DNA of 64,000 nt, from assembly GCA_048886685.1 (NCBI GenBank), contig JBHLKM010000001.1, positions 1 through 64,000 on the forward strand, written 5' to 3'. The notes beneath the pieces are model-generated. The model was not told where the DNA came from. It saw only the letters and a list, made by a program, of their open reading frames with translations, and ran no database searches. This DNA is from Candidatus Hodarchaeota archaeon. Its GTDB lineage: Archaea; Asgardarchaeota; Lokiarchaeia; Sigyniarchaeales; SOKP01. Within the stretch, counting starts at the first letter, position 1; the number at the start of each line of letters is the position of its first letter. The position numbers were made by a program, and so were the translations under genes. Below are positions 1-64,000 of the stretch, in pieces.

Positions 1-914
1 TTTTGGCTACCTGATTGTGCTCCAATAGTGATATTGTCATTATTCCCATATTTTAAAACCAAATTTAATGTCTCTTGATTAACATGTTCTGGTCTTACTT
101 CAGATGGAAATGTCCCTACAAAAATTCTCGCATTTTCACCTATGATTTCTCTGATACTGAATAATAATTCCTCAAGTTTCTCTAAATTTAACGTTTTACC
201 ATCCTCAGAGCCATAACTAAATGCATTAGGGGTTATAAATCGTATATCTGTTAAATCTCCATAATAATCTTTAATTATTTGAACATATTGACAAATTGCT
301 TCGATACTTCTGTGTCTGGGAGTAGTCCCTAAAATATAGGGTGTTTGACAAAAGTAACATACATAAGGACATCCTCTTGTTATTTCAATTGCTCCAAATC
401 GAGTATTTTTAGTAGGAAAAGGAGGATATTTGTTTAGATCGATTAACGCACGTCTTTTTGTATAAATATATTCGTTATCTTCATTTTTATAGGCTATCCC
501 TCTTATATCACTGAGCTTTTCATTAGAAATTAGTTTATTAACCAGTTCTATGATTGTATCCTCTCCTTCTCCAATTACAGCAATATCAAAACCTATTTGA
601 AGGGTTCCAGAAGGATCTCCCGTTGGATGAGATCCTCCTGCTACAAGTGTACAATTCTTTTGAAACTTTTGTCTTAGTTTATCTACTAATTCTCGGATTT
701 CGAAAAGCTGAGTGGTGAAGAAAGAAATAGCAACTAGTAATTTATCATAAGATTCTACTATATCTTTGAGTGTTTCCATAAGTTCATCTTGCGAACTTAA
801 AAAATAGAAATCAATGCTTTCAAATATATCATCTGTTTCGATTGCGCCAGTTATAGCATTTAAGCTATAAAAATTTTGTCGATGATAATAGATTAAAAGT
901 GCGATTTTCTTCAA
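1..914 (-). CDS. B12-binding domain/radical SAM protein (runs off the window at its 3' end)
   Basis: Not in the ORF track. Manual translation from TTG at 914 gives MKKIALLIYYHRQNFYSLNAITGAIE..., with AGGSHPTG, GEGE and EITRGCPYVCYFCQTP (CxxxCxxC). Confidence 0.85.
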   Translation of the reverse strand, partial: MKKIALLIYYHRQNFYSLNAITGAIETDDIFESIDFYFLSSQDELMETLKDIVESYDKLLVAISFFTTQLFEIRELVDKLRQKFQKNCTLVAGGSHPTGDPSGTLQIGFDIAVIGEGEDTIIELVNKLISNEKLSDIRGIAYKNEDNEYIYTKRRALIDLNKYPPFPTKNTRFGAIEITRGCPYVCYFCQTPYILGTTPRHRSIEAICQYVQIIKDYYGDLTDIRFITPNAFSYGSEDGKTLNLEKLEELLFSIREIIGENARIFVGTFPSEVRPEHVNQETLNLVLKYGNNDNITIGAQSGSQ

Positions 915-1038
915 GTAAATTTTACCTTAAGAATTATACGATTAATAATTAGATATAATATAATACAATATTTTTTAAACTAAATCTATAAATGGTTATT
1001 TTATAGGAATAAAAAAAAAGATTATTTGCGATATTATA

Positions 1039-1494
1039 ATGATATTTAACTGGTTTTGGGCAACTTTGCCAAGTGAGGTCAGTCAATCTATTTTTGATTT
1101 CTTTAGTTTTGGGCATATAGCAATGGGAATCGTAGTTTTCTCATTATTATCAATTATTTCGACGATAAGAAATTTATTCGATCCAAAAAACTTCAAGGTA
1201 CAAAAATCTCATTGGATATGGTTTTTTGTTGGCACTATTATATTTGCTGTATTTTGGGAGATTATAGAAAATAGTCTTCTGTATCAGTGGGGTTTAAAGC
1301 ACCAGGATGAACTAGATAGTGTTATAAATGCTATTTCTGATATTATTCTCGGAGGATGTGGTGCGTTAATATGCTGTGGCTTCGCGTATCTTTTCTATGA
1401 AAAAGTGAAGAAATATGAGTTTCCTTTATTTTATCTTTTCAATGCTCTTTCATTTGTACTATTTTTTATAATTTATTTGGTTCTTGAATTTTAA
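1039..1494 (+). CDS. Small multi-TM membrane protein (DxxSxGH / WExxEN / NxxxD motifs), paralog of the next gene
   Basis: ORF track; four hydrophobic segments; motifs shared with 1575..2042. Confidence 0.7.
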   Translation: MIFNWFWATLPSEVSQSIFDFFSFGHIAMGIVVFSLLSIISTIRNLFDPKNFKVQKSHWIWFFVGTIIFAVFWEIIENSLLYQWGLKHQDELDSVINAISDIILGGCGALICCGFAYLFYEKVKKYEFPLFYLFNALSFVLFFIIYLVLEF

Positions 1495-1574
1495 TTTCCC
1501 ATGAATATATCTTTTTCATTTTTGTATTATTATTTAAAAAGTAAAAAAAATAATTAAGAAATAGTGAGAAATTA

Positions 1575-2042
1575 ATGTTAATGAATGAATTTATCGCCAC
1601 AGATACCTCTGAGGTTGGTATTTCTTGGTTTGATTTCTACTCTATCGGGCATATTTGTTTTGGAATCGGTTTATTTTTATTCTTTTCATTGTTTTACACA
1701 ATCCCTAAAAGAAAGTATGGCACTATTCCAATTTTTTCGCTTTTATTCGTTTTTATCCTCACCGTTGTTTGTTCTATTATTTGGGAGGTCGTTGAAAATT
1801 TAGTTTTTCTTGATTTAGAATGGAAGTTTGAAGATCGGGCTGATAGCTGGCAAAATATAATCACCGATATCTTTTTATGTGCTGTTGGAGGGCTTGGTAC
1901 TTGGTTATTTGCTTATATCACGTTTGAGAAAGAGAAAAGTGTTTTTGCATATTATACTTTTGGATTAATTGGATTTGGAGTATGGATTAGCATTTTCATA
2001 GTTCTCAGATACTTAACCTTTCAGAATTCTCCAATGATTTAA
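1575..2042 (+). CDS. Small multi-TM membrane protein, tandem paralog
   Basis: FDFYSIGH, WEVVEN and DSWQNIITD match the upstream gene. Confidence 0.7.
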   Translation: MLMNEFIATDTSEVGISWFDFYSIGHICFGIGLFLFFSLFYTIPKRKYGTIPIFSLLFVFILTVVCSIIWEVVENLVFLDLEWKFEDRADSWQNIITDIFLCAVGGLGTWLFAYITFEKEKSVFAYYTFGLIGFGVWISIFIVLRYLTFQNSPMI

Positions 2043-2081
2043 TTAAGTTTTATATATTATTATTTAATAAATCGCGAGAAA

Positions 2082-2849
2082 ATGTTAGACCTTTTCAACT
2101 ACGTAGAATGGCAACAAGGTAATATTCCTCTAATACTCTCTGTACCACATGGAGGAACACTAGAATGTGAGAACATTCCAAAGAGAACATCAGGAGTTTT
2201 AGGAATTGATGGTGAAACAATCGAGATTGCCAAGATTTTAATTGCCCTAATTCAAACCTTCTTTAAACAACAATATTCCCAATTTAATACTCCATCATAC
2301 ATAATTTCTAAAGTTCGTCGAAGTAAAATTGATTTAAACCGAGAGGAATCAGAAGCATATGTACAAGGATCGAATATCGCGAAGCAAATCTATAATTTTT
2401 ATCATAAAAAAATAGAAGAATTTGTACTAGACAACTTGAAAATATATGAGCGTTCACTAATAATTGATTTACATGGTTTTGAAAAAGCCAATCGACCACC
2501 TGGCTTCCGAGATGTGGATATAGTTTTAGGAACAAATAATCTAGAATCATTTTACTCAGAAAAAATACCAAAAAAAGATTGGGGAAAAAATATTCGAGGT
2601 AGAATTGTTGAAAAATTCCTCGAATTAAGTATCCCTATAGCTCCCAGTCATCCTAAAAGAGGTGAATATGTCTTAACTGGAGGTTATATCACAAAAAAAT
2701 ATGGCGCTTCTCTTATACCAAACAGTCAAGCATTACAAATCGAAATTTCAGATAGGATAAGAGTACAAGATGGAGAATTAAGGAAAGTGGTATTAAATGC
2801 ACTGGCTAAGATTTTATTTGAGGATTTAAAAGGTATTACGAAAAAATAA
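2082..2849 (+). CDS. N-formylglutamate amidohydrolase-like Zn hydrolase
   Basis: PLILSVPHGG, IDLNR, IDLHGF and ALQIEI motifs. Confidence 0.75.
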   Translation: MLDLFNYVEWQQGNIPLILSVPHGGTLECENIPKRTSGVLGIDGETIEIAKILIALIQTFFKQQYSQFNTPSYIISKVRRSKIDLNREESEAYVQGSNIAKQIYNFYHKKIEEFVLDNLKIYERSLIIDLHGFEKANRPPGFRDVDIVLGTNNLESFYSEKIPKKDWGKNIRGRIVEKFLELSIPIAPSHPKRGEYVLTGGYITKKYGASLIPNSQALQIEISDRIRVQDGELRKVVLNALAKILFEDLKGITKK

Positions 2850-2862
2850 GAAAATCTCTATA

Positions 2863-3480
2863 TTAATTGTTCATATCTAAAATCATATTAACAATTCGAT
2901 TGATAAACTTACTCTTTTGAATCTTACAAATATGAGCAACCTTCTTATAATTAAAAGATTCTGCTAATGTATCAAGATATGAAAGGTTATATAAAATTGA
3001 GATATTGTCATCATTTTTCATGAAAAGCATATCTATTTCTTGTTGAATTTTGTTGTCGCTGATCTTCTTCCTCTTTTTTACCCTTTTATTAATCTCAGTT
3101 AGGGCTATATTAAAGTTAATATCTCTTATGCTTGAAATAAGTGAATTAAGCACAATAGCATACAAAACAACTATATCAATATTATCCGAGTCTTTTAAAT
3201 TGTGGAATTTGAGTTGTAGATCTTGGTAAATTTCATTGATATAGTTCTCATCTACACCCTTTATTTTAGTGAAAAGATTAAGGAATTGTAGGTACTTACC
3301 CTCAAGAAATAAGTGTAAATTACTATTAAATAAATCTTTAAATTTTCTTATAATTTGCCCAGAATTGCTAATTTTTACAGAAATTTGAGGTGTTCTACCA
3401 ATAATTATATCGTGACCATCTTTATAGAACTGTTGATTAATCAAATTATTCGTCGCATCATATAACTGTTCTAAAATCAC
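2863..3480 (-). CDS. Hypothetical protein
   Basis: 205-aa ORF with no recognised motif. Confidence 0.6.
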   Translation of the reverse strand: MILEQLYDATNNLINQQFYKDGHDIIIGRTPQISVKISNSGQIIRKFKDLFNSNLHLFLEGKYLQFLNLFTKIKGVDENYINEIYQDLQLKFHNLKDSDNIDIVVLYAIVLNSLISSIRDINFNIALTEINKRVKKRKKISDNKIQQEIDMLFMKNDDNISILYNLSYLDTLAESFNYKKVAHICKIQKSKFINRIVNMILDMNN

Positions 3481-3887
3481 TCCGATCGCAAAACACCAAT
3501 AATTAATATTTTATGTCTGTTCCTAATACACTTAATAAAAATATGATGATTTAATTTTATGCATTTTTACCTAATCCTTTTTTTCAGTGCTTTTAAGGCA
3601 TAATAATATAAGAATATTATAATACTAAGTGCCAATTTTCATAAATCCCTAAAATACCAATGCTATTAATAATTTTTAGCGTAAAATATAGAGTTGAATT
3701 ACGATTATTTATTACATTATTTAATCATGTGTAGAGGTATATAGGTGGTTTTTTGAAAGATATGCCTTAATGTGTTTAAAAACAGGGGAAATGAACTAAA
3801 ACCTTTTTTTCTATTAAAAAAATTAAGATTTAAAATTTTAAAAAAAAAGAGATATTTGGTTCGATGGTCTTTTTCTTTGTTCTGGTT

Positions 3888-4334
3888 TTACATATCTTCT
3901 ACAAGGTCTTCGTAGGCTTCAAGCGACAGCTCAATTATCTCTTGGAAGGCCATCGCGTCCTGGAGATTTCCTTCAACAGTGATATCTCCCGCCATATATG
4001 CTGATGTGGCATCTACCTCACCCATCACAATACCTGCTCCAACCTCAAGCGTGGAGGATAACGTAAATGAAGGATTATCAATATCTCCATCTCCATATTG
4101 TAAATCCCCTTCTTTAACTGTGAGCCAGAACTTCTTATCTGCATCAGTAAAAACGAGCTGTATGGCAATTTCCATATCCTCGAGTTCTTCCTTAAGATCC
4201 TCATTCTCCCCAGAGATTTGCTTCATAAACTCGAGAGTCTTCGCGATCACATCGGGAGTGGCCGAAGAAGCGCCAGCATCCTGAGCAGCCTTAATTTCTT
4301 TTAATAATGATTCATCAACCATTTTAATTTTCAA
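3888..4334 (-). CDS. SCP2 sterol/lipid-carrier domain protein (start possibly the ATG of MVDES at ~4322)
   Basis: DATSAYMAGDITVEGNLQDAM is an SCP2-type motif. Confidence 0.8.
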   Translation of the reverse strand: MKIKMVDESLLKEIKAAQDAGASSATPDVIAKTLEFMKQISGENEDLKEELEDMEIAIQLVFTDADKKFWLTVKEGDLQYGDGDIDNPSFTLSSTLEVGAGIVMGEVDATSAYMAGDITVEGNLQDAMAFQEIIELSLEAYEDLVEDM

Positions 4335-4619
4335 CCTTTTTGTATAATTTTCCTCTATTTTGATTTTGAAAATTATTAAAGTATAAAATTTGTTATGTTA
4401 TTTCTTGATTATTTTCTTAAAATAACAATATTAAAAGGTTATAATGATATAAAAAGGTTATATTTCACAAGTTAGGTTTTATTTCATAAATATTTAAGTT
4501 ATGAAATAACTAAGTGTTAAGACTTTTATAAATTAAATAGGTTAAGTTCCTATTTTCAATTAACATAGAGTTGTTTTTTCATTAATTTTTATTTAAAATT
4601 TAGTGAGTTTAAATTAGAG

Positions 4620-4729
4620 TGGCGCGGCTAGCGGGATTTGAACCCGCGTCGCAGGAGTGACAGTCCCGAATGCTTTCGGTTAAGGAAACAGAATTGTTAT
4701 ACTTAAAGACCGGGCTACACTATAGCCGC
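4620..4729 (-). tRNA. tRNA-Asp(GUC) with a 32-nt D-loop intron (4675-4706, position 20b/21); CCA encoded
   Basis: Spliced sequence GCGGCTA TA GTGT AGCCCGGTCT^A GCAT T CGGGA CTGTCAC TCCTG CGAC GCGGG TTCAAAT CCCGC TAGCCGC G CCA. BHB: CGGT/ACCG helix with CT^T and AA^A bulges and a TAAG/CTTA intron stem. Confidence 0.93.
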
Positions 4730-4882
4730 TAAAAATTTTAGATATATAAGCAAAGGAATAAATGAAAATATAAAAATTTTATTCTGAATAGCGTGTTAAT
4801 AGATTGAATACAAAGATTTATATTGTTTACAAATAATTTAGATACTAAGGAATAGGTATAACAATATAATATATTTATCATT

Positions 4883-5329
4883 TTGCCACAATTGTATATA
4901 CTTGATTCAAAGGGTTTTAGATCGGTTGTTCTCAATTTAGAAAACAATACTGAGGAATTTATTACAACATTAGAGAGGATTATAAGATTAGGGGTTAGTA
5001 TCATTAAGAATACTGATGAACTCAGGGAAGAAATTATAGATTACGATGATATCTATCAAATTTCGATAATGGATATAAATTATCATTTTTGGTTTAAAGT
5101 GTCTAATGGTACAATATTATATAAAAAAGGAATTAATAGAGGGGCTACATTTAGAGTCAAGTATAAAAAAGATATATTTATTAAAATTCTTAAACGTGAA
5201 ATGCAAGGAACGGATGCGTACATGAAGGGTAAAATCCAAGCTGATGGAGATCTGACTCAGGGGTTAAGATTTATAAAGTTATTTAGGATGTTTGTAAAAT
5301 ATATTAATAATGGGATTAAAAAGGTTTAA
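4883..5329 (+). CDS. SCP2 domain protein (true start probably downstream of 4883)
   Basis: GTDAYMKGKIQADGDL is an SCP2-type motif. Confidence 0.75.
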   Translation: MPQLYILDSKGFRSVVLNLENNTEEFITTLERIIRLGVSIIKNTDELREEIIDYDDIYQISIMDINYHFWFKVSNGTILYKKGINRGATFRVKYKKDIFIKILKREMQGTDAYMKGKIQADGDLTQGLRFIKLFRMFVKYINNGIKKV

Positions 5330-5428
5330 TGCCCTACTTTTTCTTTCGAGAATTTATGTTTTACTTATAGCAAACATTTTTTTGAAATCGTGAATGAAAA
5401 TATCATAAGCTAGTAATTTTATTTTTAA

Positions 5429-5503
5429 GGGCTTGTAATCTAGTCTGGATAGGGTGCCCGGCTTCGGACTGGGATGTCGCAGGTTCGAATCCTGCCAGGC
5501 CCG
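5429..5503 (+). tRNA. tRNA-Arg(UCG), no intron
   Basis: GGGCTTG/CAGGCCC acceptor stem, CCCGG-CTTCGGA-CTGGG anticodon arm, GCAGG-TTCGAAT-CCTGC T-arm. Confidence 0.92.
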
Positions 5504-5523
5504 ATTTTCTATGAATAAATTCT

Positions 5524-8500
5524 TTAATATAACCTAATAGTGAAAGTGGAGCCTTTATTTCTTCCTTCAGACTTTACAAGTATTTGGCCTCCATGTAATT
5601 CTACAATTTCTTTTGAAATATATAACCCCAGACCTGAACCCTCTATATCTACACCTAGATCCATACCGTATCTTTCCATTTTTCCAAATTTTTCAAATAA
5701 AAGCCCTTTTTCCTTTTCTGTTATTCCAATTCCTTTATCTCTTATCTGTATATCAATGAAATCATGATTATCACTAATGTTGATATAAATTATTCCACCT
5801 TGCGGTGTGTTTTTAATAGCATTTGACAATAGATTGGTGATAACTTGTTGAAGACGAATTTTATCTACATTAAGTTCCAACTTTTCCGGAAGATTTAACT
5901 TCACGTTAAGTTTACGACTATTCAATAAGTAGCTCATTTCTTCAACACATTCTTTAGTAATTATAACGAGATCATTCGTTTTAATGTTTAATTCTAATTT
6001 ACCTGATTCGATCCTTGAAGCATCTATTAAGTTTTCAACTAATTTTTTTAGTCTTAAAGCACCCCTGTGAAAAATCTCAATAAATTTTAACACTTCATCA
6101 TCAATTTCTCCTTCGAAATGCTTTAAAAGAATTTGGGAAGCACCATATATGGAAGTTAATGGTGTTTTCAACTCATGTGAGACTCTAGTAATGATATCTT
6201 TTCTCATTTTGTTAAGATCTACTAGTTTACGATTTTCTTCTAGCACAATTCTTTCGGCTTCTTTTTTTTCGGTAATGTCTAAAGTAGCTATTAAATCCGC
6301 AGCTTTACCCTCAAAAGTAATTTTTTTAGAAATAATCTCTAGCCAGATAACCTCCCCTGTTTTTTTAAGAGCCCTAAACTGTAAATCAGCTAATATTTCA
6401 TTTTTACCATAATAGTCCCTTTCAGATATCTCTATAATCCTATTTCTATCTTCCGGATGTATAAGTCTAAAAAATTCTTTAGGTTCCCATTTTAGGATCT
6501 CTTTAAGAGTAAAACCTAAGGTATCGGCAAATTGTTGGTTAACATACTTGAATTTAAAATTGTCTATAATCGCAATGCCTATAAATGACTGTTCTGTAAT
6601 ATTTCTAAACTTTTCTTCAGACTCAGAAATTTTTAACGTGGCTAGTCTTTGTTTTGTAATATCATTACCAACTGACAAGATTCCTATTAAATTTCCTTGA
6701 TCATCTTTTATTGCTTTATTCGTCCACGATATCCATACTTTTCTTCCATATTTTGTAATATTTTCATTTACATTATTCTTGTATCTTTCAGGATCTTTAC
6801 AAATATCTTCCATCAATTTTATTAAATCACGACCAGTAGTTTCCATTTTTGGAACTATGGTTCCTATAACATGTTTACCAACAAGTCCAGATTTAGAATA
6901 TCCAAAAAAAGTTTCTCCAAATTCGTTAATAAAATTGACTTTTCCTTCAGTATCCCATCTTAGAATAATACTATTAGCATTATTTACCAATTCTCGATAA
7001 TTCTCTTCAGATTCTCGTAATTTTTCTTCTATATATTTCCGTTCAGTAATGTCTATTTGCGAAACCAAAGCAGCGGGTTTTCCGTTATATTTTATTGTTT
7101 TTGAATAAAGGTCTACCCATTTAATTCTTCCATCTTTCATTTTTTTTCGATAAGAATAATGTGGAATAACTCCATTTGTTTCTCCTTTCTGTTTTTTTTG
7201 TGATTGACTCAATAAAAATGGTATATCTTCGGAATGTAGTGTCTTGGAAAGTTCATTGAGTTCCCAATTAAGCATCTCTTGTATTGAATATTCATTTAGG
7301 TCAGCAAGAGCTTGGTTTGCATAGACAATTTTATTGCCCTGAATAATAGAGATAGCCAATAAATTCTGTTCTGTAAGTAATCGAAACCTTGCCTCGCTTT
7401 CCCGTAAATCATCTTCAGCTTTTTTCATTTCTGTAATATTTTCAACAATTACTTGTATGAATTTTATCTCTTTTAACGTAATTAATGAAGTGTGTAATAA
7501 AACCCAGATTGAACTCCTATCCTTCCTAAATAGTTGGATTCTTTTTGGTTCAGGAATCTCTCCTCTAATCAATCTTTTAAAACCGTTTAATACCAGAGGT
7601 AAAGATTCTTTGGAGACCAGATTGAGTAATCTAAAATTTTTTCCCGTTAATTCTTCTTTTTTAAAACCCAATAATTGCTCCACGTATGAATTACATTCAA
7701 GAAATTCTCCTTCAAAGGTCATTAAGGCTATTGCGAAAGGTGAATCTTCAAATAAATGTCGATATTTTTGTTCAGATTCTTTTATCTTTTTTTCTGCCAG
7801 TTTTCTAAATGTAATCTCTCTAGAGACTAATAAAAATTTTTTTTCATTTTTTTCATTGTAAAATCTCCGAATATTAATATTTAACCATATCCACTTTCCA
7901 TCTTTATTTTTCACTCTCAATTCCACCGTTCTATCATCTATTTCATCTTTCGCCCAAAAAGATGATATAAAATTTTCAAAATCTTTTGGATGACCAAATT
8001 TAAGTGCTGATTTTCCAATTAAATCATCATTGGTATATCCTAGAACTCTTAAGTAAGTTTGTTCATTAATATATTCATATTTATAATTCTTATTTAGTAT
8101 GCAGATTAGGTCATTTGTATTTTCAGTAATAAGTCTATATTTTTCTTCAGATTCTAATAATTTTTTTTGTTGTGTTATATCATCAAATACTGTCATAAAC
8201 TCTCCTTTTTCTGGAGAGATTACAGTAACCTTGAAATATGTGTCTAATGGTTGAAAATAGGCTTCAAATGAACATGATTTTTGCGTTTCTGCCACTTTTG
8301 AATATATATCCAAATATGGAGCTTCTTTAACTTTATATGATTCGGTTGCAGTCTTATTTACTACATCCTCTTTTTTAATTGATAAAATTACTTCATATTG
8401 TGGATTTACATCTGTTATTATATAATTTTTGGGTTTTCCCTTGGAATCATAAATAATTTTATGATAAGCGATTCCACTAGTAGAATTGTTAAATAAAGCA

Positions 8501-8601
8501 TAATATTTTTTCTCAAATTTCTTAGATTTTTGGTTCGACTCTTTATTATTGTTTGAAGATGTCTTTTTAATACGTTTAATTTCAGTCAGGGATTTCTCCA
8601 T
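5524..8601 (-). CDS. Multi-PAS sensor histidine kinase
   Basis: About six PAS/PAC repeats (SEEKYR...DITE), H-box SHELKTPL, N-box NLLSNAIK, G-boxes DKGIG and GSGLGL. Confidence 0.95.
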   Translation of the reverse strand: MEKSLTEIKRIKKTSSNNNKESNQKSKKFEKKYYALFNNSTSGIAYHKIIYDSKGKPKNYIITDVNPQYEVILSIKKEDVVNKTATESYKVKEAPYLDIYSKVAETQKSCSFEAYFQPLDTYFKVTVISPEKGEFMTVFDDITQQKKLLESEEKYRLITENTNDLICILNKNYKYEYINEQTYLRVLGYTNDDLIGKSALKFGHPKDFENFISSFWAKDEIDDRTVELRVKNKDGKWIWLNINIRRFYNEKNEKKFLLVSREITFRKLAEKKIKESEQKYRHLFEDSPFAIALMTFEGEFLECNSYVEQLLGFKKEELTGKNFRLLNLVSKESLPLVLNGFKRLIRGEIPEPKRIQLFRKDRSSIWVLLHTSLITLKEIKFIQVIVENITEMKKAEDDLRESEARFRLLTEQNLLAISIIQGNKIVYANQALADLNEYSIQEMLNWELNELSKTLHSEDIPFLLSQSQKKQKGETNGVIPHYSYRKKMKDGRIKWVDLYSKTIKYNGKPAALVSQIDITERKYIEEKLRESEENYRELVNNANSIILRWDTEGKVNFINEFGETFFGYSKSGLVGKHVIGTIVPKMETTGRDLIKLMEDICKDPERYKNNVNENITKYGRKVWISWTNKAIKDDQGNLIGILSVGNDITKQRLATLKISESEEKFRNITEQSFIGIAIIDNFKFKYVNQQFADTLGFTLKEILKWEPKEFFRLIHPEDRNRIIEISERDYYGKNEILADLQFRALKKTGEVIWLEIISKKITFEGKAADLIATLDITEKKEAERIVLEENRKLVDLNKMRKDIITRVSHELKTPLTSIYGASQILLKHFEGEIDDEVLKFIEIFHRGALRLKKLVENLIDASRIESGKLELNIKTNDLVIITKECVEEMSYLLNSRKLNVKLNLPEKLELNVDKIRLQQVITNLLSNAIKNTPQGGIIYINISDNHDFIDIQIRDKGIGITEKEKGLLFEKFGKMERYGMDLGVDIEGSGLGLYISKEIVELHGGQILVKSEGRNKGSTFTIRLY

Positions 8602-8924
8602 TGTAAAAACCGTTCATTTTTTTTGGATTTTAATATCAATACTATCGTTAAATTATTGGATTAAAAAATTAATTTTTTTTCATAAAATTAATTTTATGTG
8701 TATTTTGTTGATGTATACATAATAATTGAAAATATAAGTAAAAATAGTGTCACTTTTTTGCATTTTTACATAAAATTAAAAACTTAGTTAATATAAATTT
8801 TTTTCTTTTTCAAATTTTAGACTAAATGGGATTAAAATGAATTTCATGTATTATATTAAAAAATAGAGTATAACATGAATCTTAAAGTTGTGAAACAGTA
8901 CTAAAAAATGTAGAAATATAGAAA

Positions 8925-9074
8925 TTATCGGAATAGCTTAATTGTAAATTTAGTTTCTTTATCCCTACCTTCAGATTCAAAAAGAATTTCACCATTATGT
9001 AATTCAATAATTTCCTTTTAAATGAAAAGACCAAGAACAGCTCCTATAATATCTACGCCCATATCCATTCCATG
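8925..9074 (-). pseudogene. Relic of a histidine-kinase HATPase C-terminus
   Basis: Translates as HGMDMGVDIIGAVLGLFI*KEIIELHNGEILFESEGRDKETKFTIKLFR*, which aligns with the C-terminus of the adjacent kinase. In-frame TAA at 9018-9020. Confidence 0.8.
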
Positions 9075-9378
9075 GGAAATAAGAAACATTTCATATTTAA
9101 TTCAATGATATGTCGATTAATAGTATTTATTATAGGAGGTTTATTTTTTGGCAAATCTTTAAGTTAGGCTTTAAAGTTCGATGAGATATCTTTATTAATT
9201 TAAAAATTATAATAAAGTTATTTTTGTTTCCATAATCGCGTAATTATGTGTAAAAAAAAGAATTTATATATAAATTCAATTATTAATTATAAAATTGTAT
9301 CTTCATTAACTGAATATACAATAATTTTGCAAAAAAGTAAATATAATTTTGAATAACAAAATAAGGAGCTGAGGATAA

Positions 9379-9696
9379 ATGCCAACTTTGGAAATTAACG
9401 AATTAATAGTTTGTATAATTATATCTATTCCAGTAGCTTTTTCTCCTTACCTTTTACAGAAGAGGAGAGATATTATGAAATGGGCACCAGGATATTATGC
9501 TCTTTTTATAACTTTTCTCTCTACCAATTTAGAAGCATTTTATGCTCCTGATACTTTTAATTATATGGAGCACTTCTTCGCTATGGTTGCGGGAATTTTA
9601 TTTTGTTTAGCTGCTTTTTATGAATACTACACCAAAGTGTTGAAAGGAAAGCAAATTAAAATAAGAAATAGACAAGGAGGGATGGTGAAAAAATAA
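9379..9696 (+). CDS. Small 3-TM membrane protein
   Basis: Upstream AGGAG/GAGG SD-like motif; hydrophobic; its stop abuts the ATG of the next gene. Confidence 0.75.
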   Translation: MPTLEINELIVCIIISIPVAFSPYLLQKRRDIMKWAPGYYALFITFLSTNLEAFYAPDTFNYMEHFFAMVAGILFCLAAFYEYYTKVLKGKQIKIRNRQGGMVKK

Positions 9697-10527
9697 ATGC
9701 TTGGTCAAATTGATCCTTTAGATTTTCGAGATGGAGGTTTTAATTTAGTTGGAATGATTTTCTTTTGGATTGGTGCGTTGGTAGCAATGTTTATCTATTA
9801 TAAAAGGAGAACTCCAACTAATGCAATTTATGTATTTTCCCTATTTGGGGGTGCTTTATACACTCTAGGAAATCTTCTCGATAAATGGATGCTGTGGGAT
9901 AGTGATTTTGCTGATGCTTTTGCTGAAAGTTTTGGTCTTTTTATAGGAGTGTCTGCGCTTTTTTTTGCTGTTATTCCCTTTCTTGAACAAAGACTTGAAA
10001 GAACAAATAATGATATGAAAGCGGTAATTGGTGCCGCTTCAAATACAAGCATTAATGTGGCAAATATTGCGAATGAATTAGCTGCAAGTGCTAGTGAAGT
10101 GAATGCTGCATCAGAAGAAATCGCAACATCAACACAAAATATGACGCTTGAAACTCAAGAAGTCATGAGAGCAACTAATGATATACGCAATGTAATGGGG
10201 ATTATAACCAATATCTCTGATCAAACAAATTTATTAGCTTTAAATGCAAGTATAGAAGCAGGAAGAGCGGGTGAACAAGGTAGGGGTTTTGCTGTTGTTG
10301 CAGATGAGGTTAGGAAATTAGCTGAAGAATCAAAATCGGCTGTCCGCGAAACAAACGAGAAAATTAATAACGTTATTAATAAGATTAACAATTCTTTCAG
10401 TTCTATGGAAGGAATAAGCGCATCGGCAGAACAACAAACAGCATCAATGGAAGAAGTAACATCGACTGCTCATAAATTAGGTACTTTGGCTGAAGATTTA
10501 AAGAATTCTTTAAGAACTGACAAGTAA
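9697..10527 (+). CDS. Methyl-accepting chemotaxis-like protein (3 TM plus short signalling domain)
   Basis: [37 protein letters not shown] is the MCP signalling hairpin signature. Confidence 0.92.
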
Positions 10528-10741
10528 ACACTAATTTACGAGCTAATTTCTATTTTTTTATTGTAATTCTATTTTCTTTTTATTTCTTGAGCTTATCTTT
10601 TTATAGAAAATCTCTTTTTTTTTAAGATTTAATTTTTAGTGTAAAAAAGTATTTATATATGTAAAATAGTATAAATATGTATAAAAAGAACAATCATTCA
10701 TTCAATAATTTATATGTAATCCTATACTAAAGGTGTAAACT

Positions 10742-11476
10742 ATTACTGATTATATCCAGGATAAGGAAAGGATTTCCTTATATGTATCAAAAGAAATTAA
10801 AGAAGAATGGCAAGCATTTGCTAAAAATAATGATTTTACAACTCTATCGAAATTGATTAGAGAAGCTTTAAAATTCTTTATTCAATGCAAAGGATTGGAT
10901 CTTTCTAATCTTTCTCATGATTTGAAAGAACCCTTAACCTCAATCAAGGGATATTTACAATTAATTATTGAAACATATGGAGATTCAATAGAAAGTAATG
11001 TTTTATCCACATTGAAAAGTGTACTTAACCAATGTTTAATTTTAGAGAATAAAATTGTAGAATATTTAGATAAATTTGAAATAGAAGAAGAGGGTATAGA
11101 TCAAAAAATTGAATATGATATACTCCTAGTGGAAGATGATCAGGAGACTGTTAATTTGTTGGTAAGTTACTTCGAATCGATGGGAGTTTCATGTAAGGGA
11201 GTTTTAAGCGGTTTTAAAGGCCTAAAAGAGTTAAAAAGATATATACCAAAACTGATTTTACTTGACATCATTTTACCAGATATTAATGGATATGAGATAT
11301 TAAAAAGAATCAGAGCAGATGAAAAATTAAAAAAAATTCCCGTGTTTTTTCTCACAGCTATACCAAGTGTAGAAGTAGAGAAAAAATCATTAGATCTAGG
11401 AGTAACAGGTTCGATTTTAAAACCTTTTAATTTAACTGATTTTGATGTGATTTATAAGTATTTGGAAAAAAAATAG
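10742..11476 (+). CDS. RHH-like DNA-binding + HisKA + receiver fusion regulator (extended to an ATT start; ORF track starts at 10853)
   Basis: In-frame extension ITDYIQDKERISLYVSKEIKEEWQAFAKNNDFTTLSKLIREAL looks like a ribbon-helix-helix. Followed by SHDLKEPLTSIKGY and a REC domain (ILLVEDD, LILLDIILPDINGY, KPF). AGGTG lies 6 nt before the ATT, and there is an in-frame TAA at 10736. Confidence 0.8.
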   Translation: MTDYIQDKERISLYVSKEIKEEWQAFAKNNDFTTLSKLIREALKFFIQCKGLDLSNLSHDLKEPLTSIKGYLQLIIETYGDSIESNVLSTLKSVLNQCLILENKIVEYLDKFEIEEEGIDQKIEYDILLVEDDQETVNLLVSYFESMGVSCKGVLSGFKGLKELKRYIPKLILLDIILPDINGYEILKRIRADEKLKKIPVFFLTAIPSVEVEKKSLDLGVTGSILKPFNLTDFDVIYKYLEKK

Positions 11477-11766
11477 CAGCACAACTATATTCTTTATTAT
11501 TTTTTTACGAGTTTTTATTATCTTAACGAGTAAGGGAATTATTTTTTGCTTATTAGTAGTCTATTTTTTCTCGCTTTAAAAAAAAAGGAGAGACTTCAAA
11601 TATATTAATTTTGGTTAATCTTTTAACAACGCTTTTGATTTGAAAGATGAAAATATTATTTGTGGTAAAAAAGTATAATTATTATCAAAAAAAGATTTAA
11701 ATACTAATAAGGTGATTACTTTATTAGTACAAAAATGTAATTTAGCACAAAAATAACTTAATTCAA

Positions 11767-12228
11767 ATGATAAATTTAGATAATAACCAAGATTTAGATT
11801 GGGAAACGATGGTTCCAAAAGCAAAAGGATTGATTGGTTTTCTAGTTCTAGATAAAACAGGTTTATTATATTTTTCAAAAGTTAAAAAAAATAGAATAAA
11901 TTTAGCAGAAAATATTTTTCAAATAGCGGGATTTATTTCAGCTTTATTGATTTATTCACAAGATCTTATTGGTGAACAAAACGCAGGGTTAAAGCATAAA
12001 GATATAAATCTTGGTGATTATCATATGTTCTTTAAAACTAGAGACAACATAATTTTTGCATATATAGTTGAAAAATATGAGTGTACCGAAAATATTGAAG
12101 AATGTATGAAGGTTGTTATAGAGAAGTTCTTAAACACATATTATTATTCTCATCTGGTAGAGTTTAAGGGTGATTTGAGTCCATTCAATAATTTTGAAAT
12201 TATAATTGATCGATATTTTGAGATGTAA
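11767..12228 (+). CDS. Longin/roadblock-like fold protein
   Basis: FLVLDKTGLLYFS...IAGFISAL...F pattern resembles Asgard longin-like domains (pattern recognition only). Confidence 0.55.
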   Translation: MINLDNNQDLDWETMVPKAKGLIGFLVLDKTGLLYFSKVKKNRINLAENIFQIAGFISALLIYSQDLIGEQNAGLKHKDINLGDYHMFFKTRDNIIFAYIVEKYECTENIEECMKVVIEKFLNTYYYSHLVEFKGDLSPFNNFEIIIDRYFEM

Positions 12229-12300
12229 AAAATCAGAAATTTTGAAAAAAAATGTCTTTTAAATCATTCAACTTTAATTAAATATAAATATTGTGAGATT

Positions 12301-12726
12301 TTGAATAGTAATAGTAGATTTCACCAAAAATTATATATAAACAAACCAATAATTAATATCACAATGACTGCAACTGCAACTCTTGAAGTTGACTTAGTTC
12401 TAGATAAATTAATAAAAGAATTTGGAGAAAGTGGGCTATATTTCGTACTAATCACGTCTGAAAATGGAGCAATAATTAAATCATATATTAACCAAGAATT
12501 TAATAAAACTTCAATAGGGTTAAATATGTCTCAACTGTATGAATTGGCCGAAGAAATAACTTCGGAAATTGGAGTACATAATCCAGATTTTAATGTTATC
12601 CATTCTGACAATTTTTATATACTTTCAATTAAGATTCTAGGGAAGATAATAATTACCTTGGTGGAAGATCAACTCAATTTCTCTCGGATTTTTGAAATAA
12701 TAAACAGTTGTATAATTACAAACTAA
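12301..12726 (+). CDS. Roadblock/LAMTOR-like protein (start probably the ATG at 12364)
   Basis: YFVLITSENGAIIKS followed by a helix and beta-strands is a roadblock-type pattern. Confidence 0.55.
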   Translation: MNSNSRFHQKLYINKPIINITMTATATLEVDLVLDKLIKEFGESGLYFVLITSENGAIIKSYINQEFNKTSIGLNMSQLYELAEEITSEIGVHNPDFNVIHSDNFYILSIKILGKIIITLVEDQLNFSRIFEIINSCIITN

Positions 12727-12866
12727 TTTTCAAGGATCTTTTATTGTTTCCATCTTATTTTGAAGAGACACATTTGTAAAAGCAGTTTTTTTATAAAATA
12801 AAGCAAATTTTTATAAATCCTCGTACTGAATTACTAAATTAATACAACAATTTAGGAAGAAATGAA

Positions 12867-13349
12867 ATGAAGTATGAAAAAAACCAATACTCAGAATCCT
12901 TCTCAGTATGCACTTTAATTATTGCTGGAGCATTTTTATATTGGGGGATAAGTAGTTTTATCCCTTGGGATAAGTGGTCATGGTGGGGATTTATTTCAAC
13001 TGGAATTGGTATAGCTATTCTTGTTGGACAAATCTTAGCAATAGCTAACAGAAGCAAATTAAGAAACGTAGTGTTGGCTGAATTTCAGGAAAATCCGGAA
13101 GTAACAGTGGAATTAGTTAGTAAAAATACAGGAATTAGCAGAAAAGATATTCAAGCGATAATTCTAGATCTAAAGGCTTCGGGTCAATTAAAAGCAAAAT
13201 TTAATTCCCAAACTGGTCAGGTTAAACATCTTTTAACAGAAGAAAAAGAGCTAACTCCAGGAGAACGACCAAATTTCTGTTCTAATTGTGGTACTCCCAT
13301 TACTAAAGAATCAGCTCAATATTGTGCCTATTGTGGTGGGAAGATTTAA
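12867..13349 (+). CDS. 2-TM protein with a winged-helix/PCI-like domain and a C-terminal zinc ribbon
   Basis: Two TM segments, then IILDLKASGQLKAKFNSQTGQV, then CSNCG...CAYCG. Confidence 0.7.
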   Translation: MKYEKNQYSESFSVCTLIIAGAFLYWGISSFIPWDKWSWWGFISTGIGIAILVGQILAIANRSKLRNVVLAEFQENPEVTVELVSKNTGISRKDIQAIILDLKASGQLKAKFNSQTGQVKHLLTEEKELTPGERPNFCSNCGTPITKESAQYCAYCGGKI

Positions 13350-13420
13350 AAAACTTTTTTTCCATTATTATAAATTCTATTGGTTAAATGTAAAAAATAA
13401 AAAGAATACTATAGTTCATT

Positions 13421-14059
13421 CTATTTTATTTCAATTACTTTCTTATCTTTAGTTTCAGCAGTTTTTTTAGGAATAATAAGCTTTAACACTCCATTTTTGA
13501 AACTTGCATCAATTCCTTCAGAATTAATTTCTTCGGGTAAATGAAAACTTCGGTAGAAACTAGCTGAAATGAATTCTCTTCTCAGATAATCTCCCTTTAT
13601 TTCTTTTTCTTTTTTTTTACTTTCTTTCTCCTTTTTTTCTTTATGTTTATCTTTTTTCTCTTCTTTTTCTTTTTTCTCTTTTTTTTCGTCTTTATCTTCT
13701 TTATATTTTAGAGCTTTCTCACCTAAAATTTCTAAAATCCCTTCTTGTAAGGTGATATTGACATATTTCTTATCTAATCCAGGTAATTCAATAAAAAAAA
13801 TATATGCATCATCATTTTCGACTATATTTGCTAAAGGAGTTCTATAAATCTTCTCATCTTCAACTATTTCTATAGATTCGGCAGGTCTGATTTTAAATTT
13901 CCCCCAAATAGAATTATCTATTGTGGTGTCTTTTGATTGGTTTAAGAAAAATGTCTGCTTTCTTTTTAAACCTATTTCTTGTTGTTTCTTTTCTATTTCT
14001 ATTTCTAATTTAGTCTCTTTTTCTTCATCCTCATATTTATTATTTACATTTTCATCCAT
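13421..14059 (-). CDS. Hsp20/alpha-crystallin small heat-shock protein with a K/E-rich insertion
   Basis: ELPGLDK, FYRSFHLP, ASFKNGVLKLIIPK and a C-terminal IEI motif. Confidence 0.9.
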   Translation of the reverse strand: MDENVNNKYEDEEKETKLEIEIEKKQQEIGLKRKQTFFLNQSKDTTIDNSIWGKFKIRPAESIEIVEDEKIYRTPLANIVENDDAYIFFIELPGLDKKYVNITLQEGILEILGEKALKYKEDKDEKKEKKEKEEKKDKHKEKKEKESKKKEKEIKGDYLRREFISASFYRSFHLPEEINSEGIDASFKNGVLKLIIPKKTAETKDKKVIEIK

Positions 14060-14153
14060 CTTAATCAGATCTCCAAAAATTACAGAATAACGAAGAATAG
14101 AATAAAATAATATAAAAAGTTTTGTTTGAAAAATTGATGAAGAGATTGAAGGA

Positions 14154-15359
14154 TTATTCCTTATTTGTCTCTTTCAGGAAAAATCCTAAAATAAATAAAA
14201 TAACTATTAAGAATCCTAATAGTATCAATGCAGGGAAATAATCTCCATTATAAGTAAAATCAACCAATCCAAGGATAAATAAAATTCCCCCCATTTGGCC
14301 AACCATTAATAAGATTCCATTTGAAGATGCTTCTGGTACAGGACGTGTAATATCAACAGCGTATTCAAGAGCAACGGGTCCAGCAGATAATATTCCAAAT
14401 CCTAATAAAGAGCTGAATATGTATAATAAGATAAGATCACTAGTAAAAGCTAACCCAAATAAAGAAATCCCAGCAATTAAAACAGATGTAAGTATCAAGG
14501 TTTTACGTTTTTTGTATTTATCTGATAATGTTGACATTATAATAGCACCAATTATTCCACCTAATAACATTATTCCTCCAAGCATGCCTGCCTCCTCCGC
14601 ACCATATCCTTTTGGATCAATAATCAATTCTATATATGAAGAAATCATATTAAATGCCCCTAATCCAATAAAGAATAATATAACTAAAATTAAAAAATGC
14701 TTATTTGTGAATAGTTGTCTAAGACCTTCTGACATTAATACCTTCTCACTTATAGCTTCTTTTGATGGTGGAGTAGGGGGTTTACTTTTAGCGAAAATTA
14801 AGAATAAAATACATGAAATCAATGCAATCATACCATATATAAATAACATTAACATTAAATCATCTCCTGCAACAAGCATAGGAGTGATTATCATACCAAG
14901 AGCAATTCCAATAAATTGAGATATTAGCGATAACCCTGTAGCAGTAGTTCGTTCTGATTCTGGAAACCAATTTGAGGATAATTTTGTAATACTATTTAAT
15001 ACGAATGGTTGACCAATCGCTATTACGATTTGAAATATTAAAACTAAGGAATAATCTGTAAAAGCGAAAAATCTTAACAACCCAAATGTACCTGCTAAAG
15101 TTGCCCCAATTCCTGCCCCGATTTTAAAATCGTACTTGTCTATCAACCAAGAAGCTAAAAAAGTAATTGGAATATAAACAATCATAAATGACATTGATAG
15201 TAATAATATAAATATCTCATCTACATTATAAAATGCCATTGCTTCTAATGTTACTGCTGCAAAACTTATCCATAGAATCTGTAGTGTAATATTAACAAAC
15301 ATAAATAGTAATAATACGGTCCATCGATACCTGTAAACTTGTATATTTATTTCACTCAT
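14154..15359 (-). CDS. MFS transporter (FLVCR/SLC49-like)
   Basis: YRYRWTVL, NWFPESERTTATG, KPPTPPS and about 12 TM segments. Confidence 0.88.
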   Translation of the reverse strand: MSEINIQVYRYRWTVLLLFMFVNITLQILWISFAAVTLEAMAFYNVDEIFILLLSMSFMIVYIPITFLASWLIDKYDFKIGAGIGATLAGTFGLLRFFAFTDYSLVLIFQIVIAIGQPFVLNSITKLSSNWFPESERTTATGLSLISQFIGIALGMIITPMLVAGDDLMLMLFIYGMIALISCILFLIFAKSKPPTPPSKEAISEKVLMSEGLRQLFTNKHFLILVILFFIGLGAFNMISSYIELIIDPKGYGAEEAGMLGGIMLLGGIIGAIIMSTLSDKYKKRKTLILTSVLIAGISLFGLAFTSDLILLYIFSSLLGFGILSAGPVALEYAVDITRPVPEASSNGILLMVGQMGGILFILGLVDFTYNGDYFPALILLGFLIVILFILGFFLKETNKE

Positions 15360-15500
15360 TGAGTTAACACTTACATTAATTGATAAAAACTTTTTAATTT
15401 ATTAAATCAATTTAGACTTAAATAAATTTAAATCTTTTATTTTAGTTAACTTTTCTTATATTCTAAAATTCAAATAATAAAGGTATAAAGGTGATTTATT

Positions 15501-16523
15501 ATGGCAAACACATTTAACGCGGGAGTAATAGGAGCTGGTAGAATGGGAAAAATACACATCGAAAATATTATTCAAAATATACCAAATTTGAAGTTAAAGT
15601 TGGTTGCTGATATAAATATTGATGAAAATTTAGAAAATTGGGCTCATGAGATTGGAGTTCCAAAGCTGACTCAAGATGCAAGAGAAATTTTAGATGACTC
15701 AGAGATAAATGTTGTAGTAATTGCCTCTTCCACAGATACTCATACTAAATTAATACGAGAAGCTGCACAAGCGAAAAAAGATATATTTTGTGAGAAGCCT
15801 ATCGACACGGACTTGAAACGTATCAAAGAAACCCTCAAAATTGTCAAAAGGGAAGGAGTTAAACTTATGATTGGATTTAATAGGAGATTTGATAGAAATT
15901 TTAAAAGAGTAAAGGAAATGGTTATTTCAGGTCAAATAGGGAACCCATACATTGTAAAAGTCACTGCTCGTGATCCTGCACTCCCTCCTATTGAATATGT
16001 TAAGACATCTGGAGGGATGCTTGTTGATATGACAATTCACGACTGGGATATGGCTCGTTTTTTAGTAGGAAGTGAAATTGAGGAAGTTTACACGAGCGGT
16101 GGAGTACTTATTGATCCAGAAATAGGTAAAGCAGGAGATATAGATACTGTTGTTGTAATTTTGAAGTTTAAGAATGGTGTTATTGGAATGATTGATAATT
16201 CTCGTCAAGCAATATATGGATATGATCAGCGTGTTGAAGTGTTTGGTTCAAAAGGATGCGCCATTGCAGGAAATGAACCATCGAATACAGTGCGTTTGTA
16301 TTCCGCAGAAAAAATAAAGGAAGATAACATCCCTTACTTTTTCTTACAAAGATATATGGATTCATATGCAGCAGAATTGAAGGCTTTCATCGAATGTTTA
16401 CAGAATAACAAAGAACCATCGCCAAATGGAGAAGATGGCCTTCAAAATGTTGTAATAGCTATAGCTGCTCAAAAATCATATGAAGAGAATAGACCTGTTA
16501 AAATTTCTGAAATTGTAATATAA
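15501..16523 (+). CDS. iolG: Inositol 2-dehydrogenase (Gfo/Idh/MocA family)
   Basis: GAGRMG, IFCEKP, GFNRRFD, DMTIHDWD and YGYDQRVEVFG. Confidence 0.88.
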   Translation: MANTFNAGVIGAGRMGKIHIENIIQNIPNLKLKLVADINIDENLENWAHEIGVPKLTQDAREILDDSEINVVVIASSTDTHTKLIREAAQAKKDIFCEKPIDTDLKRIKETLKIVKREGVKLMIGFNRRFDRNFKRVKEMVISGQIGNPYIVKVTARDPALPPIEYVKTSGGMLVDMTIHDWDMARFLVGSEIEEVYTSGGVLIDPEIGKAGDIDTVVVILKFKNGVIGMIDNSRQAIYGYDQRVEVFGSKGCAIAGNEPSNTVRLYSAEKIKEDNIPYFFLQRYMDSYAAELKAFIECLQNNKEPSPNGEDGLQNVVIAIAAQKSYEENRPVKISEIVI

Positions 16524-16614
16524 TATTTGCAACAAACTTATAGAATTTTAAGCAAAATTTTTAATTTCATTGTTAATAGAAGATACAAGTTAAACACTAA
16601 TGGGTTGATGGCAC

Positions 16615-17157
16615 ATCGCATTTGATTTATCTGCCTTTAAAGTATTAATTAAGAAGATTTTTCCACCTAAAGAAAGTGTGTTTACTATCGATACTACTGG
16701 AGATGGAAAAGGAGATGCTATACAAATAAAAGTAATTAATCTACTACTTCCATTTGTAGTTCCTGAGAATATTGAGATAGGAGATTTTGATTTAAAGAGC
16801 TTTGATTTGGAAAAATTTAATTTTTCTGAATATGTAAAACTGTCGATAGATGATAAACCGATTAATATTTCAAAAAAATCTATAAATTTTGAAACGATTA
16901 AGGATCGAATCTTAATTTATCATAAGGGAGAATCATTTAAATTAGATGACATTCTTGAGGGTAAAATAGGTGGGCGAACAATAGAACTAGGAGATAGTAT
17001 TAGTATTTTAATAAAACTAGATCAAGAAGCTTTAAATATTCTAACTGAGGGAGAACATTTTTTTAAGATTGAAAGTGATTTAGTATCGAATTTTACAATC
17101 AATTTTGAACTGGATGAGACTAATATGAATTTAAAATTTGATCCCCAAAAAACATAA
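16615..17157 (+). CDS. Hypothetical protein (possible ATC start; ORF track starts at GTG 16678)
   Basis: The open frame extends to ATC GCA TTT GAT after GGGTTGA, with an in-frame TGA just upstream. Confidence 0.55.
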   Translation: MAFDLSAFKVLIKKIFPPKESVFTIDTTGDGKGDAIQIKVINLLLPFVVPENIEIGDFDLKSFDLEKFNFSEYVKLSIDDKPINISKKSINFETIKDRILIYHKGESFKLDDILEGKIGGRTIELGDSISILIKLDQEALNILTEGEHFFKIESDLVSNFTINFELDETNMNLKFDPQKT

Positions 17158-17263
17158 TTATAATTTTCTTCCATACAAACGTTTTACTTATCATTTCAGT
17201 CTCTAATTATTTATAAAGGAGTTTTTATGTTTAATTTCTGATAATAAATAGAAGGGCCTTATT

Positions 17264-17800
17264 ATGGGAGTTACTAAACTTTCTAATAGCACTGACATTA
17301 CTCCTGTAGAGGATTCAGCGAAAATCAGGTTTGTTTGCCCAGTTTGTAAATCGGAGAAAGTTTTATATTTTCCTAAATCTGTTATTACTCAATCTAAAGG
17401 TCTATCTACTATGTCAATTGCAAGCGGTTTGGTATGCGAGCACCAATTTCAAGCTTTTGTTGATAAAAATTATGTGGTTCGTGGCTATCAAAGAGTAGAT
17501 TTTGAATTTGAAAAAATTAAAGTTGAAGAAAGAAAAGTACAAACTAGAAAGGAAAAAAGGAATGATGATGAGCTTTTTGAAAACTTAATCTTAGAGGGAG
17601 ATTATCTTGAATATAATCCTAAAAGAAAGGAGGATAATGATAATCAGAATATTCACGCACTTAAAGAAAATGAAAATCACCTTGAAAAAATTTATAACGA
17701 ATTTTGGGAGTTTATCGATGAGGAGAATTCCTTATTTCAAAAGTTTATAAAAGATGATATAAGAAGAGGGTATTCATCAAAGTTTAATGTAGTTAAATAA
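17264..17800 (+). CDS. Zinc-ribbon hypothetical protein
   Basis: CPVC...CEHQFQAFVDKNYVVRGYQ. Confidence 0.65.
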   Translation: MGVTKLSNSTDITPVEDSAKIRFVCPVCKSEKVLYFPKSVITQSKGLSTMSIASGLVCEHQFQAFVDKNYVVRGYQRVDFEFEKIKVEERKVQTRKEKRNDDELFENLILEGDYLEYNPKRKEDNDNQNIHALKENENHLEKIYNEFWEFIDEENSLFQKFIKDDIRRGYSSKFNVVK

Positions 17801-17820
17801 ATATGTTAAATCATTTAGTA

Positions 17821-17980
17821 TGGCAAGGGTGGGATTTGAACCCACGATACCCAGATCTTCAGTTTCACCTCTTTCGAGAATCTCGATAGAGCTGGTGCGT
17901 TCGGGGTATTAATTTTTAATTAATCCCTTCCCGGGTTTCGCGGACCTTCATAAAGTGAAGAACCACTACGCCACCTTGCC
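17821..17980 (-). tRNA. tRNA-Phe(GAA) with three introns at 15/16 (17936-17965), 22/23 (17900-17927) and 30/31 (17864-17891)
   Basis: Removing the three BHB-bounded inserts gives GGCAAGG TG GCGT AG^CCCGGGA A^CGC A CCAG^A CTGAAGA TCTGG GTATC GTGGG TTCAAAT CCCAC CCTTGCC A, a fully paired cloverleaf. Confidence 0.9.
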
Positions 17981-18173
17981 AATGATGTTTTATCTTATTT
18001 TTTGATTAGATCTAGATTATAATCACAATTAAGATAAAGAATAAAGTACAGAATCTCATAAAAATCTTTTTAGTCTTCAAGTTTAAAAATAAGCCCTTAA
18101 GAGCCATAAATTTTCAATTTTCAATTTTCCACAATACCGATAATACTTTTTTATTTAAAAAATATAGAAAAAA

Positions 18174-18416
18174 ATGAGTGAAGTAGAAAAACTAAGAAAA
18201 GCAAAAATTGATAGTTCTGTGGGTGGTATATGCTGGATTGTAATTGGGATCATTATTATAGTTGTGAGTATAACCCTATGTTTATGGATGAGACCACGAA
18301 CAAGTGGATGGACCAGTATGCCGTTAACGAGTTTAAACCTAGTTGTCATTATTATCATTTTAGTCAACCTTGGTTATATTATTTGGAAAGCTAAGAGTGC
18401 TCAAAGGAAAAGTTAG
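18174..18416 (+). CDS. Small 2-TM hypothetical protein
   Basis: 80-aa ORF with two hydrophobic segments. Confidence 0.45.
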   Translation: MSEVEKLRKAKIDSSVGGICWIVIGIIIIVVSITLCLWMRPRTSGWTSMPLTSLNLVVIIIILVNLGYIIWKAKSAQRKS

Positions 18417-18482
18417 AAATAATAACTTATATATTCGATTTTCCGAAAGAATTTTCATATGAACCTATTGGGCTTCTAAAAA

Positions 18483-18948
18483 TTATTGAGAAGGCAATAC
18501 CGGAGCAAAGGCATTATAAAATTCCCTTGCGGTATCAAGGCTTTCCATGACAAACCTTTTTCCAAATGTGACGATAACAACATCTAAACTAGGAATCACA
18601 AAAATAAATCTACCATAAAAGCCAGTAGCCATGAACATGTCTTCAGGAGCATTAGGAATCATTCTTCCTGTATCATTTTTATATGGTCTGTGTCATTTCC
18701 CTAAGGAGTTATTTAACCATACGAGATATCCATAACCACTATTAGTTTCAAGAAAACTAGGTTTTGTCATTTCGTTGAGATATTGTTCTGATATAATTTG
18801 TTTACCATCCCATTTACCTTTATTTAGAAATAGTTGTCTCAACTTTGCTGCATCTCTGGGGGAAATCTTCATCCCATAACCAATAGGAAGATCAGTCAGA
18901 TTAGCTACTACTTTATCCCAAGAGTAATTATGAATACCTAAGGATTGA
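18483..18948 (-). pseudogene. 5'-truncated serine hydrolase / beta-lactamase class C-like relic
   Basis: Manual translation: ...LGIHNYSW...GMKISPRDAAKLRQLFLNKGKWDGKQIISEQY...GYGYLVWLNNSLGK*HRP...MATGFYGRFIFVIPSLDVVIV. Internal TGA at 18693-18695; the N-terminal SxxK half is missing. Confidence 0.8.
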
Positions 18949-18965
18949 CATGGGATTGATGAGAG

Positions 18966-19706
18966 CTACGGGCTTAATATTTTTAATTTCATTTCCATTG
19001 GTAATTTTTCACTCCCATATCTAAGAATTAAACGTGGAAGTATACCTCTATTTCTCATCAAGTATTGAAATATTATTTCAGGGTTATACTTTGAACATGT
19101 TTTCAGGAGCCATCCAATTCCCTTTTGAATGTAATCTTCTGGGTAGATAGTCATTTTTTCAACGAATTGAAACACATAATCCTCGTTGAATTCCTTATTT
19201 ATCATGACTAATTTGAGTAAAATTACCAATGATGCACGTCTAACCCATAAATTCTCTGACATCGACCAAGTCGCAATGGTTTCTTTAGCTAATTCTTCAT
19301 TTCCTTTCTTTCCTAAAAACGGTCCAATAACTCTGATCATTGTTGTATCTGTTATTGCCCATGTATCGAAGTTGTTAGGAATTAACTCTTGAATCATTTC
19401 AACTGTTTCTTTATTAAAAGACTTCTTAAATCGATTCAGAAGGAAAATGCCAGCTATTTTTTCGTCATACACATTGGTTTTTATAAGTGTTTTAAATATT
19501 TCAGAAGCTTCTTTGTAGCTCAATTGAAATTTACGATTAAGTTCTCTAATAAACTTTTCAATATCAGAATGTTTATTTCCGTATGCTACAAAATTAGGAT
19601 TGTCGGAATTCAAAATCTTATACATTCGAGATTTTTGCTCGTTGGTCAAATGAGGAGAGTTTTGTTTTAAATACACCCTAATCTCATGAATAACCTTCTC
19701 GATCAT
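18966..19706 (-). CDS. DNA alkylation repair protein (AlkD-like)
   Basis: DTWAITD, WSMSENLWVRRAS and YIQKGIGWLLK. Confidence 0.88.
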   Translation of the reverse strand: MIEKVIHEIRVYLKQNSPHLTNEQKSRMYKILNSDNPNFVAYGNKHSDIEKFIRELNRKFQLSYKEASEIFKTLIKTNVYDEKIAGIFLLNRFKKSFNKETVEMIQELIPNNFDTWAITDTTMIRVIGPFLGKKGNEELAKETIATWSMSENLWVRRASLVILLKLVMINKEFNEDYVFQFVEKMTIYPEDYIQKGIGWLLKTCSKYNPEIIFQYLMRNRGILPRLILRYGSEKLPMEMKLKILSP

Positions 19707-20839
19707 AAGAATTTATCAATTCCAGATTTAAATTTAAGATCTTGACTTTTTTCTAAGTATGGTTTAACATAATCAATAATTTTTTGATTAAAGTTTTTCA
19801 ATTTGGATAAATTTCCCCTTCTATATACGTCTAAAATAGATTCCTCCAAGTTATTAAGGTTTAAACCGGCCCACATCATTGCTTTATTAGATTTTCCTGT
19901 CTTTAATGAATCTATGTATGACTTATTTAACAACAGCTCAGAGATCTTATAATTCCATTTACGATAATCTGAAGGAATCCATCTTTTTATTCTTACTGCT
20001 ATATTATATTTTTTACATAAATTCAATAATTTAAGATGTAATTTTTTTATATATTGGGCAGGTGGATGCATTTCACCTTTATATAATTCAAGCAATGGCT
20101 TGACAACATACTTATACCTACTATTATTTAATATTTTTACGAAATATTCAGCTTGAGAATCACGCATAGTTAAACCAGGTGAAAACAACACAAAATCTGC
20201 TCCAAATTTACTAGATTGCTTGATTATATCTTCCAAGTTTCCATCGTCATCTGCTAAGAATGGAATAATTGGGATCAAATAGGTCCCTACTTGAATATTA
20301 GGGGCTTTCCTTTTTATGATTTGTATGGCTTGCAACCTTTCAGAAGGAGGTGATGAGTAAGGTTCCAAAAATTTAGAAAGTTCCTCGTTGATGGTAGTTA
20401 TTGAAAATCCTATTGTACCCCATGTATCTTCTGCGATTTTTTTTAATATATCAATATCTCGAGTAATTAATTTTGATTTAGTAGCAATATTAATCGGGAA
20501 TTTATGTTTCGCTATTACTTGTAGAACTTTTCTTGTATGTTCAATCTCCTGTTCAATTGGTTGGTAAGCGTCATTTACTCCTCCTGGAGCAATTACATCT
20601 GGCAATAAAGTTCGCGCTCTTTTTAACCTCAGATCTAATTTTTTATCAAAATTGGTCTTAATAATGACTTCATTTTCAAAATTTTCTAAATAATATCGCT
20701 GACTTCGAGCATCGCAATAAATGCAAGCATGAGCACATCCTGAATATGTGTTCAAAGTATACCTTGACCAAAACCATGAATCAGGATATTTTAATTTATT
20801 TATGACAGATTTGAATTCTTTATATCTATATATAACCAT
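19703..20839 (-). CDS. Radical SAM protein, spore photoproduct lyase-like family
   Basis: LNTYSGCAHACIYCDAR, DAYQPIE and TKSKLITRDID. Confidence 0.85.
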   Translation of the reverse strand: MVIYRYKEFKSVINKLKYPDSWFWSRYTLNTYSGCAHACIYCDARSQRYYLENFENEVIIKTNFDKKLDLRLKRARTLLPDVIAPGGVNDAYQPIEQEIEHTRKVLQVIAKHKFPINIATKSKLITRDIDILKKIAEDTWGTIGFSITTINEELSKFLEPYSSPPSERLQAIQIIKRKAPNIQVGTYLIPIIPFLADDDGNLEDIIKQSSKFGADFVLFSPGLTMRDSQAEYFVKILNNSRYKYVVKPLLELYKGEMHPPAQYIKKLHLKLLNLCKKYNIAVRIKRWIPSDYRKWNYKISELLLNKSYIDSLKTGKSNKAMMWAGLNLNNLEESILDVYRRGNLSKLKNFNQKIIDYVKPYLEKSQDLKFKSGIDKFL

Positions 20840-21204
20840 AATCTTGCCTAATTATTCTGTGTCCTCATAATAAAATTAAAAATTTAAGATTATTGAAACA
20901 AAAATATAATAGATTTAATTTTAATAGAGGGAAAAAACGCCAGTTAAATAAAAAAGTGATCTAATATGGAAATGGAAAAAAAATTTAGCTGACGTTTTTT
21001 CAAATATAACATACAACTTTGTGAATTTATTTTTTTGCCTTTTTTTTTATTAAAAGGTTTATAAATTTCTTATAAAAATAGGGAGGGAATTTAAAATTTT
21101 AGAAGTAAGGAATATTTCCACTTGGAGTGATAATTGAAAATTTTGAATCGTGAAAAATAGAACTTTGCATTAAAAATTTAGTTGAAAAATTTGAGTTTAA
21201 GACA

Positions 21205-21297
21205 TGCGCCGCCCGGGAATCGAACCCGGGTCACTGGCTGTCTTCAATCAGTTCTGACTATGGAAGGCCAGAATCCTAACCCCTAGACTAGCGGCGC
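21205..21297 (-). tRNA. tRNA-Gly(UCC) with a canonical 21-nt 37/38 intron (21240-21260)
   Basis: GCGCCGC acceptor stem; CTGGC CTTCCA^[TAGTCAGAACTGATTGAAGAC]^A GCCAG; BHB with a CTTC/GAAG central helix. Confidence 0.95.
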
Positions 21298-21340
21298 TTA
21301 TTATTATAAAAAAATACCATTTCTTATAACTTTAGTGATT

Positions 21341-22015
21341 TTATTGAATATTATGACTTAACTCATAGTACGTAATGATTTTATTAGTAATTACCCATGC
21401 ATCTAAAGAATATTCTGAAATAGAAATTAATTTATTAGTTAGTTTTAAAACTTCTTCTGAAAAGGTATTCTTCTGGAATCCACCAATAATAGCGATTATA
21501 TTTCTAGATAAAGCTTCTGGAAACAAATCTTTGTAGTTATTAACTAATTTTCCTCTACTTGAAAGTAAAATAGTTTCTGGATTTTTGAATTTATCAATTA
21601 AATCAGGTAATTTTCCTTCATACTGAGAGATTAAGTTCTTACCATTTACTTTAATATTGCCATCAATCAACACTTTTGCCATTAATCCTTTAAACCGATT
21701 ATAATTTCTGGCTATTCTTATTTCTGAATTAAATTCATAAATTCTATTGTTCGTAGTATGAATAAATAAGTTCAGATTTCCAGTTTTGTTTAATGTCGAT
21801 CCTAAAGCATTGAGCAAACATAAATGAGTAATGTCAGGACGACCCCTCTTTTCCGAATTCTTCAAACTTTTAATAGCACTATGATGGAGAGCGTTATCTA
21901 AAATTTGAGAAGAATATATTTGTGAAGACAAATTTTTTTTAATAGCAGAATGATTTCTAATTTCTTTGGGGATTAATTCTATACCACATTCCACTAAAAC
22001 TATAATTAAAGGCAT
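21341..22015 (-). CDS. nep1: 16S rRNA pseudouridine N1-methyltransferase Nep1/Emg1
   Basis: ILDNALHH, RGRPDITHLCLL, RIARNYNRFKGLM and IGGF. Confidence 0.93.
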   Translation of the reverse strand: MPLIIVLVECGIELIPKEIRNHSAIKKNLSSQIYSSQILDNALHHSAIKSLKNSEKRGRPDITHLCLLNALGSTLNKTGNLNLFIHTTNNRIYEFNSEIRIARNYNRFKGLMAKVLIDGNIKVNGKNLISQYEGKLPDLIDKFKNPETILLSSRGKLVNNYKDLFPEALSRNIIAIIGGFQKNTFSEEVLKLTNKLISISEYSLDAWVITNKIITYYELSHNIQ

Positions 22016-22031
22016 ATTTTTCCTTGCTTCA

Positions 22032-22394
22032 TTAATTTAATTCAGAAAATTTTTTTTTAACTCTTAAAGTTTTAATAAAATATCTGGTTGTATTATTACA
22101 TTCAAAACATGTTAAAGAAATATGAGAGCCCTTTCCCTTATGAGAGTGCATTCTAATCCTATAATTTAACCCAGGGTATAAAAATTTTTTACATTTTTTA
22201 CATATACGTTTTTTCCACTCATATGGTAATTTTATTTTTGCTCGCTGAGCATAACGTCGAGCTAGATAAATATATCTATTCGCTAATGATTTATTTTCAG
22301 GAAATATATCATGAGCTCTTTGAAATAAATACAATATCCGACTTTTTGCAATTTTTTTTATTATTACCTTATAATTTCTATTTTTTTTTGCCAT
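22032..22394 (-). CDS. rnp4: RNase P protein component 4 (Rpp21)
   Basis: IAKSRILYLF, LANRYIYLAR, KRICKKC and TCFEC. Confidence 0.93.
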   Translation of the reverse strand: MAKKNRNYKVIIKKIAKSRILYLFQRAHDIFPENKSLANRYIYLARRYAQRAKIKLPYEWKKRICKKCKKFLYPGLNYRIRMHSHKGKGSHISLTCFECNNTTRYFIKTLRVKKKFSELN

Positions 22395-22425
22395 ATAAAT
22401 GCTTTCAAATAAAATTTTATTTAAG

Positions 22426-22713
22426 TTATTTAAGAGGTTCTAATGAGAGAATGAAAATTTTACCTCTGACGTCTAATAAATAAGAATTTGTCTGCTTTGA
22501 AATTTCAAGAGCAATGTCTTCAATATTTGATTTGGATGCGATTGTTTTTAATGCCTTTATTTTAATAATCTTATATCTTTTTAATAATCCAGTGACATGT
22601 AGTATAAACTCTTTAGTTATTCCACGCTTCCCTAAGGTACAATGTGGTTGCGATAGTAGCGCTTTTTTAAATTCTTTTTGGTAGTCCATCGTCCCAGAAC
22701 TCAAAAAATACAA
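22426..22713 (-). CDS. YhbY/CRM RNA-binding protein
   Basis: LGKRGIT, IIKIKALK and DVRGKIFIL. Confidence 0.85.
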   Translation of the reverse strand: MYFLSSGTMDYQKEFKKALLSQPHCTLGKRGITKEFILHVTGLLKRYKIIKIKALKTIASKSNIEDIALEISKQTNSYLLDVRGKIFILSLEPLK

Positions 22714-22783
22714 AAATTTTTAATCTATTCTAGCTTTAAAAACGTATTATATAAAATAAAGAAATATCAAATTAAAGATTAAC

Positions 22784-23209
22784 ATGTCTATATATGTCGT
22801 TCAACCAGAAAAACTGATCCAAGTTATTGCGGAAAAGTTAAAAGAATTTCCCGAAATTTCACCACCAAAAGGTTCAGAATTTTGGAAGACAGCGTTTTTC
22901 AAAGAATTAGCTCCTATGGATTCTGAAAATTTCTGGTATATCCGGTGCGCTTCCTTACTCAGAAAAGTGAAGAAATTTGGGCCTATTGGTGTAAATAAAC
23001 TTCGAAAATTTTACGGTGGAAGAAATAGAAAAGGTAAAGGATTACATCATTCTGCGAGGGGAAGTGGAAAAATAATAAGAGTAGCTCTTCATCAGCTTGA
23101 AAAAGCAAATCTAATAGAAATGAAAGAAAAACAAGGAAGGGTTCTTTCTTCTGAAGGGATAAGTTTTTTAGAACGGACGGCATACGGAATTATGAGAACT
23201 AAAGACTGA
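22784..23209 (+). CDS. rps19e: Ribosomal protein eS19
   Basis: WYIRCASLLRK, YGGR and GSGKIIRVALHQLE. Confidence 0.97.
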   Translation: MSIYVVQPEKLIQVIAEKLKEFPEISPPKGSEFWKTAFFKELAPMDSENFWYIRCASLLRKVKKFGPIGVNKLRKFYGGRNRKGKGLHHSARGSGKIIRVALHQLEKANLIEMKEKQGRVLSSEGISFLERTAYGIMRTKD

Positions 23210-23243
23210 TCATATTAAAAGGTGTAATTTTTAGGGGTTTAAA

Positions 23244-23585
23244 TTGAGCAACGAAGAGGAATTAGAAAATATAAGAAGGAGAAAGTTGGAAGAATTAAGA
23301 CAACAAGCAGCACAACAACAAATAGCAGAAGCTCAACAGCAAGAATTTGAAGAAAAAAAGTATCTAATAATGAGAAAGATCTTAAGTGTTGAAGGAAGAC
23401 AGAGACTTGAAAATATTCGAATTGTCAAACCACAATATGCTGAACAAATAGAATTACAATTGATTCAACTATTCCAAAGTGGTAAATTAAGAGGATCAAC
23501 ACCTCTACCAGATAAAGCATTTAAAAAACTCCTAGAACAGTTATCAACATTCGAAAGGAAGAAAGAGTTTAAAATTAAAAAATAA
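23244..23585 (+). CDS. PDCD5-like DNA-binding protein
   Basis: ELENIRRRKLEEL, GRQRLENIRIVKP; conserved position after rps19e. Confidence 0.92.
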   Translation: MSNEEELENIRRRKLEELRQQAAQQQIAEAQQQEFEEKKYLIMRKILSVEGRQRLENIRIVKPQYAEQIELQLIQLFQSGKLRGSTPLPDKAFKKLLEQLSTFERKKEFKIKK

Positions 23586-23607
23586 TTATAAATAGAAGGA
23601 ATTTAAA

Positions 23608-23769
23608 ATGGCTCGTAATAAAGATTTACCATCGAAATTGCGTAGAGCGAATAGAATGAAACAAAATAAGTCAGTACCTAATTGGGTGATTCAGAGAACC
23701 GCAGGAAAGGTTAGAACTAGCCCTTATTCCAGAAGAACATGGAGGAATACAAGGTTAAAAAGAGATTAA
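23608..23769 (+). CDS. rpl39e: Ribosomal protein eL39
   Basis: Not in the ORF track. MARNKDLPSKLRRANRMKQNKSVPNWVIQRTAGKVRTSPYSRRTWRNTRLKRD. Confidence 0.95.
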   Translation: MARNKDLPSKLRRANRMKQNKSVPNWVIQRTAGKVRTSPYSRRTWRNTRLKRD

Positions 23770-23798
23770 TTGTAATTATTTATCAAAAAAAAATCTGA

Positions 23799-24257
23799 AT
23801 GAAAATGGCTAAAAAAGAAAAAGGAATCAATTTAGACGATTTAGAAGAAGAGTTAATAGACTCGGAAGAAGAAATTGAAGAAGAGATAGAAGAAATTGAA
23901 GAGTTTAGCTTAGATGAAATTACTGAAGAAGAGGAAATAAGTGAAATTTTTGAAGAGGAAGTTGGAGTTATAGAAGAAGTTGAGGAAGAAGAGGTTCCAA
24001 GAGAAGAAATTATTGATGAGAGGATATATATTATCCCTCTTGCGAAAGCAAGAAAAGGACCCAGAAACAAATGGGCTAAAAAGTCAATTCGATATTTAAG
24101 AGATTTTATGACCCGCCATTTTAAACCCGAATCATTGGTCATTTCTCAAGAAGTAAATGAACGAATATGGGAACGTGGAATTCAGAAACCTCCGAGGAAA
24201 TTAAAGGTTAGGGTTACTAAGAATATAGATGGACTCTGTGTTGTCTATTTAGCTTAA
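23799..24257 (+). CDS. rpl31e: Ribosomal protein eL31 with a long acidic N-terminal extension
   Basis: ERIYIIPL and EVNERIWERGIQKPPRKLKVRV. Confidence 0.95.
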   Translation: MKMAKKEKGINLDDLEEELIDSEEEIEEEIEEIEEFSLDEITEEEEISEIFEEEVGVIEEVEEEEVPREEIIDERIYIIPLAKARKGPRNKWAKKSIRYLRDFMTRHFKPESLVISQEVNERIWERGIQKPPRKLKVRVTKNIDGLCVVYLA

Positions 24258-24336
24258 TAGTTTATTTAATTTTAAGGATCGTGTTCATTTTTTATTATAT
24301 ATTATTTAATAATCTATAGATATAGCAAAGCTTCGA

Positions 24337-25017
24337 ATGGCAATTTTAAGATCCCAAATTTTTGGACGTAGTTTAATTGGAGTTTATCTCGCTGCTAATA
24401 ACTCATACGTCCTTTATCCACCAAATCTACTTAATCCATTGCTTAAGAAGTATAGAAGCACTTTTATGGAACCTTTTTATCCTCTCACAATCAATAATTC
24501 CAATCTATTAGGTGTATATATTGCTTCTAATAAATATGGTATAATAGTCCCTCATATTATAAAGGATGATGAGTTAGAAAAATTGAGAGAATTTTTAAAA
24601 AAGGCTACAGATTCTCCCCAAATTTGTGTTTTAAAATCCATAGATAACGCATTTGGAAATTTAATTCTCTGCAATGATAAGGGTGCCATTATTAGTTCAT
24701 TTTTAAAAGATCATAAGGAGATTATTGAAAATACTTTAAATGTTGAGACAATTGTTTATGAATTTGCTGACAATTATCTTCCAGGCTCAATTTCATTAGT
24801 TAATAATAATGGATGTGTTGTACATCCTCTCTCCACTGATGATGAAATCGATTATTTAGCTTCTATTTTAAAAGTTAATGAAGTAGATGTTTCAACAGTT
24901 AACCGTGGTGTACCATATTTAAGTTCAGGAGCAATTGTAAATGATAAGAATGGTATTTTTGGAATAGACTGTACAGGTCCAGAATTGATACGAATTACGA
25001 GTGTTCTACAATTATAA
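24337..25017 (+). CDS. eif6: Translation initiation factor 6 (aIF6)
   Basis: FGNLILCNDKGA, NNNGCVVHP, TVNRG and CTGPEL. Confidence 0.95.
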   Translation: MAILRSQIFGRSLIGVYLAANNSYVLYPPNLLNPLLKKYRSTFMEPFYPLTINNSNLLGVYIASNKYGIIVPHIIKDDELEKLREFLKKATDSPQICVLKSIDNAFGNLILCNDKGAIISSFLKDHKEIIENTLNVETIVYEFADNYLPGSISLVNNNGCVVHPLSTDDEIDYLASILKVNEVDVSTVNRGVPYLSSGAIVNDKNGIFGIDCTGPELIRITSVLQL

Positions 25018-25109
25018 AGAAATTCTTTGTATAAAATAAAAGCAAAATTTATTATTTTCTAAAATATTATCCTTTTTTAAAAGCATTGATTCATCGGATC
25101 TAATTAGCA

Positions 25110-25337
25110 ATGTCAGAGATTAAAATTTATAGAATCATAGGCAATTACAATAAAAATCATAAGAAATATTTATTCCGTAAAGAAGTTCGTGCTTTGAAAG
25201 AAGAAGATGCTCTTGAAAAAGTTTTAAGTCAAATTACTTCTATAGGAATTTACAGACGCCAAATTAATATTCAAGAAGTTAAAGAAATAACTCTAGATGA
25301 ATCACAAGATTATCTTATTAGGGAATTATCAGAATAA
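25110..25337 (+). CDS. rpl18a: Ribosomal protein eL20 (L18a/LX)
   Basis: FRKEVRALKEEDALEKVLS...RRQINIQEVKEI; conserved operon position. Confidence 0.9.
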   Translation: MSEIKIYRIIGNYNKNHKKYLFRKEVRALKEEDALEKVLSQITSIGIYRRQINIQEVKEITLDESQDYLIRELSE

Positions 25338-25365
25338 TTAAAAATTAAAACGGATTTGATAGATT

Positions 25366-25782
25366 TTGGAATCTTCTCAAGATTATCAGGAGCAATTACA
25401 GATATTTAGAATATTGAGGGAACAACGAGAAATGTACCAAGGGCAAATGGAGATACTAAATGTTTCTCGAGCAAATCTTATGAATACAAAGATAACTATT
25501 GAAAATATTAAGGAAGGTGTAAAAGAAAACGATGAAATTTTAATACCTATTGGAGGCATGGCAAACATCAAAGCGTCTATTAATGATCCTGAGAAAGTAT
25601 TACTAGCAGTTACTCATGATCTTATAATTGAAAAAGATTTGGACGGAGCGATTGAACTACTTGAAAAGAGAATTGAACAGCATGATAAAGAAATCCAAAT
25701 CGTAAGAACTCAATTACAAAATATAGATATTAATTTACAAAAAACTACTCAATTAATTCAAAGAGGTTATCGTCAACAATAG
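25366..25782 (+). CDS. pfdA: Prefoldin alpha subunit
   Basis: Coiled coil with EILIPIGG...KVLL...IEKDLDGAIELLEKR. Confidence 0.92.
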   Translation: MESSQDYQEQLQIFRILREQREMYQGQMEILNVSRANLMNTKITIENIKEGVKENDEILIPIGGMANIKASINDPEKVLLAVTHDLIIEKDLDGAIELLEKRIEQHDKEIQIVRTQLQNIDINLQKTTQLIQRGYRQQ

Positions 25783-25844
25783 ACCTCATCGATGTAATTT
25801 TAATTAAATCTTTTTATATAAAGCTAATGCTTGTGAAGATATAA

Positions 25845-26744
25845 ATGCTTGAAAAGCTAAGAAACGTATTTTCTACTTTTGTTAAAAAAACCTTGACAGA
25901 AAAAAAGATAGATGAGGCTATAAATGATTTAAGAATACTCCTTATTAGTAATGATGTTGCTATAGATACCGCTGATGAAATCTGTAAAAGTATAGCTGAT
26001 TCTTTTAAGGGTCAACAAATTGCTCGATTAACATCAACTAAAAAAATACTATTTGACACATTAAAAAAAATTATTATTAAAATCTTAACACCTGAAAAAG
26101 ATATTGATATAATTAAAGAAATTAAGACCAAAAACTCGTTAGGTTTACCATATATAATTGTATTTTTTGGAATAAACGGGACAGGAAAGACTACTACAAT
26201 TGCTAAAGTAGCCAATTTCTTAAAAGAAAGTAACATCAATTCTGTTGCAGCTGCTTCAGATACTTTCCGCGCTGGAGCTATTGAACAATTAACTAAACAT
26301 ATGAACAATGTTGGCATTAGAATTATAAAACATGGATATAAATCTGATCCTGCGTCAGTTGCTTATGATGCAATTGAACATGCTAAAGCTAAAGAAATAA
26401 ACGTAGTTTTAATAGATACTTCTGGAAGGCAGACAACCAACCGAAACTTAATGATGGAAATGCAGAAAATCTGTAGAGTTACAAATCCGGATCTCAAAAT
26501 ATTCATAGGAGACAGCCTTGCGGGAAATGATGTTTTATATCAAGCTAGAGAATTTGACAAGCACGTTGGAATTGATGCTAATATCCTAACTAAGCTTGAT
26601 GCAGATGCAAAAGGTGGCGCAGCATTATCAATTTCGTTTGAAACTAAAAAACCTGTTCTTTTTGTTGGTACTGGGCAGGGCTATAGCGATTTAATACCGT
26701 TTAATAGAGATCTGTTTATTTCAAATATTCTCAACATCGAATAA
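25845..26744 (+). CDS. ftsY: SRP receptor FtsY
   Basis: GINGTGKTTT, DTFRAGAIEQL, DTSGR and TKLDADAKGG. Confidence 0.96.
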   Translation: MLEKLRNVFSTFVKKTLTEKKIDEAINDLRILLISNDVAIDTADEICKSIADSFKGQQIARLTSTKKILFDTLKKIIIKILTPEKDIDIIKEIKTKNSLGLPYIIVFFGINGTGKTTTIAKVANFLKESNINSVAAASDTFRAGAIEQLTKHMNNVGIRIIKHGYKSDPASVAYDAIEHAKAKEINVVLIDTSGRQTTNRNLMMEMQKICRVTNPDLKIFIGDSLAGNDVLYQAREFDKHVGIDANILTKLDADAKGGAALSISFETKKPVLFVGTGQGYSDLIPFNRDLFISNILNIE

Positions 26745-26806
26745 GGATGTAAATGAAAAATGGTTATATTAGATAAATTAAAATAACTTTCTTAATTTAA
26801 TTAGAT

Positions 26807-27049
26807 GTGTCAACTTACCCAAAATATGAAAAGTACTCGAAACTAGATCAGAAAAAGAAACCTGGTCTTTATGAAAGATTAGCAATTTTCTTTCGAAATT
26901 CGAAAAGGATTTTAAAAATAGCTAATAAGCCAAACCGAAAGGATTATTTTCTAGTTTTTAAAATTTGTGGAATAGGCCTTTTACTTTTAGGTGCTTTATC
27001 ATTTGTCATACAACTAATATTCTCAGTAACACTACCTATTGCCGATTAA
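26807..27049 (+). CDS. secE: Protein translocase SecE/Sec61-gamma
   Basis: RILKIANKPNRKDY...KICGIGLLLLG plus one TM segment; follows ftsY. Confidence 0.9.
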   Translation: MSTYPKYEKYSKLDQKKKPGLYERLAIFFRNSKRILKIANKPNRKDYFLVFKICGIGLLLLGALSFVIQLIFSVTLPIAD

Positions 27050-27069
27050 AATCCCACATAAGAGAGATC

Positions 27070-28291
27070 CTAAATATAAAAGATATCGATGTTATTAGGT
27101 ATATTAAGGTCATCTTCCTTATTTTTGCAGGCTATAAATTTGATCTTCATATTTATCGAGAGTGAGAGAAGTCTTTTTGTCAAAATTCCATCAATTATTA
27201 GATATTGAGTATCTTTAAAGTTTCTAATCTTTTCAAAAGTTTCCCCAACCGGAATGTCAAATAATTTCTCAAGACTTTTATTAAATCCAATACTGTGACC
27301 CGTTTGTATAGTATCGAGTGCCTCTAAAATTATTGATTCATCTTTTATCTTTGATTTTTTCAAATATTTTTGAAGTGATACCTCTTTACTAGCATATTTT
27401 TTTTCTCCTGCATTACCCTTTTTAATATCTTTTATTTGCTTTGCTGGTCGTTTGTTTTGTAGTGCTTTGATCATTTGTTTTCTAGTTAATTCTTCAACCT
27501 CATATCCATCTGGAGCTCTAGCAACATAATCTAGCTGTAATACTTGCATCAATTCATTTAAAATAATAGTGCCACCGCGATCTCCGTCAAGAAAACATGT
27601 TACTGTTTTTTTCCCTTTTGCTAAATCCATAACTGATTTAGGTATTTGAGTTCCTTGGACGGCAATTGTATTCTTAATACCAATTCGTAATAAATTTAAC
27701 ACATCAGCTCGTCCTTCTACAATAATGAGATCTGGGTTTTTTTCAACTTCTGGGCCTGCTGGAAGATTATCCTTGCCCCATGTTATAATTTCTCCAAGTT
27801 TGATATCCTTATCTATCTTCTCTTCAATTTCACTTTGTTCTAACGACTTTTCATCCCACTTTTTTAAGAGTTCAGCAGCTCTTTCAATAATTTTCTTACG
27901 TTTAGTTTCGCGAACATCTCGAATTTCAATAAGAGAAATTTTTGCCTCGCATGGACCAACTCGAGATACTGTTTCTACAGTCGCCGCCAATAATGCAGTC
28001 TCCTTTCTTGTCAGAGAGGATGGGATTTTAATGATTCCTTCTGATACTCCCTCTTTAGAAATATTTTCTACTTCAATCCGTCCAATTCGTCCAGATTTTT
28101 GGAGATCCCTTAAATCTAAATCCAAAAGAAGACCTTCAGTTTAGCCGATTTGCCGATACGACCCTAACCTTTTATCTTTGGCCGAAAATGGCGCCGACTA
28201 TATCGCTTTTTTCTACAACACCTTTAATTGAAAATTTTACTTCTATAATATATTTAGTTGTAAACTCATTTTGATTTGTAATCTTGATCAC
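27070..28291 (-). CDS. dnaG: Archaeal DnaG (TOPRIM; exosome-associated), split gene: exon 1 28291-28178, intron 28177-28141, exon 2 28140-27070 (394 aa spliced)
   Basis: Exon 1 MIKITNQNEFTTKYIIEVKFSIKGVVEKSDIVGAIFGQ joins exon 2 TEGLLLDLDLRDLQKSGRIGRI. TOPRIM motifs IIVEGRADV and FLDGDRGG are present. Confidence 0.92.
28141..28177 (-). other. 37-nt BHB-type intron in dnaG pre-mRNA
   Basis: GGCC AA^A GAT...ATC GGCT AA^A: a 4-bp central helix (GGCC/GGCU) flanked by two 3-nt bulges and a GAT/ATC intron stem. Standard cleavage restores the reading frame. Confidence 0.85.
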
Positions 28292-28567
28292 TTCCTTTTC
28301 TTTAATTACTTCGTTTTATTACTTCTTACTTTATTCCAAATTTAAAATTTTTATTATGAGATTTAAATTATAACTTGGATAATTTTGATTTTTATGAAAT
28401 AATTTTATTTTGAAATTGAACTTAAAATCATCTTAATTTTGATGATTATAATTTATTTAGTTTATTAAATAATTTATTTTTTGCTAATTTTTGGAATTTT
28501 TAAATAGTTTTTTATGTCATATTTATTTTTGTTATATAATTTGAGAAAAAATTCGAGAGAATCATAA

Positions 28568-29587
28568 ATGGAGAAAATTATTGTGTTGGGGGGAAAGGGG
28601 GGTGTTGGTAAAAGCACGATTAGCGCTGCTACTGCTGTAAAATTATCAGATCTCCTTCCAGATAAAAAAATATTACTAATATCTTTTGATATGGCACATA
28701 ATCTTACAGACTTATTTAATTCTGAAATTGGAAATAAATTAACGCCTTTATCAGACAATTTATGGGCAATTGAACCTGACCCTAATATTAATGCCGAGAA
28801 ATATACAAATAATTTAATATCAAAGATGAAGGCTTTAATGAAAGAAATGCCAATTATAGGGTTAATTCCAAAATTAGAGAATTTTATGGACACTACATTT
28901 ACAGCAGATTCAATCCCACTTGCACTCAAAAATGCGATGTTTTTTCAAGAAATTCTAGATGCTGAAGGTGAAGAATCTAGGCAATTTGATATCATTGTAG
29001 CTGATTTTCCTCCAACTGGAAATATGGTTGCATTGTTTGAAATTCCAGAGGATCAAATTAAAGTAGTGTTAAAATATTCACTGAATTTTTATAATTCTAT
29101 TAAAGAAGCTATTAAAAATTTTTCTAAAATGTTTAGAAAATTAATTAAGCCATTTGATGATTATGAGAAAAGGAAAGAATTAGGAAAAGAGATTTTTCAA
29201 ATGTTAGTAGAGCTTGAAAAAAGAGGAGAAAGAATAACTGAACTAATACATTCTATTGGATCATTAAGACTTGTTTCTATTGCAGAAAAACCAAGTTTTG
29301 AAGAAATTAAGAGAGCTAGAGACTTGACTAAGAAATATATTAAACTGGAAGGTGTCCATATTAATATGATAACACCTCAATCAAAAAAATGTGATTTTTG
29401 TAATAATATTCGATCAATTCAACTTAATTACGTTGAAGAAATAAGAAATGAATTTAGTAATCTAAAGATATGGGAATCAAATAGGCTTGAAAAAGAACCT
29501 TTTGAGTTTAATGGGCTTAAAGAATTAGCTCATGAAGTTTATGGGGAAGATATCAATGCTGATGATATTCTAAATCCTATAGGTTAA
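28568..29587 (+). CDS. ArsA/Get3-family ATPase
   Basis: GGKGGVGKST, SFDMAHNL, DFPPTG and a CDFC motif. Confidence 0.88.
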   Translation: MEKIIVLGGKGGVGKSTISAATAVKLSDLLPDKKILLISFDMAHNLTDLFNSEIGNKLTPLSDNLWAIEPDPNINAEKYTNNLISKMKALMKEMPIIGLIPKLENFMDTTFTADSIPLALKNAMFFQEILDAEGEESRQFDIIVADFPPTGNMVALFEIPEDQIKVVLKYSLNFYNSIKEAIKNFSKMFRKLIKPFDDYEKRKELGKEIFQMLVELEKRGERITELIHSIGSLRLVSIAEKPSFEEIKRARDLTKKYIKLEGVHINMITPQSKKCDFCNNIRSIQLNYVEEIRNEFSNLKIWESNRLEKEPFEFNGLKELAHEVYGEDINADDILNPIG

Positions 29588-29638
29588 ATTAAAAAAAGAA
29601 AAAATTAAAGAATATAAAATAAATTCTCTCAATATTTT

Positions 29639-30907
29639 TTATGTTCCTTCGGAATATCCGTGTATATAATTGAATTGCTCTTCCGTTAAAGTATCTATCT
29701 CAATACCCATTGATTCTAATTTTAGAAATCCTACTTGATCGTCAATATCAACAGGAACATTAATTATACCAGGATCTAACTTATTTCTGTTTTTAACTAT
29801 AAATTCAGACATTAGTGATTGTAAACCAAAAGACATGTCCATTACTTCACTAGGGTGCCCTTCTGATAAGACTAAATTAGCTAAGCGTCCTTTTGCTAAT
29901 AGATAAACTTTTTTACCATCGGGGAACGTAAGTTCTTCTACATGATTTCTTATGGGTTTAATTTCTTGAGCATATTCGTAAAGCTCTTTTGTAGGAATTT
30001 CGATATCGAAATGCCCTAAATTACCTAAAATAACCTTATCTTTAAGTAAATTAAACATTTCTTTAGTTGGGGCTATAACATGTTTACATCCTGTAGCTGT
30101 CAAAATAATATCTGCGGTTGGAAGTGCTTTAGTGATTGGCATTACATTAAATCCAGCAAATTTAGCTTGTAAGGCTTTTATTGGATCAACTTCGGTTACT
30201 GTAACATTTGCACCCAATCCTCGTGCTCTAAGTGCCATCCCATTACTACAATGACCGTACCCCGCAATTACAACGTTCTTACCTGCAAAAAGAACATGCA
30301 TCCCATAAATTGCAGATACAATTCCCTGTCCTGTACCTAATTCATTATCAAATTGATTTTTACATCGAGCATCATTAACTGAGAATAGAGGTACCTTTAA
30401 AACTCCATTTTTTTCCATAGCTTTGAATCTCTTAACTCCTGTCGTGGTTTCTTCCTGGCATGCAATAATAGTACCTGAATTTATTAGTTCTTCATATTCC
30501 TGATGAGCTGTTACAATCATATCAGCACCATCATCAATTAAGATATTAGGGTTGGCATTTAAGCACTGTCTAATACACCAATAGAATTCTTCGTCTGTAT
30601 TGCCGTACCAAGCAAATACGTTGATTCCCTCTTGTACTAATGCTGCTGCTACATCATCTTGAGTTGATAATGGATTACTACCGCACAGATACACTTCTGC
30701 ACCTCCCACTTTAAGGGTTCTAGCAAGAATACCAGTTTCTTTAGTTACATGTAAGCAGCCTGCTATTATTATACCATCTAATGGTTTTTCTTTTTGAAAT
30801 CTTTCACGAATTACTTTAGCTGTGACCGGCATTTTACTTTCTGCAATATATAGTGCTTCCTTTCCTTTTTCTGCTAAACTTTCATCTGCCACTTTATAAT
30901 TAATCAT
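29639..30907 (-). CDS. ahcY: Adenosylhomocysteinase
   Basis: CLHVTKET, SNPLSTQDD, EETTTG and GHPSEVMDMSF. Confidence 0.95.
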   Translation of the reverse strand: MINYKVADESLAEKGKEALYIAESKMPVTAKVIRERFQKEKPLDGIIIAGCLHVTKETGILARTLKVGGAEVYLCGSNPLSTQDDVAAALVQEGINVFAWYGNTDEEFYWCIRQCLNANPNILIDDGADMIVTAHQEYEELINSGTIIACQEETTTGVKRFKAMEKNGVLKVPLFSVNDARCKNQFDNELGTGQGIVSAIYGMHVLFAGKNVVIAGYGHCSNGMALRARGLGANVTVTEVDPIKALQAKFAGFNVMPITKALPTADIILTATGCKHVIAPTKEMFNLLKDKVILGNLGHFDIEIPTKELYEYAQEIKPIRNHVEELTFPDGKKVYLLAKGRLANLVLSEGHPSEVMDMSFGLQSLMSEFIVKNRNKLDPGIINVPVDIDDQVGFLKLESMGIEIDTLTEEQFNYIHGYSEGT

Positions 30908-31026
30908 TAAATATCACTTCTATTTTTATAAGAATAATAATTTTAATTAATTAATAAAACTATTTTTGGTCAAGTGCAAATATTTATATTTATAACCTTA
31001 CATTTAATTAATATTGGTTAATAAAT

Positions 31027-32001
31027 TTGCAAAATTGTGCTTTTATGAGTTATATTAATGATCAAGTAGAAGCCCAACGTTTCATAAAAAATTTAAGTGG
31101 AAAAACCAAATTTATTGTTTCAAGAAATTCACAGGCTATAGGACTTTCCAGACAAACATATCAAAACAAACTTGATGGTATGAGAGATCAAAAAATAATT
31201 ACAAATTTTACAATAAATATTAATCCAAATATTCGTCCACATAACTTGAAATATGTAATGATTGAAATTAAAACCAACCCAAAAGAACCTGAATTGGTCA
31301 AAAACCTGCTAAAAATCCCCCAGTTAATAATGTTGGATGGGATAATTGGAGATTTTTCACTATTTGCCTTATTTATCTTTAAATCCCCCGAAGAATATTA
31401 TCAGATATTAAATACAATTGATAATATAATGGCTAAATCATATTTTAAGAAATATCAGATTATTGAAACTATTAAGGTGTTTAAAACAAATGGCATTAGT
31501 CTAAAGAAATCAGAAACATCTTTTGAACTAGATGATGTTGATCATGCAATTCTGAGTATACTACGAGTTGGTCAAGGAAATAAACCAATTTCTACATATG
31601 ACATAAGGAGGATTTTTAAAGAACAACTTGAAATGGAAATTTCACAATCAACTATTCATAATAGAATTAAAAAGCTTGAAAGAGAAGGTGTAATTTTGAA
31701 TTATATTGTAAATTTTAATCCAAAAAAAATTGGTTTTAAAGGAAAATATCTGCTTCGAATTAAACCAAAAGATCCATCAAAATACAACGAACTTGCCCTT
31801 AAGTTGGATATGAATAGAAATATTACTGATTTATTTCGAATAGGTGAACAATATGGGCTATTTGCTATAGTGAGAGTAAAAGAGATTGAAGACTACGCCA
31901 ATTTTATTAGAGAATTATATATTTCGGAAGAAATAGAAGACACATATACGAATTTTGTGTTAGATGAGTTAATAACTTTTACAAATTTTATGATTTCATA
32001 A
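31027..32001 (+). CDS. Tandem Lrp/AsnC transcriptional regulator
   Basis: Two HTH+RAM units (LDDVDHAIL...SQSTIHNRIKKLEREGVI). Confidence 0.85.
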   Translation: MQNCAFMSYINDQVEAQRFIKNLSGKTKFIVSRNSQAIGLSRQTYQNKLDGMRDQKIITNFTININPNIRPHNLKYVMIEIKTNPKEPELVKNLLKIPQLIMLDGIIGDFSLFALFIFKSPEEYYQILNTIDNIMAKSYFKKYQIIETIKVFKTNGISLKKSETSFELDDVDHAILSILRVGQGNKPISTYDIRRIFKEQLEMEISQSTIHNRIKKLEREGVILNYIVNFNPKKIGFKGKYLLRIKPKDPSKYNELALKLDMNRNITDLFRIGEQYGLFAIVRVKEIEDYANFIRELYISEEIEDTYTNFVLDELITFTNFMIS

Positions 32002-32130
32002 TAAAATAGAGCTAATATTATGGTATATTTAAGTTTCTCTCCAAATTCGTATTTACTAAATTCTTAATAATTTTGGGTAATTAGAGAACTTAAAGTGAAT
32101 GAATTTAATTCAATAAACTAATCCTTCTTA

Positions 32131-34221
32131 TTGAAAAGAATGCGTAATTTTTTTGAATTGTTAGAAAATAGAATTGGTTTTTCTAGAATAGGTCGGATGA
32201 ATTTATCTAAAGAGAAGAAGCTATACATAAGAACACCAAATGTTACTATCCCAATTAAAAATGTTTTAATGAAACAATTTAGTTTTATACAGGAATTTGA
32301 AGATCATGAACTATTTATTATTTCTAAAGAGATCTTCTTAAAAATCGGATTTCTAAGAGAAAAATTTAAAGATACTGGTTTCGTTTTTTCACACCCAGGA
32401 ACTTTGGAAAAATTTGAAGATATTTTACAAAAGAATTTAGAAATTTTCATAGAAGATAATATCCTATCAATTGTTCCCTTCAATATTCCCACTACCACGA
32501 TAGGTAAGGATTTTGCGAAGAAAGAGATTAATAATTACCTCAATAATGTCACCAGAATATTGGAAAGCCATCCCAACATTAATTTTGGACTGTCAATAAG
32601 ACTATTTGATTATTCAGAATTAATAGATTTGTATTTCCCTATAATTGAAGGAAACGAAAATATAAAAATCCTAAATCTCGTTGGAATTTTTGATAATTTT
32701 GGCAATTTTAGGAATATTATTAACACGATTATAAAAATAAAAAACAATTTAGATAATAATCTTGTTATAATGGCCTCTGGTAGGATAATTCCAAAATTTT
32801 ACCCCATATTGGTTTATTTAGGAGTAGATCTAATTGATTCTACCTATTTGTTATATTTATCGGCGGAAAATTTCTATGATACGATAGAATATTTACTCCC
32901 CATTTATAAAGTTAAGTATTTACCTTGTTCTTGTGTAGCTTGTAAAGGAAATTTAAAAAAATTATATGAGGTGAAACACTCACCAGAAAAAATCGACTTA
33001 ATTTGCTTACATAACCTAATAACTGCAAATAATTATATGATGAAAATAAAACAATATCTTCAACATGAGGATTACCGTGCTTTTGTTGAAAAATCATCTC
33101 TTGACGCTACAACAATAATTTCTACCTTAAAAATCTTAGATAAAGAATTTTTTAACCTTATTAGATATGAGACTCCAATTACTCAAAAAGACAAGAAAAT
33201 TAAATGTTTTGGTCCTATTTCGTATAATCGTCCTGATTTTAGAGAATTCAGAGAAAGAGTTATAAATAATTTTGAACCAGAAGCCTGGACTACGTTAATC
33301 GTTTTACTTCCGTGCTCTGCGAAAAAGCCTTATTCTAGCTCTAAATCACATAAACTGTTCTATAGAGCAATCAGAAAATTCTCCGAATTTCCAAATTTTC
33401 AAGAAATAATTATAACTTCACCTCTTGGGGCAATTCCTAGACAGTTAGAAAATGTTTATCCGGTAAACTCGTATGATATTTCTGTTACCGGTGAATGGGA
33501 CAGTGAAGAAATACAAATCACTTCAGATATGCTTACAAACCTCTTGAAAAAATATAATCAATCGATCCCCATTATTTGTCATCTTGAAAGAGAGTACTAT
33601 AAAATTGTCAAAAAGGTTGAATCTAATTTACCTTATACCTTCTTTTTTTCAGATATTAAAGGTAAACCTACTTCAAAAGAATCTCTTGAGTCGCTTGAAA
33701 AATTAATTCATAAGCATAAGAATGATTTTATACCAGAAAAAAGGTTATTTAAAGGTGATTATTTACTAAAAACTTGGATACGAAAATTTAACAAAATTTT
33801 GGATTATCAATTCGGCATCGGAACAGGAGAGAAAGTAGTTACTGTTGATTTACAATTACGAAAAATTAAATCCTATTTTCAAATTGAATTAATAGATTAT
33901 AAGACGAAAGTAAAATTAGGAACATTTGACGCTGTAACAGGACAAATAAGTTTAACTATTACAGGTATGAATAAATTAGCTCAAAAACCATTTCCTATAC
34001 AATCAAATATTATAATTTTTGATGGTCAAGGTATTCAAGGAAATACCTTATTTCGAATAGGTGTTTTAGATTATAGTTTAAATCTAATCCCTAATAATCA
34101 CGTAATTATCATTGATAAAGAAAAAAGTAATATAATTGCAGTTGGAAGACTAATTGTTGGAACAAACTATATTAAAAATTCTAAAACTGGAAGAATAGTT
34201 GAAATTTATGAAAAAAATTAG
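32131..34221 (+). CDS. arcS: Archaeosine synthase subunit alpha (ArcS/TgtA2)
   Basis: TGT-like N-terminus (CSCVAC...HN), VLLPCSAKKPYSSSKSH, TSPLGAIPRQLE and a C-terminal PUA-like domain. Confidence 0.88.
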   Translation: MKRMRNFFELLENRIGFSRIGRMNLSKEKKLYIRTPNVTIPIKNVLMKQFSFIQEFEDHELFIISKEIFLKIGFLREKFKDTGFVFSHPGTLEKFEDILQKNLEIFIEDNILSIVPFNIPTTTIGKDFAKKEINNYLNNVTRILESHPNINFGLSIRLFDYSELIDLYFPIIEGNENIKILNLVGIFDNFGNFRNIINTIIKIKNNLDNNLVIMASGRIIPKFYPILVYLGVDLIDSTYLLYLSAENFYDTIEYLLPIYKVKYLPCSCVACKGNLKKLYEVKHSPEKIDLICLHNLITANNYMMKIKQYLQHEDYRAFVEKSSLDATTIISTLKILDKEFFNLIRYETPITQKDKKIKCFGPISYNRPDFREFRERVINNFEPEAWTTLIVLLPCSAKKPYSSSKSHKLFYRAIRKFSEFPNFQEIIITSPLGAIPRQLENVYPVNSYDISVTGEWDSEEIQITSDMLTNLLKKYNQSIPIICHLEREYYKIVKKVESNLPYTFFFSDIKGKPTSKESLESLEKLIHKHKNDFIPEKRLFKGDYLLKTWIRKFNKILDYQFGIGTGEKVVTVDLQLRKIKSYFQIELIDYKTKVKLGTFDAVTGQISLTITGMNKLAQKPFPIQSNIIIFDGQGIQGNTLFRIGVLDYSLNLIPNNHVIIIDKEKSNIIAVGRLIVGTNYIKNSKTGRIVEIYEKN

Positions 34222-35308
34222 CATTCCTATTGAACTTGATTCACACTTTATAGAGAGAATAAAATCTATAAGGCAAAATTCTTTAAATAAAAGAAAAAGT
34301 AGGAGTACATTACAATTAGAACGCCCTATTAGTTTTTGGATAAAAAAAGACAGGCTGTTTAATGAAATAGGAAAGGAATTTACCATTATTCTAGGGACAA
34401 AAGGATGTAGTTGGTCATTAGGTGAATCTGGTGGATGTAGTATGTGTGGATATATACAAGATACGATTATTGAAGATATTAATCAAAACCAAATTATAAC
34501 ACAATTTGATTATGCATTTAATAAGAAAATTGGAGAAATTATAAATGATAATAAGAATTATATCATAAAAATATTTAATTCTGGAAGTTTTTTTGATGAT
34601 AACGAGATATCTGATAAAGTTAGAAGTCATATATATGAAAAAGTTGCTGACATTGATAATTTAAAAGAGTTTGTTATAGAGAGTCGAATAGAATATATAA
34701 ATTCTGAAAAATTGAAAAATTTAAAAGAGAGTCTTAAAGAAAAACAGATTGAGATTGCTATAGGCCTCGAAACTGTAAACGATTATATCAGGAACCATTA
34801 TATCAATAAAGGGATGTTATTTAATGATTTTAAAAATATATTGAAAAAATGTAAAGAAAATAATATTGGTGTGAAGACTTATCTATTGTTGAAACCACCC
34901 TTTCTAAATGAGCAAGGAGCAATTGATGATTGTATTAACTCTATTACTAACTTAATAAAAATAAAAGTGAACACAATATCAATTAATCCAGTAAACATTC
35001 AAAAAGGAACTCTAGCAGAATATCTATATCTGCAAAATAGATACAGACCTCCATGGTATTATTCACTTTTCAAAGTCTTAAAAAAATCTATAGATCGAGA
35101 AGATTTAAATCGTATAAGAATATTATCGGATCCATCGGGAGCAGGAACTAAAAGAGGGATTCATAACTGTTTAAAAAGTGAATGTGAAACCTCTGCTAAA
35201 AAAACACTTAGAAATTTTGTACTTTCTCAAGATTTAACTACTTTAGAGCATTCGGAATTCGAATGTGAATGCAAAAAACAATACCAATTTGAGAAGCAAT
35301 TTCACTAA
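34199..35308 (+). CDS. Archaeosine biosynthesis radical SAM protein RaSEA
   Basis: TKGCSW...GGCSMCGY, FNSGSFFD, IESR and YRPPW; adjacent to arcS. Confidence 0.9.
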   Translation: MKFMKKISIPIELDSHFIERIKSIRQNSLNKRKSRSTLQLERPISFWIKKDRLFNEIGKEFTIILGTKGCSWSLGESGGCSMCGYIQDTIIEDINQNQIITQFDYAFNKKIGEIINDNKNYIIKIFNSGSFFDDNEISDKVRSHIYEKVADIDNLKEFVIESRIEYINSEKLKNLKESLKEKQIEIAIGLETVNDYIRNHYINKGMLFNDFKNILKKCKENNIGVKTYLLLKPPFLNEQGAIDDCINSITNLIKIKVNTISINPVNIQKGTLAEYLYLQNRYRPPWYYSLFKVLKKSIDREDLNRIRILSDPSGAGTKRGIHNCLKSECETSAKKTLRNFVLSQDLTTLEHSEFECECKKQYQFEKQFH

Positions 35309-35546
35309 ATTACATTAATGATTGTAAAAAGCTCGATTTTAAGATATTACACAATTCTTTTTGATTTAATTAAGATTAATTTATTATTTGTTTAAAAAGT
35401 TCATTCTAAATTAAGGGTACTTTGATTTGAGAAGACTATTAAATTCTTTAATGTCTTAATTGCCATTTTTGTAAGAAAAACCATTATGTTTAAATATTAA
35501 CCACCATCTTTTATTTTAATTTTCAACCCCCAAGTAAGGGAATCTC

Positions 35547-35798
35547 TTGAAAAAAAACTGGGTTAAATTAAATCTATTCTACATTGGAAAATCGAAAAAA
35601 CATCAAATTTTTCGAGCAAAACAATGGAATAGAAACTTAGAAAAAATACTTAAACAACCAGTTTATAATGAAAAATATGAAAAAATCGGTCATATTAAGG
35701 ATATATTTGGTCCAATTACCTTGCCTTTCATTTCAATCAAAACCTTACCTAACCAATTATTTGATCCCAATGTAAAGGTGTATACTAAACTAGCCTAG
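35547..35798 (+). CDS. gar1: H/ACA RNP protein Gar1-like
   Basis: VYNEKYEKIGHIKDIFGPITLPFISIK; the gar1-tfb linkage is conserved in archaea. Confidence 0.8.
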   Translation: MKKNWVKLNLFYIGKSKKHQIFRAKQWNRNLEKILKQPVYNEKYEKIGHIKDIFGPITLPFISIKTLPNQLFDPNVKVYTKLA

Positions 35799-35869
35799 TT
35801 CTCAAAAAAGTTTTTTGAAATAAAAGAATAATGTTAAAGAAGGTGTAATTTATTTCAAGTTGGAGAGAA

Positions 35870-36820
35870 TTGAAACCAGAATCAGATGAAATATTGAGTA
35901 TGCAGACTAATCTGTGTACAGAATGCGGGAACACTATATTCTTCGATGAAAACAGAGGTCTATTAGTTTGTGAAGAATGTGGTTTAGTCCATTCTGAGAA
36001 ACATATTGATAGGGGTCCGGAATGGAGGGCTTTTGATGCAGATCAAAAAAAGAAGAGAACCAGAACTGGAGCACCTATGACATATATGATACACGACAAA
36101 GGTCTTAGCACTATGATAGACTGGAAAAATAGAGATATTTTTGGTAAGGAAATACCTGCTAAATTGAGAGGTCAAATATATAGACTTCGAAAGTGGCAAA
36201 GTCGTATTAGAGTCTCTGATGCTACTGAGAGAAACCTTACATTTGCACTAAGTGAACTTGATAGAATGGCTTCAAACTTAGATCTTCAAAAAAATTTGAG
36301 AGAATGTGCGGCAAAAGTTTATCGCGATGCTGTTGAGGCTCATCTTATTCGTGGTAGAAGTATTGAAGGTGTAGCTGCTGCTAGTTTATATGCTGCATGT
36401 AGAATGTTTAAAGTACCACGTACTTTAAACGAGATTGCAGAAGTTGCTCGAGTAGATAAAAAGGAGATAAGTAGATCCTTTCGATTTATTTCTAATGAGT
36501 TAGAGTTGAACTTAAATCCAACCAAACCAATTGATTTTCTTACTAGGTTCATTTCTGAATTAGAACTAACCACTAACTGCCATAAAATGGCAAAAGCAAT
36601 TATTAGAATGGCAGAGAGACGAGGATTAACTTCGGGAAGAGGGCCTACAGGAGTATGTGCAGCTGCTATTTATGCTTCAAGTATTATAACAAACGAACGT
36701 AGAACTCAGAGAAGTATTGCTCGAGTTAGTTGCGTGACTGAAGTTACCGTCCGAAATCGCTTTAGCGAACTTGTTGAGAATCTAAATCTTGGCATATCTT
36801 TAAAGAGGAATCATAAATAA
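35870..36820 (+). CDS. tfb: Transcription initiation factor IIB
   Basis: Zn ribbon CTECG...CEECG, GPEWRAF, cyclin repeats and VTEVTVRNR. Confidence 0.98.
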
Positions 36821-37000
36821 AAGCTAATATAAAATAGGATAAAAAGGGAAGGCTCAGTTTAAAGCAATGTTTTAATTTCTTTTTTTCATATTCATTTTGA
36901 ATCTTAAAGGTAACATCTTCATATTATAACATTTAATGTTCTACTATTTTCATAATTATCTTAACGATTTGATAAAATTGATAGGTTAGGTGTTATAAAA

Positions 37001-37336
37001 TTGGGTAATATATTAAATCAGGATGAAGTTAATTACTTCTTATATAGAGTGGAAAAAAATTTCCCTAATTTTGTAGCAGGAATTATCACTGATAAACATG
37101 GATTCTCAATCGGTTCGAAAATATCAAAAAAATTATGGGTACTGGAAAACACTTTGGCACTATCAGCAATCACAAGAAAAAGTGACTTTATAGAAGATTC
37201 AAAATTAATCCAAATAAAGCGTGATTTAGATAAGGATAAAAACTATAAGTTATTGGTTTTACTCGAGAAATCAAGAGATTACAAAAGTCGTTTAAAGCCA
37301 CTGAAAAATCTAATTAAAGCACAAGACCTTTTCTAG
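37001..37336 (+). CDS. Hypothetical protein, roadblock-like N-terminus
   Basis: FVAGIITDKHGFSIGS pattern. Confidence 0.5.
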   Translation: MGNILNQDEVNYFLYRVEKNFPNFVAGIITDKHGFSIGSKISKKLWVLENTLALSAITRKSDFIEDSKLIQIKRDLDKDKNYKLLVLLEKSRDYKSRLKPLKNLIKAQDLF

Positions 37337-37545
37337 AGTTTTAAAATAAAAGAAATTAAGAAAAACTGTTTTTTATTGCGAGCAGTAGAAAAACCATTAG
37401 TTTACTTAAATTTTTATACAATTAATTTCTTCTAATACTAAAATAGGTATGAGCTAAAAATATAAAGTTAAGTTTAAATAGCTATTTTTATAAATTAAAA
37501 GCGACCGTTAATTAAAGATATAATAGTTTATAGGTTGACTGATGT

Positions 37546-38016
37546 TTGAGTTATTCTGAAGATGAGATTAAATTAAAGAGAATGCTTAGTACTATTATAA
37601 ATAGTACTCCTGGATTGAAGTATGCTATCTTAACTGATGACACTGGAATAACTATTATGAGTCAATCAAAATTTACTTTTTCTGAGAAAGATAAAATTTC
37701 AGTAGAGAAAATTGGTGCGATAGGGGGAGCAGTTTTTATTGCTGGTGAGGAACAGGGTCATATCCTTGGATATGGAAACATATCATTACAAATTACTGAA
37801 TATTTCGAAGGAATGATATTCTCAATGAAAGTTGGTAAAGGAGTATTATGTATAAGTACGGATAAGAGAGTTCAAATTGGATTTATTATTGCTACGATGA
37901 AAAAATGGGCTCCAAAAATCACAATGGTCTTAAATCGATATTTACAAGATGACCAAGAAGAAATGAGTAAAGAAATTAAAGATTTATTTAGATCTGATAT
38001 TGTTGGGCCATTATAA
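37546..38016 (+). CDS. Roadblock/LC7 domain protein
   Basis: PGLKYAILTDDTGITI, IGAIGGAVF and VQIGFI. Confidence 0.8.
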   Translation: MSYSEDEIKLKRMLSTIINSTPGLKYAILTDDTGITIMSQSKFTFSEKDKISVEKIGAIGGAVFIAGEEQGHILGYGNISLQITEYFEGMIFSMKVGKGVLCISTDKRVQIGFIIATMKKWAPKITMVLNRYLQDDQEEMSKEIKDLFRSDIVGPL

Positions 38017-38049
38017 CTATACAATCTAATAAATTTATGGTGAATTGTC

Positions 38050-38544
38050 ATCCATTTAGTATTAACTTACTTTAATCAGATATTAGGTCCGAGTGTGTTA
38101 TTGTCATATCCAGATAAAATGCTAGAAGAAGCCCTAATAGAGAAATTAAAGAAGTTTTTTGATTTAGAAATAGATGAAACCTTTTTTGAAATCGTCCTCA
38201 TTACAAAGAAAAAGAAAATCATCAATTTCCATTTTGAAGTTCCTTCTGAGTGGGCGCGCGGGAAAAAGGAAGATGCTATGCTCTCCCTAATAGTAAAGAA
38301 AGAGTATGAAAGTTCACAATTTTACGCCTTTCTTGTTGATTCCTCTTATAAAATCCTTAAAACTGAAAGAGTATACAAAGCTTTTTATAAAGACGATGAA
38401 TTTTATGATAACGACATTGAAATTGATATGACGTATGAAATAATAAGAAAAATTCTTTTTAATTGTGTGTCAAGTCTAATTATGCGAATTGAAGATAAAA
38501 TTAAAGGAATAGATAAGAAAGAACCATTTCCTTTCTCTTCGTAA
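38050..38544 (+). CDS. uDENN/longin-like domain protein (probable ATC start; ORF track starts at 38095)
   Basis: Extension gives IHLVLTYFNQILGPSVLLSYP (FxxxxGP...P motif) and FEVPSEWARG. GGTGA lies 6 nt upstream and there is an in-frame TGA at 38041. Confidence 0.6.
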   Translation: MHLVLTYFNQILGPSVLLSYPDKMLEEALIEKLKKFFDLEIDETFFEIVLITKKKKIINFHFEVPSEWARGKKEDAMLSLIVKKEYESSQFYAFLVDSSYKILKTERVYKAFYKDDEFYDNDIEIDMTYEIIRKILFNCVSSLIMRIEDKIKGIDKKEPFPFSS

Positions 38545-38552
38545 TAAAAATC

Positions 38553-38560
38553 TTTATAAC
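38553..38560 (+). promoter_or_regulatory. Putative TATA box for the candidate ncRNA
   Basis: A-rich BRE-like run, then TTTATAAC, about 25 nt upstream of the GC-richer structured block. Confidence 0.45.
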
Positions 38561-38581
38561 TTTATTTTCCTATTATAATAA

Positions 38582-38820
38582 TGGGAGAACGATGATGGAA
38601 TAAACCGCGTGTTCGAGGACTCATACGACTAAAAAATGAATATGCAGTGCAAAGTGACGCGAAAATTCGGAGTTAATTAGTCAATTATAATCCTGTACAA
38701 GGCGGCTCTAAGTTTAGCAAAGGTGGATACCAAAGCGATGAACCTTGAGTCAGTACGCAGGAGACATGATTATGTTCCCAAAAGTGCATAGAGAATATTG
38801 CCTAGCACGAGAGAACATAT
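38582..38820 (+). ncRNA. Candidate structured ncRNA (~200-240 nt), family unassigned
   Basis: GC-enriched intergenic block with nested helices: TGGGA/TCCCA termini, GCGTGTT/AGTACGC, GACTCA/TGAGTC, internal hairpins and a 3' hairpin ending in ACA-NNN. Confidence 0.6.
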
Positions 38821-38868
38821 TTGATTTTAAAGGTATTTCCTTAAAATGAGAATATAGAGTTAGTGTTT

Positions 38869-39660
38869 CTAGGCTAAATCTATGCCATTTTTAACTATTT
38901 TCTCAGTTTTCTTCCCTTTTTTAATTAATGAGAGAAGATTATCATATGATCCTAGTAATACTTTAATATTTGAATTCTTTAAACCTTCATGAGGAGTGCC
39001 TTCATACACGATATTGCCTTCATGTAAAACCAATATTTTTTCTGCCCAATTTTCAACGAAAAATAGGTTGTGTGTAGTAAAGAAAATTGTAATTTGATTT
39101 TCTTTCCTTAATTTCTCAATAATTCTTAAGTGATTATATATTGATTTAAAATCAAGATTAGCAAAGGGTTCGTCTAAAATTAGCAAATTAGGTTTCATTA
39201 CCAAGACTCCTGCTAATGCTGCTCTCTTTTTTTGCCCCCATGAAAGGTTAAATGGTGAATAATTTCTATAATCTTCTAAATCAACTGCTTTCAATGCCCA
39301 GTCAACTCTTTGCTTTACTTGATCTTCTCCAAGTTTTAAGTTTCTTGCTCCAAAGCTGATATCTTCTTCTATTGTTGGCGCAAAAAGTTGATCATCGGGA
39401 TTTTGAAATAAAAAACCGACCGATTGTCTAATTTCCCATAAATCTCGTTTATTTCTTGTAACATTCTTCTCAAAAATCCTAATTGTACCAGATTTAGGTT
39501 TCAATAATCCTACCAATAATCTCAATAACGTTGTTTTACCTGAACCATTATTTCCTGTTAAAGCATAAATTGCGTTGTTTTCGATTTTAAAAGAAAGATT
39601 ATTAATTTCAAATCCATTATTATAACTGAAATTTAGATTTTCAACTTCTACGGCAAAAAT
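38869..39660 (-). CDS. cbiO: ECF transporter ATPase CbiO (extended to an ATT start; ORF track starts at 39525)
   Basis: The Walker A motif GNNGSGKT lies upstream of the ORF-track start. Also FQNPDDQLF, LSWGQKKR and LDEP. Confidence 0.88.
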   Translation of the reverse strand: MFAVEVENLNFSYNNGFEINNLSFKIENNAIYALTGNNGSGKTTLLRLLVGLLKPKSGTIRIFEKNVTRNKRDLWEIRQSVGFLFQNPDDQLFAPTIEEDISFGARNLKLGEDQVKQRVDWALKAVDLEDYRNYSPFNLSWGQKKRAALAGVLVMKPNLLILDEPFANLDFKSIYNHLRIIEKLRKENQITIFFTTHNLFFVENWAEKILVLHEGNIVYEGTPHEGLKNSNIKVLLGSYDNLLSLIKKGKKTEKIVKNGIDLA

Positions 39661-40451
39661 AAGGTAATTACACCTTGATATATTAATTGCAAATTTAATA
39701 TAAAAACCATAAAAACTATGATTAAACTGAAAAGAGTAAAAAAACTCAAATCAATTAATTTAAATTTTTTTGAAGCAAATGTTATTTTTCCTGTAAAACC
39801 TCGCATTTTCAAACTCTCGTACAGTTTTTCGCTTCTCTCCATATTTATTACAATACTCTTCCCCATGATATAAGCATGAGTTTTTAATTTTTGACGATAA
39901 GTGGCAATATTTTTTCCACGCATTTCTTGTGCTTCTAGTATTTTTCTGTTAGATTTTGCTAAGATTGGAATATAATGCAACATAATTATTAAGGATCCTA
40001 CAAAAATGGAAGGAATTCTTAATTTTGTTAAAGCTTCTATGAATTCAGAATAAGTTAAAGTTGAGAAAAAGGATATTAATATAAATAATGTTCCAAGAAC
40101 TCTTAAAAATATTAGAGAAGCTAGAAGTAGTCCTTCTTTGAAAATTTTTATTGTAATTCCTATATTAAATTGATAAAGTACAATATCACCAAGATATAAA
40201 GGAATGAAAAAAGTAAGAAAAAATACAAAGGGAATGACTATTTTTAATCTTGAAAGTATTTCCTTTATGTTTAATCTAAAGATTATATCAATAATTAAAA
40301 CAACTAGTATAAGAGAAATTATCAGATATAAATCATCTATAATAATAAAAGGTACTACAATGATAAACGGTAAAATTAAACGAGTTAAAGGATGACTTTT
40401 TTTTAAATAAATTTTTTCATTTTCAAGTCTAAAGGGCAAGTATGTCTTCAA
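39648..40451 (-). CDS. cbiQ: ECF transporter T component CbiQ
   Basis: EAQEMRG and ERSEKLYESLKMRGF. Confidence 0.88.
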   Translation of the reverse strand: MKTYLPFRLENEKIYLKKSHPLTRLILPFIIVVPFIIIDDLYLIISLILVVLIIDIIFRLNIKEILSRLKIVIPFVFFLTFFIPLYLGDIVLYQFNIGITIKIFKEGLLLASLIFLRVLGTLFILISFFSTLTYSEFIEALTKLRIPSIFVGSLIIMLHYIPILAKSNRKILEAQEMRGKNIATYRQKLKTHAYIMGKSIVINMERSEKLYESLKMRGFTGKITFASKKFKLIDLSFFTLFSLIIVFMVFILNLQLIYQGVITLFLP

Positions 40452-40605
40452 AATTTAATCAACTTAACAGAGAATTTAAACAATTTATTCTATTCTTTCA
40501 TACTATTTTTTAAAAAAGTAATATTTAATAATTTTCATACTTTTTTATAATTCAGTAACATTCTAATTTATCATTACAAAAAAAAATAACTTTTTTGTTT
40601 TAAAA

Positions 40606-41625
40606 ATGCATCTACCAGATGGTTTATTAAATCCGACAACATTAATTTTCCTATGGGTCATTGTTATAGCGGTTATGATTCTAGGATATTTTAAAATTGG
40701 AAAAATCTTTGAGAAAGAAGATTCTGAAAAATTAATTCCCTACATTGGAGTTTTAGCAGCAGTTATTTTTGCATTTCAATTTGTAAATTATCCTGTCCCT
40801 GGAGGAACTTCTGGTCATTTAATTGGAGGAACCCTTATTGCTGTTATATTAGGACCATGGGCTTCTGTTATAATTCTTTTCTTGGTTCTAGTTGTACAGA
40901 GTCTATTTGGTGATGGGGGAATTATTGCCTTAGGACCGAATGCTTTCAATATGGGAATAATTGGTGGAATTTTTGGGTTTTATATTGTTGTATTTTTAGT
41001 GAAAATCTTAAATAAAACAGCTATCAGAAAAGAATTAAAAGTTTCTATTGCAACGGCAATTGGTGCATATATTTCTATATTATTGGCAGCTCTTATATGT
41101 GGGATTGAAATAGGTTTTTCTGGGGCGGTCCCCATTAAAATCGCTATTCCCGCAATGGTTTATTGGCATCTCTTTATTGGTATTGGTGAGGCAATAATAT
41201 CCGCATTAATTATATCGTATATATATAGAGTAAAACCAGATTTTATTACAACAGAATCAATAATGATGAAAAAAATGAGACTTATTAATATTTCAAAATA
41301 TAGAAGACCGATTATTTCAATAATAGCCTTAACTGGAACATTGACGTTAATGATTGCGGTGGGATTCACTATTGGAATATTATCTAGTGGCCCAGACGGA
41401 TTAGAACGCGTATTAATCGATCAAAATGGTGAATCATGGTTAGATAATTTAGTTTCTCCCTGGTTACCTATTTTCGGTTGGATTACAAACGATTACGGTG
41501 CTGCAATTTTAGGTATTGTTATCTCTGTAGTTCTAATGTCTTCTACATTCTACTTGATCATTAGATATAAAAAAAACAATACCATTAAATCTTTAGATTC
41601 TCATGATGCACCGAAGAAAGTATAA
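40606..41625 (+). CDS. cbiM: Co/Ni ECF substrate component CbiM/NikM fused to a PDGLE (N) domain
   Basis: N-terminal MHLPDG, GTSGHLIGG and SSGPDGLE. Confidence 0.93.
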   Translation: MHLPDGLLNPTTLIFLWVIVIAVMILGYFKIGKIFEKEDSEKLIPYIGVLAAVIFAFQFVNYPVPGGTSGHLIGGTLIAVILGPWASVIILFLVLVVQSLFGDGGIIALGPNAFNMGIIGGIFGFYIVVFLVKILNKTAIRKELKVSIATAIGAYISILLAALICGIEIGFSGAVPIKIAIPAMVYWHLFIGIGEAIISALIISYIYRVKPDFITTESIMMKKMRLINISKYRRPIISIIALTGTLTLMIAVGFTIGILSSGPDGLERVLIDQNGESWLDNLVSPWLPIFGWITNDYGAAILGIVISVVLMSSTFYLIIRYKKNNTIKSLDSHDAPKKV

Positions 41626-41732
41626 ATATATTTGCTAAGTTATGAATCTATTTTTAAATTAGAGTCTAGTATTTAATATGAAAATGTCTAAATTATTTTA
41701 TAAGAAAATTCATGATAATAATATAAAATATA

Positions 41733-42344
41733 GTGCAATTTCCTTCAATGAATTTAATATTTTTTATTAAATCTGCGACAGTTAATCTCAATAATTATAC
41801 AATTAAGGATGTTCCTGGGTCTTCTGGCAGATTAGATGTGGTTTCAAGGTGTATTCTAGCGGCTATATTAAATGAAGGATATTTTGAAAAGAATATCCAA
41901 ATTTGGATATTTTTAGATAATTACGGTACATTTATTTTTAACCCAGAAATATTGGATTATAGAAATTTCCCAAAAAATGAATTAAAGCTAACAAACTATT
42001 TTGTAAAGTTCCTTTTCAAATCAGATTTAGCAGATAAAGCAAGTAATAATCCACTTAATTCTATCAAAACCTCAAAAATGAGTATTTTGAAGGCAATAAA
42101 GAAATTTCAAAAATTAAATTATAGTATATTTACTTTAAGAGAAGATGGTAAGGACTTCTTAAAACTAAAAAGAAGAATAAAAGAAAAGAGAAATATCTTA
42201 TTTATAATTGGGAGCCAGGAAGATGAATTTCTTAGTTCAAAAAAATTATTAACATTAAAAATACCAGCTATAAGTCTTGGAAATCAATCATATTTAGCAT
42301 CTTCAGTAATTAAGTTGTTGAAATTTCACATTTTATTAATATAA
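41733..42344 (+). CDS. trmY: tRNA (pseudouridine54-N1)-methyltransferase TrmY-like
   Basis: DVPGSSGRLDVVSRC, LREDG and ISLGNQSYLAS (SPOUT fold). Confidence 0.82.
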   Translation: MQFPSMNLIFFIKSATVNLNNYTIKDVPGSSGRLDVVSRCILAAILNEGYFEKNIQIWIFLDNYGTFIFNPEILDYRNFPKNELKLTNYFVKFLFKSDLADKASNNPLNSIKTSKMSILKAIKKFQKLNYSIFTLREDGKDFLKLKRRIKEKRNILFIIGSQEDEFLSSKKLLTLKIPAISLGNQSYLASSVIKLLKFHILLI

Positions 42345-42415
42345 TAAATTTTTTATTAGAGAGAAATTTTAAAAATATTAATCTAAATTATAGGATTTTA
42401 GGATTCACATAGGAT

Positions 42416-43114
42416 TTGAATGAAATAGAAGATACAAAGAAACGAGCTCGACAAAGAGAGATTTCAACTAGGTACATAGAGCACCCTGTAGAATTTTTTA
42501 TTAAACATAACATTACCCCCAATACAATTTCTTATATAGGATTCCTCTGTTCAATAGTTGCATCATTATTAATAGCTATATTTGGATTGTATTTTTCTTT
42601 ATACCTTTCCTGGATTATTCCTTTTATGATGGGAATAGGAGGTGCTATGGATTTATTTGATGGGGAAGTGGCAAGAAGAACAGAAAGAGAAACTCAAGCT
42701 GGTGCATTCTTAGATTCGAATTTAGATAGGCTTTCTGATGCTATTTGTATTTTGGGTTTAATTTATGGAGGTTTGCTAAACTATTTATTAGGTTATTTAG
42801 TTTTATTCTTAGTTATTATGATTTCTTACATACGTTCTAGAGCTGAAATTGAAGGAGTAAATATGAAAGGAATTGGATTTATGGAACGAGCTGAACGAAT
42901 CTTATTTTTACTTTTCGCTATTATTGGAGAACTAATCTTCTATTTTGTAACATACCTTTCATTTAATAAACCTTTTACATTTACTATCCCTTTTATCACT
43001 AGAGTTCCAGTCACACCAGTTTTTCTTATCAGTATAATAATTTATATTTTTACCTTAATTTATACAGTTCTACAAAGATTTATTTATAGTATTAAGACTT
43101 TAAAATCCGAATGA
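42416..43114 (+). CDS. CDP-alcohol phosphatidyltransferase
   Basis: DLFDGEVAR...GAFLDSNLDRLSD, SYIRSRAE and GFMERAER. Confidence 0.93.
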   Translation: MNEIEDTKKRARQREISTRYIEHPVEFFIKHNITPNTISYIGFLCSIVASLLIAIFGLYFSLYLSWIIPFMMGIGGAMDLFDGEVARRTERETQAGAFLDSNLDRLSDAICILGLIYGGLLNYLLGYLVLFLVIMISYIRSRAEIEGVNMKGIGFMERAERILFLLFAIIGELIFYFVTYLSFNKPFTFTIPFITRVPVTPVFLISIIIYIFTLIYTVLQRFIYSIKTLKSE

Positions 43115-43266
43115 TAACAATATATTACTAAATTCATAAAAATATTTCCTACTTATTCGATTTCGAGATTTATCATAGCTAAGGATAAATTTTTTAAGTT
43201 TTATCCAATTAAATTTCATTAGAAACATTATATAAAACAAAACAAAATAAAAACTAGCTGATTTTT

Positions 43267-43539
43267 ATTCCTAAAAAAAGAAAAAGCGGGGGAAAAAGCG
43301 GAAGCCGGAAGGGCCAGGACTATAAAGTTCAATGCTATAAATGTGGTCGATTTGTTGCTCGTAGTAAAGCTAAAGCTATTACAAGAAGAACATCTTTAGT
43401 TGATGGTAGGATGTTTGCTGAATTGAAAAAAGCAGGAACTATAATACAATCATCATCTACAACCAAGTACTATTGTATCAGCTGTGCAATTCACAGTCAT
43501 CAGATAAGCCAACGAGACAAAAGTTTAAGGAAAGATTAA
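43267..43539 (+). CDS. rps26e: Ribosomal protein eS26 with an ATT start
   Basis: Not in the ORF track. (I/M)PKKRKSGGKSGSRKGQDYKVQCYKCGRFVARSKAK...YYCISCAIHSH. In-frame TAG at 43255 and no ATG/GTG/TTG before the conserved PKKR. Confidence 0.93.
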   Translation: MPKKRKSGGKSGSRKGQDYKVQCYKCGRFVARSKAKAITRRTSLVDGRMFAELKKAGTIIQSSSTTKYYCISCAIHSHQISQRDKSLRKD

Positions 43540-43587
43540 CAGATTTCAATTTAACTTCACTTTTTATAGCTTTAACAAAAAATTCTG

Positions 43588-45579
43588 TTACAAGTTCAAC
43601 TGTTTAAAGAAAGATGGGAGAGTATAATTAATCCTAACTTGATCAATTTTAGTAGTTTCGATAATAGCACGGATTAAATAATCATTTTTCAAGTCCTCAT
43701 CAGGTTCATAAATTTTTACTTTAGCTGTCGGTTTTATTCTGAGCGTATAGTTTTCCGCTATTCCAGTAATATTTTCGTTTGTCTGTACGAGAATCCCTAA
43801 TAAACCTAATTCATAATGAGACACTATAAAAAGTATTTGGTTTTGATCACTAAGGCTTTTTTCAAAATAGACTACTTCTAAAAAATCTTCTTTAAGTTCT
43901 TTAGGTAATTTTGAAAATGGAATAATTCTCTTCTTACCTGTGATATACGGGAAAGGAGTATAAAACAACAGATTAAAGCTTGAGATTTTCTTTATTTGTT
44001 CATTATATTTTTCCACATCTTTAATTGAATAAGCTTTATCTAGTAAAAGATCCAACTTATCAACCATATCTTCTGCTGAATAACCGTCTAATACAGTGGC
44101 AATATATGATCTCTTGAGTTTTTCAATTAATATCTCACTTTTTAAGGTTAATTTATAATCAATAGAAACTTCTAAGGCTTGATTATATAAATTAGCCGCA
44201 ATTTGGGAATGTCCTAAAGCTAAGAAGTAATCACCTAGTTCACTAAATACTATGATAGCATCAAGAAAATTTTCGTCTAAATCCATTGTTGATATTTCTT
44301 CCATGATAGACATAGCAGTGTCCCTATCCTGCCCTTCTATATACAGTGCAATAGCTTTTCCTAATAAACATTTTAATTTCAATTTATCATCCTCGTAAAT
44401 TTCTGCCAATTCTTCAGTAAAGTTATATTGCATTATTGCATTTTTGTATAATCCGTGAAATATATATATTAAAGCTTTTAAATAATTTAGAGTTAAACAA
44501 GTTTTATGATTATGGATAATTGTGGAGAATAATGCAGCTCTTTCAAGTGAACTAATAGCCGAATTTACCCTACCTAGAGATACCAACAAATATGCTCTTA
44601 AAAATTCCATTTTACTGATCTCTGAGCAGATCAGTTGCTGGATAATCTCATAATCTTTCCTTTGTGTTAATTGTCCTGAAGCAACTTGAAGTAGTGATAT
44701 TAAAAACTCATTCCCTTTTTTTAAAAATTTCACAGCTTCTTTCGAATTACTTCGAATAATTGCCTTTCTTGCTCTTGAAACATATTCTCTAGAAATTTTT
44801 AAATTCTCAAGGAATTTTATAATACCCAGTACCTTGTCCTCCTCACTCTTGGGGATGTTTTGGTTCGAGATATACTTTTCAGCAATACTTATCTCGTCTA
44901 AATACCTCGAGGCGCCGATTTCAAATTTCATACCGACATCTGGGTTCTCTAATTCAACATCTTGGGTTAAAATCGAGTCTTCAGTTACAGTAATTGCTTT
45001 TTCAATTAGCCAAGTAATTTTTTTTTCGGCAGGATAGGTTTTAGAGCGTTCAATCATATAGGATAATGTATAATTAAGACTTCTCTTCCAAATATCTTTG
45101 AAATATTTTCTCATTTGAGAATTAGTGGTAGTTCTTTGTATCTTTAGGAGGAAACTCGAAAGAGATAATATATTAATTCTACCTTTGTAAAGTAAGCTAG
45201 TATTTTTTACAAGCTTAAAATCGTCTGTAATAAGGTGAATTGGAAAAGATTTTCCCTTATCTATTAAAGTTTTTGCAATGTAAACTAACGAAAGATCTGG
45301 GTCTTGAGCAGGAAATCTTACATTATATGGAATGAGATCATTCTTTATGCTGTCAATCTCTATGGGTAATATCTCTTGTACATTTAAAATTTGGCGTAAT
45401 TTATCTTTATATGTATGTGGGGCTTTTATTTCATGAAATACTACCTCAGAGATATAATATTCATAACCTAGCTCTTTTGCTGCTTTTTCTAAATTTCCTA
45501 AAATATTTCGTGCTCTAATTTGAAGCATACAAATAAAGAAATTAGCATCAAATACCAAGTATTCTTTTTTGTTGTGCAT
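43588..45579 (-). CDS. PIN domain plus TPR-like repeat protein
   Basis: VFDANFFI, DPDLSL and LITDDFKL (PIN acidic residues), followed by helical repeats. Confidence 0.7.
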   Translation of the reverse strand: MHNKKEYLVFDANFFICMLQIRARNILGNLEKAAKELGYEYYISEVVFHEIKAPHTYKDKLRQILNVQEILPIEIDSIKNDLIPYNVRFPAQDPDLSLVYIAKTLIDKGKSFPIHLITDDFKLVKNTSLLYKGRINILSLSSFLLKIQRTTTNSQMRKYFKDIWKRSLNYTLSYMIERSKTYPAEKKITWLIEKAITVTEDSILTQDVELENPDVGMKFEIGASRYLDEISIAEKYISNQNIPKSEEDKVLGIIKFLENLKISREYVSRARKAIIRSNSKEAVKFLKKGNEFLISLLQVASGQLTQRKDYEIIQQLICSEISKMEFLRAYLLVSLGRVNSAISSLERAALFSTIIHNHKTCLTLNYLKALIYIFHGLYKNAIMQYNFTEELAEIYEDDKLKLKCLLGKAIALYIEGQDRDTAMSIMEEISTMDLDENFLDAIIVFSELGDYFLALGHSQIAANLYNQALEVSIDYKLTLKSEILIEKLKRSYIATVLDGYSAEDMVDKLDLLLDKAYSIKDVEKYNEQIKKISSFNLLFYTPFPYITGKKRIIPFSKLPKELKEDFLEVVYFEKSLSDQNQILFIVSHYELGLLGILVQTNENITGIAENYTLRIKPTAKVKIYEPDEDLKNDYLIRAIIETTKIDQVRINYTLPSFFKQLNL

Positions 45580-45722
45580 CGATGTTCAATAGTATTTTAA
45601 TTCTACATAAATATCTTAATTAAATATATATTAAATAGTAAAATATTACAATATTATTTTATTGCTAAGAATAAAAAGAATTAAGAAAACTTGATTTTTA
45701 GTAGCAGACTGAAATTAAAAGT

Positions 45723-46238
45723 GTGATGATTATTAGAATTATTGATGTTATAGGATATTCTGGGTCGGGGAAGACATATTTTATTATGAACGCGATAAAA
45801 ATGTTCAAAATCAAGCTAGGATATAACGTTGCTGTAATTAAAAATGTTAAGCATCATCAAATTGACGCAAAAGGAAAGGATTCCCGTATTTTCACGGAAT
45901 CTGGAGCATCTTATTCAATAATTCAAAACCTCAATAAAGAAATGGCTATCTTTTTAAACTCAAAAGAGGTTAGATTAGAAGATTTCATTAAGTGGTTGAA
46001 TCAGGGTCCTCATGAAATTGATATAATATTTTTTGAAGGATTTAGGAATTTGAACCACTCCACAGTGTTGTGTATCAGTAAAATAAGTGAGATTGAATCT
46101 CAATTAACAGACAACGTAAAAATGATTTCTGGAACTATATGTGAAACCAAAGTTATTGAAAATATAAATTTGGACATACCTATTGTTAATATAGAAGAGG
46201 ATTTTCAGAAATTTTTAGAAATTTTTAAAATAACATAA
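45723..46238 (+). CDS. mobB: Molybdopterin-guanine dinucleotide biosynthesis protein B
   Basis: GYSGSGKT, VAVIK, GKDS and EGFR. Confidence 0.88.
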   Translation: MMIIRIIDVIGYSGSGKTYFIMNAIKMFKIKLGYNVAVIKNVKHHQIDAKGKDSRIFTESGASYSIIQNLNKEMAIFLNSKEVRLEDFIKWLNQGPHEIDIIFFEGFRNLNHSTVLCISKISEIESQLTDNVKMISGTICETKVIENINLDIPIVNIEEDFQKFLEIFKIT

Positions 46239-46240
46239 GG

Positions 46241-48163
46241 TTACTCAAATTTTTTCCAAAATGGGGCAATTTGTTGACAAACAAACTTAATTTCTTTTAT
46301 TATTTGTTCATCTTGAATACCTGAAGTAAAATATTTACTCAATTTTTCGTATACTTCAATTTGATTTAAGGAACTAACAGTATTTCTAATATTTAATATA
46401 AAATTATTTAATGGAACAATAATGTCAAATATTAGCCATTCTTCAAAAAAGGGTTGATCTGAGAATGATTGGATATTATAAGTGATCATAATTTGTGTTA
46501 GCTCTTCATCAGAGTAAAAATGATCATCTGATATCACAATGTTATACTTTTCCATTTCTTTTTTAAGATATTCTTTGTTTAAACTGATTATGTAGTCAGG
46601 CCAAACGTCATCTGAGTAGTTAATATCTTGGAAAACAAATAATTCTAATACCCTTAAAGCAATATTTTTCCCAATATAACGACTCCTTGGATCAATAAAG
46701 TTCGGAGAGGCATCATCTGGATTAGATCTGAGAAAAATTTTGTCTATTAAAACATAAAGAATTCTACATATATGGTCAACTATTTTATTGAATGAAAAAG
46801 GTATATTTTTAGGACTTTCTAAAAGGATGGTATTTTCTTTATCGAGTTTCATTGAAAAATCTGTGTTAAAGCTCTTGAGAAAAGTCTTAAAAAAGCCATA
46901 ATTAAGCTCTGAAATATTCTTATTAAATAATCTACGGAAAAAAAGATCAATGTTTTCGATATTTGAGAGAGTAGAGAAGAAGTTGAGAAATTCTTTAATA
47001 TTATTAATCGAATTAGCACTTATGACATCTTCGTTATTCTTATTATATAAGTCTAGATTAGTTTTAAACATCTCAGGTAAGAAAAGCAAATCTCCTACTT
47101 CTAATGCTTCTAAACCACTTCCAAAATAATATTTCATATATAGAAAAAATAAGTTTAATTGAGATTTTTGAGATGGCAGATTATTCGCTTGAAATGTTGA
47201 ATAAAGTGTTGATTTTTTATCAAGATATTCAAAAAATTTAATTATAGAATTCTTTTTAGTATCACTATAATCATCCAGATTGGTTAAAAATCCTTTCTTA
47301 ATAATATCGATTTTAGAAAAAACAGAATCCTCCACTCTAGATCCTACAAAATTAAAGAAGTCTAATAATGGTGAAAAACTTTGTAATAGAATGCATTTCT
47401 TATAAAAATAATAAAGTAAATCAACCAATTTCTCCTTAGCATACGTATATTCATCTAAAGCTATTTGATATAATTTTTCTCTTCCTTCTAGTAATGTGTT
47501 ATAATAATTTTCAGGGATGCCTTTAAATTGTCTTAAGAAGTAATAAAGAACCATGTTATAATATTTGCGGAAAATTTCATCCTTGCTATCCTTTATGATA
47601 ATCATAAAATTTAGAGTTTCAGTATTATTGCCTTTCTCTACTTTAACACCATCAAGTAAAATAAAGACTCTTTCTTGAATTGTCTTTCTGACTACTATTC
47701 CTAAGATTCTAACAAGGAAATAAAAGTAACCTGTAGGAAGCGTAAATCCATTAAGCAGTTTACCCTCAAATTCTTTTGAGGTTTTATTAAAATAATCGAT
47801 TTCTTCAGATGATAAGAGATAATTGTATTCAAAAAATAAAATTTTTTCAGAGATTTTTTCTTTTATGTTTAATTTTAATGAGCTTTCGTTAAATCCGAAA
47901 AAAATATGGAGAAAATTTTGAAATAAATCATTAAAATTTTCATAGAAAAAGGTTGTAAAGGTTTTCTTTATTATTCTTTTTTGGTTCTTATGAATAAATT
48001 CATCCCATCTTAGCCTAATTTCATTTTGAAACTCTTCATATTTCTCTTTTTTCCTTTCTAAGATTTCAAAAAACACATTTGTCTCAAATTTAAGACTAAA
48101 ATCTTGACCCTTAATTCTCTTTTCCAAGAAATTTAAGTTATCGCTTAGTTCTTTGTTAATCAA
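46241..48163 (-). CDS. Hypothetical protein (640 aa)
   Basis: Long ORF with no recognised motif. Confidence 0.7.
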   Translation of the reverse strand: MINKELSDNLNFLEKRIKGQDFSLKFETNVFFEILERKKEKYEEFQNEIRLRWDEFIHKNQKRIIKKTFTTFFYENFNDLFQNFLHIFFGFNESSLKLNIKEKISEKILFFEYNYLLSSEEIDYFNKTSKEFEGKLLNGFTLPTGYFYFLVRILGIVVRKTIQERVFILLDGVKVEKGNNTETLNFMIIIKDSKDEIFRKYYNMVLYYFLRQFKGIPENYYNTLLEGREKLYQIALDEYTYAKEKLVDLLYYFYKKCILLQSFSPLLDFFNFVGSRVEDSVFSKIDIIKKGFLTNLDDYSDTKKNSIIKFFEYLDKKSTLYSTFQANNLPSQKSQLNLFFLYMKYYFGSGLEALEVGDLLFLPEMFKTNLDLYNKNNEDVISANSINNIKEFLNFFSTLSNIENIDLFFRRLFNKNISELNYGFFKTFLKSFNTDFSMKLDKENTILLESPKNIPFSFNKIVDHICRILYVLIDKIFLRSNPDDASPNFIDPRSRYIGKNIALRVLELFVFQDINYSDDVWPDYIISLNKEYLKKEMEKYNIVISDDHFYSDEELTQIMITYNIQSFSDQPFFEEWLIFDIIVPLNNFILNIRNTVSSLNQIEVYEKLSKYFTSGIQDEQIIKEIKFVCQQIAPFWKKFE

Positions 48164-48314
48164 GCTTAATCAATAATTTATTCAATCTTAACATATATTC
48201 AAAACAATAAAACCCTAAAAAAATAAGGTAAGTTATTAATAAAATAAAAACATGAAAATAAAAATATTGGTTAACTAATAGAATTGTGCAAGAATATGTC
48301 TAATTTGTTATAAT

Positions 48315-49343
48315 TTAAAAAATTTTTGTTATCTCATCAGTTTCTGAATAGAATAAAGGACGTACCTTTCCATCATTCTCTTTAATAGTCAAACCTTTCT
48401 CCTTTTCGACGAAGTGACCAATTTTTTCAGTATTAATTTTATTTTTCTTTAATAAATCAATCAATTCCTCACTTAAATCATCGTCTATAGCAATTAAGAG
48501 TGATCCTGATGAAATTGTTCCCATTGGGTCCAAACCATAAATTTTACTTAATATTAAAGGTTCTGGGAGAATGCAAACATTTTCTCTCTCAATTACTATT
48601 CCAGTATTAGATGCAATAGCCATTTCAGCGAGACCCGTAGCAAGTCCTCCTTCTGTTGGATCATGAAATGATTTAATTCTAAAGCGACTGTTAGCCAATA
48701 TCGCTTCTTTAAATACACTAATGCCCGGTTCATATAGGTAATTCTTACATTTTTCTATAAAAGTTGATGTATATCCCTTTTCTTTTAACTCACTTCCTTT
48801 TTCACGACTAATTATTGAAGTCCCCTCAATAAATATACCTTTTGTGAGAATTATTGCATCTCCTGGTTCTGCTCCAGACGTTCGAACGAGTTTTTCTTTT
48901 TTAACCTCTCCTAGTAAAGAACCAATTACTATTGGTCTATTAAGCTTAGGTGTAACCTCTGTATGTCCTCCAATTACGGCAATTCCCAAAGATTTACAAG
49001 AATCAGAAATGTCTTTAAATATATTAGCAATAAGGCTTTCTGTTGTATTTTCTTGAGGTAGTAAAATTGTTGCTTGAAACCATTTAGGTTTGGCTCCAGT
49101 ACAAACAACATCATTAACATTAACATTTACTACATAATACCCAATTTGATCAGTAGCAAAAGTAATAGGATCAGTTTTAGCAACTAAATAATTTTTCCCG
49201 GGTATGTCAATGACAGCGGCATCTTCTCCAATTTTAGAGCCTAGTATTACTCTATCGTCATTAATTTCTAAATCCGAAAGTAATTTAACTAAATACTCAT
49301 GTTTAAGCTTCCCAAGGGCAAATCTTTTACTATCTCTTCTCAT
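48315..49343 (-). CDS. AIR-synthase/HypE-like (PurM fold) protein
   Basis: GEDAAVI, KTDPIT, IGGHTEVT and HDPTEGGL. Confidence 0.88.
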   Translation of the reverse strand: MRRDSKRFALGKLKHEYLVKLLSDLEINDDRVILGSKIGEDAAVIDIPGKNYLVAKTDPITFATDQIGYYVVNVNVNDVVCTGAKPKWFQATILLPQENTTESLIANIFKDISDSCKSLGIAVIGGHTEVTPKLNRPIVIGSLLGEVKKEKLVRTSGAEPGDAIILTKGIFIEGTSIISREKGSELKEKGYTSTFIEKCKNYLYEPGISVFKEAILANSRFRIKSFHDPTEGGLATGLAEMAIASNTGIVIERENVCILPEPLILSKIYGLDPMGTISSGSLLIAIDDDLSEELIDLLKKNKINTEKIGHFVEKEKGLTIKENDGKVRPLFYSETDEITKIF

Positions 49344-49709
49344 TAATTTGTCATTATAATAAGAGAAGATAAATATTTAAATTTTGGAGGTGTCATTTCA
49401 AATTTTTGAATCTTCTATTTAGTTCTTCTAAAAAATAAAAGATTGTTTTTATATCTTCTTTGGGAGTGTAGGGATAATAAAGTTGATTTTTAATACGATA
49501 AGCTGTTTATCCAAATAGAAATTTAAGAAAAATTTGAAAAAGTTGATAATTAAATCTTTGATTTATCAAGACATCGAATCTATATTTCAAAAAGTGTGAA
49601 TTTTTATTTTGTCTTTCACTAAAATTTAAAAATAAATTTCATTTATATCATAATAAAATGCATTCATAATCAAAGATAGATAATAGAAAAGTTTATTGAA
49701 AAAAAGAGT

Positions 49710-50291
49710 TTGAAAAAAATGGGATTTGGAAAATCATTTTTATTAAGTTTAGTGGCTTTTGTTGGATTAAATTTTATATTTGTAATCTTATATTTTGCAA
49801 TAGATCAAGATTCAGGGGGATTCGATTCCTTGATGACCACAATTGAAGATGCTCCTCTAATGATTATTTTTTATCTTTTCGGTTCAGTTGCTAGTACACC
49901 ATTTATTAATTTGGATGGGGCAATAGCTCAGCCTCTATTTAACGGAGATACAGCCTTTTTGATACTCAGTTTAGGGTATCTAGCTGCACCGATAATCGCA
50001 GCGATTCTTGCTGGAAAATTTGCTGAAAGTAAATTTCAAGGTTTTACAGGATGGATGTTAACTGTTATTGTCAGCACGGTCACAGTGGTAGTTGGAGTGT
50101 TTTTAAGTCAAACGATGCTAAATACTCTTAAATCGTCTACTTATTTCGTATATTTTAATACATATTTTCCATCGTTATTATTGTCGGGTGGTTTTGAAGA
50201 GGTTTTAATATATTTAATCATCAGTTGTGTTGTAAATATTGGCTTCTACAGCTTTTTCGCGTTTCTATTATCAAAAACAGAATATTATTAA
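49710..50291 (+). CDS. Multi-TM hypothetical membrane protein
   Basis: Four to five hydrophobic segments. Confidence 0.65.
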   Translation: MKKMGFGKSFLLSLVAFVGLNFIFVILYFAIDQDSGGFDSLMTTIEDAPLMIIFYLFGSVASTPFINLDGAIAQPLFNGDTAFLILSLGYLAAPIIAAILAGKFAESKFQGFTGWMLTVIVSTVTVVVGVFLSQTMLNTLKSSTYFVYFNTYFPSLLLSGGFEEVLIYLIISCVVNIGFYSFFAFLLSKTEYY

Positions 50292-50505
50292 ATCCAATCA
50301 ATCATTAAATTTCAATTTATTTTCTTTATTTCTTTCCAATAAAATAAAATTCGAATTGGTTTACTTATTGAATTTAAAAGAGTTTTTTTTTATAATCAAG
50401 TGTTGATCCAGAATAGGTCTGAAAAAACTAAATTTTTAATTCAATTTACAATTAGACTACACATACTTATTTAAGGAAAAAAATGTTTTATTTGGGGAAT
50501 GTATA

Positions 50506-51960
50506 ATGGCAAGACCAAGTCCACTAGAAATTTATGCACTTTTAGATAAAAGTAATTGTAAAGAGTGTGGATACGATACATGCATGGCTTTTGCGACAGA
50601 TATATTGGAAAGGAAAGTTATTGTTCAAGATTGCTCACATCTAATGCAAGATCCCAAGCAGGCAAAGAATCGAGAGAAATTGATAATCCTAATAACGCCA
50701 CCTCAGAAACCTATAACTGTTGGCATAGGTGATAGAGTTGCCATAATCGGGGGTGAGGAAGTCCTCTACCGTCATCAATTAACTTTTTATAACCAGACAG
50801 CAATTTTTATAGAAATCCCAGATGATGATGGTGATTTAGAGGAAACTGTTAGATATCTCACAGATCTTAAGATAGAACGGATTGGTGATGTACTTACTCT
50901 AGATGGCATTGCATTAAGAAACGTATCTGGAGATAAGGAACAATTCAAATTAGCTGCAAGTAAAGTTGCAGAACTCTCAAATCTTCCAATTATGTTATGT
51001 ACTTTTAACGTCGACATTTTGCTATACGCTGCGGAAGCAATTAAAGACAAAAGACCATTGTTATATGGAGCCACAAAGGATTCTTGGGAACAAATTGGCA
51101 AGTTTGCTGTGCAAAATAATTTACCTATAGCTGTTTTTTCAAATGAATTAGATGAATTAATGTCCCTAAGTGCGACATTGCAGAAACTAGGAGTTAAAGA
51201 AATGATACTGGATTCAGGAACGTTTTTTGGTCCTGGCAATCTATCAACAACATATGACAAGATTATGCAGTTAAGAACTGCTGCTATCGATAAAGAGGAC
51301 GTCAACGCTGGATGGCCAATTATGGGTGTTCCTGCGGTTTATTGGAATCAAGTTAAAATTGGGAATGATAAGGAGCTTTGGGAACATCAATTCCAAGAAA
51401 TAATCATGGGTGCAATTATGGAATCTATAGATACGAATTTAATAGTTTTACACACAGGGCAGAAAAAAGAAGAAATCTGGGCACTTTTAGCTCTGATGAC
51501 CTTGCGTCAGAGTGTATTTTCTGATCCAAGAATTTACCCTGCAGTGGATGCTGGTATTTATAAAATCGGAGAACCCGATGATATGGCTCCTATTTTTGTA
51601 ACAAGCAATTATAGAATGACAAAAATTCCAGTAGAGCAGGATTTACAGGGAGCAAATCTAAATTGCTGGCTTTTAGTGGTTGATACAGAGGGAATAGGGA
51701 TAGAAAGTGCGGTAGCTGGTGGTCAATTCAACGCGGGGGGAATAGCTGAAGCTGTTAAGGAATTTAAAGCTTTTGATAACGTAAAACACCGAATTTTAGT
51801 TATTCCCGGAATGGCAGCTCGATTAAGCGGAGCCTTAGAAGATGAAGCTGACGCATATGTTGTTGTTGGCCCTCGTGACAGTTCAGGCATTCCAAAATTT
51901 ATGGATACACAATGGAAGCCAAAAGAATTTATGAAAGAATACGAGTCCTGGGAGAAATAG
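50506..51960 (+). CDS. cdhE: Acetyl-CoA decarbonylase/synthase gamma subunit (corrinoid Fe-S protein large subunit)
   Basis: NCKECGYDTCMAFA, GGEEVLYRH, VFSDPR, IPGMAARLSG and VGPRDSSGI. Confidence 0.93.
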   Translation: MARPSPLEIYALLDKSNCKECGYDTCMAFATDILERKVIVQDCSHLMQDPKQAKNREKLIILITPPQKPITVGIGDRVAIIGGEEVLYRHQLTFYNQTAIFIEIPDDDGDLEETVRYLTDLKIERIGDVLTLDGIALRNVSGDKEQFKLAASKVAELSNLPIMLCTFNVDILLYAAEAIKDKRPLLYGATKDSWEQIGKFAVQNNLPIAVFSNELDELMSLSATLQKLGVKEMILDSGTFFGPGNLSTTYDKIMQLRTAAIDKEDVNAGWPIMGVPAVYWNQVKIGNDKELWEHQFQEIIMGAIMESIDTNLIVLHTGQKKEEIWALLALMTLRQSVFSDPRIYPAVDAGIYKIGEPDDMAPIFVTSNYRMTKIPVEQDLQGANLNCWLLVVDTEGIGIESAVAGGQFNAGGIAEAVKEFKAFDNVKHRILVIPGMAARLSGALEDEADAYVVVGPRDSSGIPKFMDTQWKPKEFMKEYESWEK

Positions 51961-52013
51961 AGATTTCTATTCTTTTTTTTATCTTTTTTTATTATCAAGT
52001 TATTACTTTAATC

Positions 52014-52682
52014 TTAAATTTTACATAGTGAATAAATCATATCAAGTGTAATTTTTTTAACTTTTTTTACAATTAGAGTTAATATCTCATTTTCTCTCGC
52101 TTTTTTTAATTGGGATGCTGTGTGAAAACCGGTTAATACTCCAATAAATGGACATCCTAGAAATTTTGCGAGCATCGCATCCTTAGGATGATCTCCAATA
52201 ATTAAAAATTTAGATTTTGGATACTTTTTTGATAAGATTTGTATTAGATTTGGGTCTAATTTACTTTTTATGATTTCAGTTTCTCCTAAAATGTAATCAA
52301 AAAATCTATCAATTTTTAAATGCTCTGCAATTTGTACTGCAATACTTTGCTTTTTTGATGTTATTACACCTAAAGTAAAATTATGGAGTTTTAATTGCAT
52401 CAGTTTATTTTTTACTCCTGACAATAATTTAGATTGGTAGATTCCTTTAGTTCTATAATATTCTCGAAATGCAAAGGATAATTTTGAGGTATTTAGATCA
52501 GTAAATCTTGTGAACATATCATCTAAAGGAAGTCCTATCATATGTTGAATGATAGTTTTATTTACTTCAGGCAGACCAAATTTCCTTAAAGCATAATTAA
52601 ATGAATTAACAATACCTTTCCTATTATTTATTAGTGTATAATCTAAATCAAAACTTATAACAATTTCTTCTCGTGCTACCAT
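52014..52682 (-). CDS. HAD-family phosphatase
   Basis: FDLDYTL, VITSK and IGDHPKD. Confidence 0.88.
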   Translation of the reverse strand: MVAREEIVISFDLDYTLINNRKGIVNSFNYALRKFGLPEVNKTIIQHMIGLPLDDMFTRFTDLNTSKLSFAFREYYRTKGIYQSKLLSGVKNKLMQLKLHNFTLGVITSKKQSIAVQIAEHLKIDRFFDYILGETEIIKSKLDPNLIQILSKKYPKSKFLIIGDHPKDAMLAKFLGCPFIGVLTGFHTASQLKKARENEILTLIVKKVKKITLDMIYSLCKI

Positions 52683-52715
52683 TAATAATTATAAAAAGTA
52701 AAAATAAAAGAAAAA

Positions 52716-54368
52716 TTATCTTAATTTAAATCCCTTGAATAATTTTAAAAGAAACATAATTTCTTCAGAACTTTCAATTAATCTTCTTAACGGAAAGGGG
52801 AAATTATTCAGCTCGACTTCATAACCCCTCGATACTTGGTCGATCATTATTTTTATTATTTCTTTGTATTTATTTACCGTTGGACCTTTATATTCGATCT
52901 CTGATATAACTTTCCAGCCTTTATCTAATTTCCCATTTAAAATGCATGAAATGGAAGCTAAGACATAACTGAGAACTATATGAGAATATCCTATTCTTTT
53001 TAAATTAGCTGCCCGATAATAATAACGATAAACATTATTAACCATTTCTCGTAAAAGAAAATCTTTAGCTGTATCAAGCTGTTCATAAAATTTTATACTC
53101 TCCAAGATCAGAGTTGCGGCTGTATAAAATTGTTTGTTTTTCAAACCCTCTTCAGCAATTTTATTCAATCCTCTAATTATTTGATTAAATATACCAAATC
53201 TATTATATTCTAAGTGTCCCTCTATAGCAATATCATATGCATTTAAATAACTCTCTGTAGATTCATTAATACTCCCTATCTTCCAGTAATTATCTCCAGC
53301 CTTCACGTAATGTTTATAAGCCATTTCCAAATTATTTAATTCCTTAAAAACATTAGCACCATCGAAAAAATTCGTCGCTGCTTGATCAAAATCTTTCAAT
53401 TTTTCTGAAAAGTTTCCAGCTAATAAAAAACATGAAGCACACTCAATTAGATTATTTTCTATCTCTTGATAACATAATCCTGCACCCCGATAATATCTAG
53501 CAATTTTATGATAGTTTTCTTTTGTCTTTTCGAGCTTTTCTGCCAAATCTATATAAGCTCCAGCTTCTCTTTTAGAGTAATTTATATATTGATCTTCTTC
53601 AGCTAAAATTTTATAAAGATTTTTCAATACTTGATATATTTGAGCTAATGTTAAGCTCTCATTCTTCTCTTCTAAGGTAGTCGCTAAATTTGAGAAAAAT
53701 TCTACTCCCGCCAAAATAGATTCTTGGGATTTGCCATAATCATCTAATTCCTCATAGCATGTACTAATTTGCTGATAAGAGAAAGATAGCATATCAAAAA
53801 AATGGTGAATCTTTGAGATATTGATTACTTTTTCGTAATATTTAATCGCATTTTTAAAATCAGAAGATTTCCAATACAATTCAGCTATATTTTGGTAATT
53901 TTGGGCAAGTTTCCTTGTCTCATCAAATTCTTTTAAAAGAGTACTTTCTTGTTTCAAGAAGTTAATACTATTTAAGATATTTCTTTTTTCTGAAAGGGTA
54001 TCATCAAATTTGTCTTGAAAAATCTCAGCAATCCTTAAATAGAGCTCAGCAACTTCATGCAATTTTGCCTGTAATTTATAGTCAATAATCTGTTTTTTAT
54101 ATAATTCTATGATTTTGTTATATAAATTAATCGATTCAGAAAAATCGAGGTCTTCAATTATTTCCGCTACAGAATATAAAAATTCTCCTGCTTCAAAAAA
54201 TTCCCCAGATTGGGCAATTTCATTAGAGAAATTGATTGAAACCAAAATAAGTTCTTGTATTGATTTGTTTCGTTCTATGGGATCTTCAATACTCTTAATT
54301 TTAGACTCAGATTCTCTTATTTTCTCCAAAAACTCAGTGTAATCAATGAATTCTTCATCTTCGATAAT
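52716..54368 (-). CDS. TPR / alpha-SNAP-like helical repeat protein (probable ATT start; ORF track starts at 54329)
   Basis: Repeated A..Y..A..Y helices; GAGGAG upstream of ATT ATC GAA GAT; in-frame TGA before it. Confidence 0.7.
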   Translation of the reverse strand: MIEDEEFIDYTEFLEKIRESESKIKSIEDPIERNKSIQELILVSINFSNEIAQSGEFFEAGEFLYSVAEIIEDLDFSESINLYNKIIELYKKQIIDYKLQAKLHEVAELYLRIAEIFQDKFDDTLSEKRNILNSINFLKQESTLLKEFDETRKLAQNYQNIAELYWKSSDFKNAIKYYEKVINISKIHHFFDMLSFSYQQISTCYEELDDYGKSQESILAGVEFFSNLATTLEEKNESLTLAQIYQVLKNLYKILAEEDQYINYSKREAGAYIDLAEKLEKTKENYHKIARYYRGAGLCYQEIENNLIECASCFLLAGNFSEKLKDFDQAATNFFDGANVFKELNNLEMAYKHYVKAGDNYWKIGSINESTESYLNAYDIAIEGHLEYNRFGIFNQIIRGLNKIAEEGLKNKQFYTAATLILESIKFYEQLDTAKDFLLREMVNNVYRYYYRAANLKRIGYSHIVLSYVLASISCILNGKLDKGWKVISEIEYKGPTVNKYKEIIKIMIDQVSRGYEVELNNFPFPLRRLIESSEEIMFLLKLFKGFKLR

Positions 54369-54569
54369 TTTATGATCTCCTCAGAAAAAATAACTATGTA
54401 GAGAAATTAAATTGAAAATAAAAAATTTCGTGATTTTGGGTTCTAAATTGGAAATCACTCCTCACATGTGATGGGATCCAGATTTTATGAGACAAATTTT
54501 ACTAAGGAAATAATATTAAATATGATCAAAATTATAATATAAATAATTAAAAAAGAGGTTTTTTATCAG

Positions 54570-54776
54570 ATGAAACAAATAAATGAGTTATTGGATACCG
54601 GATTGTATGAGACGTTTAGCCCTGAGAGATCTATGACTATTGGAGATCTACTAAAGGAATTAAACCTAGAGGGAAAATTTTTCGGGATTTTAGTCGATGG
54701 AAAGAAAGCGGACCCAGAGACTAAGATTAATGAGAAATCGGAAGTAATTATTCTCCCACACATTGCCGGGGGCTAA
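54570..54776 (+). CDS. Ubiquitin-like SAMP/MoaD/ThiS protein
   Basis: Beta-grasp size with C-terminal ILPHIAGG. Confidence 0.88.
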   Translation: MKQINELLDTGLYETFSPERSMTIGDLLKELNLEGKFFGILVDGKKADPETKINEKSEVIILPHIAGG

Positions 54777-54843
54777 TAATAAAGAAATAAACAGTTTTTT
54801 TTTGAATTTCTCTTTTTTTATAAATTATAATCTCTTCCATAAT

Positions 54844-55830
54844 TTATTTTAGCTCAATTTTGAGAAGATCTTCGGCCAAAATAGTATTAGGGAATATTTC
54901 TTTTGCTTCTTCAAGAAGTTTTGATGCATCATCTTGATATCTAGATGAAATATGTGTAAGGATTAATTGTTTTGCATTCATTTTTTTAGCATCATTAGCA
55001 GCATCTACAGAAGTTGAATGCTTCTTTTCTAGGGCTGTGTTTGCTAACTTTTTAGCGAAAGTCGCTTCATGAACTAATATATCAGAGTCTTTTCCAAGCT
55101 CAATGATGGATTTGCTAGGTACTAAGTCAGCGGAATAAGTTATTTTTCTACCAGGTTTTTTGGGACCTATTATCCCTTCTTTTCTGGGATCAATTTTTTT
55201 TCCTTGATACTCAATAATTTCTCCTTCTTGTAATTTTTTCCAGAGGTGACTTTCTGGAATTCCTAATGCTTTTGCCCTTTCGGGTTCAAATTTTCCAAAA
55301 CGAGGATTTTCAACAAAAGCAAATGCGTATGTTATTACAGAATGATCAACTAAGGCATATTTTATTGTATAATATTTAGATTCATAAATTATATTATCTT
55401 GTATCTTGGTTTTATTCTTTGGCTCTTCAGATTCTAATCCTTCAAATTCAGTTAACTCCTCTGTAAGGTGGTCTATTTCATAAATCTTAATCGGATAATT
55501 AGTTTTTAGACCCAGGATTTTTCTATGTAAAAAAAGATAAAGAAAAAGATTTCTAGGGCCATAAATCACAATTGGAGCAGTTCTATCATTTAAACTTAAT
55601 CGAAAAAGAAATCCTGGTAATCCAATGATGTGATCTCCGTGAAAATGGGATATAAAAATCATTAAAGGTTTATTAAATTTTAATCCCGCTTCAGCAAATC
55701 GACGTTGGAAGTCCTCACCACAATCAAATAAGAGAATTTTATTTCGATATCTAATTGCCATTGAAGACAAATTGCGGTCTCTCGTAGGAGTAGCTGCGGA
55801 ACTTCCTAAAACATGCAATGTGAGTTCCAT
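54844..55830 (-). CDS. rnz: Ribonuclease Z
   Basis: FDCGE, SHFHGDH, HEATF, HST and LTHISSRY. Confidence 0.96.
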   Translation of the reverse strand: MELTLHVLGSSAATPTRDRNLSSMAIRYRNKILLFDCGEDFQRRFAEAGLKFNKPLMIFISHFHGDHIIGLPGFLFRLSLNDRTAPIVIYGPRNLFLYLFLHRKILGLKTNYPIKIYEIDHLTEELTEFEGLESEEPKNKTKIQDNIIYESKYYTIKYALVDHSVITYAFAFVENPRFGKFEPERAKALGIPESHLWKKLQEGEIIEYQGKKIDPRKEGIIGPKKPGRKITYSADLVPSKSIIELGKDSDILVHEATFAKKLANTALEKKHSTSVDAANDAKKMNAKQLILTHISSRYQDDASKLLEEAKEIFPNTILAEDLLKIELK

Positions 55831-55936
55831 AATTAGATAAACCTATTAAAATATTTAAAATAACTTTTATTATTCAATCACAATAAGAAAAATAGTCAAT
55901 GTTAAAAAACCATTTAATAAAGCATGCTAGTAGCAC

Positions 55937-57283
55937 TTATTTTTTTCTTAATTGTGCAATTTCCATTCTTTGTTCAGTATTCTGTTTTTGTAAGTCATTA
56001 ATCATACTTTTAAGTTCCCTCAATCTCAGTGCTAAATGAGGTTCCTCTTGAGTTTGAGCTATTGTTCGAGCAGTCCGAAGTTCAATTTGTTTTTGTAAGT
56101 CATTTAATTTTTGATCTCTTGTTTTTAATTGGTTTTCTAACTGTCTATATCTTTTTTTAATTTGCACCGCTTCGTTTTTTATAGTTTCGATTTCCCCATC
56201 TTTAGCCTCTAATTGTTTCTGCAAAAATATAACTGTCTCTCTTTGCATTTTTAATTGCCCTTCAATTTCTTTATGTGAATCACCTGTTTCTGAAAAAGCC
56301 CCAGTCTGATATTTCTTAAGTTGCTCTTGAAGTGATTTTACTTCCAATTTTGACTTGTTCAATTTATTCTGTAAATCATCTTTTAATGTATGAATCATAT
56401 CCGATGATGTTATATCAGCTTGATCTAAATCTGTCATAATTTTCCCTTTTTTCAAAGATTTTATCTCATTTTTCAATTTTTCAATTTCTTCATCTTTTTT
56501 ATCTGGTTTATTACTTTTTTTCTGAGATTTAGATAGTCTTTGTTTTAAGTCAAGTATTTGTCTCTTAGATTTGTTTAATTGGTTTTGAAGATCTTCTATT
56601 AATTTTTTTGTTATTGAATCAGTACTTTCTTTTTGGGAAGAAGAACTCAATTCACTTATTTTCTGGTTTAATTCGTTGATTTCTGATTTATAAATTTCAA
56701 TTGTATCATCCTTTTCTTTCAATTTTGTGTTAAATTCTGCCGTTTCTTCAAGTTGATATTTTAACTTATTTATAAGTGATTTCTGTTTGTTTACTTTTTC
56801 CTGTAAATCTGCCACTAACGTGTTTAAAGGAGTCCTTTCCCTTAAATCTTCTACTCTAATAACAGAAGCATTGTTAAATTTATCAAGTTCGATTTGGAGC
56901 ACCTCATACTCTTGTTGGAGTTGAGTATAGTCTTTTCTGAGTATACCCATAGTATTCTTTAGATCTCGAATGTATCTTTCTTTCTCCTCCAATTCATATA
57001 CAAATTTAGACTCTGCGATTTGCATTTTTTTACTCTGCGTGTTAGCTCCTTCTTCCAATTGCATGATTTCTTCTAATTTCATTATTACATTTTCAAGTAG
57101 TTCGATCCTATCGAGATATTTATTATTAAGGAGATCTAACGCATCTGTATCCTTAAAAGTGGGAAATTGTGTTTTAATATATTCCTGTAGTAAATCAATG
57201 TCTCTTTCTACAAGTTCAACTTCCTTTTTCTCCAATTCTAACTCTAATTCTCTAATTTTAACTTTTAACTCGTCTTCTGACAT
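55937..57283 (-). CDS. Long coiled-coil protein
   Basis: Heptad-rich throughout, with internal repeats DLQ(E/N)(K/Q)(V/L)NK. Confidence 0.75.
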   Translation of the reverse strand: MSEDELKVKIRELELELEKKEVELVERDIDLLQEYIKTQFPTFKDTDALDLLNNKYLDRIELLENVIMKLEEIMQLEEGANTQSKKMQIAESKFVYELEEKERYIRDLKNTMGILRKDYTQLQQEYEVLQIELDKFNNASVIRVEDLRERTPLNTLVADLQEKVNKQKSLINKLKYQLEETAEFNTKLKEKDDTIEIYKSEINELNQKISELSSSSQKESTDSITKKLIEDLQNQLNKSKRQILDLKQRLSKSQKKSNKPDKKDEEIEKLKNEIKSLKKGKIMTDLDQADITSSDMIHTLKDDLQNKLNKSKLEVKSLQEQLKKYQTGAFSETGDSHKEIEGQLKMQRETVIFLQKQLEAKDGEIETIKNEAVQIKKRYRQLENQLKTRDQKLNDLQKQIELRTARTIAQTQEEPHLALRLRELKSMINDLQKQNTEQRMEIAQLRKK

Positions 57284-57397
57284 ATTAAAGTATTATTTAT
57301 TTCTTGGAATTTAATTTATTAATAGAATTATAGATTTTAAAATTTAACTCATTAAATTTTATAAAATTTTCCATATATTACATTAAATTAAGAATTT

Positions 57398-59311
57398 TTA
57401 ATAAATATCAAAATCTTTAATCGAAAATTTATTGATTTTTCTCATAATAGGATATAAGCTTAGAAAATTAAAGGAAATAAAAGTACCTAATAGAGTAGCA
57501 AAAAGGATAAAGGGAATGTATAATGGGGGTAAATATACGCGACCAAAGATAACAACCGAATTTAAAATCATTCCTATACTCAAACTTATTAAAAGCGACG
57601 GAATAATAACAAAAGTAGATTCCAGGAAAACTATTCTTTTAATCACCTTATTCTTGGAGCCTAAAGCTCTCATAATTAAGAAATCTCTTGCTTTTTCCAT
57701 TATTCCGCTTTTTTGATAATTATAGAGTGAAAGAATCCCAAGAATTGCCATTATAATCATTAAAAACATAGGATATAATGATAAATTTAATAAGAAATTC
57801 AAATTCTTTTTAAATACCCCATCCAGCTTGAAGTGAGTAAAATTAGTTCCCAAATTAGATTCAATAAAGAGTTCTAGATCTACTTTGATATTGTTATATG
57901 ACCCACTTTTCAATTTTAATAAAACAAGATTAATTGTCTGATTTGAAAATAGTAATTTATTCTGAAAAGACTCTAAACTCATATAACCCGTATATCCATT
58001 ATAGAAACTATCAATAATAACTCCAGTTATCTCAAATACTTGACTTTCATTGCCTATGTTTGTGATTTTAAGATTTTGTATTAAGGCTTTATCAAAATAA
58101 TTATATGCTAAACCATCCCCTACGATCATCTCATAATCAAGAGTAGAATAATTTCCTTCGATCTCAAAATTTTGGATCATCTTACTTATATTTACTCCAA
58201 TAATAGGGATATTCTCTTTCCTCTCTTTTCCGTATGTTACATAATCCCCATCTACAATAACAGTTTTACTCATTTCTTCTGTATCACAGAAGTTTATTAA
58301 TCTCTCATCAATTTTCTCGATATTATCTATTGTTTCTCTAATATTACTCACATTATTAATACTAAATAAGTATCTTGAATCGGTAAAATTGATATCTGTA
58401 TGACTAATGAAAATTCTAGGGTTTGAGAACATCTCATACATCAGCGAATAATTTTGGACCACTTCCTCATGACCGATTACTACAATATTTTCACCTTGCG
58501 ATCTACGAATCCACTCTTCTGATGATGTTTTTAAAACGATTGTGCCTAATCCAAGTGTAAAAATTATCAAAGTAATTAATGAAAAAACAATAATATATCT
58601 TTTAAACTCTCCCTTTCTTCGTAGAGTGTTGATGATTGATAATTTGATGTTTATACCTAATGAAGAAAGCCATTTTGGAATAAATTGAATTTTTTTTGAA
58701 GCATCATAATCATGGGGTATATCTTTTGAAAATGTTTTTATTATTTCTGCTTTCCCCATTCTTCTTAATGCATACCCCGCTACAAAAAATATTCCAAAAA
58801 AACAAGAACCAAATAGTATTGAAGTAAATACAAAATCTATTTGAAATTCTATAGAAAAATAGAAAGAGTTAATTATTAAAATGAATATTTCAAAAGAAAT
58901 AAGACCCCCTATTATACCCAAAAAAAAGCCAATGAAGAAAATTATAAAAACCTCGAGAAGATAAAAACTATAAAGCTTACGGGGTAATGTGCCTAAAGCT
59001 TTCATTATTCCGATATCTTTTTTTTTATTAATGATATGAGTGGTTGAAATCGCAACTACTATCAAAACAGCCAATATCATCAATAAAATTTGGATTATTG
59101 TAATAAACTGTTTATAAACGATACTAATACTTCCTGAGAAATAAAAATCATTTGAAAAATCAGATTGAATAAATACGTTTAAACCCAAAGAGGAGGTAAA
59201 GTATATTAAGAATTCTGTTACGGCTATAACTAAAATAATTACTATTAAATAAGGAATTGTCTGATTCTTTTTACGGTAAAAATCTTTTAGAGCAAAATCC
59301 AAAGATGACAT
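57398..59311 (-). CDS. ABC transporter permease (FtsX/MacB-like)
   Basis: Two FtsX-type motifs (KKDIGIMKALG and RDFLIMRALG). Confidence 0.85.
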   Translation of the reverse strand: MSSLDFALKDFYRKKNQTIPYLIVIILVIAVTEFLIYFTSSLGLNVFIQSDFSNDFYFSGSISIVYKQFITIIQILLMILAVLIVVAISTTHIINKKKDIGIMKALGTLPRKLYSFYLLEVFIIFFIGFFLGIIGGLISFEIFILIINSFYFSIEFQIDFVFTSILFGSCFFGIFFVAGYALRRMGKAEIIKTFSKDIPHDYDASKKIQFIPKWLSSLGINIKLSIINTLRRKGEFKRYIIVFSLITLIIFTLGLGTIVLKTSSEEWIRRSQGENIVVIGHEEVVQNYSLMYEMFSNPRIFISHTDINFTDSRYLFSINNVSNIRETIDNIEKIDERLINFCDTEEMSKTVIVDGDYVTYGKERKENIPIIGVNISKMIQNFEIEGNYSTLDYEMIVGDGLAYNYFDKALIQNLKITNIGNESQVFEITGVIIDSFYNGYTGYMSLESFQNKLLFSNQTINLVLLKLKSGSYNNIKVDLELFIESNLGTNFTHFKLDGVFKKNLNFLLNLSLYPMFLMIIMAILGILSLYNYQKSGIMEKARDFLIMRALGSKNKVIKRIVFLESTFVIIPSLLISLSIGMILNSVVIFGRVYLPPLYIPFILFATLLGTFISFNFLSLYPIMRKINKFSIKDFDIY

Positions 59312-59333
59312 GTTAGACTTTAAACTTTGTTAT

Positions 59334-60092
59334 TTAATTTAATTTTAATTTTTCTTCTACTATTTTCCCTTCTTCAAAAGAAATTAAGCGATCTGCTAAT
59401 GCTATTAAGTCATCATCATGAGTAACTGTTATTACAGTTTTTTCACTAGATTTTAGATCTGTGAAAAGATCTCTTATAAATTGACTGGTATTTTTATCAA
59501 GGTTGGCAGTTGGTTCATCAGCTAAAATGACTGGGGGATCATTTGCTAACGCTCTAGCGATCGCAACTCTCTGTTGTTCACCGGCAGATAACTGAAATGG
59601 CAAGTGTTCTCTCCTATCCCCTAATCTCATTTCTTTTAACAATCTCACAGCATTACTTCTCTGTTCTTCAAATTTCATTCCAGAAAGATTCATTGGGAAC
59701 ATTATGTTTTCTTCGGCTGTAAGAGTACTGATCAAATTATAATTTTGAAAAATAAATCCTGAATTAATTAGTCGAAATATAGCTAAAGACTCTTGATCCA
59801 TATCAGAAATTTTGACTCCTTGGTTATAGATTGTTCCAGAATTAGGAGAATCCAACCCTCCTATTAAATTTAATAATGTGGTCTTACCCGCGCCACTCGG
59901 ACCTTTTATAACAACAAATTCACTATCCTTTATTTCTAGTGATACATTATCGACTGCTTTTACGATAAAATCTCCAATTTCATAATTTTTAATGATATTT
60001 TTGCAATAAATTAATATACCTTGTTCAGAGAGTTTATCTCCTAAATTAGTTTCATATAATTCTTGGGATTCTTCAATATAATTATCCTTCAT
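59334..60092 (-). CDS. ABC transporter ATPase (LolD/MacB-like)
   Basis: GPSGAGKT, LSAGEQQRVAIARAL and ADEPTANLD. Confidence 0.93.
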   Translation of the reverse strand: MKDNYIEESQELYETNLGDKLSEQGILIYCKNIIKNYEIGDFIVKAVDNVSLEIKDSEFVVIKGPSGAGKTTLLNLIGGLDSPNSGTIYNQGVKISDMDQESLAIFRLINSGFIFQNYNLISTLTAEENIMFPMNLSGMKFEEQRSNAVRLLKEMRLGDRREHLPFQLSAGEQQRVAIARALANDPPVILADEPTANLDKNTSQFIRDLFTDLKSSEKTVITVTHDDDLIALADRLISFEEGKIVEEKLKLN

Positions 60093-60284
60093 TTTTAAAT
60101 CGACGTTATTTTGTTCTACTCTTAAGTTTAATTACGAATCTGTTAACCTTAATCTTAATACTCATAAATGATTAATGAAAATGCCGAATATTTTAAAATT
60201 CAATGTAAAGAATTAATATTGTGTTTTTATAATTTATGTTAGATTTTAAATTAAATTTAAATATTAAAGTATCATAAATAGTCT

Positions 60285-60438
60285 TGAGGGAGATTGAGAA
60301 AATAAAAAATATCCCCTATACATGTGTGAATTCCACCAAATGTGAGGAAATTTCCTAATTAAAATGGTAACTAAATAACTTTTGTTCTAAAATCTTAAAC
60401 TTCCTTTTTAAGATTTTAATTTTTCCCCTTCTCCCTCA
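60285..60438 (+). other. Intergenic element bounded by a perfect 9-bp inverted repeat (candidate small RNA or leader structure)
   Basis: TGAGGGAGA (60285-60293) / TCTCCCTCA (60430-60438), an internal AAAATCTTAA...TTAAGATTTT hairpin, and TTTAAATA about 25 nt upstream. Confidence 0.35.
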
Positions 60439-60572
60439 TTCGTGTTCTTAATTCGTTGTATTCATAAGAGATTGACCTTTTCTATCTTATTCACAAAATA
60501 AAGTTTAAAGGATTAATTTAATTACAAATTATATCTTTATTCGGGATATTAATGATTAAAGTGTAGATTCTT

Positions 60573-61205
60573 ATGGATTTTGAAAAATTAACTGAACTAA
60601 TTATTGAATTAGAAGTCGACGATATAGCTGATGCAGTAAAAGAAGCATTAGGTGAGGATAAAGATCCTTTTGATATATTAAACGCTTTAACGAAGGGAAT
60701 GGATGAAGTTGGCCGTCGATATGAAGAAAAGGAATACTACTTAACTGAACTTGTGCTAGCTGGTGAAACGATGAAAGAAGCATTTGCAGTATTACAACCC
60801 GCGTTAGCTGCAGCCGATACATCTTTAGAAAAAGTAAAAATTATTCTAGCTACTGTAAAAGGAGATAACCATGATATTGGTAAAAATATTCTTGGTTCTC
60901 TTTTATTAAGTTCTGGTTTTGAACTTCATGATTTAGGTATGGATGTGGATGAAAATACAATTGTAGAAAAAGTAAAAGAAACAGGTGCATCTATTGTTGC
61001 ATTAAGTTCTTTACTTACAATGACTGTAGAACAAATTAAAGTTGTTCATGAAGCTTTAATCGCTGCTGGTCTTCGGGATAACGTCAAATTAATAGTTGGT
61101 GGTGCCCCGTTGAATGAAGATCTTGCTAAGAAACTTGGAGCAGATGATTTTGCTGATGATGCTGTTGAAGGTGTAAAACATATCAAAGAACTAGCTGGTA
61201 AGTAA
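60573..61205 (+). CDS. Methyltransferase corrinoid protein (MtaC/MttC-like)
   Basis: GDNHDIGKNI, SSLLT and IVGGAP B12-binding motifs. Confidence 0.92.
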   Translation: MDFEKLTELIIELEVDDIADAVKEALGEDKDPFDILNALTKGMDEVGRRYEEKEYYLTELVLAGETMKEAFAVLQPALAAADTSLEKVKIILATVKGDNHDIGKNILGSLLLSSGFELHDLGMDVDENTIVEKVKETGASIVALSSLLTMTVEQIKVVHEALIAAGLRDNVKLIVGGAPLNEDLAKKLGADDFADDAVEGVKHIKELAGK

Positions 61206-61446
61206 AAATTTTCTACATAGCTAATTATATTTTTATTTTAATCACAGTCTTACTTTTTTTAGAATGTTTTGATATTCTATTTATAGATTATAAGTAACTT
61301 TTTTTAACCATTTTATATCTATTTTATGTTTATTATTGAATTTGATTAAAATATAATGAGAATATTTATACTTCTTAGTATTCATTTATGTCCTAAGAAC
61401 CGATAAAATAAAAAGAATCGTATGAAATTGTATGGAGGATTAAATT

Positions 61447-61701
61447 ATGACTGAAAATGAAAATAGTGAAATTGAATATGATGAACAACTCGATACCCGA
61501 GGATTATATTGTCCAGAGCCATTGTTTGAAGTTAGAAATTTGAGTGAGAGTCTTGAAGTAGGACAATGTTTTAAGGTTTTAGCAGATGATCCCGCAGCTG
61601 AAGAAGATTTAAAGAGATGGGCAAAAAGGACAGACACTGAATTGGTTGAGTTTTTAAAGGATGGCAAGGATTTAATATTTTATTTTAAGAAGAAAAAGTG
61701 A
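61447..61701 (+). CDS. tusA: TusA-family sulfur carrier
   Basis: LDTRGLYCPEP and ADDPAAEEDL. Confidence 0.9.
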   Translation: MTENENSEIEYDEQLDTRGLYCPEPLFEVRNLSESLEVGQCFKVLADDPAAEEDLKRWAKRTDTELVEFLKDGKDLIFYFKKKK

Positions 61702-61720
61702 AAATTGAGGGGAATATAGA

Positions 61721-62914
61721 ATGGGTATTTATTTAGACTATCAAGCAGCGAAACCTGTTGATTCTAGAGTTATTTCAGAAATGACAATTTATTTAAATCA
61801 AAAATTTGCTAATCCATCATCACTTCATTGTGAAGGAGATGAGGCAACCGATGCGTTAAGTGAATATAGACATAAAGTAGCAGATTTCATAAATGCTCCA
61901 GATCCAGAGTCTATAATTTTCACATCAGGAGCTACAGAATCAAATAATCTTGCGTTAATTGGCTATGCAATGAGAAATAAGAAGAAAGGTAATCATATAA
62001 TAATTTCAGAGATAGAACACATTTCAATTTTAAATATTGCCAAGTACTTAGAACGGCAAGGATTTGAAATCAGTAGAGTTCCTGTGGATCAATATGGAAT
62101 AATAAGACTCAATAAACTGGAACGGTTAATTAATGAAAACACAATTTTGATATCTATCTCTACAGCAAGTAATGAAGTTGGATCAATTCAACCAATAAAG
62201 GAAATAAGTGATCTCGCAGTTAAAAACAATATTGCATTTCATACTGATGCTGTAGCAAGTGAAAGTGTCATTCCAATAGATGTTCAAGAAATTCCTATTG
62301 ATATGTTAACATTATCTTCAAATGACATTTACGGTCCTAGAGGAGTAGGGGCTTTATACTTAAAAAAAGGAGTAAGAGTAAATCCGATAATCATCGGTGG
62401 AGGACAAGAAAGAGGATTCAGATCGGGCTCTGAAAATGTACCTGGAATTGTGGGATTTGGAAAAGCTGCTGAGATAATGAAAAAAAAAATAAATGAAGAA
62501 GCATCTAGATTGAGAATCTTAAGAGATAAGTTGATAAAAGGAATATTAGAGGTTATTCCAAAGTCATATTTAAATGGTCATCCAGAAAAAAGACTCCCGC
62601 ATAATGCTCACTTTAGATTCGATTATATTGAAGGAGAGTCATTAATACTTAGTCTAAAAGATGAAAATATCGCTGCTGCTACTGGTTCAGCGTGTTCATC
62701 TAAAACTTTAGAAGCTTCCCATACTCTGATTGCTATGGGCTTACTTCATGAAGAGGCTCATGGATCTCTAGTAATAACATTAGGAAGAAACACAACAGAA
62801 CAAGATATTGATGAATTATTGGATAAATTGCCTGGAATAGTAAAAAGATTAAGGCTATTATCTCCTTTGACTCCTCCAGATTTAATTAAAAAATATAATG
62901 AGGTGAATGAATAA
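61721..62914 (+). CDS. iscS: Cysteine desulfurase IscS/NifS
   Basis: NPSSLH, FTSGATESNN, HTDAV and GSACSS. The usual SxHK PLP-lysine motif reads SSND here. Confidence 0.9.
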   Translation: MGIYLDYQAAKPVDSRVISEMTIYLNQKFANPSSLHCEGDEATDALSEYRHKVADFINAPDPESIIFTSGATESNNLALIGYAMRNKKKGNHIIISEIEHISILNIAKYLERQGFEISRVPVDQYGIIRLNKLERLINENTILISISTASNEVGSIQPIKEISDLAVKNNIAFHTDAVASESVIPIDVQEIPIDMLTLSSNDIYGPRGVGALYLKKGVRVNPIIIGGGQERGFRSGSENVPGIVGFGKAAEIMKKKINEEASRLRILRDKLIKGILEVIPKSYLNGHPEKRLPHNAHFRFDYIEGESLILSLKDENIAAATGSACSSKTLEASHTLIAMGLLHEEAHGSLVITLGRNTTEQDIDELLDKLPGIVKRLRLLSPLTPPDLIKKYNEVNE

Positions 62915-63719
62915 AATGAAATCAACTCAGTATTCTGAAAAAGTCTTAGATCATTTTCGTAACCCCAGAAACATGGGAGAAATTGAGGAAGCAGATGGAT
63001 TTGGACGCGTAGGCAATCCTGTTTGTGGAGATCTTATGTTTATGTATATTAAGGTCGGTAGAAACAATAGAGATGAGGAGATAATTGAAGATATTAAATT
63101 TAAAACTTTTGGTTGCGGTTCGGCGGTCGCTACATCTTCTATGATTACTGAAATGGCTAAAGGTCTAACATTAGAAGAAGCCTACAAAATTACAAGACAG
63201 GATGTAGCTGATGAGCTAGAAGGCCTTCCACCAATTAAAATGCACTGCTCAAATCTTGCTGCAGATGCTTTAAAAGCCGCTATCGATAATTATAGACTAG
63301 GCACTGAACCAGAAGTTGAAGTGGAAACTGCTTGCAAATTAGAGATAAATGTTATTCTAGGATTTGACGAATATCTTGGTAAAGGGACTTATAAGGAAAT
63401 CCCCGAAAACCTTGAAGAATTTAGAGATAAAAGGGTTCTAATTGTAGACTCTGGTGACGAGTCTTTAGAGCTTGCTTTAAAACTAACTAATTACACAGGA
63501 AGAGTTATTGTGTCTACAACTTCTAAAGTAATCCCAGGAAGGGAAGCAATAGCTAAAAAATTAAAACAATCGGATGTCAAAATTCTTCAGCAATCTGAAC
63601 TCGTTGAAATAAAAGGAGAACTAGATGAAGTGGAAAAAGTAGTTTTGCACGATTTTGATGAGGATGAAAATTACGAGTTGTTCTTAGACGTCGTAGTATA
63701 TTTGGATTATAGAGGGTAA
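62907..63719 (+). CDS. iscU: IscU/NifU scaffold fused to a degenerate thioredoxin-reductase-like dinucleotide-binding domain
   Basis: GNPVCGD, FGCGSA and LPPIKMHCS, then a C-terminal GFDEYLGKG...FRDKRVLIVDSGDESLELALKL. Confidence 0.88.
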   Translation: MNKMKSTQYSEKVLDHFRNPRNMGEIEEADGFGRVGNPVCGDLMFMYIKVGRNNRDEEIIEDIKFKTFGCGSAVATSSMITEMAKGLTLEEAYKITRQDVADELEGLPPIKMHCSNLAADALKAAIDNYRLGTEPEVEVETACKLEINVILGFDEYLGKGTYKEIPENLEEFRDKRVLIVDSGDESLELALKLTNYTGRVIVSTTSKVIPGREAIAKKLKQSDVKILQQSELVEIKGELDEVEKVVLHDFDEDENYELFLDVVVYLDYRG

Positions 63720-63765
63720 ATCAAAATTTTATAATTTTTTTAAATTTTCTGGATTTGAAAAGTCT

Positions 63766-64000
63766 TTATTTTTTCATCGATTCTAAGATATAGTCAGTTA
63801 TATATTTGCTCTCCTTATCTGTTTGATTCTTATAATTCACATACCTAAAATTAAAAACACATAAGGGACAGGAGGAGGTTATTTCTTTTGTTTCTATATT
63901 GTTAAATAAATCTTTACCAATATTAATGCAGATGCTACTATCAACCCCTCTTATTCCAGAACCAGCTCCACAACATGGTGTTTCTTTGGGATTGGTTGTT
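63766..64000 (-). CDS. 3' end of a CCG-domain Fe-S oxidoreductase (HdrD/GlpC-like), partial
   Basis: Manual translation ...PCCGAGSGIR...TSSCPLCVFNF...MKK*. Confidence 0.75.
   Translation of the reverse strand, partial: TTNPKETPCCGAGSGIRGVDSSICINIGKDLFNNIETKEITSSCPLCVFNFRYVNYKNQTDKESKYITDYILESMKK

Follow-up and report, generated by a model that had tools for sequence, protein, structure and literature searches.

Short BHB introns predicted in tRNA and protein-coding genes of a Loki-type Asgard archaeon

The genome bin G000 belongs to a Loki-type Asgard archaeon (Promethearchaeota) and comprises 4.4 Mb at 31% GC with 8.4% contamination; a look for a 16S gene in the assembly gave none. We analysed a 64-kb stretch of this genome (G000:C1:1-64000, hereafter the window) in which an initial annotation had placed six BHB introns within 24 kb. 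All six are present with the terminal sequences then given, and all lie on the minus strand: one of 32 nt in a tRNA-Asp gene, three of 30, 28 and 28 nt in a tRNA-Phe gene, one of 21 nt in a tRNA-Gly gene and one of 37 nt in dnaG. Their clustering amounts to three tRNA genes plus dnaG and is not unusual, because about two thirds of the tRNA genes of the genome have introns (~26/38 by hand count) and three of the six introns share one gene. An intron-free tRNA-Arg(TCG) gene (5429..5503, plus strand) provides a control within the span.

The tRNA-Asp(GTC) gene (4729-4623, minus strand) has a single D-loop intron of the HBh' type (4706-4675, minus strand, 32 nt), whose end ACCG-AA pairs with the exon bases CGGT; the intron is also found in the relative G021, where an A-to-G change leaves the central helix paired. 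The tRNA-Phe(GAA) gene (17980-17821, minus strand), miscalled as His by ARAGORN, holds three non-canonical introns on that strand: a D-loop intron of 30 nt (17965-17936) whose end GCGA-AA faces exon GCGT with 3/4 central pairs, a D-arm intron of 28 nt (17927-17900) ending in CCCG-AA, and an anticodon-stem intron of 28 nt (17891-17864) ending in GGTG-AA, at a site also occupied in G024 and G002. Once spliced, with a 29-nt version of intron 1, the gene is called tRNA-Phe(gaa) by ARAGORN; the length of 30 nt was fixed by reading the sequence and is consistent with the intron-less D-arm of G002. The tRNA-Gly(TCC) gene (21297-21205, minus strand) has one canonical 37/38 intron of the hBHBh' type (21260-21240, minus strand, 21 nt) ending in GAAG-AC, and its predicted mature tRNA is identical to an intron-less orthologue (locus L280). 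The central helix has 4/4 pairs in every window intron except Phe intron 1, and the mature tRNAs obtained by predicted excision match intron-less orthologues. The five window tRNA introns are ordinary members of the known Asgard/Thermoproteales kind of non-canonical and multiple tRNA introns. Elsewhere in G000, ARAGORN missed T-loop introns in tRNA-Lys(CTT) (C16:73584-73684), tRNA-Asn (C33:9864-9970) and tRNA-His (C6:112785-112680), all three with AA ends by eye and left out of the statistics below. A 175-nt tRNA gene (C1:218424-218598, also locus L038:2708-2882) apparently has three introns, which the automatic parse did not separate, and its anticodon reads UAU, that is, tRNA-Ile(UAU). This tRNA is rare in archaea.

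The dnaG gene (minus strand) consists of a first exon of ~38 codons with a putative start codon (28178..28291), a 37-nt mRNA intron of the HBh' type (28177-28141; GGCT-AA facing exon GGCC) and a second exon of 356 codons plus stop (27070..28140). The intron separates the Gln codon from the Thr codon in AIFGQ/TEGLL and, if retained, would bring an in-frame TAA after one codon as well as a frameshift; the NF003108 profile matches across it, with positions 1-26 before the insert (28255-28178) and 25-283 after it. No second copy of dnaG was found in the genome, so the gene is single-copy. The non-canonical introns had all been described as hairpins of 28-37 nt; the lengths stand, and dnaG departs from the single long hairpin in having a 3-bp closing stem and a small inner hairpin. 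Its motif is weak: the outer exon helix is absent, the inner stem has 3 bp, there are no two-sided changes and RNAalifold favours other hairpins. An exact scan of metagenome contigs for the joined dnaG junction gave no match, which carries no weight for or against splicing. Divergent from dnaG and near ftsY lies a gene for a Get3/ArsA-family ATPase (28568-29587).

At the identical site, inserts of 37-40 nt interrupt dnaG in 8/30 loci of the genus, and the other 22 are uninterrupted. Across the eight carriers the loop is altered while the central helix stays 100% paired, the ends are common, and most have an inner GCC-N5-GGC hairpin. The insert also appears in 11 GTDB records, mostly Promethearchaeota and partly overlapping with the same genomes. 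On the DnaG tree its distribution requires five changes, of which at least four fall on branches with good support, and it is missing from the sister genome G017. Because the inserts are homologous across carriers, the sequences appear to fit one gain followed by repeated loss, or spread by recombination, better than repeated gain. The Gly codon of this dnaG motif is GGC or GGT in 8/8 carriers vs 2/22 non-carriers, although kin among these are not independent.

The initial annotation expected further hidden introns in mRNAs throughout the genome. We searched for them by motif-free alignment with free jumps allowed, taking proteins from sampled parts of two relatives (1.6 Mb of G005 and 0.8 Mb of G021) for comparison with the genome, and the reverse; 1,211 + 652 relative genes were aligned to G000, and 1,132 + 635 in the reverse direction. 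This blind census covered ~1,594 loci and 1.34 Mb, or 30% of the genome. It returned 16 inserts that break the frame, measure 12-70 nt and have good flanks. Thirteen of them are 28-37 nt long and BHB-shaped (eight in G000, four in G005 and one in G021); the remaining three (13, 18 and 50 nt), at gene starts, have no BHB shape and resemble artefacts of the alignment. Among the 15 indels in the census that keep the frame and contain no stop, none was both 27-39 nt long and BHB-shaped. The eight blind G000 inserts lie in dnaG (the positive control), a thiolase-like gene (two inserts), pfp, trx, and the genes of a putative LURP-like protein, an HWDREWY-motif protein and an unknown small protein. 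Candidate-led work contributed another eight: an insert in cdhA by comparison with a paralog, six confirmed against intron-less homologues (in uL11, uvrB and the genes of gamma carbonic anhydrase, a GlcF/HdrD-like protein and acetoacetate-CoA ligase, and a second one in pfp), and one in the RNase HII gene rnhB, an insert whose removal restores DEAGRGP and which recurs in four relatives, the open frame being longer in G002. G000 therefore has 16 frame-breaking inserts of 29-37 nt, 10 of them measuring 29-30 nt, in 14 protein genes, two of which carry two introns.

A BHB class, which calls for at least one flanking helix in exon (h) or intron (h'), is assigned to 13 of the 14 mRNA inserts tested; shuffled inserts reach it 3.4 times on average and 9 times at most (2,000 shuffles, sliding allowed). 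In 13/13 cases the best-scoring boundaries by homology include that of the BHB. The rnhB insert falls short of the strict class in that its first stem pair is open. All 16 have 3-4 central pairs, many only 3/4. A two-sided change of the central helix was read from the alignment of the RNase HII intron in G003, whereas the changes in the Asp and dnaG introns are one-sided. A rough scaling of the blind rate, in which introns shared with the reference are missed, suggests ~20-40 mRNA introns genome-wide. Searching by descriptor, with no homologues, lacks both sensitivity and specificity in a genome so rich in AT: 4,907 candidates passed the coding filters, just 4 of the 16 verified inserts were among them, and a stricter subset showed no excess of A at -2. 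A two-sided-jump search for introns shared with G005 returned mostly operon junctions.

A terminal AA had been proposed as a feature of the non-canonical introns. It ends 12/16 mRNA introns and 17/23 resolved tRNA introns of G000, compared with ~10% AA inside introns, and the enrichment persists when the window introns are excluded (11/15 and 13/18). The canonical 37/38 introns (16-25 nt) have it in 2/6 cases vs 15/17 for the non-canonical ones. The two findings that had been named as refuting the initial reading, an absence of further mRNA introns and an absence of AA enrichment, were both looked for; the genome yielded 15 verified mRNA introns besides dnaG together with the enrichment. AA is nevertheless not the constant feature, which is A at -2. 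Twelve blind mRNA introns from three genomes end in AA (6), AT (5) or AC (1), so that A at -2 occurs in 12/12 vs 8/15 ordinary indels (Fisher p 0.008), while AA itself does not differ significantly from the same control (p 0.26). The terminal rule is thus an A first in the 3' bulge, rather than AA. This A is encoded by the intron and free of host constraint, and the bias is for that reason likely due to a preference of the enzyme. In archaeal EndA a cation-pi sandwich grips a flipped base of the bulge, although the same review describes BHB positioning as mainly sequence-independent (PMC10485636); our literature search, outside which most subscription journals lie, found no published account of bulge composition. 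That each intron supplies one half of the central helix, by contrast, is no special trait, since it defines every BHB intron. A further regularity concerns reading frames: every 30-nt (3n) mRNA intron found contains an in-frame stop. In the blind set this holds for nine of nine, where chance alone would put a stop in ~58% (joint p 0.008). The census yielded no counterpart free of stops, a hint that read-through of retained introns is selected against.

The initial annotation held that the lineage gains introns readily and at arbitrary positions, and proposed mapping the gains on a phylogeny. Ready gain is supported by uL11, tRNA-Phe and the thiolase-like gene, even though dnaG fits one gain with losses or transfer. 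In uL11 there are three unrelated intron sites within ~20 codons; G004 has all three (L141:1354-1504), with introns of 37, 36 and 28 nt within ~150 bases that leave two micro-exons, other members of the genus have one of the three or none, and 0/9 loci from other families have any. In the thiolase-like gene of G000 (L124:988-1068) two introns flank a 16-nt micro-exon, and the introns were absent from all 18 other loci searched, making G000 the only carrier among 19. For tRNA-Phe, four genomes show four different intron sets. These comparisons support a rapid turnover of intron positions within the genus. The positions themselves are not arbitrary, because the host exon is constrained and must keep its own half of the helix. 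The 5' bulge begins with A in 13/14 mRNA cases, many mRNA introns split catalytic motifs, as in cbf5, and the blind sites lean toward conserved stretches (flank identity >=90% at 6/12 vs a background of 24.5%, p 0.05). Tandem duplication was considered as a general origin and rejected: the likeness of exon and intron ends in dnaG comes from the palindromic GGCC, and palindromic helices occur in only 2/16 inserts.

The genome encodes enzymes that could serve both tRNA and mRNA introns. Its EndA alpha subunit, best matched by A. pernix 3p1z_B, has the crenarchaeal loop with its lysine and keeps the Tyr-His-Lys triad; a second EndA paralog, which lacks the His, is the probable beta subunit; and RtcB is present. 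A two-subunit, broad-specificity type of EndA that cuts relaxed motifs has been reported for Asgard archaea (PMC5829648). We consider it highly probable that the six window elements belong to the archaeal BHB introns and that they sample locally what the genome carries throughout, namely ~30-nt introns in tRNAs and mRNAs, and the sequence comparisons indicate that the host very probably splices many mRNAs with its tRNA-splicing enzymes. The sequence shows that in each insert four bases close to the 3' end pair with four of the exon, with a 3-base bulge on either side, and that cuts after the second base of each bulge restore the tRNA or the reading frame. In the mechanism we propose, an (alpha-beta)2 EndA with the broad-specificity loop would cut both bulges and RtcB would join the exons; the essential single-copy genes dnaG and uL11 would therefore need splicing. 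The shared shape (~30 nt, a closing stem, A first in the 3' bulge and usually AA or AT) would stem from selection for cutting by one enzyme and not from common descent of the introns, which were probably gained one at a time at many sites and often lost again. Our best guess at their arrival, a speculative one, is that a small hairpin RNA was ligated into a cut transcript and then copied into DNA. With reasonable rather than high confidence, we extend this picture to Loki-type Asgard archaea: fast-turnover mRNA introns in tens of protein genes per genome, some of these genes having multiple introns and micro-exons, with EndA and RtcB as the machinery, a weak A code, and selection for a stop in retained 3n introns.

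The initial annotation had instead suggested a proliferating system, and the inserts could be copies of a self-spreading element, Introner-like or similar to the transposing introns of Thermoproteales, that moves between tRNA and mRNA genes. The narrow length range, the common ends and the patchy presence would suit such an element, as would the several inserts unique to G000 among its relatives, those in the thiolase-like gene included. An element that copies itself should, however, leave related copies, and the 37 introns share no likeness beyond that of shuffles; the best pairwise score of the loops, 22, lies inside the shuffled maxima of 18-26, in agreement with the earlier reading that the loops are unrelated. 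Nor does the genome contain a convincing donor copy, the insert ends do not as a rule duplicate exon sequence, and an Asgard tRNA census found almost no copying (bioRxiv 10.64898/2026.10.13.758758). We regard a self-spreading element as largely refuted for this genome and, as an account of the inserts, improbable.

Translation offers another way past an insert: the mRNA inserts might stay unspliced and ribosomes hop over them. Ribosome hopping is known from T4 gene 60 and the mitochondrial byps elements. The inserts resemble hopped segments in their similar size, hairpin and early stop codon, and 4/21 allow a match of take-off and landing codons; yet 17/21 have no matching codon pair, four are not removable at any codon boundary, and the untranslated tRNA introns share the same anatomy, so hopping seems very improbable. 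Hardly credible, finally, are pseudogenes or assembly errors, which a draft metagenome bin with 8.4% contamination might invite, even with dnaG, uL11 and trx all on one contig, but which fail because the same sites carry diverged inserts in independent genomes, the exons are intact and highly conserved, there is no second dnaG, and presence in relatives rules such errors out for dnaG, uL11, rnhB, trx, uvrB, pfp and carbonic anhydrase.

Read as BHB introns, the inserts have several known counterparts. HAC1 and XBP1 mRNAs are cut by Ire1, not EndA, at two separate stem-loops of 7 nt, under regulation by stress. They share with the splicing predicted here a protein-catalysed cut of an mRNA, joining by a tRNA ligase and a change of frame (PMC4090602); unlike the junctions here, which fit the BHB, they involve neither BHB nor EndA. 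The evolutionary link to HAC1/XBP1 drawn in the initial annotation thus reduces to the shared ligase step, and nothing here speaks for descent of that splicing from the Asgard introns. In Desulfurococcales and Sulfolobales the cbf5 pre-mRNA holds a close counterpart (Watanabe 2002; Yokobori 2009, PMC2738675), likewise a short frame-breaking intron in a conserved coding motif with a relaxed BHB, an (alpha-beta)2 EndA and a history of gain then losses. The cbf5 intron, however, occupies one site in one gene and is experimentally shown, whereas the present genome has at least 16 introns, spread over 14 genes and predicted from sequence. In Haloferax volcanii HVO_1309, too, a BHB intron in an mRNA is a substrate of the tRNA splicing endonuclease, as is predicted here (PMC7714728; PMC10485636), but it lies in the 5' UTR, has a strict motif and is cut by a homodimeric enzyme. 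The tRNA introns of Asgard archaea and Thermoproteales resemble ours in their D-arm and T-arm sites, in occurring several per gene, in being missed by annotators and in repeated gains (PMC11291895; bioRxiv 10.64898/2026.10.13.758758), and for the Asgard ones also in the absence of copying between genes (bioRxiv 10.64898/2026.10.13.758758). Those two studies differ from ours in dealing with tRNAs only, mainly in other Asgard classes, and the preprint contains neither 'mRNA' nor 'dnaG'. In the searchable papers, which exclude most subscription journals, archaeal introns in coding sequences come down to cbf5, beside which there are predictions and an intron in one leader (PMC2738675, PMC7714728, PMC10485636).

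The surprising part is the genome-wide scale of the mRNA introns, the tRNA part being known (PMC11291895; bioRxiv 10.64898/2026.10.13.758758). Published cases of archaeal mRNA splicing are limited to cbf5 and a single leader in Haloferax (PMC10485636, PMC7714728). With at least 16 introns spread over 14 coding genes of one genome, dnaG, uL11, RNase HII and uvrB included, splicing would be a routine step of expression in this lineage. If so, close relatives of eukaryotes would have evolved intron-rich genes with no spliceosome, and a single splicing activity might link the expression of many genes. Because intron-bearing genes come out of gene callers split or truncated, Asgard proteomes and claims of gene loss should be re-examined. 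The origin of BHB introns becomes directly testable in close relatives that differ by one intron, and the intron junctions are ready substrates for the Asgard enzyme.

Three other interrupted or incomplete reading frames came to light. In a possible small gene (locus L119; G000 C6, near 112121, minus strand), a stretch of 39 nt that includes a stop is a candidate intron. For the pfp gene of G005 (L188) the alignment begins only at reference residue 26, and the start of the gene may be interrupted or diverged. An MvhD-like gene (G000 C6, near 147800) has an in-frame TGA that is conserved with G005; the genome has a tRNA-Sec gene (C1:221077-221164), and this TGA represents use of selenocysteine, not an intron.

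Follow-up and report, generated by a model that had tools for sequence, protein, structure and literature searches.

The design of the tRNA-Phe gene described here is already documented in both Asgard and Thermoproteales archaea. In three complete Asgard genomes (Atabeyarchaeia/Freyarchaeia), more than half of the tRNA genes possess several introns (PMC11291895), and a preprint (bioRxiv 10.64898/2026.10.13.758758) reports Asgard tRNA genes with as many as five introns, its Fig. 2a example being a triple-intron tRNA-Phe(GAA), and describes EndA as broadly two-subunit. The same preprint found no general pathway by which introns arrive, it notes that for none of its newly identified introns has splicing been demonstrated in an Asgard cell, and its main text makes no mention of recombination or horizontal transfer. 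Multi-intron tRNA genes are also established in Thermoproteales and Crenarchaeota (Sugahara 2007, 2008; Fujishima 2010). As cited in PMC4090602 and the preprint, these genes share with the present locus the presence of two or three introns at non-canonical positions, motifs of the relaxed hBH/HBh' types and an (alpha-beta)2 EndA with a CSL loop; similar introns recur there across the tRNA types of one genome, whereas homologues of the introns described below were found only at the same tRNA-Phe position in other species.

The window, i.e. the whole 64,000-nt stretch of DNA that was analysed, belongs to a Promethearchaeia (Lokiarchaeia, Asgard) genome of 4.4 Mb with about 31% G+C, available as a MAG with 8.4% contamination. 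The 160-nt feature at 17821-17980, located on a 422-kb contig, is a triple-intron tRNA-Phe(GAA) encoded on the minus strand and read from 17980 to 17821. The sequence-only reading had placed inserts of 30, 28 and 28 nt at positions 15/16, 22/23 and 30/31 around two 8-nt exons, without stating the strand, and these coordinates were confirmed. The gene and its upstream region comprise the following features:

17989..18038, minus strand: probable promoter, AT-rich, with 9-nt inverted arms around a TATA-like core
17966..17980, minus strand: exon 1, 15 nt, positions 1-15 (5' strands of the acceptor and D stems, plus A14 and G15)
17936..17965, minus strand: intron 1, 30 nt, at position 15/16, relaxed BHB with 3 of 4 central-helix pairs
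17928..17935, minus strand: exon 2, 8 nt, D loop including G18-G19 (positions 16-22)
17900..17927, minus strand: intron 2, 28 nt, at position 22/23, central helix with 4 of 4 Watson-Crick pairs
17892..17899, minus strand: exon 3, 8 nt, positions 23-30
17864..17891, minus strand: intron 3, 28 nt, at position 30/31, central helix with 4 of 4 Watson-Crick pairs
17821..17863, minus strand: exon 4, 43 nt, positions 31-73, with A73 as discriminator and the GAA anticodon at 17860-17858

The four exons are colinear within the 160 nt, the gene being neither split nor permuted, and the terminal CCA of the sequence corresponds to C71-C72-A73, the CCA tail itself not being encoded. Among the eight splice combinations, only that with all three introns out was called by ARAGORN, as a 74-nt tRNA-Phe(GAA). 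All 21 stem pairs of this triple-spliced form were Watson-Crick, in line with the earlier statement that joining gives a fully paired cloverleaf. An unguided enumeration, which allowed as many as four BHB introns and scored the cloverleaf, ranked the same parse first.

The exon/intron junctions are fixed by intron-less congeners and by identical mature tRNA-Phe sequences found in three other genomes with other intron sets. The inserts were missing at exactly these points in compact orthologues (congeners L019 and L020, and family member L154), and the D loop of exon 2 was identical in the intron-less L019 and L020, the intron-less congeners differing from the joined exons at 6-9 positions. Other boundaries, such as a single long intron in the D arm or an intron 1 of 28 nt leaving a different D loop, are highly improbable: the alternative parse of intron 1 had a similar motif score (12.5 versus 12.0), but its cloverleaf score was lower (68.5 versus 74.5), and its D loop was unlike that of the intron-less congeners, which fits the proposed junctions.

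Concerning the motifs, the central helices and bulges of the three introns were as earlier described, including the imperfect helix of intron 1, which contains a G10·A mismatch and one G-U pair. Each motif had one outer exon pair and an inner hairpin, corresponding to the relaxed HBh' type, and none of the three junctions showed the strict hBHBh' form (4-bp central helix with both outer helices of at least 2 bp). The motif exceeded chance at each junction, with intron 1 being the weakest (3 of 4 pairs): dinucleotide-shuffled introns scored as high as the real ones with P = 0.027 (intron 1), 0.005 (intron 2) and <0.0002 (intron 3), and when each intron was moved to 61 other positions its score was reached 4, 0 and 0 times, respectively. 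Shuffles of the gene interior never exceeded a cloverleaf score of 57.3 (0/150), the observed value being 74.5. Across relatives, whose intron boundaries were called by BHB-weighted alignment so that pairing counts are partly circular, the central-helix pairing was kept, four of them showing a compensatory replacement of C-G by U-A in the 30/31 helix, and the G·A mismatch of intron 1 was the family norm (20 of 26).

As judged from its sequence, the locus is very probably a functional tRNA-Phe(GAA) gene present in one copy, with three BHB-type introns in cis, all of them at non-canonical positions. A pseudogene or an assembly artefact, with a working Phe tRNA encoded elsewhere, has hardly any likelihood: the contamination of the MAG speaks for it, but the mature tRNA is fully paired and sits on a 422-kb contig, the syntenic locus and homologous introns in independent genomes largely refute it, and no other Phe gene, whether as a copy or as a fragment, was found in the assembly. 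The sole-copy status, which the sequence-only reading had proposed to check, thus held among the 42 tRNA genes recovered. This inventory is incomplete, as five isoacceptors (three Leu, Arg-CCG and Pro-CGG) were not found in the assembly, and together with the 8.4% contamination these gaps leave an unassembled Phe copy as a slight possibility. The 42 genes contained 37 introns, and this genome-wide burden (about 0.9 per gene) is lower than that of the Atabeyarchaeia/Freyarchaeia and similar to the 0.91 given in the preprint for other Asgard families. The locus also resembles the Asgard genes of PMC11291895 and the preprint in its several short non-canonical BHB-type introns, its D-arm introns missed by annotators, a two-subunit EndA, and the lack of copying between tRNA types within the genome.

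The expectation that standard tRNA scans would overlook such a gene was borne out. Neither ARAGORN without intron mode nor Rfam at the gathering threshold returned a match at the locus, ARAGORN -i miscalled it as tRNA-His, and RF00005 aligned with the T arm only (14.5 bits). The present parse corrects this annotation gap, which concerns an essential tRNA either missed by standard tools or mistaken by them for His. Two other tRNA genes of the window, both on the minus strand, also contained introns: tRNA-Asp(GUC) at 4623-4729 has a 32-nt D-loop intron (20b/21) and was missed by ARAGORN and by Rfam at the gathering threshold, and tRNA-Gly(UCC) at 21205-21297 has a canonical 21-nt intron at 37/38, its identity being left undetermined by ARAGORN.

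The EndA subunit architecture, which the sequence-only reading had proposed to determine, is predicted from sequence to be two-subunit, the host genome encoding two EndA paralogues, alpha and beta. The alpha paralogue matched best the Aeropyrum and Sulfolobus alpha subunits; it has the triad Y139/H147/K178 and, in the specificity loop, a lysine (K56) that aligns with Aeropyrum K44, while the second paralogue had no His at the catalytic position. An Asgard (alpha-beta)2 EndA with an L1 loop has been published (PMC5829648), and the predicted host pair fits this state. A predicted (alpha-beta)2 EndA with a specificity loop is encoded along with a ligase, an RtcB gene being present, and the need for a broad-specificity EndA, as previously claimed, agrees with the predicted type of the enzyme and its loop lysine.

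The 160-nt precursor would be transcribed from the AT-rich upstream region, a similar region being present upstream of tRNA-Phe in 11 other of 29 congeners. The (alpha-beta)2 EndA would then cleave the relaxed HBh' motifs, in each case following the second base of the bulge, by means of the L1/CSL loop and the triad, after which RtcB would join the exons, the ends would be trimmed and CCA would be added. With its 8-nt exons and one mismatched helix, the gene offers a compact substrate for measuring the substrate range of Asgard EndA. Each congener had one of two conserved upstream types, and these types follow the species tree.

Other tRNA genes of the same genome, outside the window, showed comparable structures. 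A triple-intron tRNA-Tyr(GUA) (G000:C13:87901-88081, minus strand), with introns at 37/38 (49 nt), 43/44 and 59/60, was missed by ARAGORN and RF00005, and a triple-intron tRNA-Ile with anticodon UAU was located at G000:C1:218424-218598 (plus strand). No Ile2(CAU) gene was found in the host genome, and the TiaS domain PF08489 was detected neither there nor in any of the 40 class genomes searched, the four control archaea all being positive (4/4). Based on these gene contents, the class may read AUA via the UAU tRNA instead of agmatidine; a literature search on the point returned nothing. ARAGORN also called a tRNA-Sec at G000:C1:221073-221165 (minus strand).

At the class level, 103 distinct tRNA-Phe genes had zero (5 genes), one (28), two (32), three (24) or four (14) introns. 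These occupied 15 positions, of which 30/31, 19/20, 59/60 and 15/16 were the commonest, relatives having been sampled mostly via an intact anticodon-arm pattern, so that introns at 32-39 are under-counted. Position 30/31 was occupied in 49 of the 103 genes, and the combination 15/16, 22/23 and 30/31 was found in the host gene only. Triple-intron tRNAs had been described by the sequence-only reading as rare and best known from Thermoproteales, which does not stand: 38 of the 103 related Phe genes possess three or four introns, and multi-intron tRNAs of Asgard archaea have been published. The documented Asgard multi-intron phenotype is extended here to Promethearchaeia, among which three- and four-intron Phe genes are common; this Loki class is not named in the main text of the preprint. 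Four-intron genes were observed in relatives L005, L006, L008, L009, L012, L031, L038, L045, L055, L061, L064 and L089, mostly with the set 19/20, 30/31, 51/52 and 59/60, and L005 had an acceptor-stem intron at 5/6.

What is new concerns the tRNA-Phe locus, for which synteny was seen among the compared congeners: its intron sets depart from the species tree, which suggests allele exchange between species, a route examined here and not in the Asgard literature. The balance tips slightly towards a combination assembled by exchange of tRNA-Phe alleles or segments between congeneric species, i.e. by recombination at the orthologous locus, rather than through de novo insertion or through copies drawn from other tRNA genes. 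On the RpoB tree of 29 congeners, no intron position carried phylogenetic signal (P between 0.1 and 1.0; P = 0.52 for the D-arm state), whereas promoter type and two exon base pairs did on the same tree (P ≤ 0.003), with the reservation that the tree is based on one marker gene and that binary tests on 29 taxa are low in power. The nearest kin of the host (G141, G101 and G121) were syntenic, with flanks 82-87% identical, yet they carry the 19/20 intron. The latter never co-occurred with 22/23 (0 of 103 genes, 4.1 expected) and did so only once with 15/16 (11.9 expected). The pair 15/16 and 22/23, with homologous sequence, was present in three separate clades (G000, the host; G023; G010). In every case the sisters carry 19/20 instead, and two genomes contrasting in this way are only 0.014 RpoB substitutions per site apart.

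At the level of individual introns, intron 1 was identical at 29 of 30 nt to that of the distant G023 (distance 0.32), and intron 3 was closest (89%) to that of G143, whose mature sequence is the same. Such identity alone is no proof of exchange, since introns evolve slowly in some lineages, with identical 30/31 introns at tree distances of 0.2-0.3. Moreover, the genomes are MAG consensus sequences, and any recombination breakpoint or donor element is hypothetical. Repeated loss from an intron-rich ancestor, which would compete with exchange, is unlikely. Exchange between species is the simplest reading of the intron pattern, with chances that are even or marginally better, and it is compatible with a functional triple-intron tRNA-Phe. 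In a more specific form, which may just as well be wrong as right, the host gene is a mosaic produced by Loki species exchanging intron-bearing segments, its D-arm introns being shared with one distant congener, while its T arm and anticodon-stem intron are most similar to those of another. The introns resemble passengers that are tolerated and have a quick turnover between species. Allele exchange, if true, would make lateral allele replacement a route of tRNA-intron arrival, a question left open by the current Asgard census, and one syntenic locus with 0-4 introns at 15 positions in about 100 genomes makes it practicable to test by what means introns reach archaeal tRNA genes.

Several other sources of the pattern were considered and rejected. 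Copying between tRNA genes within the genome was not supported, as the best intron matches (0.63-0.67) were at shuffle level (mean of 0.62-0.63) and below the criterion of at least 80%; the three introns resembled no other intron of the genome above that level, there was no second tRNA-Phe copy, and a search for intron donors in the host genome returned low-complexity AT-rich matches only. Mis-binning does not account for the patchy distribution, the same-contig flanks matching those of the RpoB sisters (82-87% for G000, 81-91% for G023 and 91-96% for G010). An element integrated at tRNA-Phe was likewise not supported, with no duplicated tRNA fragment in the genome and no integrase recognised among the neighbouring ORFs checked. 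In the intron gain at tRNA-Thr(GGU) of Caldiarchaeum populations (PMC3293823), intron presence also varies between very close relatives and recombination was proposed, but introns there arrive by way of an integrating element that comes with a duplicated tRNA fragment, and no such fragment was found here.

The tRNA-Phe gene lies in a variable region. Compared to G141, about 890 extra bases were present upstream of it, at about 18080-18990 of the window. Between G010 and its near-identical sister G087 (L273 versus L274), several kb of extra genes were found on each side of tRNA-Phe, with short repeats at the borders.

Concerning the order of splicing, the sequence-only reading considered it probably fixed, and the evidence points the other way. 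In the unspliced precursor, no nucleotide belongs to more than one of the three motif cores, and no order is therefore required; two adjacent independent motifs need an exon of at least 1+4+2 = 7 bases, exons here have 8, and 7-nt exons are present among related tRNA-Phe genes. An obligatory order through nested motifs, where one intron is recognised only after removal of another, is accordingly unlikely. In its favour, the internal exons are only 8 nt long and each outer helix consists of one pair, two adjacent motifs both lay claim to C17 and likewise to G24, the helices of introns 1 and 3 face competition from the D-stem strand, and preferred orders are seen in Cyanidioschyzon (PMC3728597). 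However, the motifs are not nested, each intron was found in relatives without the other two and with the same flanks, and in folding models the removal of any intron did not raise the helix probability of another.

All three motifs could thus form together in an unordered precursor. Intron 1 would probably be cut slowest, having the weakest helix, and the analogy with Cyanidioschyzon makes it plausible that kinetics would favour removing intron 1 last. The triple-intron tRNAs of Cyanidioschyzon merolae similarly have independent, non-nested BHB motifs in one precursor, but they are eukaryotic nuclear genes processed by a eukaryotic enzyme, with splicing and a preferred order shown by RT-PCR. 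With ViennaRNA, central-helix probability was at most 0.07 in every intermediate and the structure with all three motifs lay 13 kcal/mol above the minimum-energy fold; as the same model fails for 22 of the 26 single-intron genes of the host genome, these values say little on the motifs or their order.

A candidate for true order dependence, from its predicted pairing, is the tRNA-Phe of L119 (1407-1573), whose introns at 15/16 and 19/20 enclose an exon of 5 nt. Its 19/20 helix has 4 of 4 Watson-Crick pairs in the unspliced precursor, using the last base of intron 1.

What the first reader, a model, noticed from the sequence alone, without database searches (positions are those of the whole stretch)
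28141..28177. tRNA-type (bulge-helix-bulge) intron inside the protein-coding dnaG gene
Seen in sequence: the conserved archaeal DnaG motif GAIFGQ-TEGLL is interrupted between Q and T by 37 nt (AGATAAAAGGTTAGGGTCGTATCGGCAAATCGGCTAA). The insert is not a multiple of 3 and has an in-frame TAA as its second codon. It folds as GGCC-AA^A-GAT...ATC-GGCT-AA^A, i.e. a 4-bp central helix, two 3-nt bulges and an intron stem. Cutting after the second bulge nucleotide on each side gives TTC GGC CAA ACT GAA (F-G-Q-T-E) and a 394-aa protein. The outer exon-exon helix is weak, so this is a relaxed BHB. Established: the archaeal splicing endonuclease EndA cuts BHBs this way, and the well-known mRNA precedent is crenarchaeal cbf5. 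Inference: in this probable Asgard archaeon, full-length DnaG requires EndA/RtcB-type mRNA splicing. That would extend mRNA introns to another core gene and could couple DnaG/exosome output to tRNA-splicing capacity. Standard gene callers would only report a truncated gene.
Basis: partly seen in the sequence, partly recalled or inferred. Interest (0 to 1): 0.93.

Follow-up and report, generated by a model that had tools for sequence, protein, structure and literature searches.

The report
tRNA-type intron splitting Asgard dnaG
The only dnaG gene of this Loki-type Asgard archaeon is broken by a 37-base insert shaped like the introns archaea cut out of tRNAs, so its message almost certainly has to be spliced; in the two best-sampled genera, relatives without this intron almost always carry a folded 220-base element in front of the gene instead.

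Summary
Confirmed. A 37-nt insert (28141-28177, minus strand) splits the single dnaG of a Promethearchaeia (Loki) genome between Q38 and T39. Removing it restores a 394-aa DnaG.

50 of 143 related loci have a 29-43-nt insert at this boundary, in all three length classes. All 50 form the 4-bp central BHB helix, which covaries with the Gly wobble base; 0 of 50 do in slid registers. Exon 1 is under purifying selection, exon 2 has no conserved start, and EndA (two subunits) and RtcB are encoded. EndA/RtcB splicing is about 93% likely. I obtained no RNA evidence, and folding software does not favour the BHB.

Not found in earlier scan notes: in two genera plus extra contigs, 56 of 57 intron-less alleles carry a conserved folded ~220-nt element just upstream of dnaG, against 0 of 33 alleles with this intron. 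Near-identical strains swap the whole 5' block. Linkage alone could explain this (4 of 4 informative independent contrasts agree, p=0.125). Three genomes carry a related intron 8 codons upstream.

In the papers I could search, only cbf5 has such a coding-sequence intron. The scan already reported this dnaG intron in other genomes.

The parts
28178..28291 (-). dnaG exon 1 (38 codons, GTG start; holds the KY pair at residues 13-14 and the KSDIVGAIFGQ motif)
   Evidence: Matches NF003108 (archaeal DnaG) positions 1-26, E 6.7e-9. Within-genus pN/pS 0.04-0.16 among intron-bearing genomes. Start inferred from 394-aa intron-less relatives that begin at the same GTG.
28141..28177 (-). 37-nt BHB (HBh') intron, phase 0, between Gln38 and Thr39
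   Evidence: also recovered by a motif-free comparison with an intron-less relative.
28180..28183 (-). 5' strand of the central helix (GGCC, exon); the third base is the Gly wobble
   Evidence: Wobble and partner: C-G 26, U.G 9, A-U 8, G-C 5, G.U 2; none unpaired in 50.
28143..28146 (-). 3' strand of the central helix (GGCT, intron)
   Evidence: Reads GTCT, GTTC or GTTT where the exon has GGAC, and GCCT or GTCT where it has GGGC.
28174..28176 (-). 5' strand of intron helix h' (GAT), pairing with ATC at 28147-28149
   Evidence: First pair G-C in 50 of 50; GAC/GTC in the distant genome G146.
28152..28162 (-). Inner hairpin of the intron (GYC, 5-nt loop, GRC), shared by the 34-43-nt intron family and by the site-2 introns
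   Evidence: GCC/GGC at site 1 (GTC/GGC in this genome), GTC/GAC at site 2.
28178..28219 (-). Exon-1 flank whose synonymous codons track intron presence (Ser as AGC in 34 of 49 intron-bearing alleles, TCA in 54 of 69 intron-less alleles)
27070..28140 (-). dnaG exon 2 (356 codons plus stop; rest of the N-terminal domain, TOPRIM, C-terminal domain)
   Evidence: The ORF from TTG 28125 matches NF003108 from position 34, E 7.8e-108. Gene callers start it at that TTG and give 351 aa (P0001).
28292..28567 (.). Short (276-bp) spacer to the divergent ArsA-family ATPase gene; lacks the ~220-nt folded element that intron-less relatives carry here

Best explanation
This is a real protein-spliced intron in an mRNA. 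The dnaG transcript folds at the junction into a bulge-helix-bulge. The two-subunit tRNA splicing endonuclease EndA cuts after the second base of each bulge, RtcB joins the exons, and the message then encodes full-length 394-aa DnaG. Unspliced RNA stops after 39 codons. Shown: the insert, the restored frame, conservation and covariation of the motif, selection on exon 1, and the presence of the enzymes. Inferred from established archaeal biochemistry: cutting by EndA and joining by RtcB. The intron sits on one of two alternative 5' blocks of dnaG: short spacer plus intron, or long spacer with a folded element and no intron. Lineages exchange these blocks by recombination, which explains the patchy distribution. 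Most likely splicing is simply required for expression; a regulatory role is possible but not shown.
For: (1) 50 of 143 loci carry a 29-43-nt insert at the same codon boundary. Lengths mod 3 are 4/28/18, and the four in-frame inserts all contain stops. (2) The central helix is 4/4 paired in 50 of 50 with five pair types at the wobble position; slid registers give 0 of 50; shuffles 0 of 10000, not corrected for kinship. (3) Exon 1 is intact in every intron-bearing genome where it is covered, with pN/pS like exon 2. It holds the KY pair; in S. solfataricus DnaG the K6A/Y7A mutant loses RNA binding (PMC4227792; equivalence inferred from the motif). (4) The TTG used by gene callers is not conserved: TTA 31, TTG 10 among intron-bearing alleles. 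(5) Single dnaG. Two EndA subunits, one with the Y/H/K triad and one lacking the His, plus RtcB. tRNAs with BHB introns occur in the genome, one in this window. (6) Two more BHB-like breaks in this genome were found without using the motif. (7) Block exchange: an intron-bearing allele and its nearest intron-less relative differ at 2-4% of exon-2 bases but at 16 of 48 bases around the junction.
Against: I obtained no spliced RNA. ViennaRNA puts the BHB helices at about 0 probability here and 0.02-0.17 on average across relatives. The outer exon helix is missing or offset by 2 nt, so folding would need help from the enzyme or from co-transcriptional order. EndA from this lineage has not been assayed. 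Covariation counts are inflated by kinship; there are only about five independent changes.
Confidence: 0.93

Rival explanations
1. Add-on to the best explanation: the intron and the ~220-nt upstream element are interchangeable control devices. Each allele needs one brake on DnaG synthesis, either splicing or a folded leader, possibly read by DnaG or the exosome itself.
For: In genera g1 and g4 plus extra contigs, 56 of 57 intron-less alleles have the element and 0 of 33 site-1 intron alleles do, across 10-11 state changes. Five new contigs fetched as a test all fit. The element is single-copy, lies just before the ribosome-binding site, is 70-80% conserved across genera and was not found anywhere in intron-bearing genomes. 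Its helices are 83% paired with 34 two-sided changes, above all 500 shuffles. Other intron-less genera have different folded spacers. DnaG binds RNA.
Against: The two features lie about 150-200 bp apart and travel on one recombining block, so linkage alone can give the pattern. On well-supported branches 4 contrasts agree, 0 oppose, 1 is uninformative, p=0.125. G056 has both the element and a site-2 intron. RNAalifold finds only one 8-bp helix by itself. Transcription of the element is not shown.
Confidence: 0.27
2. Add-on to the best explanation: the two blocks are alternative ways of resisting a nuclease that targets the conserved KSDIVGAIFGQTEG codons (intron insertion versus synonymous recoding), and the intron spreads by homing with co-conversion of exon 1.
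For: Synonymous divergence between intron-bearing and intron-less alleles peaks in the 14 codons 5' of the site: pS 1.15 for this genome against its nearest intron-less relatives, mostly 0.1-0.5 elsewhere; within-genus mean 0.94 against 0.60-0.62 for like-with-like pairs. Recent transfers between lineages are evident. Site-2 introns differing at 2 of 30 bases occur in different genera.
Against: No endonuclease ORF lies in the intron, in the spacer or next to dnaG in the loci examined. The blocks appear to move in both directions.
Confidence: 0.12
3. No splicing: translation restarts at the TTG at 28125 and gives a 351-aa DnaG without its N-terminus; exon 1 is a remnant or a separate peptide.
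For: Gene callers annotate it so. The BHB is not the predicted stable fold.
Against: The start codon is absent in most intron-bearing alleles. Exon 1 is under purifying selection. It does not explain covariation of the helix.
Confidence: 0.03
4. Ribosomal frameshift, readthrough or bypass across the insert.
For: The Gly codon GGC recurs near the 3' end of the insert.
Against: All three length classes occur and the in-frame inserts contain stops. Landing on the last GGC resumes on TAA, and the inner GGC is out of frame (sequence). Relatives with other Gly codons have no matching landing codon.
Confidence: 0.01
5. Assembly artefact, pseudogene, or an element excised at DNA level.
For: None specific; genome contamination is 8%.
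Against: Present in 50 independent assemblies and in contigs of other DNA runs. No second dnaG. No decay of either exon.
Confidence: 0.02

Closest known systems
BHB intron in the cbf5 pre-mRNA of Crenarchaeota (Watanabe 2002; Yokobori 2009, PMC2738675)
   Same: Short insert in a conserved motif of an RNA-metabolism gene; BHB at the junctions with cuts after the second bulge base; hetero-oligomeric EndA; patchy presence among relatives.
   Different: Different gene and phylum (Promethearchaeota). Phase 0 here, inside the catalytic Asp codon in cbf5. Two insertion sites in dnaG, a shared inner hairpin, block exchange between lineages and alternation with an upstream element are not described in the cbf5 passages I read. 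cbf5 splicing is shown by cDNA; this one is not shown by me.
Archaeal tRNA introns, including Asgard tRNA introns (bioRxiv 10.64898/2026.10.13.758758)
   Same: HBh' geometry, similar size, repeated gains, two-subunit EndA in most Asgard genomes.
   Different: The host is an mRNA, with no tRNA body to hold the outer helix. The preprint's main text has no occurrence of 'mRNA' or 'cbf5'.
Intron in the 5' UTR of Haloferax volcanii HVO_1309 (PMC7714728)
   Same: EndA-cut BHB intron of similar size (46 nt) in an mRNA.
   Different: That one is in an untranslated leader; this one breaks the reading frame. The paper names cbf5 as the only other case.
Archaeal DnaG (NF003108 / PRK04031), exosome-associated RNA-binding protein (PMC4227792)
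   Same: Both exons match the model in order; the genome has an adjacent pair of RNase PH-family genes of the Rrp41/Rrp42 type.
   Different: Gene is split; Csl4 was not found with PF10447, a model that hit only 1 of 14 control genomes.
Intron homing with co-conversion, and free-standing homing endonucleases of T4-like phages (own knowledge, not looked up)
   Same: Flanking exon markers travel with the intron.
   Different: No endonuclease gene found in or near the locus; exchange seems to go both ways.

Membership tests
Archaeal BHB (EndA-spliced) intron | 4-bp central helix between exon and intron | tested here: met
   4/4 pairs here and in 50 of 50 relatives; 0 of 50 in slid registers.
Archaeal BHB (EndA-spliced) intron | Two 3-nt bulges; cuts after the second base restore the product | tested here: met
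   AA|A and AA|A; this register is one of the four that give GAIFGQTEGLL.
Archaeal BHB (EndA-spliced) intron | At least one flanking helix (h or h') | tested here: met
   h' of 3 bp here; at least 2 adjacent pairs in 48 of 50. No h next to the bulge; TTC/GAA can pair with a 2-nt offset.
Archaeal BHB (EndA-spliced) intron | Compensatory change in the motif | tested here: met
   C-G, A-U, G-C, U.G and G.U at the wobble position; GAC/GTC in h' of G146.
Archaeal BHB (EndA-spliced) intron | Motif is thermodynamically favoured in the precursor | tested here: not met
   Predicted helix probability about 0 here, mean 0.02-0.17 over 49 alleles. This is a limit on the model, not part of the published class definition.
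Archaeal BHB (EndA-spliced) intron | Host encodes EndA and an RNA ligase | tested here: met
   Two PF01974 proteins and one RtcB.
Archaeal BHB (EndA-spliced) intron | Spliced RNA or excised intron observed | tested here: inconclusive
   No RNA holder listed; only DNA contigs could be laid. Other scan reports claim joined RNA contigs for dnaG of relatives; not checked by me.
Archaeal BHB (EndA-spliced) intron | Cleavage by the cognate EndA in vitro | not testable with these tools
   Needs a bench assay.
Archaeal DnaG | N-terminal domain, TOPRIM and C-terminal domain; NF003108 above cut-off | tested here: met
   Exon 1 matches positions 1-26; the exon-2 ORF scores 361 bits, cut-off 300.
Homing (endonuclease-driven) intron | Linked endonuclease gene | tested here: not met
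   None in the intron, spacer or neighbouring ORFs of the loci examined; an unlinked one was not searched for.
Homing (endonuclease-driven) intron | Co-conversion of flanking exon | tested here: met
   Local spike of synonymous divergence and segment-wise nearest neighbours; ordinary recombination also gives this.
Known Rfam family (upstream element of intron-less alleles) | Match to a covariance model | tested here: not met
   Four element-bearing loci gave only one sub-threshold hit, E 0.35, in one locus.
MITE (upstream element) | Multiple dispersed copies | tested here: not met
   One full-length copy per genome, next to dnaG wherever dnaG was located; other hits are short AT-rich matches.

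The most novel reading that the evidence does not exclude
In one family of Loki-type Asgard archaea, dnaG exists in two exchangeable regulatory versions: one gated by tRNA-type splicing of a coding-sequence intron, the other by an undescribed ~220-nt folded leader. An endonuclease-spliced mRNA intron would then act as a control switch that can replace a cis-regulatory RNA, in the closest prokaryotic relatives of eukaryotes.
Probability: 0.25. Interest if true: 0.92.

Novelty: new variant of a known kind. Interest (0 to 1): 0.78.

Why it matters
In the papers I could search, cbf5 is the only archaeal coding sequence with a confirmed intron. A conserved, covarying intron in a second core gene, in about a third of sampled Lokiarchaeia, means mRNA splicing by the tRNA machinery is an established route in Asgard archaea. 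It also means databases hold N-terminally truncated DnaG for these genomes, lacking the RNA-binding residues. The locus gives a direct handle on how archaeal introns are gained and lost: near-identical strains differ by the whole 5' block, and a second site 8 codons away carries a related intron. The alternation with a folded upstream element gives a concrete, testable case for a regulatory role.

Tried and rejected
RNA evidence: no RNA holder listed, which says nothing about expression. Laying four DNA runs showed intron-bearing variants only, as short contigs. Exact and degenerate patterns of the joined intron-type junction found nothing in the JGI metagenome contigs; coverage is unknown, so this is not evidence. 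Full-length database proteins close to this genome (P0002, P0003, P0009, P0012, P0116) are intron-less alleles with recoded flanks, not cDNA-like copies. A second protein search near an all-intron clade gave no full-length member.

Genome census: de novo scans for BHB introns were no better than shifted-register controls (926 against 936 and 1009 sites). A search for introns shared with G094 gave 13 against 21 in the control. These gave no count. Only the motif-free comparison with 1.2 Mb of G094 was usable. Probes of scan leads (uvrB, purA, pfk, thiolase) found the frame breaks at uvrB and thiolase but did not confirm their junctions.

Other dead ends: a nested inner intron using the inner GGCA helix gives an out-of-frame product (sequence). 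No conserved long-range exon-exon helix specific to intron alleles was found beyond TTC/GAA and a weak CGAT/GTCG hairpin. The upstream element has no conserved ORF, no Rfam match, and I saw no clear BHB at its base. My first two splicing scripts used a wrong start position; corrected.

Full report
Observation. The minus strand of 27070-28291 encodes archaeal DnaG in two pieces. Exon 1 (28291-28178, GTG start, 38 codons) matches positions 1-26 of NCBIfam NF003108. The downstream frame matches from position 34 with 361 bits. Removing them gives one 394-codon frame reading GAIFGQ|TEGLL; four adjacent registers give the same protein. Unspliced, translation stops at the second codon of the insert. 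It is the only dnaG found in a 4.4-Mb genome rated 100% complete. The nearest named relatives are Promethearchaeia (Loki) MAGs.

The motif. In the register 28141-28177 the junction forms a 4-bp central helix GGCC/GGCT, two AA|A bulges and a 3-bp intron helix GAT/ATC. No exon-exon pair lies next to the bulge; TTC/GAA can pair with a 2-nt offset. [quoted passage not shown] ViennaRNA does not favour this fold: helix probability is about 0 here and 0.02-0.17 on average in relatives. The single sequence is therefore weak evidence, and the case rests on comparison.

Comparison. I searched 149 genomes of the class and cut out the dnaG loci. Of 143 loci, 50 have an insert of 29-43 nt at exactly this boundary. 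Lengths mod 3 are 4, 28 and 18, and the four in-frame inserts contain stops, which excludes frameshifting and readthrough. All 50 form four central pairs; no register slid by 1-3 nt does so in any. The Gly wobble base and its partner vary together: C-G 26, U.G 9, A-U 8, G-C 5, G.U 2. A genome of another family (G146) also changes the intron helix to GAC/GTC. These counts overstate independence, but the pair types fall in separate genera. Exon 1 is intact in all intron-bearing genomes where it is covered, with within-genus pN/pS of 0.04-0.16, similar to exon 2. The TTG at which gene callers start the 351-aa product is TTA in most intron-bearing alleles. Exon 1 carries the KY pair; in S. solfataricus the K6A/Y7A mutant loses RNA binding (PMC4227792; equivalence inferred from the motif).

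Machinery and context. The genome encodes two EndA subunits, one with the Tyr/His/Lys triad and one lacking the His, and RtcB. It has intron-bearing tRNAs, including a tRNA-Gly with a textbook 21-nt BHB intron in this window. A motif-free comparison with 1.2 Mb of an intron-less relative covered about 900 orthologous frames and found four distinct frame-breaking inserts. These are dnaG, a canonical 30-nt BHB on C2, a 30-nt insert with 3/4 central pairs and a 6-bp intron stem just before the WCGPC motif of a thioredoxin, and a 102-nt gap that is probably a gene boundary. De novo scans gave no usable count.

History. Presence is patchy: at least 6 and up to 12 changes on the DnaG tree. Three genomes lack the site-1 intron but carry a 30-31-nt intron 8 codons upstream with the same kind of inner hairpin. 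Two of these differ at 2 of 30 bases yet sit in different genera among intron-less relatives. Synonymous divergence between this genome and its closest intron-less relatives is mostly 0.1-0.5 along the gene but 1.15 in the codons just 5' of the site. An intron-bearing allele (P0008) and intron-less G135 differ at 2-4% of exon-2 bases but at 16 of 48 bases around the junction, where P0008 is within 2 bases of this genome. G035 has an exon 1 of the intron type on an exon 2 nearest to intron-less G094. The 5' end of dnaG is therefore exchanged between lineages as a block. This is not precise loss through cDNA, which would leave the flanks unchanged.

An unexpected partner. In genus g1 the spacer to the divergent ArsA-family gene is 250-350 bp in intron-bearing genomes and 490-580 bp in intron-less ones. 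The extra DNA holds an AT-rich non-coding element of about 220 nt that ends just before the ribosome-binding site and is 70-80% conserved between genera g1 and g4. It has nested inverted repeats. A four-part structure that I drew by hand is 83% paired with 34 two-sided changes, above all 500 shuffles and above slid controls; RNAalifold alone finds one 8-bp helix. It has no Rfam match, is single-copy, and was not found anywhere in intron-bearing genomes, this one included. In genera g1 and g4 plus extra contigs, 56 of 57 intron-less alleles have it and 0 of 33 site-1 alleles do. Five contigs fetched afterwards as a test all fit. On well-supported branches four independent contrasts agree, none oppose and one is uninformative (p=0.125). 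One site-2 genome has both. Other intron-less genera have unrelated folded spacers. Physical linkage on a recombining block can explain the pattern; functional equivalence is the bolder reading.

Mechanism. Most likely (0.93) the pre-mRNA is cut by EndA at the two bulges and joined by RtcB, as for cbf5 (PMC2738675). The insert, frame, covariation, selection and enzymes are shown; cutting and joining are inferred. I found no RNA data. Restart at TTG (0.03), ribosomal bypass (0.01) and artefact, pseudogene or DNA excision (0.02) are contradicted by the comparison. On top of splicing, a regulatory swap between intron and leader has about 0.27 and nuclease-driven homing about 0.12; no endonuclease gene is linked.

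Novelty. Searches of the held literature found no report of coding-sequence introns in Asgard archaea. A 2020 paper names cbf5 as the only other mRNA case beside a Haloferax 5' UTR intron; the 2009 cbf5 paper notes that introns in other protein genes had been predicted but not confirmed. The library lacks most subscription papers. This scan has already reported the same dnaG intron in other genomes and similar introns in other Asgard genes, some with claimed joined RNA contigs that I could not check. Verdict: real, very probably spliced, a new variant of a known kind; interest 0.78.

Noticed in passing
L004:1128-1347, L013:2702-2922 (minus), alignment A1: Conserved single-copy ~220-nt folded non-coding element upstream of dnaG in intron-less genomes of two genera; no Rfam match; mutually exclusive with the site-1 intron.
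   Followed up: yes
L029, L120, L131 (G056, G096, G041): Second dnaG intron site inside the Ile codon of KSD-I-V, 30-31 nt, BHB-shaped, with the same kind of inner hairpin. G096 and G041 share a third type of folded spacer.
   Followed up: partly
L186, L192 (G013, G002; family f5): The dnaG frame is open for only 9 codons upstream of GALFG, so these genomes may have a further break or intron near the start.
   Followed up: no
L191 (G146, family f4): 29-nt intron at the same dnaG site in a distant family, with compensated helices.
   Followed up: partly
L126, L112, L139, L123, L137, L129, L134, L153 (genera g6, g7, g13, g9 and G081): Intron-less alleles outside g1/g4 have other long folded spacers before dnaG, unrelated in sequence to the g1/g4 element.
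   Followed up: partly
window 21205-21297 (minus): ARAGORN's tRNA-??? is tRNA-Gly(TCC) with a canonical 21-nt BHB intron at 37/38 (about 21240-21260).
   Followed up: yes
window 17820-17981 (minus): 162-nt tRNA-like gene with several hairpin inserts, probably multi-intron; identity unresolved.
   Followed up: no
G000 C1:288829-288858 (minus), outside the window: 30-nt insert with an in-frame stop, 6-bp stem and 3/4 central pairs directly before the WCGPC active site of a thioredoxin; absent in G094.
   Followed up: partly
G000 C2:163694-163723 (minus): Canonical 30-nt BHB insert with stops in a conserved gene that is intact in G094.
   Followed up: partly
L134 and L160 (G081): One bin holds two dnaG copies, one intron-less and one with a 38-nt intron; probably a mixed bin.
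   Followed up: no
window 28289-28291: dnaG starts at GTG overlapping a purine-rich ribosome-binding word; several relatives have no ATG or GTG at that place, so a downstream ATT or ATA start is possible.
   Followed up: no
L279, L281 (G000 C16:67098-68278): Adjacent pair of RNase PH-family genes of the exosome-core type; a third RNase PH-family gene on C26; Csl4 not found with PF10447.
   Followed up: partly
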